IMG/VR virus record: IMGVR_UViG_3300032305_002820
Coordinates: 1-33,269 of that record
Source: a virus
Lineage: Duplodnaviria; Caudoviricetes
DNA: 33,269 nt
Reading direction: 5' to 3' (one strand)
In this document: positions 1 to 33,269 of the stretch, in pieces
Layout: every line of letters starts with the position of its first letter
Position numbering within the stretch: the stretch's first letter is position 1
Made by a program: the position numbers and the translations under genes
The notes under the pieces: generated by a model
Seen by the model: the letters and a program-made list of their open reading frames with translations, nothing else
Told to the model about the DNA's origin: nothing
Database searches by the model: none

Positions 1-123
1 AACCCACTTCAAACTTCTTTAATATGGCGCACTTTAGAATTTTACCCCCGAGTTTTTGGACACAAAACTCAATCAACAGCATGAAATCAGAGAACAAGCT
101 AGTTTTAAGCTGCTTGCTAACTT
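1..123. repeat. Terminal direct repeat (left copy); circular assembly overlap
   Basis: Bases 1-123 (AACCCACTTC...TGCTAACTT) are identical to 33147-33269. ORF 32851-33168 is followed across the join by the ATG at 33170 (= position 24). Confidence 0.97.
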
Positions 124-614
124 GCGCAAAATCTTGCAAGGAAACTGAAATTGGTATTTTTCCAATGTTGCGGGGCGAGTTAGCTTTTAATCTCGGCTTA
201 GACACTGAAAGAGTTTCTAAAATTATTGACGAATTAATAAATAACTACCCAAAGCAGATTTCATTCAAAAACGATCACGACCAACACTTCTTTTTTTTAA
301 AAAAGTTTTTTGAATATAATATCCCCGCGATGGAAGGCTCAAAAAAGATTTGCGAGGCTATTCATAAAGATTTTAAAAAGTCGGGTTATCTTTGCCCCGA
401 TTTTTGGGCTGAGTTTTCTAAAATAAACAAATATCACTTAAAAAAAGCTTACGAGGGTTTAACTAAATCAGACAATAATACGCCGTCACTTAGGAAAACT
501 TTGGATAAAATTTTTAAACTAGAAGAAGAATTTTATCCAAAAAATGAACAAAAACCAAAATCTCAGATAAAAATTACTCAGATCAAAACTTTTCATGCAG
601 ACCAAAACTTTTAA
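24..614 (+). CDS. Replication initiator / replisome-organizer-like protein (N-terminal wHTH); candidate plasmid-mode Rep
   Basis: The N-terminus MAHFRILPPSFWT...KLVLSCLLT...GIF...ELAFNLGLDTERVSKIIDEL fits the 'FW...K..y.yLLT....GI......A.etG' pattern of phage replisome organizer N-domains. It is followed directly by an origin-like intergenic region. Confidence 0.65.
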   Translation: MAHFRILPPSFWTQNSINSMKSENKLVLSCLLTCAKSCKETEIGIFPMLRGELAFNLGLDTERVSKIIDELINNYPKQISFKNDHDQHFFFLKKFFEYNIPAMEGSKKICEAIHKDFKKSGYLCPDFWAEFSKINKYHLKKAYEGLTKSDNNTPSLRKTLDKIFKLEEEFYPKNEQKPKSQIKITQIKTFHADQNF

Positions 615-640
615 TTTTTAAAATTACAAATTTTCTCTCT

Positions 641-659
641 TTTTTTGCGTAGCAAAAAA
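641..659. terminator. Short inverted repeat after rep gene (possible terminator or binding site)
   Basis: TTTTTTGC-GTA-GCAAAAAA. Confidence 0.35.
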
Positions 660-1030
660 GTTATTAACAAAGTTATTAACAGGCTTAGAGCTTTTATTTT
701 AGGCTATTGAGTTTTTTTTATCTTACAGGCTCTAAGTTCAAAAGTTATTAACAGGTAAAACAATCATTTTTCTATTTTTTTTATCTTTTAAAACCCTTGA
801 TACTGTAGGTTAAATTAAAAAAGTATTAAATTCTATTAAATTATATTAGATTTACCCTTAAAGTTAAAGTTAAAGTTAAAGTTTCTTTAGGGGGTGCAGG
901 GGGTAAAAAAACGGGTTATTTTTACAAATTAATTTAAGCCTATTTTTTAAGCTCAATTTTGGCGTTTTTAATCTTAAACTTATAACTTCTTATTTTTCTT
1001 GTTTAATGTGTCTTAAAGCTTAAATTTAGG
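658..1030. other. Putative replication origin (iteron/DnaA-box-like repeats, AT-rich unwinding element)
   Basis: AAGTTATTAACA occurs at 658-669, 670-681 and 742-753 (core TTATTAACA, 2 mismatches from DnaA box TTATCCACA). Also AGGCT x3 (681, 701, 727), 10-bp TATTAAATT repeats at 824-853, (TTAAAG)x4 at 858-881, GGGGGTGCAGGGGG at 890-903, and inverted arms AATTTAAGC (931-939)/GCTTAAATT (1018-1026). Confidence 0.6.
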
Positions 1031-1082
1031 GCTTTTATTTTTACTTAAAAACCTATTTTTATCTTAACAATTTAAAAAATGT

Positions 1083-1110
1083 TTGACACTTAATAACTGT
1101 CAATTTTAAT
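1083..1110 (+). promoter_or_regulatory. Promoter/operator upstream of the second replication operon
   Basis: TTGACA (1083-1088) forms an inverted repeat with TGTCAA (1098-1103); AT-rich -10 candidate at about 1105-1110. Confidence 0.45.
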
Positions 1111-1156
1111 AATTAGACTAATACCATTAATTAAATTAATCATATCTTAATCAACT

Positions 1157-1417
1157 ATGCCAGAATTTTCAGAGCTTCAACAGTTAGTACTAGAAATCAT
1201 TCAAGAGCATGCTCAAGGAAACTTGCTTGGTTCTTCTGAATGCTTCTTAACTAATGAGCAAATTTTTAATCTAATAACTCCCAGCTCTCTCAGGCCTTGT
1301 GAATATGGCTATTTAAGCACAGTTTTAAAAAGACTAGCGGTTAAAAAAAGAATTGAAGTTAGGACCAAGTCGGTTGTCGGTTATCGCGGCTTAAAAAGAA
1401 TTATTACGATTTTATAG
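1157..1417 (+). CDS. Hypothetical winged-helix DNA-binding protein
   Basis: 86 aa with helix-helix-wing pattern (LTNEQIFNLI...YLSTVLKRLAVKKRIEVR...RIITIL); abuts the downstream initiator. Confidence 0.55.
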   Translation: MPEFSELQQLVLEIIQEHAQGNLLGSSECFLTNEQIFNLITPSSLRPCEYGYLSTVLKRLAVKKRIEVRTKSVVGYRGLKRIITIL

Positions 1418-2422
1418 ATGACAGAGCAACAGCAAACTATTAAATACAAACAACGCGTCGCCTTCTCTCAAATTGACAATGCATTAATTTGCAGTAATGA
1501 GATTTCTGGCCTCGCCTTCAAGCTTTGGTGCTATTTGTTTTCTCGCCCCGAAAACTGGACTTTTTTCTGGTCAGATATTTTACCTAAAATGAAAGAGGGC
1601 AGAAACGCTGTAAAAAATGCAGGAAAAGAGTTGGAAGAGTTGGGTTATATGAGCAAAGAACAGAAAAAGGTTTACACTGGAAGAGGTAAGGAATGGAGGT
1701 GGGGCGGAATGGATATTTCTTTATTTTATGATCCGATGACTAACCCAATTTTTGCAGCAACCCTAGAGCAGAAAGAGCGAAGCCCGCTTACCGAAAACGG
1801 GTCATCGGGAAACGAGTCATCGGGAAACGAGTCATCCGGATACGAGATTGCGGGAAATGGGTCGACAAATAAAGAACTATCTAAACAAGACTTATCTAAG
1901 AAATATTTATCTAATTCTCTTTCTTTTCCACTTGCTAACGCAAAGAGAGAGAATTTTAGCAAGCCAAGTTTATTAGAAGTTAAGCAAATCTTTATTGATA
2001 AGAATTTAAAGAGCGATTCTGAAAAATACTTTTTATTCAGAGAAAAAACGAATTGGTCAGGAGTTAAAAATCTAGAAGCTGATATTTCTTGGTGGGAAAA
2101 CGGACATAAAGAAAAGTTCCCCGCCCTGCACATTGAAAAGAAAGAGGTTTTTATCGAGAAGAAGGAGGAAGAGCCTGACGAAATAAAAGATTTACGCTCT
2201 TCAATTAAAAGTCATATCTGTTGGCAATTCCCTAATTCATCCAACAAAGGGTCAGTTATTTACTCTAAGCTGTTTTTAGATGCTAGAATTGAGCAAAATG
2301 GTAACGATTATACTATCTTCGCAAAAGATCAGCAAGCTTTAAAATATGGAGAGGTTTTAGCAAAAATTAATGTCATTGTAGAAATAGAACCCAATGTCCC
2401 ATTAATAGGGAAAAATTATTAA
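1418..2422 (+). CDS. Phage replication initiator (lambda O-like architecture: N-terminal HTH, internal iterons)
   Basis: N-domain FSQIDNALI...ISGLAFKLWCYLFSRPENW...KEGRNAVKNAGKELEELGY, a repetitive linker (ENGSSGNESSGNESSG), and a C-terminal KPSLLEV...W module typical of phage Rep proteins. Confidence 0.8.
   Translation: MTEQQQTIKYKQRVAFSQIDNALICSNEISGLAFKLWCYLFSRPENWTFFWSDILPKMKEGRNAVKNAGKELEELGYMSKEQKKVYTGRGKEWRWGGMDISLFYDPMTNPIFAATLEQKERSPLTENGSSGNESSGNESSGYEIAGNGSTNKELSKQDLSKKYLSNSLSFPLANAKRENFSKPSLLEVKQIFIDKNLKSDSEKYFLFREKTNWSGVKNLEADISWWENGHKEKFPALHIEKKEVFIEKKEEEPDEIKDLRSSIKSHICWQFPNSSNKGSVIYSKLFLDARIEQNGNDYTIFAKDQQALKYGEVLAKINVIVEIEPNVPLIGKNY
1793..1916 (+). repeat. 15-bp intragenic iterons plus TATCTAA repeats (candidate lytic origin)
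   Basis: GAAAACGGGTCATCG / GGAAACGAGTCATCG / GGAAACGAGTCATCC / GGATACGAGATTGCG / GGAAATGGGTCGACA, then TATCTAA three times at 15-bp spacing. Confidence 0.75.
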
Positions 2423-2898
2423 ATTCCAACTACTTTCTTATAGCTAGATTTTAGAGTATTATCAAGTTCATCATTAATCTTGTTAATATCATTTTTTGAC
2501 AAATTAAATTCTATTAGTTCTAGCAATTCTACCCTCTGCTTTATTGCCAATCTTCCATAAGAAAATCTCCAGCTTTGCATGTTTATTTGGGCTGCAAAAT
2601 AGATAAGCTCCATCATCGACATTTTCTTGATGGGAATTAAAGCTTTGACATATGCTCCATTATTTCCCGTTCCTATAAATGGTTTTGTTTGCACTGTGGC
2701 AAAACCAAATCCACTTACTGCAATACACGGCACATTTGTTATAATTTCCTTGTCGCTTTGTGGTTCGACCATCTTCTCTACCCCGTTGTTTAAAGTCGTG
2801 CTAGACACAAGCGGGATAATCCCAGACGAATAGGATTCTAGGCTTTTTGAAGAGCATCTACTAACTTTAAACAAATTTGTTAAAATAATTTTAGACAT
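2419..2898 (-). CDS. Restriction-modification specificity (S/beta) subunit, single TRD
   Basis: G.IPLVSSTT.NNGV, IAVSGFGFATVQ.KPF and FSYGR motifs of HsdS/BcgI-beta-like TRDs. The likely ATG at 2898 overlaps the end of the upstream RM gene (the ORF track extends to 2919). Confidence 0.8.
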   Translation of the reverse strand: MSKIILTNLFKVSRCSSKSLESYSSGIIPLVSSTTLNNGVEKMVEPQSDKEIITNVPCIAVSGFGFATVQTKPFIGTGNNGAYVKALIPIKKMSMMELIYFAAQINMQSWRFSYGRLAIKQRVELLELIEFNLSKNDINKINDELDNTLKSSYKKVVGI

Positions 2899-4705
2899 AG
2901 TTCTCACAATTAATTTCAAAACTGACGATATTTCTAATAACCTTTTTCATTTCCTGCGTAATATTACTTTTAGTGAATTTATCCCAATCTTCATCTAAAA
3001 ATCTTTCAGGACAGCATTCTATTTCTTTATCTTTTACAATATTGGCGGTTTTGATTATTTTTGGTTTATTGAACTCTGTAGAGGATGATAAAAATGATTT
3101 TAGAGATTTTTTCATCTCTAATAAATTACCATCGTCCCTCCTTATCATCACTGATTTTTTCTTTGAGAATCCATCAACTAAATTAATGAAAATAGAGTCC
3201 TTTTTAAAATCATGCGGAGTGCCTTTTTGTATAATAATTGCTACAGTGCAAACGCTCACAGGATAGAATAAGTCATCAGGTAATTTAATTACTGCCTTTA
3301 AGGTATTTTTTTCTAACATTGATTTTCTCCAAGTTAGACACTCTCGACTAGAAGTTACGATTGAATTTGGAATAACGGCAAAAAGTAGTCCGCCTTTTTC
3401 CATTTTATTTAGAGCAAAATCTATAAATTTATATTCTTTCTCATCGCCTTTTTTAAGAGCGAAAGGAGGGTTCATCAAAACTTTTGAAACTTTTAAATCT
3501 GTAAATTTCTTTGTTGTGAAGCAATTTCCTTCTTCAAGGTTAGCTCTTCCATCGCCTCTAAATATCATATTAACAAGTGCCAAAGCTACAACATCTGGGT
3601 CCTGCTCTATACCGTAAATACCTTCTGTTTTAAATTTTTCTAATTCCTCTTTATCAACTTCACTTTTCACTTTATCAAATGCAGAAACTAGAAACCCACC
3701 AGTTCCGCAAGCAGGATCTAAAACTTTGTCTTTGTTTGTGATATTCAGAACATCAACGGCAAATCTTGTTATATGTCTTGGCGTTAAAACAATGCCAATT
3801 TCTTTTGAGCCGTTTCCATATTTTAAAAACTGTTCATAGAATCTTCCTAAAATATCAGTCCCAGAGTTCATGGCGGAGCGAATATTAATACTATCAAGCT
3901 CCTGCATTGTTTCTAACAATGCCTTTCTAAATTTAATATGATTGTCGGGAGTTGGAGGAACTGATATTTTTATGCAGTGAATAAATTCTCTTTTGTCCTT
4001 CTCATGGAGGATTTCTTCGGCTCTACTATTGAGTTCATTTATCATCGAAAAACAATTATTTTCACGATTTATATAATTGTCTTTCAGTAATGCCAAAAGC
4101 ATTGTAGCAACAACTCTCGCTCTATTGTTTTTGTTAATAGAGCCATTGTGCAGTATCTCATTAATTTTTATCGCTTTCTGATAATAAACTTCATCAGGCA
4201 CTACATGTTCTTTTATATAGGGACTGTTTTTATCTAGTATTTCTCTGGCTAATTCTTTGTCTAAGAACCCAGTAGTTTTTTTCTCATTTATTTCTATTTC
4301 TGACCAATCACCATTATGAAAGAAATAGTTTTTTACTACATAACTATCATTGTCATTACCAGCTACGGCACTAAAAAATGGTGCTAAGATTTTTGTTTTA
4401 TTCAAAAGATTGCAGTAACTCTTACAGTCCTTTATTGCTTGCTCTATTTGCTTGTGTTCACTTTTAGCTTCTACAATCCAAAAAGTGTTATTTTTGATAA
4501 CTATAACATTTTCGGGCTTCACGGTTTTTAAATGCTTTTTTATCAATTCATTGTTTAAGCATTCACCTTGTGTATAAACTTCTCCATCTGCATAACGATT
4601 GGGATTTTTTACATTCCAGCCCAATTCTTTTAAAGAATTTTCAATAAAAACATAAGCTCTAAACTCGCTGTCTTTCGTAGCTGAATTAGCTTTTTTATTT
4701 TGCAT
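2891..4705 (-). CDS. Type IIB/IIG fused restriction endonuclease-N6-adenine methyltransferase (BcgI alpha-like)
   Basis: N-terminal PD-(D/E)xK-like PE...IVEAK; DILGRFYEQFLKY, GIVLTPRHIT, motif I DPACGTGGFL and motif IV NPPF. Confidence 0.88.
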   Translation of the reverse strand: MQNKKANSATKDSEFRAYVFIENSLKELGWNVKNPNRYADGEVYTQGECLNNELIKKHLKTVKPENVIVIKNNTFWIVEAKSEHKQIEQAIKDCKSYCNLLNKTKILAPFFSAVAGNDNDSYVVKNYFFHNGDWSEIEINEKKTTGFLDKELAREILDKNSPYIKEHVVPDEVYYQKAIKINEILHNGSINKNNRARVVATMLLALLKDNYINRENNCFSMINELNSRAEEILHEKDKREFIHCIKISVPPTPDNHIKFRKALLETMQELDSINIRSAMNSGTDILGRFYEQFLKYGNGSKEIGIVLTPRHITRFAVDVLNITNKDKVLDPACGTGGFLVSAFDKVKSEVDKEELEKFKTEGIYGIEQDPDVVALALVNMIFRGDGRANLEEGNCFTTKKFTDLKVSKVLMNPPFALKKGDEKEYKFIDFALNKMEKGGLLFAVIPNSIVTSSRECLTWRKSMLEKNTLKAVIKLPDDLFYPVSVCTVAIIIQKGTPHDFKKDSIFINLVDGFSKKKSVMIRRDDGNLLEMKKSLKSFLSSSTEFNKPKIIKTANIVKDKEIECCPERFLDEDWDKFTKSNITQEMKKVIRNIVSFEINCENYV

Positions 4706-4761
4706 AAACTCCGTTTTTGATTACCAAATTAAATATATCAGTTTTAAAAAACTAATAATTG

Positions 4762-4808
4762 TTGACTGAATAAAATTATTTCTTTAAATAATTAAATAAA
4801 GTTAATTA
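4762..4808 (+). promoter_or_regulatory. par operon promoter with RHH operator-like repeats
   Basis: TTGACT at 4762-4767 with an AT-rich -10 at about 4785. The motif TTATTTCTTTAAAT..AAAGTTAATTA is repeated downstream of the par operon (5974-5998). Confidence 0.5.
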
Positions 4809-4837
4809 ATAAAATCGAACACTATAAATAAAAAGTT

Positions 4838-5005
4838 ATGTCTAAAAATTTGATAAATGTTAATGTTAGACTCGATGAGGCTCTACAAAAAAGATTAAAA
4901 ATTTTAGCCGCTCAAACAAACTCTAAAATTCAAGAAATGATGGCTAGATATGTTGAGGAAGGTTTAAAAAAAGAAGAAAAACAAATTAATGAGAAAAATG
5001 ACTAA
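4838..5005 (+). CDS. Small ribbon-helix-helix protein (CopG/ParG/Arc-like), not in ORF track
   Basis: Hand translation: MSKNLINVNVRLDEALQKRLKILAAQTNSKIQEMMARYVEEGLKKEEKQINEKND*. It has an alternating beta-strand followed by two helices, and its stop overlaps the parA ATG (ATGACTAA). Confidence 0.8.
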   Translation: MSKNLINVNVRLDEALQKRLKILAAQTNSKIQEMMARYVEEGLKKEEKQINEKND

Positions 5006-5636
5006 TTTTGTTTTAGCTGTCGTGGGTCAAAAAGGAGGGGTTGGTAAAACAACCCTAGCCTACAATTTTTTTGTAAGAGTTTTAAAAGGTGATCCAACGG
5101 CGATTTTAATTGATTGCGACAATAATCAATACAGCTCTTTTGAATTATCTTTAGATAGAAAAGACTTTGGAGTAAAGCCTGACTTGCTAATTAAAAACAT
5201 GTCTAGCGAAGAGTTGGAAAAGCAAATCCTAGAAATTAGTAAAAAACACAAAACAATTATTATTGAGTCGGGTGGAAGAATTGATAAGGAAATGACGATT
5301 GCTATGCGTCTAGCTGATAAAATAGTAATGCCAATAAAATCTTCAGTAATTGATATTAAAACTATTTCAAACGTTGAGGCTAACTTAGCTTTATCAAAAA
5401 ACACTCAAATTAAGTGCGTACTCGTTCCCAACATGATTAAAAGCGAGGCATCACTTAACTTTTTAATCAACCAAGCTAAGCCTGAATTTTTTAAATTTTC
5501 AAAAGCTTTTTTAAAGGATAGGTCTGCTTATGTAACCTCTTTCGACCAAGGAAAAGCTATTTTTGAATTAAAGCCAAAAAATAAAATCGCTGACCAAGAA
5601 TTTGAACAATTATTTCAGGAGATATTTAATGACTAG
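4998..5636 (+). CDS. parA: ParA/ParF-family partition ATPase (type Ib, no N-terminal HTH)
   Basis: Deviant Walker A GQKGGVGKTT, LIDCD and ADKIVMP motifs; about 212 aa. The start is at 4998 or 4989. Confidence 0.92.
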   Translation: MTNFVLAVVGQKGGVGKTTLAYNFFVRVLKGDPTAILIDCDNNQYSSFELSLDRKDFGVKPDLLIKNMSSEELEKQILEISKKHKTIIIESGGRIDKEMTIAMRLADKIVMPIKSSVIDIKTISNVEANLALSKNTQIKCVLVPNMIKSEASLNFLINQAKPEFFKFSKAFLKDRSAYVTSFDQGKAIFELKPKNKIADQEFEQLFQEIFND

Positions 5637-5952
5637 ACAGATTATACAGCCCCGCAAAACATTAGAAGAAAAAATTGCAGAAATGAGCGATGAAAAAACC
5701 ACGCTCATTCAAGAACCAACTCAACAATTTGAGGTTATTAAAAGCTCTGATTTAATAGAAAGGGAGCAAGAGCAAGCAATGAAAAAATATAACCTCGTTA
5801 AAGTTAGAAAGGGTTCTAGAGTTGATATTGATGAAGACTTGCACAAAGAATTTAAGATTGCGGCTATTAGAAGCGGAAAATCGCAAAAAGATTGGTTAGA
5901 AGAACTTATTCGTGAAGCAGTTTTTAAAGCAAAAAGAAAGTTTGAAAAATAA
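5629..5952 (+). CDS. ParG-like RHH centromere-binding protein
   Basis: Flexible N-terminus plus C-terminal RHH (RVDIDEDLHKEFKIAAIRSGKSQKDWLEELIREAV). The ATG at 5629 overlaps the parA stop (ATGACTAG). Confidence 0.8.
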   Translation: MTRQIIQPRKTLEEKIAEMSDEKTTLIQEPTQQFEVIKSSDLIEREQEQAMKKYNLVKVRKGSRVDIDEDLHKEFKIAAIRSGKSQKDWLEELIREAVFKAKRKFEK

Positions 5953-5956
5953 TAAA

Positions 5957-5998
5957 CTTTCTTCTTTACTTCTTTATTTCTTTAAATAAAGTTAATTA
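5957..5998. repeat. Candidate centromere/operator: CTTT boxes at 8-bp period
   Basis: CTTT at 5964, 5972 and 5980 and inverted AAAG at 5988, separated by 4-bp AT spacers; near-duplicate of 4776-4808. Confidence 0.45.
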
Positions 5999-6050
5999 CA
6001 TTGAACATTTATCAAACATTTAGTATCTACTAATTTACTTTAAAAAAACC

Positions 6051-6287
6051 ATGATAATCAGCCTCAACCAAAGTGATTTGGAAAAAGTAAAAGAATCTCT
6101 TTCTGAAATAAAAGATAGGTTAGTTGAAGAGTATCTTGAAAACTTCGGTATTACTGAAAATGAAGAGTTAGCTTGTTCTGATTATAAAACCTATAATGCA
6201 GAAGTTTGGAATGATGAAAGTATTGAAGATGCTAAGCAATATGCTAAAGAGGCAATAAAAGAAGCTCTTATTCAAATTACTAATTAA
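6051..6287 (+). CDS. Small acidic hypothetical protein (in the gam position of a gam-bet-exo-like cluster)
   Basis: 78 aa, about 19 D/E versus 8 K/R by hand count; first gene before bet. Confidence 0.6.
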   Translation: MIISLNQSDLEKVKESLSEIKDRLVEEYLENFGITENEELACSDYKTYNAEVWNDESIEDAKQYAKEAIKEALIQITN

Positions 6288-6314
6288 ATTAACTTAATCT
6301 CAAATAATAAATTT

Positions 6315-7238
6315 ATGCTAGAAAACCAAACACAATTAATAACAAAAAAAGATCCTCTTTTAGCTTCTTTAGATGTAAGAAACGTTGGAATAAGAGAATT
6401 TAGAGTTATAAAAGATATTCTTTATCCAAACGTGCAAAAAGATGAAACTTTGTTAATGGCGATTGATTATTGTAAGTCGAGAAAGCTGGATATAATGAAG
6501 AGACCTATTCAGATAGTTCCTATTTGGGATTCTAAAACTAAAACAATGAAAGATACTATTTGGACTTCTATCGCTGAAATTAGGACGACAGCAACGAGAA
6601 CTGGTAAATATGCAGGAAGAACAGAGGCGGAGTTCGGGGAAGAGGTAACGGAAAATCTAGGTGGTACGGAAGTGACTTACCCAAGATGGTGTAAAATTAC
6701 GGTATTCAGACTTGTAGAAAACCAAAAATGCTCTTTTTCCGCAAAGATTTTTTGGAAAGAAGCTTATAAGACTATTAAGAATGATAGCCTTGCACCAAAT
6801 TCAATGTGGGCTAAAAGAGCTTACGGACAATTAGAAAAATGTTGCGAGGCCGCTGCTTTACGCTCCGCTTTTCCCGAAGAATTTGGCAACGATTATATCG
6901 CTGAAGAGGCTTTTGATCAAAATGAAGCTATAGTTACCGCAAAAAGCAAAACGGAAGCGGCTCACTTACCCTTGAAAGATATTATCGAAGCTTCTTTTGA
7001 ACCCTTAAACAAAGAAGAGGTTATTGATGAGGCTGGCGACTTATTGCCACAAGTTGACGAGAAATCAGAAGAAATTTACAATAGGGTTACAAAAAACTTA
7101 GACTCTCTTATGAATAAGAAAGCGGTTGAAGCTTATACAAGCGGCATGGCTGAAGAGTTAAAATATTTAGCTCAAACAAGAGCTGATTATCACGCGCACG
7201 TCATATCTTTAATAAAAGATAAATTAGCGAGATATTAA
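6315..7238 (+). CDS. bet: Single-strand annealing recombinase, Bet/RecT family
   Basis: YCKSRKLDIMKRPIQIVPIW, RTTATRTGKYAG and PNSMWAKRAYGQLEKCCEAAALRSAFPEE motifs. Confidence 0.92.
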   Translation: MLENQTQLITKKDPLLASLDVRNVGIREFRVIKDILYPNVQKDETLLMAIDYCKSRKLDIMKRPIQIVPIWDSKTKTMKDTIWTSIAEIRTTATRTGKYAGRTEAEFGEEVTENLGGTEVTYPRWCKITVFRLVENQKCSFSAKIFWKEAYKTIKNDSLAPNSMWAKRAYGQLEKCCEAAALRSAFPEEFGNDYIAEEAFDQNEAIVTAKSKTEAAHLPLKDIIEASFEPLNKEEVIDEAGDLLPQVDEKSEEIYNRVTKNLDSLMNKKAVEAYTSGMAEELKYLAQTRADYHAHVISLIKDKLARY

Positions 7239-7349
7239 AAAATTTGAAAATAACTCCGATAACACTATTATGGTTCTGATGCCAAGAACCAAATTAATGT
7301 AATTTTGTTATCTGCTATTGAGGCGGAATAATATCTAAATTAGGTAGGC

Positions 7350-7526
7350 ATGAAATATAAAAAAAAAGAACTATACAAAACCGAAGCCGTGCAGCTAGCG
7401 GCAGTGAAGAGGTATGGCTTTGCGATTAAATACATCAAAAACCCCACCGAGGCCGTTTTTGATTATCTCTATAAAACTGATAGAAGGGCTTTTGATGATT
7501 ATTGTGAGGTGATAGACCATGATTAA
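7350..7526 (+). CDS. Small protein with a single DUF4116-like repeat, not in ORF track
   Basis: Hand translation: MKYKKKELYKTEAVQLAAVKRYGFAIKYIKNPTEAVFDYLYKTDRRAFDDYCEVIDHD*. AGGTAGG lies upstream, and the stop overlaps the exo start. Confidence 0.65.
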   Translation: MKYKKKELYKTEAVQLAAVKRYGFAIKYIKNPTEAVFDYLYKTDRRAFDDYCEVIDHD

Positions 7527-8601
7527 ACAGGGAACGGAAGAATGGCTTAAAGCTAAACAATCAACTATAGGCGGCTCTGAAATATATGCTTTAATCTATC
7601 ACTATTGTCAAAAAGATTTAGAAAAACTCGGTTTTGATTTAAATAAAGAAAGGCCGTTTCGCACAATCCAAGAAATCTTTCTGAAAGTAAAATTTGGAGC
7701 TAAACTTTCAAAAATAGATCAAGTTTTTGCTGATTTTGGCATTGGCATGGAAAATTACGTTGCTCAAAGACTACAAAGTGAAATGCCGAAGCTACAAGTC
7801 GAAACTTCTGACGAATTTATTGTTAATAAATCGATACACCCTTTAGCTTCCTGCTCTCCAGACGGTTATGTTTCAACTATCGCTGATTCGGTTATTTTAG
7901 ACTTTGACGGCAAAAAAGAAATAAATCATTCGTCGGGTAGGGGCGCATTAGAAATAAAAACAGCTAATTATTTTGCTGGGTTTACTGCCGAGCAAGGAAC
8001 AAAGTTGCAATACTTGTTTCAGCATCAATTTCAAATGATGGTTCTTAATTTGTCTTGGGGGCTTATAGCGGTATTAGTTCCGAAGCAAAAAGAATATGAC
8101 GAGCCTTTTTTTAAGGGTTATGTCTTAGCTAAAGCAGAAGCAGAAAAATATTCTGAGTTTGATCAATACTATGATCTTGTTTATTATATTCACCCAGCTC
8201 TTCCAGCGTTCCAAGAGTTGATTTTAAAGGCACTAGAAGCGTTTCAAGCTGATTTAGACGCTTATGATATTAATCCCAAGGTTTTTCCTCAAAATAGCGA
8301 AGATTTGGTGGGTTTGCAAAGGGAAAAACAATTGTGGGCGCAATTAATGCCCGACCACTTTGGTTCTAAAATTTTAGAAGAAAATTCTAAAATAGAAAGC
8401 TTACTCTTAGAGAGAGCTGAAGCTTATAAAGAATCCTTATTCGCTACTCAAGCAAAAGATAAAATTGAAACTGAAATCTTACAATTAATTAAATCTAGCA
8501 AACTTGATAAATTTTGTGAAATCAAAGGAAAAAGTCAAAAAATTATTTGGGATAAAAGGGGCTTCTTGCGCTATTATATTAATAAAGAAAGCGCTACTTA
8601 G
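7519..8601 (+). CDS. YqaJ/lambda-exonuclease family protein
   Basis: QGTEEWL..K...IGGSEI, FG..ME, ASCSPDG, LEIKT and Q.Q.QM motifs. Confidence 0.88.
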   Translation: MIKQGTEEWLKAKQSTIGGSEIYALIYHYCQKDLEKLGFDLNKERPFRTIQEIFLKVKFGAKLSKIDQVFADFGIGMENYVAQRLQSEMPKLQVETSDEFIVNKSIHPLASCSPDGYVSTIADSVILDFDGKKEINHSSGRGALEIKTANYFAGFTAEQGTKLQYLFQHQFQMMVLNLSWGLIAVLVPKQKEYDEPFFKGYVLAKAEAEKYSEFDQYYDLVYYIHPALPAFQELILKALEAFQADLDAYDINPKVFPQNSEDLVGLQREKQLWAQLMPDHFGSKILEENSKIESLLLERAEAYKESLFATQAKDKIETEILQLIKSSKLDKFCEIKGKSQKIIWDKRGFLRYYINKESAT

Positions 8602-9010
8602 TAACATAGTAATTTTCTTTCTATTAGTTAGTTGTAACCCCTCTTTTGCGTCTAGTTATGATTGGAAAGTTAAAAGAGTGGTTGACGGGGATACACTGGA
8701 AATAGAAGCCCCTTTTTTACCAAGCGAGCTAAAATTATTTGTTAGAATAAATGGGGTTGATACGCCAGAAAAAGGCAGCAGATCGGCTTGTAAAAAAGAA
8801 AGCGATTTAGCTAAAAAAGCTACTGAATTGATGAAAGATTTAATTAAAAAAGCTAAAAATATTTCTTTCGATAATATAGAGTGGGACAAATACGGAGGGC
8901 GTGTTTTAGCTGACGTAATGATTGATAAAGAAAAAGCTTCTGATCTTTTAATTTTATATGGTGTAGCTAGGCCATATCATGGCGAAAAAAAAACTAGTTG
9001 GTGCGAATGA
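8504..9010 (+). CDS. Thermonuclease (SNase-like) with export/lipoprotein signal; start codon uncertain
   Basis: VKRVVDGDTL, VRINGVDTPE, DKYGGRVLADV and GVARPYHGEKKTSWC motifs; hydrophobic IVIFFLLVSC precedes the domain. Confidence 0.9.
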   Translation: MINFVKSKEKVKKLFGIKGASCAIILIKKALLSNIVIFFLLVSCNPSFASSYDWKVKRVVDGDTLEIEAPFLPSELKLFVRINGVDTPEKGSRSACKKESDLAKKATELMKDLIKKAKNISFDNIEWDKYGGRVLADVMIDKEKASDLLILYGVARPYHGEKKTSWCE

Positions 9011-9393
9011 TTAGAAGAAGAGGTTTGGGCTTGGAAGATAAGATTCATACTATTTTTGGACAGCTAGTTCAGCAATACAAAGCTTATAAAAAGCTTAATT
9101 GTTCAATTGCCACTTACATGCCATTCGGTGAAAAGCGCAACTTAGCTACTGGCGCACTTTTAAAGAAAAAGGGAGCAATAAGGGGCGTACCTGACTGGCT
9201 ATTTATTAAAGATAACGGTGGAAACGCCGAAATGATCTGGCTTGAATTTAAGACAGAAAAAGGGAAGCAATCTACCGAGCAGCAAGAATTTGAGTTTAAA
9301 TGTAAGCAGCTAAAGAATGCTAGATATTATCTAGCTAGAAGCGTCGAAGATGGATTGAAAGTATTAGAAAAAGAAAAGTTAATTATTCTTTAA
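8998..9393 (+). CDS. VRR-NUC domain nuclease (possible Holliday junction resolvase)
   Basis: LKKKGAIRGVPDW...WLEFKTEKGKQSTEQQEF...ARSVED motifs. Confidence 0.88.
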   Translation: MVRMIRRRGLGLEDKIHTIFGQLVQQYKAYKKLNCSIATYMPFGEKRNLATGALLKKKGAIRGVPDWLFIKDNGGNAEMIWLEFKTEKGKQSTEQQEFEFKCKQLKNARYYLARSVEDGLKVLEKEKLIIL

Positions 9394-9396
9394 AAT

Positions 9397-9729
9397 CTAC
9401 TTCTTGAGCTTCGCAGTCCAGTCCAACTTTTCAACGCAAAAAAGAAAGACATTTAGAAAAGTTAGAAATAGAGCTATTTGACCTACTAAACCACCGAACA
9501 AATTCCCAACAAAAGCGAACAGTAAAATATTGAAGAGAAGCACTATTGCAGGACTTTCGAGCAATATTCTTACTCTAGAATCTCCACTAAATAATCGAGT
9601 CCAGAACATTGTTGTAGCTACTTGAAATGAGATCCAAAGATAATAAGCTTTTGTCAAATAATTTGCTGCAATTTCTTTTAATTTTGGTTTTTTAATTACT
9701 ATTAAATCATCTTTGTTTTCTAGTGTCAT
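9397..9729 (-). CDS. Multi-pass membrane protein (possible holin)
   Basis: 110 aa with about 3 hydrophobic segments; last gene of the late operon. Confidence 0.55.
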   Translation of the reverse strand: MTLENKDDLIVIKKPKLKEIAANYLTKAYYLWISFQVATTMFWTRLFSGDSRVRILLESPAIVLLFNILLFAFVGNLFGGLVGQIALFLTFLNVFLFCVEKLDWTAKLKK

Positions 9730-9753
9730 AGCTAATAAAAATTTAAATATTTT

Positions 9754-9939
9754 TTACGCAAACGAGAGCGGCGTAAATTTTTTATAATAAGTTTTATTTG
9801 ATTTAAAATTTTCTTCATTTTTGAAGGTGTATTTTTTCTTTTTTTTAAAGAAATTATCGATTTTTTGCCTAAAAAATTTTATCTCAGGGTCATCGTTTTT
9901 AATATAAAAAACCTGTCTTTCCTTGTCAAAAACTATCAT
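9754..9939 (-). CDS. Small basic hypothetical protein
   Basis: 61-aa ORF tightly coupled to the endolysin stop. Confidence 0.45.
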   Translation of the reverse strand: MIVFDKERQVFYIKNDDPEIKFFRQKIDNFFKKKKKYTFKNEENFKSNKTYYKKFTPLSFA

Positions 9940-9940
9940 T

Positions 9941-10402
9941 TTATTTAATATTTTCTAACCTATTACACAATCTTTCTGCTCTTTTTCCCACTTGCTTAAA
10001 CCAAAGCGAGCTTCTTAAAAGGGAAGCGGCGAGTTCATAATCTTTATTATTTATAGCTTTAATTGTGTTTGTAAACTTAGAAAGTTTATTAAAACCTAAA
10101 TTAAACATCATATTTGCTAGAATTTGCTGCAACTCACAATGCATTTCGTTAAAGCTTTTAAAAAGTCTACAGCAATCTCTAACCACTCCCTCTATGTCTT
10201 TTTTAAATACTTCGTCAACTCTTTCTTGTGAAACTTTGAGTTTTCCGCCTTTTTTTAAAGCATTGTAAGCGTAATATTCAGGATCGTTTTTTGTTAGTAA
10301 GTGACCTATGCCAAAGGTTGGAAAGCCTAAGCTGCAACAATAAACTTCTAAAACGCAACCCTCATCAATAATAAGCTGCTTTTTTAGCTTTTCTAAATCC
10401 AT
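9941..10402 (-). CDS. Endolysin, GH24 (T4-lysozyme-like) muramidase
   Basis: DEG...VY.CSLG.PTFGIGHLL, LANMMFNLG and SLWFKQVGKRAERL motifs. Confidence 0.93.
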   Translation of the reverse strand: MDLEKLKKQLIIDEGCVLEVYCCSLGFPTFGIGHLLTKNDPEYYAYNALKKGGKLKVSQERVDEVFKKDIEGVVRDCCRLFKSFNEMHCELQQILANMMFNLGFNKLSKFTNTIKAINNKDYELAASLLRSSLWFKQVGKRAERLCNRLENIK

Positions 10403-10433
10403 TTATTCACGATATTAAATAATTTATTCGACT

Positions 10434-10664
10434 TTATTCGCAGCGAATAATCCATTCCTGGTTGAAGTCGTCAATTTGTCTTAAGGTATCAATTGAAATT
10501 AATTGTACTCTTTCTTCTTCAGTGATTGTAATTGGTTTAAAAGTTGTGCAAAGATTAGTCTGGCCTTGTAAATTTTTGCATGCGCTGACGAATAGAATCG
10601 TCAGAATCAAGATCGCGCTTTGACCTCCTAATTTGGGTTTGTTTAGTATCATTAATTTGCTCAA
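10434..10664 (-). CDS. Outer-membrane spanin (Rz1-like lipoprotein); true start probably downstream of the annotated one
   Basis: Lipobox ILFVSAC plus further Cys residues (C..F.PI...CE); overlaps the 3' half of the i-spanin in another frame. Confidence 0.75.
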   Translation of the reverse strand: MSKLMILNKPKLGGQSAILILTILFVSACKNLQGQTNLCTTFKPITITEEERVQLISIDTLRQIDDFNQEWIIRCE

Positions 10665-10761
10665 TTAAGTTTTTGTTTTTGGAGATAGTTTTGCCAAAAA
10701 TTATCCCAAACATTGCGATAACGACAATTGATAGCGACTTTATAATTCTAAAAATAAACAT
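10555..10761 (-). CDS. Inner-membrane spanin (Rz-like)
   Basis: N-terminal TM followed by a helical charged tail (SDDSIRQRMQKFTRPD); overlapped by the lipoprotein gene. Confidence 0.7.
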   Translation of the reverse strand: MFIFRIIKSLSIVVIAMFGIIFGKTISKNKNLIEQINDTKQTQIRRSKRDLDSDDSIRQRMQKFTRPD

Positions 10762-10971
10762 TTATAAAAAAGTTTTTATAAAATAAGCGGTAAAAGCCAG
10801 TCCAGAGGCTGCAGAAAAGGCAATTATGGCGTAGCCTATTTTGTTGAAAAGACTTATCGCCATGATTTTATTTTCTTTAAAAAAATTTAGCCAAATTTTA
10901 GAGTTTTCAACTGACGGTGAATTAGAGTTTTCAACTGACGGTGAAGGTGCCTCTTTTTTGCATTGATTCAT
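10762..10971 (-). CDS. Small membrane protein (holin/antiholin candidate)
   Basis: C-terminal hydrophobic helix, located in the lysis cassette. Confidence 0.55.
   Translation of the reverse strand: MNQCKKEAPSPSVENSNSPSVENSKIWLNFFKENKIMAISLFNKIGYAIIAFSAASGLAFTAYFIKTFL
10898..10945. repeat. Perfect 24-bp tandem duplication
   Basis: TTAGAGTTTTCAACTGACGGTGAA x2; encodes SPSVENS(N/K) twice. Confidence 0.9.
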
Positions 10972-10987
10972 GAAGAATATAATTATT

Positions 10988-11299
10988 TTATTTTTGCGTT
11001 TGTGCTAATATTTTAGATAAAAGATTGTTTACGTGTATGTGATTACCATTTTCGTTTCTTTTAAAAGATTCTAAAACAGCGGCAAAACTTATTACTCTAG
11101 TCTCTATTTTTTCAATCTTAGCATCTAACTTTTGAAATTCCGGCCTAAATTCTTCTTTTATCTCTTCTTTTGTTTTTATTCTGTTAATCTCTGCGTCTTT
11201 TGCTACAATGCGCCCGAAAAGCGTGTAGATTGAAGTGATTAGAACGCCGACCAACGCCAAAAATCCCCAGAACGCTTTCTCTAAAAATACCGCCGACAT
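10988..11299 (-). CDS. Membrane-anchored coiled-coil protein (lysis cassette)
   Basis: N-terminal TM (FWGFLALVGVLITSIYTLF) followed by a heptad region. Confidence 0.65.
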   Translation of the reverse strand: MSAVFLEKAFWGFLALVGVLITSIYTLFGRIVAKDAEINRIKTKEEIKEEFRPEFQKLDAKIEKIETRVISFAAVLESFKRNENGNHIHVNNLLSKILAQTQK

Positions 11300-11920
11300 T
11301 TATAAAAAACCTCTTGCGTAAAGAGACAATTCTTCGAGTAGTTGTGTAGTTGTTGTTTGGTCGCAAGAGTCACTAGCGCCTTCAGTTTTACTTAAAATAA
11401 AAACGTGAACCAAATTATTTTGTGTATTTTTAACTATTGAAAAACCCGCCGAAATCACTTTATGATTTGTTGATTCTAATATTTCTTTTATTGATAAAAA
11501 TTTTTTTAATTGCTTTACATCTCCATAATAAGCGGCTTCGCCGTTATTCATAGCTGCCAGCATTTTGTACGTAAGTAAATCAATTACATGATAATCTTGA
11601 TCATAGAAAGGGTTTAGTTTTGCGTCTTTAACTGAAAATGAGCAGTCTTGTTCTTCTTTTGCTTTCTTGCATCCGATAACATCTTGAAAATTATATCTGC
11701 CAGTCGCTCTATTGCCATCTACTATTAGCCAACTTACCCATGAGTTGCTGCCGCATTGATTGACTATATCTTCAAGTTTTGTTTTGATTTTTGCGCCATT
11801 TATTGAGTAATTATAATGATCCTGCGGCATTGCTAACTGAAAATAGATGCAGAAGCCAATAAATATTTGGACTAACGCAAATATTAAAAAACCAAATTTA
11901 CTAGAGAATTTTTTAATCAC
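11300..11920 (-). CDS. Single-TM protein with Cys-containing periplasmic globular domain (T4 holin T-like topology)
   Basis: Basic N-terminus, one TM and an ~175-aa domain with 4 Cys, upstream of the lysis genes. Confidence 0.6.
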   Translation of the reverse strand: MIKKFSSKFGFLIFALVQIFIGFCIYFQLAMPQDHYNYSINGAKIKTKLEDIVNQCGSNSWVSWLIVDGNRATGRYNFQDVIGCKKAKEEQDCSFSVKDAKLNPFYDQDYHVIDLLTYKMLAAMNNGEAAYYGDVKQLKKFLSIKEILESTNHKVISAGFSIVKNTQNNLVHVFILSKTEGASDSCDQTTTTQLLEELSLYARGFL

Positions 11921-12453
11921 TTAACGCTCACTCTGCCGCCAGTTAAATTATTTTCGTTTATTATTGTTATAAACTCTTTCGGATGTAGTCTTGAACTGTT
12001 TATTCTATTCGAAATTAGCCCAAGCTTTTGATAAGCGATGGCACACAATTTTGAACAAAATTGTTTTTCACTAATCGCTTTATCTTTACTTAAAAACAAT
12101 CTAAACAATGGCAGCCGATCAATAGCTGAAAACGCCGCGTCAATTATTCCGTATTTTTTACCAAGCTGAGCCTGTAAATCTCTATATAAAGCAACTTTCT
12201 GAGAATCATTTAAATTAAAGTTAGGCTCATATTTAAAAACTTTAATGTGATCCGCTGTATTTTTGACTCTTTCTAATGCGTTGCTTTTTATAACTTGCGG
12301 CGTTCTTGCTTCATATAAATCGCCAAAAGATACAATCCCCAGGTGTTCTATTCTGCTACCCGTAAAAAGTTGTATTAAGTAGCGAAATGGGTAATATAGA
12401 AAGTGCTTTATGCCAAAGCGGCTGCTAAAAGCTATAATTGTTCCGTCTTTCAT
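11917..12453 (-). CDS. Permuted papain-like amidase (YiiX/YaeF, C92 family)
   Basis: His-first SRIEHLGIV...YEA, GKKYG, and Cys-last FCSKLCAIAYQKLG. Confidence 0.85.
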   Translation of the reverse strand: MKDGTIIAFSSRFGIKHFLYYPFRYLIQLFTGSRIEHLGIVSFGDLYEARTPQVIKSNALERVKNTADHIKVFKYEPNFNLNDSQKVALYRDLQAQLGKKYGIIDAAFSAIDRLPLFRLFLSKDKAISEKQFCSKLCAIAYQKLGLISNRINSSRLHPKEFITIINENNLTGGRVSVK

Positions 12454-12600
12454 TTATCGCGGTAATAATTGGATTTGACGTAAAAAAGAAGAAAAAGCAA
12501 CGTGTATATCTAAATAACTCATTTTTTTACCAATTCCTTCCCCCGTCAATATGTCTATCAATTCAAAGTCACCACTTAATAAGTCCGGATTTATACACTT
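12454..12600 (-). pseudogene. Start-less 3' remnant of a tail-region gene
   Basis: Open frame KCINPDLLSGDFELIDILTGEGIGKKMSYLDIHVAFSSFLRQIQLLPR*. It ends TAA-ATG at the amidase start and begins where the REase gene ends. Confidence 0.45.
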
Positions 12601-13090
12601 TAAGGCTTGATAGATAAAAATTCTAATTTTTCCAATACATCCTCAATGTGGCAAGCAAAACTATAAGGCTTATTTAATCTAGTAAGGCTTTGTAATTGAT
12701 TCATTCTTGAATGATCATACAATTTACCATCATATATGACAAAAAAAGCTATATTACCTTGCGTTCTGCGTTGGAAGCTCCTCAACAAACTTAATTGTTC
12801 TTTATATTGGCTATCTTGATTGCCACCTGATTCTTTGGTATATTTATGGCTTGCGTAGCATTGAATACCATTTGTGATCCATTTAAAATCTAAAGATTTA
12901 GCAATCGCCTTATCTTGTAAAGTCTTGCCATCCACAATATGCCCATCCGAAGTAATATACTCCGCATTATCTCCGCCCTTATTTAGTATTTCAAAATTAG
13001 TTATAGCTTCGAATTGTTTTAAATACTCTCCTCGGCATTTTTACGCCACATTTCTACTTCTATAGCATCGTAATTAGGTGGTTTTATCAT
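12600..13090 (-). pseudogene. Frameshifted putative Type II restriction endonuclease
   Basis: The ATG at 13090, 1 nt after the MTase stop, gives MIKPPNYDAIEVEMWRKNAEESI*. The -1 frame continues EYLKQFEAITNFEILNKGG...KSLDF...SHKYTKESGGNQDSQY...IYDG to 12600. Confidence 0.7.
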
Positions 13091-13091
13091 A

Positions 13092-14015
13092 TTAAGCCGC
13101 ATAACAAATTATATCTTTTGCCAATTGCCAATCAAGACGCCTTCTATAAAAGCCGTCTTTTCTAATTCCTCGATAAGAAGTCATAAGAACATCTTGGGTA
13201 ATTTGTCTAAAATTCTTAATAATATCATTGTAGTCTTTTATTTTTGGTTTAAATGGAGCATTTATTATCGTAATATGCCTTCCGTGCTTCTTAACCTCAT
13301 AATTCCTCAATTCTTTTGGATCGCAAAATCTAATAGATGCTTCTTTGCAATTATCTAAAGCTATTAAACCTATATTTCCATTTTGTTCATTAAAAATAAT
13401 TTCAGTATTATTTGTGTAAGGAGGTCTTTTTTTTTCTATCTCTGACAACATACCTATAAAATGATTATCTCGATATATTTTTACATCATCACTTTCTATG
13501 CCGTCAAATAATGCCATACCAACAGGATGCGTTGTGTCGTCAAAAGCATTATTAGTAAGTGAAATAAAAGTATTTAATCTTCCCGAGAATAAATTAGCTC
13601 TAATAAAAGATTCTGGGATAATGGCTATAACATTTTTGCAATTCTCTAAACACTTACTAAGAGAATATTTATATAGATCGTCATACTCACCCGCATAAAA
13701 TGGCACCTGCATTTTCGTAGCTGAGTTTTTTGCGAGCCACGGGGGATTTGTAACGCAAGTGTCAAATCCAATCGGAAAATCTTTTAAGCTATCTCTTAAG
13801 TGGACATCTATTGCCTTCGGCTCTATATCAAAAGAAGCATATCTATTGCACAGATTATTGTTTATTAAAAATTTAATTAAACTATTTTCTCCCGCGAATG
13901 GTTCTAAAATAACCTCATTTTGTAAGTCTATTTTCCCGCTCCATTCTAAAAATGGCAATAATGAAAATGGATTATATTTTGTAAAAAACTGTCCTAATAT
14001 GCGTTTATGGTTCAG
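13092..14015 (-). CDS. N6-adenine DNA methyltransferase (motif I before motif IV), probable CTG start
   Basis: ILEPFAGENSL (motif I), FDIEPK and VTNPPW (motif IV). The frame extends upstream of 13958 through LGQFFTK to CTG at 14015, with GGAG 9 nt before it and an in-frame TAA two codons upstream. Confidence 0.85.
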   Translation of the reverse strand: MNHKRILGQFFTKYNPFSLLPFLEWSGKIDLQNEVILEPFAGENSLIKFLINNNLCNRYASFDIEPKAIDVHLRDSLKDFPIGFDTCVTNPPWLAKNSATKMQVPFYAGEYDDLYKYSLSKCLENCKNVIAIIPESFIRANLFSGRLNTFISLTNNAFDDTTHPVGMALFDGIESDDVKIYRDNHFIGMLSEIEKKRPPYTNNTEIIFNEQNGNIGLIALDNCKEASIRFCDPKELRNYEVKKHGRHITIINAPFKPKIKDYNDIIKNFRQITQDVLMTSYRGIRKDGFYRRRLDWQLAKDIICYAA

Positions 14016-14041
14016 TTGTTAAATCTCCAACAAAACCGTAA

Positions 14042-14548
14042 TTATATATCAATATTTTGATTTATTAAATAACCCTCAGAAAAATCGTAGTCAGAAATGT
14101 CTTTTAGCGTTGTTAGTGCCTTTATTTTATTAACATTACTCCTCCATGCGATAAAATTATTATCAACGATAGTCATCATGAAGTTGTGTAAACATTTTAA
14201 CTGAGAAAGCGTTATACTGACTGACCCGCCGTTGTAGTAATAGATAAAAATTGCATCTTCTTCAGTTATTGACCCTTCAGAAACTCTCAACTGTAATTTA
14301 TCTATTTGCTCACGCACTAAATCCCTGCCTTCTTTTGTTAAAGAAAGAAGATAATGTTGGTTGATTTTTAATGTTCTCGCTGTTGCTGAGTTGTGAAAGA
14401 TATTCAATTCTTTAACTTTAGCGGATATTGCTTTTTGTAGAATGTATTCTGACCCCTCTTTGCTATTAGATATCTCTACACAATCACTCGATTGATTAGG
14501 ATTTTCTGTTTCAAAAATATTGCCACTTAAAGTATTTTTAAAAATCAT
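14042..14548 (-). CDS. Tail fibre assembly/chaperone-like protein (DUF4376-like)
   Basis: Directly downstream of the tail fibre; ITLSQLK.L...IKALTTLKDI..YDF pattern. Confidence 0.65.
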   Translation of the reverse strand: MIFKNTLSGNIFETENPNQSSDCVEISNSKEGSEYILQKAISAKVKELNIFHNSATARTLKINQHYLLSLTKEGRDLVREQIDKLQLRVSEGSITEEDAIFIYYYNGGSVSITLSQLKCLHNFMMTIVDNNFIAWRSNVNKIKALTTLKDISDYDFSEGYLINQNIDI

Positions 14549-14560
14549 GGTTATTCAAAT

Positions 14561-15892
14561 TTAAATTTCAGTATCGAGCCAACCTTTTGTAAAAATCCTT
14601 TGAGATATCTCTGCGGTTCCTGTCCATCTGGTTCTGATTTGACCGCTTCTATTGGTAAACAAATCAAAGCCACGCTTTGTTCTATTTTCATATGTCTGCT
14701 CAACTTCTGCATTAAAATTTGAAGATGACGGAACCTCGCTATTAGTCAGCGGAGATGAGATCAGCCCATATTGAAGATATCCAGCGTTTGGGTCAGCCCA
14801 AAAATCGATGTTAGCAATAAGAGATAATCCGAGGGGAACTGTAAGGCTATGCAATGTTGCTGTTGTTGTTGCCGTTCCAGAAAAATCAGAAACTCGATTA
14901 GATAATATAAAATAATTTTTAATTTGCGTAAACCCTCTTATATTGCCGCTTGCATCAGTTAGAATTGAACCTCTTCTTTCAAATTTGGTGTAACCGCTTG
15001 GTAAAACACTTGTTGGATTTGGCACAGTTCCAGCGACACCAAGAAGAAAACCACCGTCCTTCGCTAATGTTGTTGGATTGTGGATTGCAAAATAGTGGTA
15101 AGTTGAGTTTATAGCCTTTGTTCCACTAAATAAGCCGCCTTGATTCGTCCCCGGTGTCCAAGATGCGTCAAGTCTTTTTGTTATTGCGCTTGAAACTGCT
15201 TGTCCACTTCCATCAGAAAATTGAAAATTTCCAGCAGACGCATCTATGTGGGTATTGGGATTGCTTACGTTGTTAGAAAGAATAATTTGATTCGGCAGAT
15301 AAGAAATACCTCTGCTAGTAACTAACGCCTCATTTTCTCTTAATAAAATCCACGCGTCATTTGAAGAATTTCTTTGAAATTGGTAAATTTTACCCGCAAT
15401 GATCTCACCAATATCAACAGCCACTTCGCTTCCGCTTGCATTTATTTTTTTAATTACTGCGTCACTTGCTGGTGTTCCAATTGAGCTAATTTGTAGATAA
15501 GGGGTGATGGTTGCATTTGTTGCGTGAATTTTAACGCAATACCGCATTGTTGTTGTGTAAGCGGTAATTGCTGGTGATGGTGATAGTAGCGTATACGCGT
15601 CAGCAGCTCCTCCCGTAGTTCCTAAGTAAGTAAATTGCCCGTCTTGAACCTGACCAATATTTATTGAATCGGTTCTTGCGTTACCAACCCCTAAACCCGT
15701 AATTTTTCTTGAATTAAATGGAATGTTGGCGGTGATTGTTGTTTGTCCGTCTTTTGTAATGCAACTTGAAAGACCAGTCGCAATTCCATTAAATTCATCA
15801 TCCATTCTGGACGCTGTGATTGGTATAGAATTTGTTTTATCAGTTAGCCAGTTGTAAAGTCTGCTAAATGTTCCCGTTCCGTTAAAAGCCAT
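14561..15892 (-). CDS. Tail fibre / receptor-binding protein
   Basis: Virion-anchor N-terminus MAFNGTGTFSRLYNW...ITASRMDDEFNGIATGLSSCITKDGQT, a G/T/S-rich beta body, and position after the ejection genes. Confidence 0.85.
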   Translation of the reverse strand: MAFNGTGTFSRLYNWLTDKTNSIPITASRMDDEFNGIATGLSSCITKDGQTTITANIPFNSRKITGLGVGNARTDSINIGQVQDGQFTYLGTTGGAADAYTLLSPSPAITAYTTTMRYCVKIHATNATITPYLQISSIGTPASDAVIKKINASGSEVAVDIGEIIAGKIYQFQRNSSNDAWILLRENEALVTSRGISYLPNQIILSNNVSNPNTHIDASAGNFQFSDGSGQAVSSAITKRLDASWTPGTNQGGLFSGTKAINSTYHYFAIHNPTTLAKDGGFLLGVAGTVPNPTSVLPSGYTKFERRGSILTDASGNIRGFTQIKNYFILSNRVSDFSGTATTTATLHSLTVPLGLSLIANIDFWADPNAGYLQYGLISSPLTNSEVPSSSNFNAEVEQTYENRTKRGFDLFTNRSGQIRTRWTGTAEISQRIFTKGWLDTEI

Positions 15893-15900
15893 CTTTTAAA

Positions 15901-18042
15901 TTATTGATTTTCTAAAGTAGATTGAGTAGCTAAGTTGGTTAAAATGTATTGTTTAACGTCAGTAATAACTCTTTTCTGTAGCGGTTCTTTTTGCCTTCTT
16001 AAAATGCTTTCTAATGCTTTAATTGAAGCTCCTCTGTTTACTAAAATCTTAGCCAATTCGTCAGCATTTTTCTTGTTTATGCCCGCAAATTTGTTACTAA
16101 GGGCGTTGTGAGTTGCTTCTATTAGAGTAAATGGATTTAGCTTGCTTTTAGCTACAGTTAAACTGCCTTTGATTGCTTCATTTAAAAACTCATCATCCCC
16201 GGTCAAGTTGTAATCAGTTCTTGAGCCACCCAAAACTTTTGCTTTAGTGTCTGCGGCCTTCATTTCAGAGATCATTTTAGTTTGGAATTCTTCAAACTTT
16301 AGGTCGTTGCCTATTACTGCCTTTAGCTGCTCTCTTTTAAAATCATTACCAAAGATACGTTTTGAAGAGTCTGCGCCATCGGGAGTTGAAAACACTGTTT
16401 TTTGCAAATCTTCTCTAGCTCCTATTCTATAAGAATCTCTTTCAGCTGGTGATAATAGTAACATCTGCCTTTTGATTTCTTCGGGCTTTAACTTAGAAAA
16501 CTGTAAACCTTTTTGTTGAGCATTTATTAGCTTACTAGAATCTTCAAAAATTGATAATGCTTGAGAGTAATCAGGACTAAGAGCCTTAAGTTTTTGAGTA
16601 AGTTCTACCCTTAGCCCGTCTGGAATAGTAGCAGCATATTTTGCGCCCGTTCTTTTAAGAGTTTCAGCTTTGTCATAAAGACTTTGCTTAACCATATCCA
16701 GTAATAACAAAGAATTATCAGGAGCTTCGTCTGGCGAGATTCTGAATTCTTTCCTAACTGACTTTAGCTCTGGCTGTATTTTTTCAAAAAGCTTTTCGTT
16801 ACCTTTAACTGATAGTTGAGGGCCACCAACTGGAACTGCGGATTGTCTCGCATTTTTCCATTCTTCCAAAATTTTTAATTCTTCACCAGATTTATTTAAT
16901 GATTTTTGATTTATTTTATCGCTTGAATAAGTGCTGCCAGAAATTGATTTTCTTTGCAGTAAATCATTAATTTTTGCCGCATATTCTTCATCAATTGCTT
17001 CTAAACTCTTACCCTTACCAAAGGCCTTTTCGTAAAGGGGAGCGGATAAATCTCGCCTTGATTTAATTAAGTCATCTAAGTTACCAAAATAGCTATTTAC
17101 CGAAGAAACATCTTTAGATAGATGGTTTATAATTCTTTTTGAAGCTCCTTCGCTTCTTTTTTCTAAAGCATCATGAACTATATCTCTAGCCGTTGAAATT
17201 TTACCAACTGCACGAGTTAACCCCTTTATTGAATCACCCGCTATATCAGGTAATAAAATTGGATTTTCTGGTAAATTATCGACATTTTTTAATTTATCGA
17301 GTAAGGCAACTGTCTCTTGTCTGGGTAATTTAGCGGCTATAATGTCAACTGGACTTTTTGCGGTAACTAATTTTTTACCTATGTTATAGCTACCACCAGC
17401 AACTTTTGCAACTGTGCCCAAGCCAGCACCGAACAAACTTCCAGTGATTGCTCCACCTAATGTTTCCTTTGCCCTATTTTCTAAGCCAACCTCTTCTTGT
17501 TGAGATAAACCTTGCGATACTGCCCCACCAACTCCACTACCAACAGCTAATCCAGCAATTTTTGAGCCAGTAGCAGCGGCAACTTTAGCACCCGTTCCAA
17601 CTCCCGTGGTTAAAAAAGGAAGTATTTCGCCCAACACAGTCCCTACTTTTTCAGAAGTTGGTAATTTATCTTGCTCTTCTTTTCTAACTTTTACTTGTTC
17701 AGCTAATCTATTGCCGAAGGTTTGCATCCCTATATTATCGCCAAAATATAGTTTTTCTATTAATCTTGCAGCACTCTCACCGACATCTGTAGCAGCCTGA
17801 ACTCCACCGATAACAGAATTGCCGAGGCCTTGCGGTATACCAGCGGCAAAGTTACCAGCCCTTTTTAAGTTTCTTGAACTAAAAGAATCTTGTGATATTT
17901 GATTTTGATTATTTTGAGCTAACTGTGGTTTTGCTTGTTGAATAACGCTTTGAACAAAAGAATTTTGTTGGTCGGGACTTAAGTTTTTAAAACCCTCATC
18001 AACTTCAATTTCACCAACTCCATCAATTTCTAAATTAGGCAT
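15901..18042 (-). CDS. Large internal virion / DNA ejection protein
   Basis: 713 aa with a Gly/Ala-rich hydrophobic segment (GTGAKVAAATG...GGAITGSLFGAGLG); third of three genes after the nozzle. Confidence 0.75.
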   Translation of the reverse strand: MPNLEIDGVGEIEVDEGFKNLSPDQQNSFVQSVIQQAKPQLAQNNQNQISQDSFSSRNLKRAGNFAAGIPQGLGNSVIGGVQAATDVGESAARLIEKLYFGDNIGMQTFGNRLAEQVKVRKEEQDKLPTSEKVGTVLGEILPFLTTGVGTGAKVAAATGSKIAGLAVGSGVGGAVSQGLSQQEEVGLENRAKETLGGAITGSLFGAGLGTVAKVAGGSYNIGKKLVTAKSPVDIIAAKLPRQETVALLDKLKNVDNLPENPILLPDIAGDSIKGLTRAVGKISTARDIVHDALEKRSEGASKRIINHLSKDVSSVNSYFGNLDDLIKSRRDLSAPLYEKAFGKGKSLEAIDEEYAAKINDLLQRKSISGSTYSSDKINQKSLNKSGEELKILEEWKNARQSAVPVGGPQLSVKGNEKLFEKIQPELKSVRKEFRISPDEAPDNSLLLLDMVKQSLYDKAETLKRTGAKYAATIPDGLRVELTQKLKALSPDYSQALSIFEDSSKLINAQQKGLQFSKLKPEEIKRQMLLLSPAERDSYRIGAREDLQKTVFSTPDGADSSKRIFGNDFKREQLKAVIGNDLKFEEFQTKMISEMKAADTKAKVLGGSRTDYNLTGDDEFLNEAIKGSLTVAKSKLNPFTLIEATHNALSNKFAGINKKNADELAKILVNRGASIKALESILRRQKEPLQKRVITDVKQYILTNLATQSTLENQ

Positions 18043-19202
18043 TATTTTAACCTCCAGCCAATATTTCCAACCTTTCCGCTTGCTTGTGATTGCGAATTTG
18101 TTGCTTTATCTGTATCTCCTAATTGTCTTTTTGTTGATTCAATGCTGGCTTTCTTTTGAGTAATAAATGATTTTAGAATGACTTCTTTTTCGGTCGGTGA
18201 TTTATTCGGGTCTCCAAGAGTTGCCCTTAAAGTGTCCCCTTCTTTTTGTGTGAAGGCTGCGCCGAATATATCTCTTAATAAAGGAAGGACTTGATTATCT
18301 ACCTTTGAAATGTATTCCGCGCGAGCATTGCCACCTTCAGACATCGGTAAGCCCGCCTCCCTCAGAGCAAAATCTCTTGCTTGACCCGTTTTTGTATAAG
18401 TCGCTTTTTTACTTAGTTCGCCTAGTTCTTTTACTGTGCGCTCTAATTCTGGAAGCTTAGATTCTTGAGAATTTAAGCTTGATCTAGCTTCACCTCTGCC
18501 TTTTCCAACTTCAGCGCCCTCAGATTCAGCCGCTTTTGATGCGCTTTTTGAATCAAGTAAGCCCGCCATAGGGGCAACATTTCCTGAAGCATCAAACTCT
18601 AAACCTTGCCTTGCTAAACCTTGGGCTTGTGATAAAGCTTGTGCATAAGTAAGATTCGGGTTTTCTCTTCTAAGATTGTTTACAATTGCCCCAGTTGCAC
18701 CGCCATACGAACTAGAGTCAGGAGCAAAAGAGCTTTCTTTCTTTATGGCTGATCTGTATGTTGAATCATCAATAATTCCTGATTGATAGTCAGCCGCAAT
18801 TTTGCCAATTGAGCTTTGTGGCTCTGGTGATTTTAGAGAAGCTTTTAAAGCTTCTAATGAATAAGATTGACGAGTTTCTGGCGACAATGTTGAAGCTATA
18901 TCAGCTAAGTGAGGAAATTGTTTTGCAAAAGCTTGTTGTGAAGCAAATTCTTGTTCATTTAAGTCTTTTTGCGCTTTGTATTGAGCATAAGCTCCAATTC
19001 CCGCTGTTGCTAGTTGAGCAGCTAAACCAATGCCTCTCGCAGCTCCTCCGCCAAAGTTTGACGAATCCATCGCCATTTGCGAAATACTCCTACCAGTTGC
19101 AAGTTGCTGCTGGCTATTTTGATTTGCAGAATATCCACCCAAACTTTGAGCAACCGAACTTCTATTTACCGCGGGTCTTTCAACATTGCTTCTGTTAACC
19201 AT
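18042..19202 (-). CDS. Internal virion / DNA ejection protein
   Basis: Q/A/S-rich helical 386-aa protein with GAAFTQKEG motif; podovirus core position. Confidence 0.72.
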   Translation of the reverse strand: MVNRSNVERPAVNRSSVAQSLGGYSANQNSQQQLATGRSISQMAMDSSNFGGGAARGIGLAAQLATAGIGAYAQYKAQKDLNEQEFASQQAFAKQFPHLADIASTLSPETRQSYSLEALKASLKSPEPQSSIGKIAADYQSGIIDDSTYRSAIKKESSFAPDSSSYGGATGAIVNNLRRENPNLTYAQALSQAQGLARQGLEFDASGNVAPMAGLLDSKSASKAAESEGAEVGKGRGEARSSLNSQESKLPELERTVKELGELSKKATYTKTGQARDFALREAGLPMSEGGNARAEYISKVDNQVLPLLRDIFGAAFTQKEGDTLRATLGDPNKSPTEKEVILKSFITQKKASIESTKRQLGDTDKATNSQSQASGKVGNIGWRLK

Positions 19203-20320
19203 TATTTGATCCTCCTAAACTCTACGTCAATCTGCGAATAATCTACGCTTAAATAGCCGTCTCTTCCTTTTATTATAGCGCTAGGGTTGCTTTCTAGTAA
19301 ATCTTGGGCCATAACGCCTTCGTAAGTTCCAACACCATTTTTCTTATCTTTATAATCAAATTCATAAATTGGGATTCCGCTTGGTGAAATAGAGATTTGC
19401 TTAATGTTTTCTTTTAAATCTCTGTCGGAAGCTGCGGCTATAATTCCAGGCGCAGCTTGCACTCCAGCAGCCCCCAAGCCACCAAGTGCGCTATAAATTG
19501 CGTTTTTATTTTGCTGCCTTAGCTGCAATCTGTTTTGTTCGTTTTGGAAAGCTCTATTGATAGAAGATTGTTCTGCTCCAAATAAATCGAGACCGTTAAA
19601 ATTAGATCCCTGATTTTGAGCAAAGCTTGAGCCAGCACCGACTTGCGAACGGCCAAGTAATGAAGCTATTTCGTTAAATCTTTGACCCCTAACTTGCTCG
19701 CTAGTTTGAATTGAGGCTTGGCTTAAATCGGTGTATTGACGAGCAATTGAATCATCTAAGCGATTCATGGCCTCATTATAGCCCTCTGAACCAGCGGGCA
19801 TTCCTTGGTCCGCTAGTTGTTGAGCTAACTCTCTTCTTTGTTGCTTAACGATTGGATCAATCTGTGCCTTACCGCGTGCGAAAGTAGCATCTTGAATAGC
19901 TTGACCATTATTTGAGAAATCGCCGTTTAGAGAGCCACTTAATTGAGCAGCTAAACCTTCTTGGCGTAGCCTTTCAGATTTAGTAAAATCACTTTCTTTT
20001 AGTGTAATTGTATTTGTGTAAGGGTCGTAAGATTGTCCGCCCTCGGGTGTCTCAATAGTTGGGTTATTGAGTAATAAATCTTTTTGTTGCTCTGGAGATA
20101 AAGTTGAAAATAAATTAGCAATCGTTAAATCTTGTTTTGTGTAAGGCGTTCCATCTTTTTTAGTTTTTTCACCGCCAAAACTAAGAATGCTTCCGTCATC
20201 ATTAAATATAGCCTCTTTTCCACCAAAAATATTTCTTCCACTTCCTGCAAAATTATTTCCTCCAATGCCAAAACTACCAACTTTCGCGACTGTGCTTGCG
20301 GCTTTTTTTAACCAACCCAT
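19202..20320 (-). CDS. DNA ejection/pilot protein with C-terminal Peptidase S74 (autocleaving chaperone) domain
   Basis: LADQGMPAGSEGYNEAM motif; C-terminal SDRDLKENI...IYEFDYK...GVMAQDL...GYLSVDYSQI. Confidence 0.8.
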   Translation of the reverse strand: MGWLKKAASTVAKVGSFGIGGNNFAGSGRNIFGGKEAIFNDDGSILSFGGEKTKKDGTPYTKQDLTIANLFSTLSPEQQKDLLLNNPTIETPEGGQSYDPYTNTITLKESDFTKSERLRQEGLAAQLSGSLNGDFSNNGQAIQDATFARGKAQIDPIVKQQRRELAQQLADQGMPAGSEGYNEAMNRLDDSIARQYTDLSQASIQTSEQVRGQRFNEIASLLGRSQVGAGSSFAQNQGSNFNGLDLFGAEQSSINRAFQNEQNRLQLRQQNKNAIYSALGGLGAAGVQAAPGIIAAASDRDLKENIKQISISPSGIPIYEFDYKDKKNGVGTYEGVMAQDLLESNPSAIIKGRDGYLSVDYSQIDVEFRRIK

Positions 20321-20328
20321 AATTTTAT

Positions 20329-21885
20329 TTATAAACTATTATTAACGCTTACGCTGTAATCTGTCCTGTACCAATTAACTTGCTGCCCGTTTAGATCGAC
20401 TTTTATCGTCATACTAACATCTACACCTTGCCCCGATGATATTATTAATTCGTTCCTAGTGATATTTTCTGGACTCCAAGAAGACATATCCCACATGCTG
20501 ACATCCCACAAAGAGCCGCTAGAAGCAGAGCTTGAATTTTGTGTAGCTAAAAAAGATTTGCCGTAATCAAAGTTTACTGTAGTATTGAAAACGACTAAGC
20601 CATCTGCTTTGACTGTGTTTCTAAAAGAATTTATTGTTTTTTCTTGAGGGCTGCCGAGGTTAGAATAAGCAGATTGTGCTTTGCAGGCTATATTAGAGCC
20701 GTTATCGCTTAAGCCATCGTCTGCTTTATAAACAGAACCATTACCACCAAAATATAAGTTATTATTGAATAACCCCCAAGTATTAGCGTTTATGCCTGTG
20801 AATTTGGTTGCTGCCCCCGTAATCGTATTGATTACGTATTGATGGTAAGTAAGGTTGTTAGCTACTGGCACATTAAAAAGAAGCCAGCCACCTTTTGAAT
20901 ACAACACAACTTCCCAGCCATAATTGCTTGAATAAGCATTAACTGCATTTAAAGCTGCGCCTGAAAGCTTACCTTTTTGAGTAACTGCTCCATCATTCTT
21001 AAATACTTCGCTAAAAAAGACAAAATCTTGATCAGTAATAATAACCACATCACCAGCGACTTTCTTAGCTCCTCTTATGGCAATAGGACGACCTATTTTG
21101 TAAGTTCCAAGTAATGACCAATTTGCAGGATCAGAACCTTGGTAGAGCAGGACATCACCCGAAGACATTAGAAAAATAGCATAATCATCTACACCATTTC
21201 CGCCGTCCAAATTCCAAGTCATCATTGAAATTAAATTGCCACCAAAAGGGGCGACGCGTGAAAGTTGAAATTTAGTGAATGTTCCACCTATGGCGTTTGT
21301 TGCTCCATACCACACATCTTGACTATTGGAAGACCAGACATAAACCCTGTTTTTATGGACATTTATACCGTTTAATTGGGCTGGAGTTAATCCGCTTCCT
21401 GATATTGTGCTGGTCGCTAATGTGTTCCCATCAAATGTTAGCGGAGTATCAGAGCCATTAACTAAGATCAGATAAGAATTAAAATTAACCCATTGCCATC
21501 TCGCATTAGTATAGCCGCTGCCTAAATTAATTACGCTTGATACGTTAGTAATATCGTTTATTTGGGTACCGTTGGCACAAATAAATTTCCTTGTAGTGCC
21601 CGCATTATACTCCATCAAAGTTTCAACGTAACCAGACAGGCCTGTTAAGTATTGAGTAAAACCTTTTCTTGTTGAAACATAACCTTGCGATGGAAACCAA
21701 TTTTCCATCAAAACGGCATCCGTCGCTTCCATCGAACTTTCCGCATCTCTAGTATTTAATCCACCAACAGGCGAGGGAATATTTGATCTTAACGCTGACC
21801 CACTTCTTTCTTGATTTAATCCTACATAATTTGGATTGAGGTTAATTTCGTTTAACCTAGAGCTTTTATTAATTACTAAAGGCAT
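20329..21885 (-). CDS. Tail nozzle / tubular protein B-like (beta-propeller)
   Basis: PSPVGGLNTRD...A..MENWFP...RKG start and WD..WD..W end; follows the adaptor gene. Confidence 0.82.
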   Translation of the reverse strand: MPLVINKSSRLNEINLNPNYVGLNQERSGSALRSNIPSPVGGLNTRDAESSMEATDAVLMENWFPSQGYVSTRKGFTQYLTGLSGYVETLMEYNAGTTRKFICANGTQINDITNVSSVINLGSGYTNARWQWVNFNSYLILVNGSDTPLTFDGNTLATSTISGSGLTPAQLNGINVHKNRVYVWSSNSQDVWYGATNAIGGTFTKFQLSRVAPFGGNLISMMTWNLDGGNGVDDYAIFLMSSGDVLLYQGSDPANWSLLGTYKIGRPIAIRGAKKVAGDVVIITDQDFVFFSEVFKNDGAVTQKGKLSGAALNAVNAYSSNYGWEVVLYSKGGWLLFNVPVANNLTYHQYVINTITGAATKFTGINANTWGLFNNNLYFGGNGSVYKADDGLSDNGSNIACKAQSAYSNLGSPQEKTINSFRNTVKADGLVVFNTTVNFDYGKSFLATQNSSSASSGSLWDVSMWDMSSWSPENITRNELIISSGQGVDVSMTIKVDLNGQQVNWYRTDYSVSVNNSL

Positions 21886-22581
21886 CTAAGGAGTTACTAA
21901 TTTTGGATAACCAACTCTCGCATCACTATCAGAATAATTATGGCGGATTGTTTTTCTTGCTCCGTTTATTCTAGCTCTTTCTGCAACCGCTAAGTTAGAA
22001 ATTCTTAGCTCTTCTGAGTAAGGGCGGCCGTTGTTTTTTAGCCATCTCCAAGTTGAATCTAGCCTTAAAATTGTTTCGTCTATTAAAGGAACATCACTAT
22101 CAGCGAGCCAACTAGTTTGTGCTGCGCCCAATGAGCTCTGAATGACTTTGCTTGTTATGTACTCGTAGACATAACTTTCTGGTGAAGTTGGAATTGGAAA
22201 AATTAAAGTTTGATTGCCTCTAATTCTAAAATATTCACAAGAAGCTCCGCCAGAAATAGAGGAATTTTTTAACAATCTCCACTCCTGCGGTGTCATAGCT
22301 CCTTCAAGAGCCGTCATTTTAGTTGAATTCCAGAACGTGTTATTGATAAATCTGTCGAAATCTTCTGGTAAATTATAGCCTTCTGTCGCACCAACAGAAG
22401 TAAAAAAATTTTCTTTCTGTAGTTCTTGCCAGTCAAAAGATCGGCAAAGCTCAATTGTTGATATTTTTACAACTTCTAAAACTTGCTTTGCCGAGTCTTC
22501 ATTATTCCCTATAATACTAGTAGGAATACTACTGCTCTTAGTTTCTTGTAAAATGCTCTGCGCTAATGTTAAAAGTGACAT
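21886..22581 (-). CDS. Head-tail adaptor / tubular protein A-like
   Basis: MSLLTLAQ...WQEL...YNLPEDFDRFINNTFWN...FRIRG pattern. Confidence 0.8.
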   Translation of the reverse strand: MSLLTLAQSILQETKSSSIPTSIIGNNEDSAKQVLEVVKISTIELCRSFDWQELQKENFFTSVGATEGYNLPEDFDRFINNTFWNSTKMTALEGAMTPQEWRLLKNSSISGGASCEYFRIRGNQTLIFPIPTSPESYVYEYITSKVIQSSLGAAQTSWLADSDVPLIDETILRLDSTWRWLKNNGRPYSEELRISNLAVAERARINGARKTIRHNYSDSDARVGYPKLVTP

Positions 22582-23030
22582 TACTTAGAGCTTTTTTTTG
22601 AGTTTTCCTTGCTAGCTACTGTTTCCGCTGCTACTTCAGCAGTTTTTGCTTTCTTAGCTTCAGATTCAGCAAGCTTTTTCTTAAGCTCTTCAATTTCGGC
22701 ATAAGGATCAGCTGAAGCTGCGCTATTCTTTACTTCTAAATATTTTTCGTAAGCCCTTGAGAATAATTCAGTTTCTGGAACTAGGCGAATATCTTCGCCA
22801 GCTAAAATTCTTCTGTCTCCTGCCTTTCTTTCCACAATTGTTGTAGTGTCCGCTGGATTCTCAATTCTTATGTAAAGTCTAGGTTCTTCTTTTGAAGAAA
22901 TCACTATCCCTTTATCATCAACAAATTTAGAAACTTCATAAATTTTATCGAAAAATGCTACTTTTAAACCGCCGTCTCTCGTTAATACGAGTTGATTGGG
23001 TTTTACATCTAAAACTAGTCTTTCTTTCAT
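22581..23030 (-). CDS. Hypothetical protein (head module)
   Basis: 149-aa ORF between the decoration and adaptor genes, translationally coupled. Confidence 0.7.
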   Translation of the reverse strand: MKERLVLDVKPNQLVLTRDGGLKVAFFDKIYEVSKFVDDKGIVISSKEEPRLYIRIENPADTTTIVERKAGDRRILAGEDIRLVPETELFSRAYEKYLEVKNSAASADPYAEIEELKKKLAESEAKKAKTAEVAAETVASKENSKKSSK

Positions 23031-23052
23031 TTGTTTTTTATTAATTTATTGA

Positions 23053-23084
23053 AATTAAAGGGGGTTTTTATACCCCCTTTAATT
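23053..23084 (-). terminator. Intrinsic terminator after capsid/decoration genes
   Basis: Perfect stem AATTAAAGGGGGT-TTTTAT-ACCCCCTTTAATT. Confidence 0.75.
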
Positions 23085-23089
23085 ATTTA

Positions 23090-23572
23090 TTAGCCGTTTC
23101 CGTTTAAAGCAGGGAAAGCGATTTGGACAACTGCAAAGCCAGCTGAAGGGGTACCATCAGCAGTTTTATAGTTTGCGCCATCGATTGCATTAGTTGCAGA
23201 AACTGCATCGTCAATAGTGCCTGCGGTAGCAGTAACGTAAGGTCTTGCGCCAGCTACTGCAGTAGCTGATTTAACAACCGCAGAACCTCTAATTTGATAC
23301 CAGCCATAACTTGAAGCTACGTTTGCAGACATTGCGATCGCTACTGGACCACGAGATGCAGAAACGGCTCTTGTAGTTGTCCCAGCATATTGATCAAAAA
23401 TTACTGCATCGCCTATCGCAGTAGAGGCAACGCCCGCTAAATAAACAAATTCACCTTCGCCGTAAATTGGATCATTCGCGTTAATAACAGTTCCAACAGG
23501 AACTGTTTTAGTTGTAGAAGTTTCTGTAATCGCTTGGTTGATTATTCTTTCTTCTAAAATTGTGTAAGGCAT
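23090..23572 (-). CDS. Capsid decoration/cement protein
   Basis: Ala/Thr-rich 160 aa with DP.YG.GEFVYL.GV and YGWYQI.G motifs; directly after the major capsid gene. Confidence 0.75.
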   Translation of the reverse strand: MPYTILEERIINQAITETSTTKTVPVGTVINANDPIYGEGEFVYLAGVASTAIGDAVIFDQYAGTTTRAVSASRGPVAIAMSANVASSYGWYQIRGSAVVKSATAVAGARPYVTATAGTIDDAVSATNAIDGANYKTADGTPSAGFAVVQIAFPALNGNG

Positions 23573-23595
23573 GTTTTAATAAAATTAAGGTTAGA

Positions 23596-24555
23596 TTAAG
23601 GGTGCATTACGCCGTTAACACGAGCATTATCGATCGTCATGTTACCAGTTAAAACGATAGGTGTAACATAGCAGTTTTGATTGACTGGGCGCGAAGTTTC
23701 ACCAACTTCAAACAAATCCTTTCCTAAGTATTTTAAGAAAATGTGGTTTGTGTTCAAGAAGTAAGCGTGCGAAGCTGGGCACTCAGGATCGTAAAACACA
23801 TCTGCGTTTTTATAGCGATAGCTTGAATATCCTAATGCTCCAATTGCTGGGTCGGTGATTCGCTGAACTGTTTGAAGTGAAGTTTCGAAAAAACCAAAAT
23901 AAATGCTGTCGGCAGCAATTAAGTCAGGTAATTCACCAGCCTGCGCTTGGCAACGAGTCCAAAGGGCATTAAATGCAGCTTGCATAGTGCTTGCTGAAGC
24001 AGTCGCTGACTCAACAGAAAAATCATAGATTTTATTTCTCCAAACTGAAAAATTTGCTCTATTAATATTTCCTACTGTTCCGCTTGTCGGGTCATCAGCA
24101 ACTAAAAGTTGAAGACCGCCGATTTCTTTTCCACCAGTACCAGTGCCATCAGCATAAATTGAAGAGCCTAATTGGTTTGCTAAAGAATCTTTTAGAACTT
24201 TCTTTTTAGCTTCAGCTAGATTAATAAAGCCTTCCTTGCCAGCGTTCTGTTTCATCTCCAAATCACTCATTGTCATAGTTCCTGTAAGGATTTTTTGATT
24301 GAATGTTGCGGTAGTTAAAACGTCTTGCGGGGTAGTGTTAAAAGTATCATATTCACCTTGGTACTGAACAGTGCCGTTAGTTGCATATGAAATTTTTTCT
24401 TGAAAAGTCGCACCACCAGAAACTTTAACAATATTTCCTTTCGATTGCAGTCTGTTAAGTAAAGGGTGATTATTAACTATGCTGCTAGTAATCTCTGCTT
24501 TATAATTATCGAGAGTGGTGGTGAGTAGATTTGAGTAACTATTGGGATTTGGCAT
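23596..24555 (-). CDS. Major capsid protein
   Basis: 319 aa between scaffold and decoration genes; TTTL...NHPLL.RL.SKG, DGTG.GGKEIGGLQLLV, GTVGNINR..W.N motifs. Confidence 0.9.
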   Translation of the reverse strand: MPNPNSYSNLLTTTLDNYKAEITSSIVNNHPLLNRLQSKGNIVKVSGGATFQEKISYATNGTVQYQGEYDTFNTTPQDVLTTATFNQKILTGTMTMSDLEMKQNAGKEGFINLAEAKKKVLKDSLANQLGSSIYADGTGTGGKEIGGLQLLVADDPTSGTVGNINRANFSVWRNKIYDFSVESATASASTMQAAFNALWTRCQAQAGELPDLIAADSIYFGFFETSLQTVQRITDPAIGALGYSSYRYKNADVFYDPECPASHAYFLNTNHIFLKYLGKDLFEVGETSRPVNQNCYVTPIVLTGNMTIDNARVNGVMHP

Positions 24556-24594
24556 TTTTTATATTTATTAAGGTTATTTAATAAATATTAAGCT

Positions 24595-25596
24595 TTAAAT
24601 GTTGCCAACAGACCATCTGTCATATATCTCAGAAAGAGCGTCTTTTGATGAAGCGGGTTTGATTGCAAAGGAAGAAGAGCGACTTGATAGCTTTTTAAGT
24701 TTTTTAGCTTTTTCAATTTCTAATTCTTTTCTTTCCTTAGCTTTTCTTAAAATCTGCTCATCTCTTTTACTGCCTAGGTCGTCATCAAGAATAACGGCTT
24801 TTTCATAAGCTTTTTTAAGCCTAGAAATGCGTTCTTGTGAGTTTTTAGGCAAGCCTAGCTTTACCTTCTCCAGCTCAAGAATATCTTTTATTGAAGACTG
24901 TAAAACGTCGAAATGAGGATATTTAAGATCGCCACTTTCATCTATATCGTTAGCAAAATTTTCTACTTCTTGCTCGATAACAGAAAACTCGTCATTGATT
25001 TTTTGATTTTTTAGCTGCTGTAACTCTTGCTTAATACTTTCGAGTTGCTTGTCTCTCTCTATCTCTTCAGGGGTTCTATAATTATAATCATAGCTATCCT
25101 CAACAGGTTCTGTGAGACTTTTAAGGTCAATTTTGACGACCTTTGCAATGTGTTTAATAGCTTCGGCAGGGTTTGTGTCTAAAAATTTTAGTAAACCGCT
25201 AACGTTGCTGTATTCTTTCTTGAGATTGCCAAGCTCTAAACTTACTCTATCTTCTCTTGCACGCGCCACTTTGCCTGCCTCAAGAATTTTAGTTTGTAGC
25301 TCTTTATCTTTCACTGATTTGACGAGCTCCTTGAACTCCTTGGGTTGCCCACCGAGCTTCCTTTCTAGTTCTTTTATCTCCTCAATTTCAGAATCTTGTT
25401 TATCATCTTCTAGGGTCTCTTTCGACTCCTCCTCGCCAACTAAAGTCTCATCTTCAATTTGTTCGCTTTCTGGCTCTTCTTCTTTGTTTGCTACATCTAG
25501 CTTTGTTTCTTCTTCTGGATTTGTAGCTACATCTTGATTAAAAAATTGATCTAGCTCCTTAGAAAAAGAGTCGTTTATTTTGTTTTCTTCTGTCAT
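24595..25596 (-). CDS. Capsid scaffolding protein
   Basis: Very acidic N-terminus, coiled-coil and ...KYPHFD...AYEKAV; immediately upstream of the capsid gene. Confidence 0.8.
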   Translation of the reverse strand: MTEENKINDSFSKELDQFFNQDVATNPEEETKLDVANKEEEPESEQIEDETLVGEEESKETLEDDKQDSEIEEIKELERKLGGQPKEFKELVKSVKDKELQTKILEAGKVARAREDRVSLELGNLKKEYSNVSGLLKFLDTNPAEAIKHIAKVVKIDLKSLTEPVEDSYDYNYRTPEEIERDKQLESIKQELQQLKNQKINDEFSVIEQEVENFANDIDESGDLKYPHFDVLQSSIKDILELEKVKLGLPKNSQERISRLKKAYEKAVILDDDLGSKRDEQILRKAKERKELEIEKAKKLKKLSSRSSSFAIKPASSKDALSEIYDRWSVGNI

Positions 25597-25599
25597 GTT

Positions 25600-25818
25600 T
25601 TAATTATAGTCTTTGATGTGATAACCCTTGGATTTTATGCCGTCTAAGTAGGATTTTTTAGTAGTGTGAATCTTATTATCAGCGTGACTAAAAATCCCGC
25701 CATGCTTGCTAATATAGCCGTCAACTGTTAAATCCTCTTTTCCTTGGCGAAAAGGTCTTATTGACTCTTTTTCAATCCAAAGAGCCTTGCCGTTTTCGTA
25801 AACTAGCTTTTTAATCAT
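25600..25818 (-). CDS. Small hypothetical protein
   Basis: 72 aa between portal and scaffold, translationally coupled. Confidence 0.65.
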   Translation of the reverse strand: MIKKLVYENGKALWIEKESIRPFRQGKEDLTVDGYISKHGGIFSHADNKIHTTKKSYLDGIKSKGYHIKDYN

Positions 25819-27977
25819 TAAACTTGTGCGGGCTGGTTGGAGTTTCTTATTTGATCGTTCAAGATTTCTGTTCTAGCTTTCACGATCATGTCAAGTCTGC
25901 TTGCTTCTCTGTCTGCTTGTCTATTAACGTCTTCAAACTCTAAGTTGTCTTGATGCTTCTCTATATCAAATTTAACTTGAGCTTTCTTTATATCTAACTC
26001 TTGCTGTGCTTGATCAGCTTTGATTTGAAGCTCTTGTTGTTTTAGTTGTAATTCTTGTTGCTTTAACTGTAGCTCAGCTTGTGCAAGCATCTCTTCAGCT
26101 GAAGGTTGCTTTTGCTCTTCTTTCTCTTCTTTTCTTTGTAAAGATTCCTCGACATTCCTGCCGACTTTGAAAGGCTTACTTATAAACATTAAGAATTGTT
26201 GGAATGCTTCGGGCGTTATGATTTGAGATTGAAGCAGCGGGAAAAATGCACTAGAGAAATTGCTAATTGCAGTTATATATTCGATTCTACTTTGCTTTTC
26301 CTGCTGCTGATCAATTCTTATTGTTGAGTCGGTCTCAACATCAACTAAAAAAGTGCGCATTTTGTCGCTCTTAATCAAAAAATCTAATTCTTGAAGCTGC
26401 TGCGGGGTTATTGCATAACCTTTAAGTAATTCCAGCGGCTGCTTTAAAGTTTCTTTAAACCCTTTTTCTGCTTGCTGCTTAAGCATATCAATTTTTTCAT
26501 TGATTTGCGGGTCATTTGGGTCAATTTGCTTTTGAGCTTCCATCATCAAGACCTTTTGCCTGTCTCTTGTCTGCGCTGCTATTGTCTCAATATCTATGAC
26601 TTTTAAGCTAGTCATTTCTGCTAGCTCTTGAGTTGTGTAGTTTTCAACTGCTAGCTCTATTAGTAATCGAATTAAATCTCGACTCCAGAACTCTATTTCT
26701 TTTTGGATAGGCTGTATTCTTGATATAGCAAAATTACCCTTCAATTGCTGCGCTGTTGCAGTTTCTGAAGCTGTTGAAACGCCCCTCACAATATCAGAAA
26801 TACCCGTGATGTCTCTTATTGCGTTGATGATCTCAATTTTATGCTGCTGTAATTCTCTTATAGTTAAAATAATCTCGTTCAAAGGCTTAAATAAGACTAA
26901 ATCACTAACTTTTTGAATTCCTGTTGTGCTGCGTAAAGGAGAGAAAGAGCCATCATCGCCATTAAACAGATTTTCAATATCAGACTGTTCGGCGGTAGAA
27001 GAATAAACACCTGTTGCTTTGCATTGCTCTATTAGAGACTTAATTCTTGCATCTATCTTGTTTAACTCTTCCGCTTGGCTCTTATATAGTCTATAGAGCG
27101 GAATAGGGGTTAATGAAGTTGGGTCAGATTTGCTGCCTAGAGGTGCTGGAATCGGGAAGAATCCTTTTAAATTGTAAGGGTTTTCTTGTTCGTCTAAAAG
27201 AAGGCCGTTTCCGCCGATAGTTAAAAATAAAACTTTCTCGCTCTCTCTATCCCAAACTTCCCAAATCTCAGCAACTTTAAAATTATCGTCATCGCTAGTT
27301 ATTGAGCTGCTTGAGTAATCGAGTCGCTTTTTATTCAAATCAACCGCACTTCCTTTTTTACCAAAATCTTCAACTAACTCATCCCTTGTTTTAAAGTGTC
27401 TGAACGCTATCCAACGAACTTTAGACCACTCTTTTTCTTGCGAAATCCTGAAATTATTCCAGTCAACATATTCTAAACGACATTTTTTTTCAGAATTATC
27501 GATTTCTTGGATAATCTCTCCGCCGTCTTCAATTTCGATTACTTCCTCGGGATCATACACAACTCTCGCAACACCACGTCCACCAATGAGAAAATCGTCT
27601 CTACATTTGCCAATAACGTCTTCAGCTTCTGAATCGCTAAGATATAAATTGACCACTCGCTCCATCATTTCAGAAGCTATTTTTGCAACCTTGTTTTCGT
27701 CTGTAAATCTTTGTGTTATGTTAGCTTTTGGAAGCTTGGAGAATATAAGAGGGCGTAATGTCTGTGTATTTGACCAAAAAACATTGTAACGCTTAGATTC
27801 TATGCCGCTTTTTGTATTATATTCGTCTTTATAAATTTGAAAATACTTTTCTGCTTCGTCTCTCCAAGGTTTTTCGTTTTGATCTGAGCTTTCTATTTCT
27901 TTAGTCCAGAACTCAACAATTGCGCTTTCTTTTTTTGATGAAGAATTTTTGCTGTTTGTTTTAGTTTCTATATCCAC
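25818..27977 (-). CDS. Portal protein (long, with C-terminal Q-rich barrel as in P22-type portals)
   Basis: NVFWSN.QTL.P and ITGISDIVRG...ETATAQQLK motifs, a long C-terminal QQELQLK coiled coil, and position after terL. Confidence 0.9.
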   Translation of the reverse strand: MDIETKTNSKNSSSKKESAIVEFWTKEIESSDQNEKPWRDEAEKYFQIYKDEYNTKSGIESKRYNVFWSNTQTLRPLIFSKLPKANITQRFTDENKVAKIASEMMERVVNLYLSDSEAEDVIGKCRDDFLIGGRGVARVVYDPEEVIEIEDGGEIIQEIDNSEKKCRLEYVDWNNFRISQEKEWSKVRWIAFRHFKTRDELVEDFGKKGSAVDLNKKRLDYSSSSITSDDDNFKVAEIWEVWDRESEKVLFLTIGGNGLLLDEQENPYNLKGFFPIPAPLGSKSDPTSLTPIPLYRLYKSQAEELNKIDARIKSLIEQCKATGVYSSTAEQSDIENLFNGDDGSFSPLRSTTGIQKVSDLVLFKPLNEIILTIRELQQHKIEIINAIRDITGISDIVRGVSTASETATAQQLKGNFAISRIQPIQKEIEFWSRDLIRLLIELAVENYTTQELAEMTSLKVIDIETIAAQTRDRQKVLMMEAQKQIDPNDPQINEKIDMLKQQAEKGFKETLKQPLELLKGYAITPQQLQELDFLIKSDKMRTFLVDVETDSTIRIDQQQEKQSRIEYITAISNFSSAFFPLLQSQIITPEAFQQFLMFISKPFKVGRNVEESLQRKEEKEEQKQPSAEEMLAQAELQLKQQELQLKQQELQIKADQAQQELDIKKAQVKFDIEKHQDNLEFEDVNRQADREASRLDMIVKARTEILNDQIRNSNQPAQV

Positions 27978-27980
27978 TTT

Positions 27981-29444
27981 TTATTCGTAGTTTTGAGCTT
28001 CTAAACTATACTTCTTCAATAAATCCTTTTTAAAATTGCTATGGTTAAAGTCTTTATACCACTGTTCACTCGATTCTAGCTGCGTTTTAGGAAGATCAAC
28101 CACCACAGGTCTACTCATACACAAATAGCGCAAAGTATCAACTGCGTGATCTTCTAGATCGCTGTTTAAATCCTCGGGCTTAGAAACATCGTATTGCATC
28201 ACTGGCAACGTTCTTAATAAATTCTTACAATCGCTAACTATGTAGAGCAGGGGCTTATCATCCACCCCGTTTAATCTAGCTCTAATTTGTTGCCATCCCG
28301 AAACTCTTTTATTGTCCGCTGGTCTCCAATAAATATCTTCTTTAGCCATCTGATCCGCTATAGATTCCCCAACAGAGACATCAAAAATAGCAGGATCGGC
28401 CACCATATCGTTCATTTTTTCACCTAACTGCATTGTTTTAGTATTTTTAGCAATTTCAGGTGGGTTAATTTTTATTCCTTCGTTTGCTTTACCTGTCGTG
28501 CCGTAATATTCACGATAAATAATGATTGAGCCTCTTGGAAATACTCTTCTAATACCTCCGACGTTTACAAGTGAGCCGTCAGAAACAGCCCCCCATAATA
28601 CGCAGAACGGCCTTGAATATCCCCAGTCAAAAGCTCTAATTCTAAACCACTCATTAGGTAGCAAGAAAGGCTCAACAACGTGAATATCTTTATCGAATTT
28701 ATCAAAATAAGCTCCTTCTATAGCGTCCCAGTCGCCATTTAACATCGCTTTAGCTAAAGCTCCGCCTAAACCAATTAACTTGTTGGCGTAAAATGGATCG
28801 TTTGCCATCATTGTCGGGTTATCATCTAACTTGGCGGGTATAAATTGCCTAAGCATTCCACCTTCTTCGGGTAACATCTGGCGGATTTCCATTGATTTAC
28901 AATTATCAATGAACATTTCTTTAACAAATTGATGACCAATTCCAGTCGGATTTGACCCCGCTATAATAAGCGGTAACTTTTTTTTATATTTTTCTGGAAC
29001 TTGTAAAGAACCAAGGCGACAGCGTCCACGCAAGAATTTATAAATCTTTTCTGAGAAGTGTGTTAGCTCATCAATTAGCAGAACGTTTATTTCTGCGCCC
29101 TGGTATTTTATGACGTCTTTCTCATGCTGACAGTGAGCTAAATAAATTTTAGCCCCATTCCAGAAAGTTATTTCGCTTTCTGAAATTCTAACATGTTTAG
29201 ATTTAATAAAAAGAGATAGTAAAGCAGCAAAGCCACTCGCTCCCTCAATATGATTCTTCGCTAAATCTGCGAAGATACGTCGAAATAAGTAAATTTGTAT
29301 GTTTGGAATTTCTAGAGCTAAAACAATTGCAATTACTCGCATTGTGTGACTCTTGCCACCTCCAGCTGCTCCGCCGTAAAGAATCTCAGTAGCTTCACTT
29401 AAGAAGCATGCTGATTGCTTCGGGTGCAGCTCTAAATTAATCAC
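27981..29444 (-). CDS. terL: Terminase large subunit
   Basis: YGGAAGGGKS (Walker A), LLIDELTHF (Walker B), GSNP.GIGH, AFDWG and EDHAVDTLRY motifs. Confidence 0.96.
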   Translation of the reverse strand: MINLELHPKQSACFLSEATEILYGGAAGGGKSHTMRVIAIVLALEIPNIQIYLFRRIFADLAKNHIEGASGFAALLSLFIKSKHVRISESEITFWNGAKIYLAHCQHEKDVIKYQGAEINVLLIDELTHFSEKIYKFLRGRCRLGSLQVPEKYKKKLPLIIAGSNPTGIGHQFVKEMFIDNCKSMEIRQMLPEEGGMLRQFIPAKLDDNPTMMANDPFYANKLIGLGGALAKAMLNGDWDAIEGAYFDKFDKDIHVVEPFLLPNEWFRIRAFDWGYSRPFCVLWGAVSDGSLVNVGGIRRVFPRGSIIIYREYYGTTGKANEGIKINPPEIAKNTKTMQLGEKMNDMVADPAIFDVSVGESIADQMAKEDIYWRPADNKRVSGWQQIRARLNGVDDKPLLYIVSDCKNLLRTLPVMQYDVSKPEDLNSDLEDHAVDTLRYLCMSRPVVVDLPKTQLESSEQWYKDFNHSNFKKDLLKKYSLEAQNYE

Positions 29445-29884
29445 CTATTTAAAATAAGATTGACTTGCGGCACAAGAGGAGCTTCCGAATCGCCTCTAAT
29501 AGTTGTTGAATCTCCGTAACGTTTCGGCTTAAGCTTTGAAGCTATCCATTTTCTAGCATCTATTCTAAGCCTAGCTTGATTTACTGCGCCTGTATCTATT
29601 TTTCCAAATTGATCAAGTGGCATTACTTCATCAGCGATCTGTAATATCTCTTCAGCGTATAAATCTGCGGCGGCTTCTTTAGCTACATAATAGCTATCAG
29701 AAAAGCTTTTCTTATTTCTAATCCAGCTAAAAATCGTTCTACTAGATGGGAACTTGGGATTATTTTTGACAACATCAGCAATAGAAATTCCTGTAGCTAT
29801 CAAATCACAGATTTGATTGGCTACTTCTTCAGAATACTTTGAGCTATATCTTGTTTTTCCCTTTGTTTTTAGTTTTTTATTCAT
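29441..29884 (-). CDS. terS: Terminase small subunit (Sf6-like)
   Basis: YSEEVANQICDLIATG...PSSRTIFSW...ARLRIDARKWIASKLKPKRYGD. Confidence 0.92.
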   Translation of the reverse strand: MNKKLKTKGKTRYSSKYSEEVANQICDLIATGISIADVVKNNPKFPSSRTIFSWIRNKKSFSDSYYVAKEAAADLYAEEILQIADEVMPLDQFGKIDTGAVNQARLRIDARKWIASKLKPKRYGDSTTIRGDSEAPLVPQVNLILNR

Positions 29885-29896
29885 TTATTGAGCAAC

Positions 29897-29930
29897 AAAA
29901 AAGCCGCCTCCCTTACGAGAAAGCGGCTTT
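29897..29930 (-). terminator. Intrinsic terminator in the late leader (tR'-like)
   Basis: Minus strand AAAGCCGCTTTCTCGTAAGGGAGGCGGCTTTTTT, between the late promoter and terS. Confidence 0.8.
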
Positions 29931-29970
29931 CAAACTTATGCTATTATAATTTTTTTAACGCAAGAATTGC

Positions 29971-30011
29971 ATTATGGAAAAAACCATAAAAAACGAGTTC
30001 CCGATTGTCAA
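29971..30011 (-). promoter_or_regulatory. Late promoter (pR'-like) with sigma70-dependent pause element
   Basis: TTGACA (30011-30006)-N17-TATGGT (29988-29983), with a second -10-like hexamer CATAAT at predicted +1..+6 (29976-29971). Confidence 0.7.
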
Positions 30012-30547
30012 GCGATTTCTTTCTTGTAATAAATAGCTAGTTGAACAAGGGCAGTGATTATTTCGTCTTTAACTGTTGCGTGACGCTTTCTTAGCACCTT
30101 CTCTATTTCATTAATATTTTTTTCAGCACATAGAAACATATCTAAGATGTAAGATTTTTCTTCTAAGTTTTGTTTTGCTTTGTAGTAGCGCAAATAAGCA
30201 TCAATTTGTTTTTGGCTTGGTTCTTTGCTTGAATTTCTTGAGGAGAGGAACGAAGAGCCATCATAAGTTTGTTTGGCCATGTTATCTTTAATGCTGTAAA
30301 GATAATCTCTTGAATATTGAAAGCCTGCCGCAAAAAGCTTGCTGCAAATGCTATTATTTTGATATAAAGACCACAGCGGGCTTTGTATAGCGTATGCAAT
30401 TAGATTATTCTTCATAATATAACCTCTCACTAGCTTACCTTGCTTTTTGAGCTGTTTAATCATGTCAAAATTGATGTTCGAGCCTATTTTACAAGCTGAA
30501 GAGTCAGAAATCGGGTGATTTATTTTTTCTTTAAAAGCTAGTTGCAT
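30008..30547 (-). CDS. Late gene regulator, putative Q-like antiterminator (DUF6456-like)
   Basis: Directly upstream of the late promoter and terS; AAG..Y.RDY motif and a C-terminal HTH-like segment (INEIEKVLRKRHATVKDEIITALVQLAIYY). Confidence 0.65.
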   Translation of the reverse strand: MQLAFKEKINHPISDSSACKIGSNINFDMIKQLKKQGKLVRGYIMKNNLIAYAIQSPLWSLYQNNSICSKLFAAGFQYSRDYLYSIKDNMAKQTYDGSSFLSSRNSSKEPSQKQIDAYLRYYKAKQNLEEKSYILDMFLCAEKNINEIEKVLRKRHATVKDEIITALVQLAIYYKKEIA

Positions 30548-30568
30548 ATTTTTATATTTTTATCCTTG

Positions 30569-30616
30569 ACACAAGATGTAGTGATTTTTTTTATAAAAAG
30601 CTACTACATATTGTTT
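30569..30616. promoter_or_regulatory. Tandem NrdR-box-like operators overlapping divergent promoters
   Basis: ACACAAGATGTAGTGA (30569-30584, 13/16) and CTACTACATATTGTTT (30601-30616, 12/16) versus consensus acaCwAtATaTwGtgt, with a 16-bp gap. Minus-strand CTTGAC (30636-30631)-N17-CAATAT (30613-30608) overlaps box 2; plus-strand TTGACA (30566-30571) overlaps box 1. Confidence 0.72.
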
Positions 30617-30638
30617 TATCATTAAAAAAAGTCAAGAA

Positions 30639-31055
30639 ATGGGAATAGAAAAGAGCCAGCTTTTAGAAAAGTTATTTTATGCAAGTTGCCGCTGTGGTAA
30701 CCTTTATTTGCCTCACCCTGAAAGTTACGCTAAATGCAATGAGTGCAACGAGAAAGAGGACAAGAAGCTTTTAGAAAACTTTCAGGATCAAAATTTCTTC
30801 GTCTTTAGGAATAGGAGGCAATACTCTCTTAATGAAGACAAAGTTAAGGAGATCAGGGAATATTTTTGTGAAAACTATGGCATAAAATTTAAGCAAAGAC
30901 ATCAAGCTAGTAAATTCATAAGAAAAGACTTAGGCATTGAAATAGGTAATAAATTAATAGAATCTATCACTCACGTTGTGGCTTTGAGAAAAGTAGGTAT
31001 GAATTACAAGTATAGACCGTTTAGAAATGATCCAAGGGGATCAAAAAAGGCTTGA
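30639..31055 (+). CDS. Hypothetical protein with N-terminal Zn-ribbon (CxC-x13-CxxC) and basic C-terminal domain
   Basis: CRCGNLYLPHPESYAKCNEC; divergent from the Q-like gene. Confidence 0.65.
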   Translation: MGIEKSQLLEKLFYASCRCGNLYLPHPESYAKCNECNEKEDKKLLENFQDQNFFVFRNRRQYSLNEDKVKEIREYFCENYGIKFKQRHQASKFIRKDLGIEIGNKLIESITHVVALRKVGMNYKYRPFRNDPRGSKKA

Positions 31056-31109
31056 AAAGTTAATTAGATCGGGTTTTTTGGTGTAACCTACAAATTAACG
31101 ATTCTTTTT

Positions 31110-31307
31110 ATGAAAAAAATATCACTAACTTTGATCTTGAGCTTATTCTTATCTAATAACGCATTTGCCGCAGTAAAAAGAGGACATTTTACAAGCGACG
31201 GAACTTATGTGATGGATTATCAAAAAAACGATTACAAAAAGCCGCAAGAAAACGATTACAAAAAGCCACAAAAAAACGATTATTACGATAATAGTTCAAA
31301 TAACTAA
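31110..31307 (+). CDS. Small secreted protein with 8-aa tandem repeats
   Basis: Signal peptide MKKISLTLILSLFLSNNAFA, RGHFTSDGTYV motif, and QKNDYKKP repeats. Confidence 0.7.
   Translation: MKKISLTLILSLFLSNNAFAAVKRGHFTSDGTYVMDYQKNDYKKPQENDYKKPQKNDYYDNSSNN
31221..31286 (+). repeat. 24-bp tandem repeat, about 2.7 copies
   Basis: CAAAAAAACGATTACAAAAAGCCG / CAAGAAAACGATTACAAAAAGCCA / CAAAAAAACGATTATTAC. Confidence 0.85.
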
Positions 31308-31338
31308 AGATTGTAAAATTTACTCCAAAAAACAGCTA

Positions 31339-31366
31339 ATTGCGCATAATGCTGATTATGAGGGTA
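31339..31366 (+). other. dif-like XerC/XerD recombination site
   Basis: ATTGCGCATAA-TGCTGA-TTATGAGGGTA versus E. coli dif GGTGCGCATAA-TGTATA-TTATGTTAAAT: XerC arm 9/11, 6-bp core, inner TTATG of the XerD arm conserved. It is intergenic between convergent genes. Confidence 0.65.
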
Positions 31367-31475
31367 AAAAATCGAGGGTACGAAAGGGTAATTTAAAACT
31401 TCAAATTAGTTGGAAAATTGCTTTTTGAGCAGGTTTGTATAATATAATAACGCGCGTGCGTAATTGTGAAGTTAG

Positions 31476-31676
31476 CTATCTCTTTAAACAATCCAGCTCT
31501 TTTTGCTTAATTCTCTTAAAAATCTCGTAAATATGTAAGAATTGTGTAACAAGCTCAAAATATTCAGAAGACGATTTATCTTTCTTAGTTTTGCTTAATT
31601 CTAGCATTCGTATAATAAGACGCGAGTGTCTTTCTAGAAACTCATCCGCCGACACCTCCACTTCCCCTTCCGACAT
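31476..31676 (-). CDS. Hypothetical protein
   Basis: 66-aa helical ORF directly downstream of the HTH gene. Confidence 0.55.
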   Translation of the reverse strand: MSEGEVEVSADEFLERHSRLIIRMLELSKTKKDKSSSEYFELVTQFLHIYEIFKRIKQKELDCLKR

Positions 31677-31680
31677 AAAG

Positions 31681-31962
31681 CTATTCTTTGTTAGTTTTCA
31701 TTAAATCAATCGCGCTATTAATTGAGCTATTAATCTTATCTAATCTTTCTTTTAAATCTTTGTTTTCAATTCTACAGACTACATTCTCACGCACTGCGTG
31801 CGTGATTTCTTTTTTTTTAAACCAAGTTGAAACCGTTCCTGAACTTACTCCATAAATTTTTGCAACCTTCGCATGTTTCACCTTCTTTTCCTTTAAAAAA
31901 AGAACAAATTCTTCAAATTGTTCTTTAGTTAAAAATTGATTTTCTGCTTTTTTGCGTGCCAT
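31681..31962 (-). CDS. Cro/XRE-type HTH transcriptional regulator
   Basis: KVKHAKVAKIYGVSSGTVSTWF helix-turn-helix and a C-terminal coiled coil; no S24 autopeptidase domain. Confidence 0.78.
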   Translation of the reverse strand: MARKKAENQFLTKEQFEEFVLFLKEKKVKHAKVAKIYGVSSGTVSTWFKKKEITHAVRENVVCRIENKDLKERLDKINSSINSAIDLMKTNKE

Positions 31963-32264
31963 TGTTCTTAAGTAATATAAGAGATAAAAAAAATGCGATG
32001 TTTATATTTTTAAAAGTTTCGATATTAAAGAAACAAGGTTTTTTTCTAAAAAAGAAGCAAAAAGAATAAATTAGTACTTAAGTCAAATTAATATTGACAA
32101 GGCCTAGAATGCTAGCTCAAAAAAATCAAAAGCTATTTATTTCAAGTAAATTTTAAGTAAATTGAATAAATTTTAATTAATATTGTTTGTTAGTAAAGGA
32201 TTTTACTTGACTAGTTATTTTTTACCATTTTAATGATCAGTACTTACGACATTAAATTTTACCT

Positions 32265-32314
32265 AAAAAAAAGGTAGAGAAAAGCTGCTCATCGAAAAGA
32301 GCTTTTCTCTACCT
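32265..32314 (-). terminator. 15-bp perfect hairpin with minus-strand U-tract
   Basis: AGGTAGAGAAAAGCT (32272-32286) / AGCTTTTCTCTACCT (32300-32314), preceded by an A-run on the + strand. Confidence 0.65.
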
Positions 32315-32372
32315 CCTGCTACTTAAACAAGAAAAACAACCCAAATAATAAAACTGCTTTTCCTTTTTTTAT

Positions 32373-32504
32373 ATGAAAACAAAAAATTTTAAATACAATA
32401 TCTCTGTAATTTTAATAAGCTTATGCTTACTAACAGCCTCAATTGACGCATTAAGAGAAGATTTAATCTATAAGCTTGATTTAGCTACCTTAGAGAGGGT
32501 TTAA
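32373..32504 (+). CDS. Small hydrophobic peptide (43 aa), not in ORF track
   Basis: MKTKNFKYNISVILISLCLLTASIDALREDLIYKLDLATLERV*; next ATG 2 nt after the stop. Confidence 0.5.
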   Translation: MKTKNFKYNISVILISLCLLTASIDALREDLIYKLDLATLERV

Positions 32505-32506
32505 TA

Positions 32507-32677
32507 ATGACATATCTTTTACTTCTCATAGTCATGCTTTGCACTGTAAATCTATTAGTAAACCTAAGGAATCTATCTTGTTGTCGCATCATCGGCGAAA
32601 AGTTGGGTTTTATTAAAACAGCGGCCGAAATTCGCGCTGAAATGTTCCAAAATTTATGGAAAAATAGAAAAAAATAA
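32507..32677 (+). CDS. Small membrane peptide (56 aa), not in ORF track
   Basis: MTYLLLLIVMLCTVNLLVNLRNLSCCRIIGEKLGFIKTAAEIRAEMFQNLWKNRKK*. Confidence 0.55.
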   Translation: MTYLLLLIVMLCTVNLLVNLRNLSCCRIIGEKLGFIKTAAEIRAEMFQNLWKNRKK

Positions 32678-32722
32678 AACTTAGTAATCCCCTCATTTCA
32701 AGGAATTATTATTTTTTCAAGA

Positions 32723-32825
32723 ATACCCAGTGGCGTTTTGTCACTTGGTATAGGGGGCGGTTTATCTTTCGTAGGGACTTGACCGCCCACCTACCCAGCA
32801 TTAACTGGTAGCCGTTTAAGGCTAC
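32723..32825. ncRNA. Putative structured regulatory RNA (leader or countertranscript) upstream of the rep operon
   Basis: GC-rich island with four consecutive, partly overlapping hairpins (32723-32751, 32751-32793, 32791-32811, 32808-32825), several with G-U pairs. Confidence 0.55.
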
Positions 32826-32857
32826 TTATAAAATATTTATAAGTTTGTTCATGTCAA
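32824..32857 (-). promoter_or_regulatory. Candidate antisense promoter with palindromic operator
   Basis: Minus-strand TTGACA (32857-32852)-N16-TATTTT (32835-32830); perfect IR ACTTATAAA-ATA-TTTATAAGT (32824-32844). Confidence 0.45.
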
Positions 32858-33168
32858 AACAAAAACAACAATCGAGTCAAATTACTTTTTTTTTTGAAAA
32901 AAAAGACAATCGAGAAAAAGAAGCTATTTCAAGCGTTCTGAACTATCTAAGTTCGTTAATTAAGTCCGCAAAAAAGAATAAACTCGAAATTTTTAACGAT
33001 AAAAATTGGTCAATTTTTGAAAAAAAATTAAACGATTTAAGTATTCATAATCAAAATAGTATACTTCAACGCATCTTCAAAATAGACTTAAAACTTTTAA
33101 AAAAAGGAAATTCAAAGCTTAATAAGTTAGCTTACAAATCCCTTGAAACCCACTTCAAACTTCTTTAA
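32851..33168 (+). CDS. Basic hypothetical protein coupled to the rep gene across the circular junction
   Basis: ATG at 32851 (the track starts at TTG 32845); the stop is followed after 1 nt by the ATG at 33170 (= position 24). Confidence 0.6.
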   Translation: MSKQKQQSSQITFFFEKKDNREKEAISSVLNYLSSLIKSAKKNKLEIFNDKNWSIFEKKLNDLSIHNQNSILQRIFKIDLKLLKKGNSKLNKLAYKSLETHFKLL

Positions 33169-33269
33169 TATGGCGCACTTTAGAATTTTACCCCCGAGTT
33201 TTTGGACACAAAACTCAATCAACAGCATGAAATCAGAGAACAAGCTAGTTTTAAGCTGCTTGCTAACTT
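33147..33269. repeat. Terminal direct repeat (right copy); circular assembly overlap
   Basis: Identical to 1-123. Confidence 0.97.

Follow-up and report, generated by a model that had tools for sequence, protein, structure and literature searches.

The window, meaning the whole stretch of 33,269 nucleotides analysed here, carries virion, packaging and lysis genes together with a replication and partition module. Its features are as follows.

1..123, no strand: terminal repeat, identical to 33147-33269; probable assembly overlap
24..614, + strand: rep1, short replisome-organiser-like protein (phrog_6251/1701; atlas 0.95)
615..1156, no strand: likely plasmid origin, 78% AT, with three DnaA-box-like 9-mers and a short tandem hexamer
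1157..1417, + strand: small protein, predicted as probably winged-helix; also in G002, G025 and the non-phage contig G062:C46 (43%)
1418..2422, + strand: rep2, likely initiator, with an N-terminal DnaB/DnaD-type wHTH, a linker and a C-terminal DnaA-domain-I-like fold
2419..4705, - strand: cargo slot 1, type IIG-like REase-MTase (604 aa) and short specificity subunit (166 aa)
4776..4808, + strand: candidate parS/operator repeat, upstream copy, function putative
4838..5005, + strand: RHH/Arc-like protein, from profile matches
4989..5636, + strand: type Ib-like ParA ATPase, likely start near 4998
5629..5952, + strand: ParG/Omega-like RHH adaptor; match below cut-off, position conserved in relatives
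5966..5998, + strand: candidate parS repeat, downstream copy, function putative
6315..9393, + strand: recombination/nuclease genes (Bet/RecT, YqaJ exonuclease, SNase-type nuclease, VRR-NUC nuclease)
9941..11299, - strand: lysis cassette (lysozyme, Rz-like spanin, membrane proteins)
12600..14018, - strand: cargo slot 2, DNA methyltransferase and a restriction nuclease split across two frames
14042..22581, - strand: short tail (presumed fibre-associated protein, fibre, three ejection-type proteins, nozzle, adaptor)
20329-21885, - strand: nozzle, 518 aa; model folds like podovirus nozzles
22581..29884, - strand: head and packaging (accessory proteins, MCP, scaffold, portal, TerL, Sf6-like TerS)
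30008..30547, - strand: probable late-gene regulator; weak DUF6456 match, role suggested by position
31339..31366, - strand: intergenic Xer/dif-like site, 28 bp, two arms, degenerate
31681..31962, - strand: HTH protein, candidate repressor or Cro-like regulator

The identical ends give a circle of 33,146 bp, and the 123-bp repeat is probably an assembler overlap because the relatives G002 and G026 show the same length. In run X1, which may be the source sample, a 33,141-bp Logan contig includes window positions 1-16700, rejoins 16700 to 1 via 16,446 letters at a flat depth of 10.7, and has its breakpoint elsewhere (9187/9193). The circular genome proposed in an earlier sequence-only reading is therefore borne out by both the repeat and the second contig. 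No RNA holder was listed.

Profile matches confirmed the full virion and lysis set claimed from the letters alone, with TerS, TerL, portal, scaffold, MCP, adaptor, nozzle, three ejection-type proteins, fibre, lysozyme and an Rz-type spanin. The MCP matched NF033394 above cut-off, while the scaffold was assigned from its position. No holin was recognised by HMM in the window, and the membrane proteins of the lysis cassette may be the second spanin and the presumed holin. The tail adaptor matched the SU10 adaptor profile, and the nozzle model (pLDDT 79) matched Pa223, Pan3, VP1, P22 gp10 and Sf6 tail proteins with E values of 1e-21 to 1e-14. No sheath or tape measure was matched among the window ORFs in the profile libraries; together with the adaptor and the modelled nozzle, this points to a podovirus morphotype. 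Homologues of the probable late-gene regulator occur in G027 and L304, and G025 encodes a 50% identical homologue of the HTH protein. Neither a CI-type repressor with a peptidase domain nor a toxin-antitoxin pair was recognised among the window ORFs with three profile libraries.

The replication and partition module is ordered rep1, AT-rich gap, small protein, rep2, cargo, RHH, ParA, RHH. The two rep genes noted earlier were both matched as replisome-organiser-like genes. Phmmer matches of rep1 were found in G002, L302, G026 and G025, with four further weak ones, and in ParA-bearing elements a rep1-type protein sits upstream of the origin gap. This gap holds host-type DnaA-box-like 9-mers at 661, 673 and 745, and three boxes within 93 bp were reached by none of 400 shuffles. 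Four such boxes were counted in G002 and three in L300, against at most two in the ParA-less kin; the clusters are weak or absent in G027 (1), L304 (0) and G062:C46 (0), which speaks against a plasmid reading. Eight boxes of this type cluster in the host-family genome G165 upstream of hemE, where KOPS polarity flips, and hemE is given as an oriC marker in Rickettsiales in the accessible part of PMC1914354. CtrA boxes were not enriched (6 found, 6.1 expected).

The C-terminal part of rep2 has a DnaA-domain-I-like fold (Z 5.7). Foldseek returned no match for rep2 at E <= 0.001, and no plasmid Rep Pfam match was present. In G026 and L302 the corresponding slot holds a Rep3 plasmid initiator, in G027 a DnaA_N protein. 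The fold, the slot shared with Rep3 and the box cluster suggest that rep2, likely an initiator, may be of plasmid type. Against the plasmid reading, the partial record G017 has a rep2-like protein, and window-type ParA was not found there. No helicase is encoded in the window.

ParA is a short Walker-type ATPase of 215 aa with Walker A at its N-terminus and no N-terminal HTH, and it matched NF041546 at E 6.5e-30, below that profile's cut-off. The type Ib ParA/ParG cassette described beforehand holds, in that a short ParA lies between two RHH genes; the downstream one has weak Omega/ParG/Arc matches and is conserved in relatives, the ParG and Omega matches of the RHH proteins being below cut-off. 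The candidate parS repeat flanks the par operon in the window and in L302 and was not detected in G002. Phage D6 was the only match to ParA in 50,697 phage records, and the best matches among catalogued plasmids were weak (27-29%, in Legionella, Ca. Megaera and Paracaedimonas). In a single-sequence ParA scan of viral contigs, none of eight candidate stretches was confirmed.

The restriction-modification system called intact in the sequence-only reading resolves into two: the type IIG-like system of slot 1 looks intact, whereas the nuclease of slot 2 is frame-split. Slot 1 is replaced in a strain-level relative and was found without phage genes in another run; slot 2 is replaced in a relative. 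G026 carries an acyltransferase beside rep. A 206-aa ORF at 11300-11920 was considered as AbiEii (0.91, 158 shared features) but stays unassigned, since PADLOC and Pfam gave no support.

A six-frame search of the window with PF00589, PF00239, PF07508 and PF16684 gave no candidates, and three profile libraries recognised no recombinase among its 47 ORFs. The reported lack of a tyrosine or serine recombinase and of a protelomerase, including an N15-like one, was thus upheld for the window. A weak protelomerase match in G026 lies in a 493-aa ORF resembling a tail sheath and was rejected. The absent integrase has no diagnostic weight: a tyrosine integrase was found in none of the 24 terminase relatives.

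The Xer-like site noted earlier appears real but degenerate. Its XerC-side arm agrees at 10/11 positions with the best host site and its XerD-side arm at 8/11 with the host consensus; its PWM score was attained by 3 of 200 shuffles, and the strict core was found in 24 of 400. Against a plasmid role, the site scores 16.2 while all 36 host sites score at least 18.9, and the ParA-less G006 and G007 reach 17.6 with a motif that has no core, so that ParA-bearing and ParA-less genomes cannot be told apart by PWM score alone. The strict dif core was present in 4/6 near-complete ParA-bearing genomes and 0/7 ParA-less ones (Fisher p = 0.021, for a pattern set after the sites were seen and for non-independent genomes, G006 and G007 being near-identical). 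Of the two ParA-bearing genomes with no core, G027 encodes a tyrosine recombinase of 199 aa and G028 a serine resolvase-type protein of 223 aa; the search of the ParA-less kin covered tyrosine recombinases only. A dif-like match in L014 was dropped, as it lies inside the capsid gene.

Comparison with relatives identified the rep/ori/par module, rather than circularity or integrase absence, as the discriminating feature. Six of the seven closest virion kin carry an O-like initiator and DnaB, and DnaB_C was found in 6/7 near-complete ParA-less kin versus 0/7 ParA-bearing records. A quick portal tree placed the window in a 99-supported clade with the DnaB-type G003 and G004, with G002 and G027 elsewhere. 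Because such close relatives with the same virion have the O-like initiator and DnaB, the lineage likely switches lifestyle by exchange of this module. A relative of about 92% identity from another study keeps rep1, the C-terminal part of rep2, par and Bet, with both restriction-modification slots swapped. Carriers of the module further include other podoviruses, myovirus-like genomes, some of them with a Rep3 plasmid initiator, and one non-phage contig. The latter, G062:C46 from a host-family MAG, repeats the order small protein, rep2 (46%), RHH, ParA of another subfamily, RHH; histidine kinase, LysR and MFS genes lie beside this block, no phage gene was recognised, and the contig may be chromosomal.

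The probable host, as judged from homology, motifs and binning, is an uncultured aquatic bacterium related to Rickettsia, in the Ca. Gamibacteraceae (Rickettsiales). Two module carriers fall in bins of Ca. Gamibacteraceae, the family that includes Rickettsiales UBA2645. Among the best 80 of 273 ParA matches in GTDB species genomes, the only close one (49%) lies on a 38.4-kb phage contig of MAG UBA2645, the next being at most 32%. In 401 Rickettsiales genomes, the four strongest SNase matches (57-59%) all belong to Ca. Gamibacteraceae, with others at most 39%. In the family MAG G136, a distant relative by its virion genes, itself carrying an integrase, lies next to dcd and holA-like genes. Against this host, the module was found in only 2/126 family MAGs and binning can err; the comparison of boxes and dif arms covered genomes of this family.

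Taken together, these data are best read as a complete short-tailed phage lacking integrase and helicase that is likely a circular plasmid prophage, probably in Ca. Gamibacteraceae, a reading to which we assign a probability of about 0.7. Plasmid persistence is likely because plasmid-type replication and partition genes are carried; no integrase is present. The compact 33-kb circular plasmid prophage proposed earlier is retained on corrected grounds, with the rep/ori/par module as its support. Circularity, the 123-bp repeat and the absent integrase were all considered as arguments for a plasmid state and discarded, since ParA-less relatives share both the circular assembly and the lack of integrase; the available text of PMC8026635 likewise states that circular assemblies arise from headful packaging alone and that par genes are no proof of a plasmid stage. 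During lysogeny, rep2 and host DnaA would bind the gap at the three host-type boxes, and rep2 would then recruit the host replisome. The RHH adaptor would bind the repeats flanking the par operon while ParA segregates copies, and plasmid dimers would be resolved by host XerCD at the dif-like site. The type IIG-like system would protect the host and may stabilise the plasmid. In the lytic state, replication with help from Bet/Exo would be followed by headful packaging and lysis.

A broader proposal, to which we give even odds, is that an undescribed Rickettsiales phage-plasmid family is built on one exchangeable cassette (rep1, DnaA-box origin, initiator slot, cargo and RHH/ParA/RHH, with a host Xer site or small resolvase) that passes between podoviruses, myoviruses and ordinary plasmids and turns phages of the DnaB type into plasmid prophages.

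It is rather doubtful that the element is a phage-plasmid whose low-GC host belongs elsewhere, for instance to a different Rickettsiales or Holosporales lineage. The link to Gamibacteraceae is indirect and the weak plasmid ParA matches given above lie elsewhere, but five types of link (ParA contig, rep/small-protein contig, SNase, origin boxes and dif arms) lead to this one family. A lytic or carrier-state phage that uses par and host-dependent replication for DNA positioning or a short pseudolysogeny, with no heritable plasmid prophage, is unlikely. Close kin with neither integrase nor window-type ParA may be lytic, no clear immunity repressor was found among the window ORFs, and par systems can serve other ends, as the consulted part of PMC8026635 notes. 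However, DnaB is replaced by a group of features that move jointly (par, the initiator slot of plasmid type, host origin boxes and a resolution function), the gene order recurs on the non-phage contig, and swappable cargo of benefit to the cell sits beside rep (restriction-modification in the window, the acyltransferase in G026).

Integration by host XerCD at the host dif, in the manner of an IMEX and with the plasmid module used after excision, is very unlikely. The good XerC-side and degenerate XerD-side arms follow the attachment-site pattern of TLC and GGI (PMC5357621, available part), and 125/126 host-family genomes encode XerCD-sized tyrosine recombinases. The dif-like attachment site is thus present at moderate significance, but the dif-homologous central region that TLC and GGI retain according to the same portion of that source is not: neither 3-bp half of the window spacer occurs in any of 38 host-family sites in either orientation, and all 38 end in TA where the window spacer ends otherwise, although the host's own dif may differ. 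In addition, the X1 contig traverses the whole circle as a single piece.

To our knowledge, few complete Rickettsiales phages have been described (WO of Wolbachia). If the plasmid prophage reading is true, these would be the first phage-plasmids and a native replicon for an uncultured, probably protist-associated family. Capsids 84% identical with one module different would offer a natural comparison in which a switch between plasmid and non-plasmid lifestyles is testable, and the window would represent a tailed phage seemingly dependent on host XerCD in place of its own resolvase.

No described group matches the window, in line with the undescribed group suggested earlier. Myxococcus phage Mx8 (Myxoctovirus), Brucella Tb/Pr and Bradyrhizobium ppBjS10J-1 share its virion gene set and order and are the best cultured matches for portal and MCP, yet they are distant (portal 27-33%, MCP 24-38%), and identities to Myxoctovirus or Brucella Tb/Pr (portal 27-29%, MCP 24-36% of amino acids) fall short of genus-level similarity. 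Mx8 has an integrase and a DnaC-like loader, whereas the window has no integrase. At E below 0.01, the virion genes matched no plasmid-sized PLSDB record, a 3.2-Mb Burkholderia replicon being the one strong match, and none of the records of five relatives was found in the IMG/VR phage-plasmid catalogue (PMC13221032 supplements). In the accessible parts of the literature on Rickettsiales phage-plasmids, on prophages, podoviruses and protists, and on Gamibacteraceae, no account of this group was found.

P1/D6, N15, SSU5, the F116 community and cp32 likewise combine phage with partition and replication genes and need no integrase (PMC7969092, available part). The well-studied P1, N15 and SSU5 groups had been characterised beforehand as larger myo- or siphoviruses; the same text also lists cp32 at about 30 kb and podoviruses in the F116 community, so that size and tail alone are not novel. 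Among proven circular plasmid prophages, the majority encode one or two resolvases themselves (PMC8026635, same portion), whereas the window has none. Its 28-bp two-arm site with a degenerate XerD side resembles the cer/psi resolution sites and IMEX attP (PMC5357621, same portion), but no accessory sequences were recognised and its spacer lacks homology to host-family dif. The Rickettsia dnaA-like/parA replicons, in which a DnaA-related initiator clusters with parA (PMC4750851; bioRxiv 2022.02.09.479837, both in part), are alike in architecture only, through the rep2 C-terminal fold and parA; no Rickettsia plasmid appeared among the best 25 of 26 rep2 matches or among those of the G027 DnaA_N initiator.

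The Wolbachia elements pWALBA1 and pWCP also have a Rickettsiales host and carry ParA-, ParG- and Arc-like genes with TerL, portal and a phage stabilisation protein (PMC9560607, available part). As far as that part describes them, the pWCP/pWALBA core comprises ParA, ParG, HP1 and RelBE, with DnaB in pWALBA1 and pWCP; pWALBA1 is 18.8 kb, with RelBE and transposases, and its tail genes were undetected. The window differs in its full head, tail and lysis set, in lacking DnaB and in having no RelBE match, and no Wolbachia record appeared in portal, nozzle and MCP searches of the PLSDB copy used. It is not a new category, because phage-plasmids of small size or with podoviral virions have been described before and partial ones occur in Wolbachia; what is new, and was absent from the sequence-only reading, is the likely Rickettsiales host and the swappable replicon. 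If the exchangeable-cassette proposal is true, the window would be an intact, virion-competent counterpart of the reduced phage-like Wolbachia plasmids.

The window is read here as a plasmid prophage at a probability of about 0.7; what is observed is its gene content, the matches of its folds, the co-occurrence of the module and the statistics of its motifs. In most ParA-bearing relatives the gene order is a rep1-like gene, gap, small protein, initiator, cargo, RHH, ParA, RHH, small ORF, annealing protein and exonuclease, and the virions of the relatives sharing this module differ from one another. G026 has Rep3 in the initiator slot, record L302 has Rep3 plus DnaA_N, and G027 has DnaA_N. In the rep2 model (pLDDT 72, pTM 0.36), the N-terminal part is a wHTH resembling primosomal DnaB/DnaD (Z 10.3, rmsd 3.2, 100 aligned); the C-terminal part folds like DnaA domain I, with a middling score (Z 5.7, rmsd 3.4, 70 aligned). 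Contig C46 of the host-family MAG G062 (8.6 kb) encodes the small protein (43%), rep2 (46%), RHH, a ParA of another type and RHH, adjoining histidine kinase, LysR and MFS genes. Its stretch 119-2833 (L280) follows the window's replicon order with no phage genes, and the contig is a candidate native plasmid of UBA2645-family Rickettsiales.

Both restriction-modification loci are cargo, since a relative of about 92% identity from another study (run X3) has rep1, par and Bet as well as part of rep2 but other sequence in place of window positions 2389-4753 and 12458-14142, and since run X8 holds the first locus without the phage. In the second locus the restriction nuclease is split across two reading frames (12600-13108) and the methyltransferase is whole.

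TerL scans returned at least 87 loci, the second scan comprising the best 80 of 547, and the 24 longest low-GC records were searched for integrase and ParA. PF00589 was found in none of the 24 (0/8 near-complete), which makes the lack of an integrase a lineage trait, and the window's ParA type in one, the circular 34.5-kb G002. ParA alignment added five further viral records (G025-G029, 37-49% identity) and additional metagenome contigs. DnaB_C occurs in six of seven other near-complete kin versus none of seven ParA-bearing records. G004, with a major capsid protein 84% identical to the window's, carries an O-like initiator and DnaB, as does G003 (partial capsid protein, 85%). A portal tree of 28 rows, built by a quick method, joins the window to G003, G004, G010 and G011 (support 99) and places G002 and G027 in separate clades; gain, loss or exchange of the module therefore took place more than once. 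The virion of G027 belongs, as a distant member, to the window's podovirus lineage, and G026 has, by eye, a sheath-like gene. G026 itself is a circle of 49 kb, myovirus-like in character; it carries a Rep3 initiator, an acyltransferase gene as cargo, a pair of dif-like sites and a small gene of serine resolvase type. The positions noted are:
L213, 218-245
L214, 3641-3668
L214, 4233-4883

The window's major capsid protein scores above the cut-off for NF033394 (capsid_maj_Podo), and the best cultured matches of portal and capsid protein are Bradyrhizobium ppBjS10J-1, Myxococcus Mx8/Mx9 and Brucella phages (24-38% identity), Mx8 sharing the window's gene order. A 518-aa protein is labelled amidase in PHROGs; its model (22 sequences, pLDDT 79) instead matches nozzle/hub proteins of podoviruses (Pa223, Pan3, VP1, P22 and Sf6). 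This modelled resemblance makes the short tail claimed from sequence well supported. The ejection-type protein at 19202-20320 carries a C-terminal Peptidase_S74 chaperone domain, of a kind usually located in tail fibres. In G002, about 390 inserted residues split TerL (L012, 8741-11371); by eye they look intein-like. Two ORFs lie between the lysis and tail genes (11300-12453): one of 206 aa is membrane-anchored and has a weak AbiEii lead; the other, of 178 aa, has a weak phrog_1128 match and, by its motif, resembles a permuted papain-like amidase. A short ORF at 7350-7526 contains a repeat unit present in several copies in genome G017 (L105, 17501-18127).

Among GTDB species genomes (best 80 of 273 matches), a close ParA occurs only once, on a 38.4-kb contig in the Rickettsiales MAG UBA2645; across the 14.9 kb compared, this contig and G025 are nearly identical. 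UBA2645 is placed by bioRxiv 2021.08.31.458344 in Ca. Gamibacteraceae, an aquatic family of likely ectosymbiotic ancestry; the family set used here, 126 genomes, may differ somewhat from the family as named. The window's SNase gene is 57-59% identical to genes of four family genomes, other matches among 401 genomes of the order reaching at most 39%. The UBA2645 family is, with good probability, the host. In the family MAG G136, contigs C180 and C158 (L277-L279) carry a distant virion relative: a prophage of the window's broad podovirus lineage that has its own integrase and lies next to the host's dcd and holA-like genes.

The host family has a mostly single-copy two-arm site. On the 1.2-Mb family contig G165:C1, KOPS-type octamers are all forward before it (4/4) and all reverse after it, to 874 kb (17/17), a G-rich variant found mostly in inverted pairs being set aside. 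Because polarity flips there, the site near 246,992 is the family dif. In the interval where polarity reverts, eight TTAT(C/T)AACA-type boxes lie upstream of hemE (928,685-928,905), whose vicinity is described as the oriC position in Rickettsiales (PMC1914354); KOPS polarity and this cluster allow dif and oriC of the family to be placed. The window's gap (78% AT) has three such boxes within 93 bp, and three per 200 bp were reached in 0/400 shuffles. Counts are four in G002, three in L300, two each in G025, G026, G028 and L302, one in G027, none in L304 or G062:C46, and at most two in ParA-less kin.

With a matrix of 36 host sites, the window's Xer-like site (31339-31366) receives 16.2 bits; 3/200 shuffles reach this value, and all host dif sites outscore it. 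Its strict core alone is only suggestive, since 24/400 shuffles also contain one. The core is present in four of six near-complete ParA-bearing versus none of seven ParA-less genomes (p = 0.021, for a post hoc pattern in non-independent genomes), and the two ParA-bearing genomes lacking it encode their own small recombinase. The ParA-less G006 and G007 (L099-L102) have, between late genes, repeated copies of a motif that equals the XerD-side arm but has no partner arm; it is probably a promoter or regulator site. The window's Xer-like site might serve integration through Xer, which we consider very unlikely. Host dif spacers differ between species (ending in TA in 38/38 sites), and neither half of the window's spacer is shared with any of the 38, whereas TLC- and GGI-type integrating sites are reported to retain homology to host dif (PMC5357621). 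Dimer resolution is therefore favoured from the spacer comparison.

A carrier-state or lytic phage with no plasmid prophage is also unlikely. Headful packaging, suggested by an Sf6-like TerS, would by itself yield a circular assembly, and according to PMC8026635 neither par genes nor circular contigs prove a plasmid state. The proposed circle is confirmed: 1-123 equals 33147-33269, giving 33,146 bp, in a single IMG/VR record that has direct terminal repeats and a CheckV completeness of 100%. Run X1 contains a 33,141-bp Logan contig of flat depth 10.7, which covers 1-16700, has a different breakpoint and rejoins 16700 to 1 via 16,446 letters; since X1 may be the source sample, this counts as an independent assembly but not as a second sample. 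The repeat points to an assembler overlap, because its 123-bp length recurs in G002 and G026. Annotation of 47 ORFs, out of the 82 listed, with PHROGs, Pfam and NCBIfam (the remainder being alternative-frame or duplicate entries) and six-frame family searches gave no candidate tyrosine recombinase, resolvase, large serine recombinase, protelomerase or DnaB helicase in the window, so the lack of integrase, recombinase and protelomerase noted earlier holds.

As a plasmid prophage, the window would replicate from 615-1156 through rep2, assisted by DnaA, with the host helicase; ParA and an RHH adaptor would act on repeats 4776-4808 and 5966-5998 for partition, and host XerCD would resolve dimers. 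The R-M loci may be protective, possibly addictive, and lytic growth would involve Bet/Exo and headful packaging. The HTH protein at 31681-31962 is a candidate regulator of the lysis/plasmid switch.

The suggestion of a possibly undescribed group stands: no description was found in a literature collection that covers few subscription papers, no plasmid-sized PLSDB record has the window's virion genes, and five relatives' records were not found in the supplements of the IMG/VR phage-plasmid catalogue (PMC13221032). Podoviral and 30-kb phage-plasmids are already published (PMC7969092). Rickettsia plasmids are described with dnaA-like and parA replicons (PMC4750851; bioRxiv 2022.02.09.479837), to which no sequence link was found for rep2 or the G027 DnaA_N initiator among the matches listed. 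In Wolbachia pWALBA1, for which the published account (PMC9560607) reports no tail detected, ParA, ParG and Arc occur together with TerL, portal and stabilisation protein.

Follow-up and report, generated by a model that had tools for sequence, protein, structure and literature searches.

Why should a phage that encodes no ribonucleotide reductase (RNR) carry, in front of the gene for a likely late regulator, what look like the paired boxes bound by NrdR, the dNTP sensor of bacteria? The original prediction for this locus was that NrdR of the host keeps the late regulator off in the plasmid state and lets go when dNTPs run low. We have considered it in the window (the whole 33,269-nucleotide stretch of DNA analysed here), in relatives of the phage and across IMG/VR.

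Genome and gene content

The record is a small uncultured freshwater podophage, complete and circular, with direct terminal repeats; the circle measures 33,142 bp and has a G+C content of 35%. On the plus strand are genes for RecT, YqaJ, ParA plus a ParG-like partner and proteins resembling replication initiators; the minus strand bears a podovirus late operon which extends from terS at 29884 as far as the lysis genes.

33143..33269, plus strand: 127-bp repeat of bases 1-127, the assembly overlap of a circular genome
4989..5952, plus strand: ParA and ParG/omega-like pair, plasmid-type partition
9397..29884, minus strand: late operon with terS, terL, portal, probable scaffold, major capsid, tail and ejection proteins and lysis genes
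30639..31055, plus strand: Cys-rich, Zn-finger-like protein of 138 aa, reading away from the boxes; homologue in relative G004 at E = 4.5e-9
31681..31962, minus strand: 93-aa HTH protein, a candidate phage regulator without an S24 domain

Several phage-plasmid features are thus seen together, namely a partition ATPase, replication-initiator-like genes, a circular genome and the absence of an integrase. The record contains neither a tyrosine integrase nor an S24 peptidase, the latter in agreement with the earlier statement that the phage has no RecA-cleavable repressor of CI type. It was also right that the phage has neither an nrd gene nor NrdR: a scan of 43 ORFs against PHROGs and Pfam gave no nrd gene, and no NrdR zinc ribbon in the whole record, the Zn-finger-like protein included. 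That protein gives no alignment with Escherichia coli NrdR (E = 0.59); a search with it matched itself only, and its Atlas matches are all below 0.9.

Some further features of the genome deserve mention. An N6 methyltransferase is encoded at 2891-4705 of the window and, within the late region, an Eco57I-like methylase next to a weak Tsp45I-like match at 12600-13958. The long intergenic region ahead of the replication genes has a TTGACT (near 32207) and, 3' of it, a strong inverted repeat (32270-32315), possibly a terminator or an operator. Short direct repeats (31215-31285) are found in a 65-aa secreted-looking ORF (31110-31307), and a variant from run X3 is without 24 bases there.

Searches of GTDB genomes by capsid or terminase gave no prophage relative. 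A plasmid search connected RecT (44-47%) with plasmids of Ca. Megaira and the SSB of relative G008 (50.6%) with a Ca. Bandiella plasmid. These are weak hints of a Rickettsiales-like alphaproteobacterial host and insufficient to name it; Anaplasma has nrdR (PMC13410764), which does not settle the matter for the host of the present phage.

The box pair

The intergenic region between the late regulator gene and the Zn-finger-like gene holds the following features.

30569..30584: NrdR-type box 1, ACACAAGATGTAGTGA; overlaps the rightward TTGACA and lies at about +17 to +32 of the predicted leftward transcript
30601..30616: NrdR-type box 2, CTACTACATATTGTTT; extends over the -10 and start point predicted for the leftward promoter
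30608..30636, minus strand: predicted leftward promoter for 30008-30547, CTTGAC (30636-30631)-N17-CAATAT (30613-30608), a weak match to consensus
30566..30571, plus strand: TTGACA, a -35-like hexamer facing the Zn-finger-like gene, without a good -10 at 16-18 bp

Both 16-mers are where the original prediction had placed them, with a spacer of 16 bp and a period of 32 bp, and both retain C4, A6, A8, T9, T11 and G13, the six highly conserved positions of NrdR boxes (PMC13584703). The A+T content between C4 and G13 is 75% and 88% in the two boxes, the published minimum being 63% (PMC13584703). The published regular expression for box pairs (PMC12051234, methods) is satisfied on both strands, a pattern which alone yields around 2.4 pairs per shuffle.

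A search for single boxes with up to three mismatches gave three matches against a shuffle mean of 1.24, which is not significant (three were reached by 18 of 100 shuffles). The pair is another matter. Scored with a position weight matrix (PWM) that is biased upward, being built from 156 viral boxes retrieved with a pattern modelled on the present site, the boxes reach 17.3 and 16.0 bits, with the next best single site in the genome at 8.9, and the score of the weaker box of the pair was reached by none of 300 shuffles (best 3.0). No other strong pair occurs in the genome. Scoring against background had been proposed with a RegPrecise matrix; with our viral-derived one the pair stands far above it, and given the bias we weight the published NrdR rules above PWM scores. 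On E. coli the same matrix scored box 1 at 16.6 and, at 6.0, a site that is apparently the non-binding box 0 of PMC13584703 and is therefore unusable as a benchmark. A looser rule, chosen after the sites were seen, requires only C4, A6, T11 and G13, at least five of eight A+T and a spacer of 14-18 bp; this four-base rule yields two further pairs in the window. One of the weaker pairs, at 31678-31727 with an 18-bp spacer, lies at the start of ORF 31476-31676 and is at about chance level.

The boxes were also said to overlap promoters in both directions. The hexamers are indeed present, the -35 elements flanking the pair, but neither promoter attained the threshold of the promoter scan, and as sequence features we regard them as plausible only. 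The boxes contain 12-bp arms that pair as a strong inverted repeat (z -5.5 for the DNA fold). Neither a LexA-type nor a CtrA motif is present in this promoter. By the published rules, the sequence supports a correctly spaced NrdR-type operator here.

The gene under the boxes and its late cassette

The gene behind the leftward promoter, and the elements which follow it, are these.

30008..30547, minus strand: 179-aa DUF6456-like protein with a C-terminal sigma-4-type HTH, a likely Q/GafZ-type late antiterminator
29971..30011, minus strand: pR'-like late promoter, made up of a TTGACA that overlaps the stop codon, N17 and TATGGT, with a -10-like CATAAT where +1 to +6 are predicted
29899..29931, minus strand: intrinsic terminator of 14 pairs with a T-run, placed after the late promoter and ahead of terS

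Cluster representatives include 27 homologues of the 179-aa protein, itself not counted. Its match to Pfam DUF6456 (PF20057; E = 0.007, 16.9 bits) is under the 26.3 cut-off, so we call it DUF6456-like only; eight of 25 aligned homologues match the family, weakly (best 1.5e-5). A BFVD search with the structure model (pLDDT 89.8) placed a DUF6456 phage protein at rank 2 (E = 3.9e-5, TM 0.55, rmsd 8.1), while Foldseek of the model against the PDB gave no match at E = 0.001. In a wide structure search, sigma-4 domains (VIA sigma-4, Z 9.2) outscored antiterminators over fewer residues; the longest alignments were to antiterminators, with Q21 at Z 7.2 (104 residues, rmsd 5.5) and AlpA at Z 5.8 (102 residues, rmsd 6.2). 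The likeness of the modelled fold to Q21 and AlpA is suggestive only.

Stronger evidence of a late-regulator role than the fold match is the DNA cassette behind the gene. On its 3' side come, in order, a promoter, a pause-like hexamer, a terminator and then terS. This order of promoter, -10-like element and terminator is the layout of lambda pR': as in lambdoid Q/pR'/tR' control, the regulator gene leads straight on to a promoter, a -10-like element (+1 to +6) and a terminator, with terminase next. Such a cassette lies behind all three DUF6456-like genes examined (those of the window, L176 and L167). Together with the sigma-4 fold, this lends support to the Q-like role proposed at the outset, and the product of 30008-30547 is likely a late antiterminator.

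Conservation of the boxes at this position

DNA around close homologues of 30008-30547 was found neither in viral contigs nor in metagenome contigs or annotated phages, G003 alone being recovered. Conservation therefore rests on two distant homologues and the variants from run X3. Both distant homologues with DNA (G003, 29% identical, and L167) lack the boxes upstream, so that the conservation looked for by the original prediction fails at this distance. Two X3 variants, around 93% identical, span the boxes. In box 1, positions 15 and 16 are changed in both and position 12 in one; in box 2, position 5 is changed in the variant without the position-12 change. None of the listed changes falls on a conserved base, and the spacer is of unchanged length, changes less than 30 bases from contig ends being unlisted. 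In a mutational study, binding was unaffected when position 5 alone was changed, and affected when 5 and 12 were changed in both boxes (PMC13584703). Four of the five changed sites in 30580-30637 fall inside the boxes, which as a whole are thus not more conserved than the spacer. Runs X2, X4, X5, X6, X8 and X9 gave no useful coverage of the boxes. At the antiterminator promoter, then, conservation judged from these sequences is limited.

Box pairs on the scaffold and capsid promoter of relatives

The relatives draw attention to a second late control point, in front of the scaffold gene.

24595..25596, minus strand: probable scaffold gene, with no TTGAC promoter in front of it in the window

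A TTGAC is found upstream of the scaffold gene in 32 of 36 relatives. The window and G003, both with a DUF6456-like gene, lack this internal promoter; an antiterminator homologue is present in one of 14 family records, and G008 is without one. G008 is a complete 34.5-kb relative (identity 49% for ParA, 68% for terL and 70% for capsid) and its one strong pair comes directly after a TTGACT, just ahead of the scaffold-capsid-tail genes. By the four-base rule, with its choice after the event, a pair is present in seven of the 36 scaffold-upstream regions (five when only the 23 distinct ones are counted), where shuffles give 0.0012 pairs per region; the other 29 have none. The spacer is 16 or 17 bp in all seven. 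A strict AT-centred pattern matched two of 14 and none of 36 family records, many of which are fragments. The proposed link of NrdR to late genes is strengthened by this recurrence of an NrdR-type pair on the capsid promoter.

Six of the seven pairs, from close relatives, have a box 2 with the rare centre TA; AA, TT and CG centres are tolerated in the relevant section of PMC13584703, where TA is not among the centres tested. In three similar loci (L137, L140 and L160) G13 of box 1 is broken. Particularly informative are G004 and G005, which have a rule-compliant pair at the capsid promoter while ParA, integrase and S24 are all absent. This shows that the gate need not be tied to the plasmid state and favours a timer of the lytic cycle. 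The Zn-finger homologues of G004 and G008 do not adjoin the pairs. A ParA search for further relatives found none.

A further caveat on these pairs is that between the box-like halves of the scaffold promoter a covarying hairpin of 6-8 bp is predicted, with double changes in five of ten predicted pairs.

Hairpin loci upstream of scaffold: L136:8890-8961; L137, L138, L139, L140, L143, L157 and L169

The hairpin promoters have a -10-like hexamer 19 bp from TTGACA. Elsewhere in the relatives, two large terminases have long in-frame insertions (L012:4741-7371, 876 aa; L015:5617-7920, 767 aa; compared with 487), which by eye look intein-like.

Paired boxes across IMG/VR

The paired pattern occurs in an estimated 620 viral stretches of IMG/VR. 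Where periods of 30-33 bp were allowed, 93 of 111 non-identical sampled sites have a period of 31 or 32 bp. With all 31 periods from 16 to 46 bp allowed, 60 of 78 de-duplicated sites fall at 30-33 (46 sites) or 40-43 (14 sites), and none at 22-27 or 35-37. These peaks match the two helical spacing classes of NrdR, which binds two classes of spacer according to a helical-phase rule (PMC12051234). Unrelated phages, with G+C contents of 23-63%, share the motif and its phasing.

Adjacent ORFs, assigned mechanically, were scanned for 92 of 150 in a first set and for 71 of 120, plus four others, in a second. No RNR was found among the scanned ORFs of either set. Their matches include three antirepressors, three excisionases, two small terminases, a large terminase and portals, most being unnamed. 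In 40 records (37 box-bearing and three of the present family), an RNR of the classes searched for, I and II, occurs in two and a lone NrdR-type zinc ribbon in two.

A proposed mechanism and its rivals

NrdR carrying dATP plus ATP binds box pairs 15-16 bp apart tightly, and ATP-loaded NrdR does so poorly (PMC12051234); heterologous boxes are bound by both E. coli and Streptomyces NrdR (PMC13584703). From this nucleotide-dependent binding, taken from the literature, and from the operator, gene order and promoter-terminator cassette read in the sequence, we infer the remaining steps. Early on, NrdR would cover the -10 and start region of the leftward promoter. Phage replication would then cause dATP to drop, or NrdR tetramers to be outnumbered, and NrdR would be released. 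At the pR'-like promoter RNA polymerase would be loaded with the 179-aa protein, and would then read past the terminator (29931-29899) and into the late operon of 20 kb. Where relatives lack the 179-aa protein, the same gate would sit directly on the scaffold/capsid promoter. Host operons preceded by NrdR sites go up during lytic growth of the pneumococcal phage SpSL1 (PMC6755750), which is consistent with phage replication releasing NrdR. We think it probable that, through an NrdR-type operator over the predicted antiterminator promoter, host NrdR keeps the genes for virion and lysis silent until replication either brings dATP down or leaves the repressor outnumbered. Its main role is likely to be timing within the lytic cycle, and silencing in the plasmid state may be a second use.

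The original prediction gave the weight to that second use: the operator would mainly silence the plasmid prophage, with host dNTP stress replacing SOS as the induction signal. The ParA and ParG-like genes, the circular genome, the lack of an integrase and S24 repressor and the absence from this promoter of a LexA-type motif all fit, as does the location of the other strong pair in G008, which also has ParA. Against it stand the pairs at the capsid promoter of G004 and G005 despite their lack of ParA and integrase, and the lack of boxes in G003, which has both ParA and an antiterminator homologue; moreover, the gated genes are late ones rather than the replication genes needed first on induction. 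The NrdR-type identity of the operator and its link to late genes can be kept from the original proposal, and silencing as the chief function now seems unlikely. A phage-encoded regulator, the Zn-finger or the HTH protein, might instead be what binds the inverted repeat, its likeness to NrdR boxes being incidental. Autoregulators typically have such a position, in a divergent promoter adjoining their own gene, the 12-bp arms make a strong inverted repeat, and two box-bearing viral records do encode their own NrdR-type zinc ribbon without an ATP cone. Yet the window has no such ribbon and its Zn-finger protein cannot be aligned to E. coli NrdR, the homologues in G004 and G008 lie away from the pairs, and unrelated phages of widely differing G+C share the motif and its helical phasing. 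We judge this explanation improbable, somewhat more so than plasmid silencing.

Two further readings would leave the late genes out of account. The pair could be a sponge, with genome copies titrating the repressor and raising host RNR output to the benefit of a phage without its own RNR, and with little effect on phage transcription; the rise of host NrdR operons in the lytic growth of another phage (PMC6755750) is in keeping with that. A sponge could lie anywhere, however, whereas the pairs of this family sit on late control points and overlap -35 or -10 elements, and we give the idea little credence. That the pair arose by chance, or is a relic, in intergenic DNA rich in A+T might be suspected from the insignificance of single boxes and the two other four-base-rule pairs in the window, but none of 300 shuffles approached the score of the pair and pairs recur at late promoters of relatives, making this hardly credible. 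The preferred reading remains that of a host NrdR gate on late gene expression.

Comparison with known systems

The site resembles the bacterial RNR operators, such as those of E. coli nrdAB, nrdHIEF and nrdDG and of S. coelicolor nrdAB and nrdRJ, in having two 16-bp boxes with the conserved positions and a 16-bp spacer (PMC13584703, PMC12051234), as well as in overlapping promoter elements, here predicted ones. Unlike in the RNR regulon, the target would be a phage late regulator, with no nrd gene among the 43 ORFs. According to bioRxiv 2025.03.28.645925, only RNR operons both carry box pairs and respond to loss of nrdR in E. coli and Pseudomonas aeruginosa.

As with LexA on antirepressor and lytic promoters, Spo0A on phi29 and the deferment of lysis by CtrA (PMC9437464), a host factor would be borrowed for lysis timing. 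The signal would differ: where those systems respond to DNA damage, sporulation or the cell cycle, this one would respond to the dATP/ATP state or the genome copy number. Neither PMC9437464 nor a 2026 review of SOS-independent induction (PMC13760530) mentions NrdR. Our literature search, the coverage of which leaves out most subscription papers, found no report of NrdR sites in phage genomes. Borrowing of host regulators is already known for LexA, Spo0A and CtrA (PMC9437464); NrdR would be a further borrowed factor.

The antiterminator likewise has partial parallels. The 179-aa protein differs from lambdoid Q in being DUF6456-like and not of the Q family by sequence, and in having its own promoter, predicted to be covered by an operator, rather than being read from an early operon. 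It also resembles GafZ of Caulobacter, an antiterminator related to the C-terminal part of GafA: in these gene transfer agents of alphaproteobacteria the C-terminal domain is annotated as DUF6456 and has a sigma-4-like C-terminus (bioRxiv 2023.11.12.565669; PMC9638019). The GafZ operon is shut off by the repressor RogA on its core promoter (same sources). The likeness comes from the DUF6456 annotation and fold rather than from direct sequence alignment, and the present case differs in that the phage is self-replicating, no GafY partner is seen and the repressor would be NrdR.

A possible portable checkpoint

Taken more broadly, the host dNTP sensor NrdR might serve as a portable replication checkpoint for phage late genes. 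Its operator would have moved between capsid and antiterminator promoters in one podophage family. Phased pairs away from RNR genes occur in unrelated viral contigs by the hundred, in some cases in front of genes for antirepressors, excisionases or packaging, and the whole would amount to a widespread SOS-independent lytic timer. To this general picture we lean only slightly. The window adds to it the antiterminator cassette and an operator that changes place between two late control points of a single family. If true, NrdR gains a class of direct targets outside RNR, and there is an answer to the question of how small phages without a late polymerase or cleavable repressor couple virion building to replication. 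The SOS-independent input to phage timing would then be dATP level or titration of the repressor.

Further paired boxes in unrelated phages

Phased pairs lie upstream of antirepressor Ant genes in three contigs (L039:558-1253, L072:806-1357 and L087:566-1300) and of an excisionase gene in a fourth (L083:1823-2140); on the strength of sequence these are candidates for NrdR-driven induction. The two stand-alone NrdR-type zinc ribbons without an ATP cone are encoded at L251:1990-2181 (plus strand) and L187:592-804 (minus strand) and have 63 and 70 aa, respectively. The gene in L251 lies between terL and a box pair ahead of the portal gene. Such a ribbon could be a nucleotide-blind mimic or antagonist of NrdR. 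Finally, pairs with a period of 38 bp, off the helical phase of NrdR, are found in L185, L205, L218, L183 and L242, with a RelA/SpoT-like gene 3' of the pair in L185.
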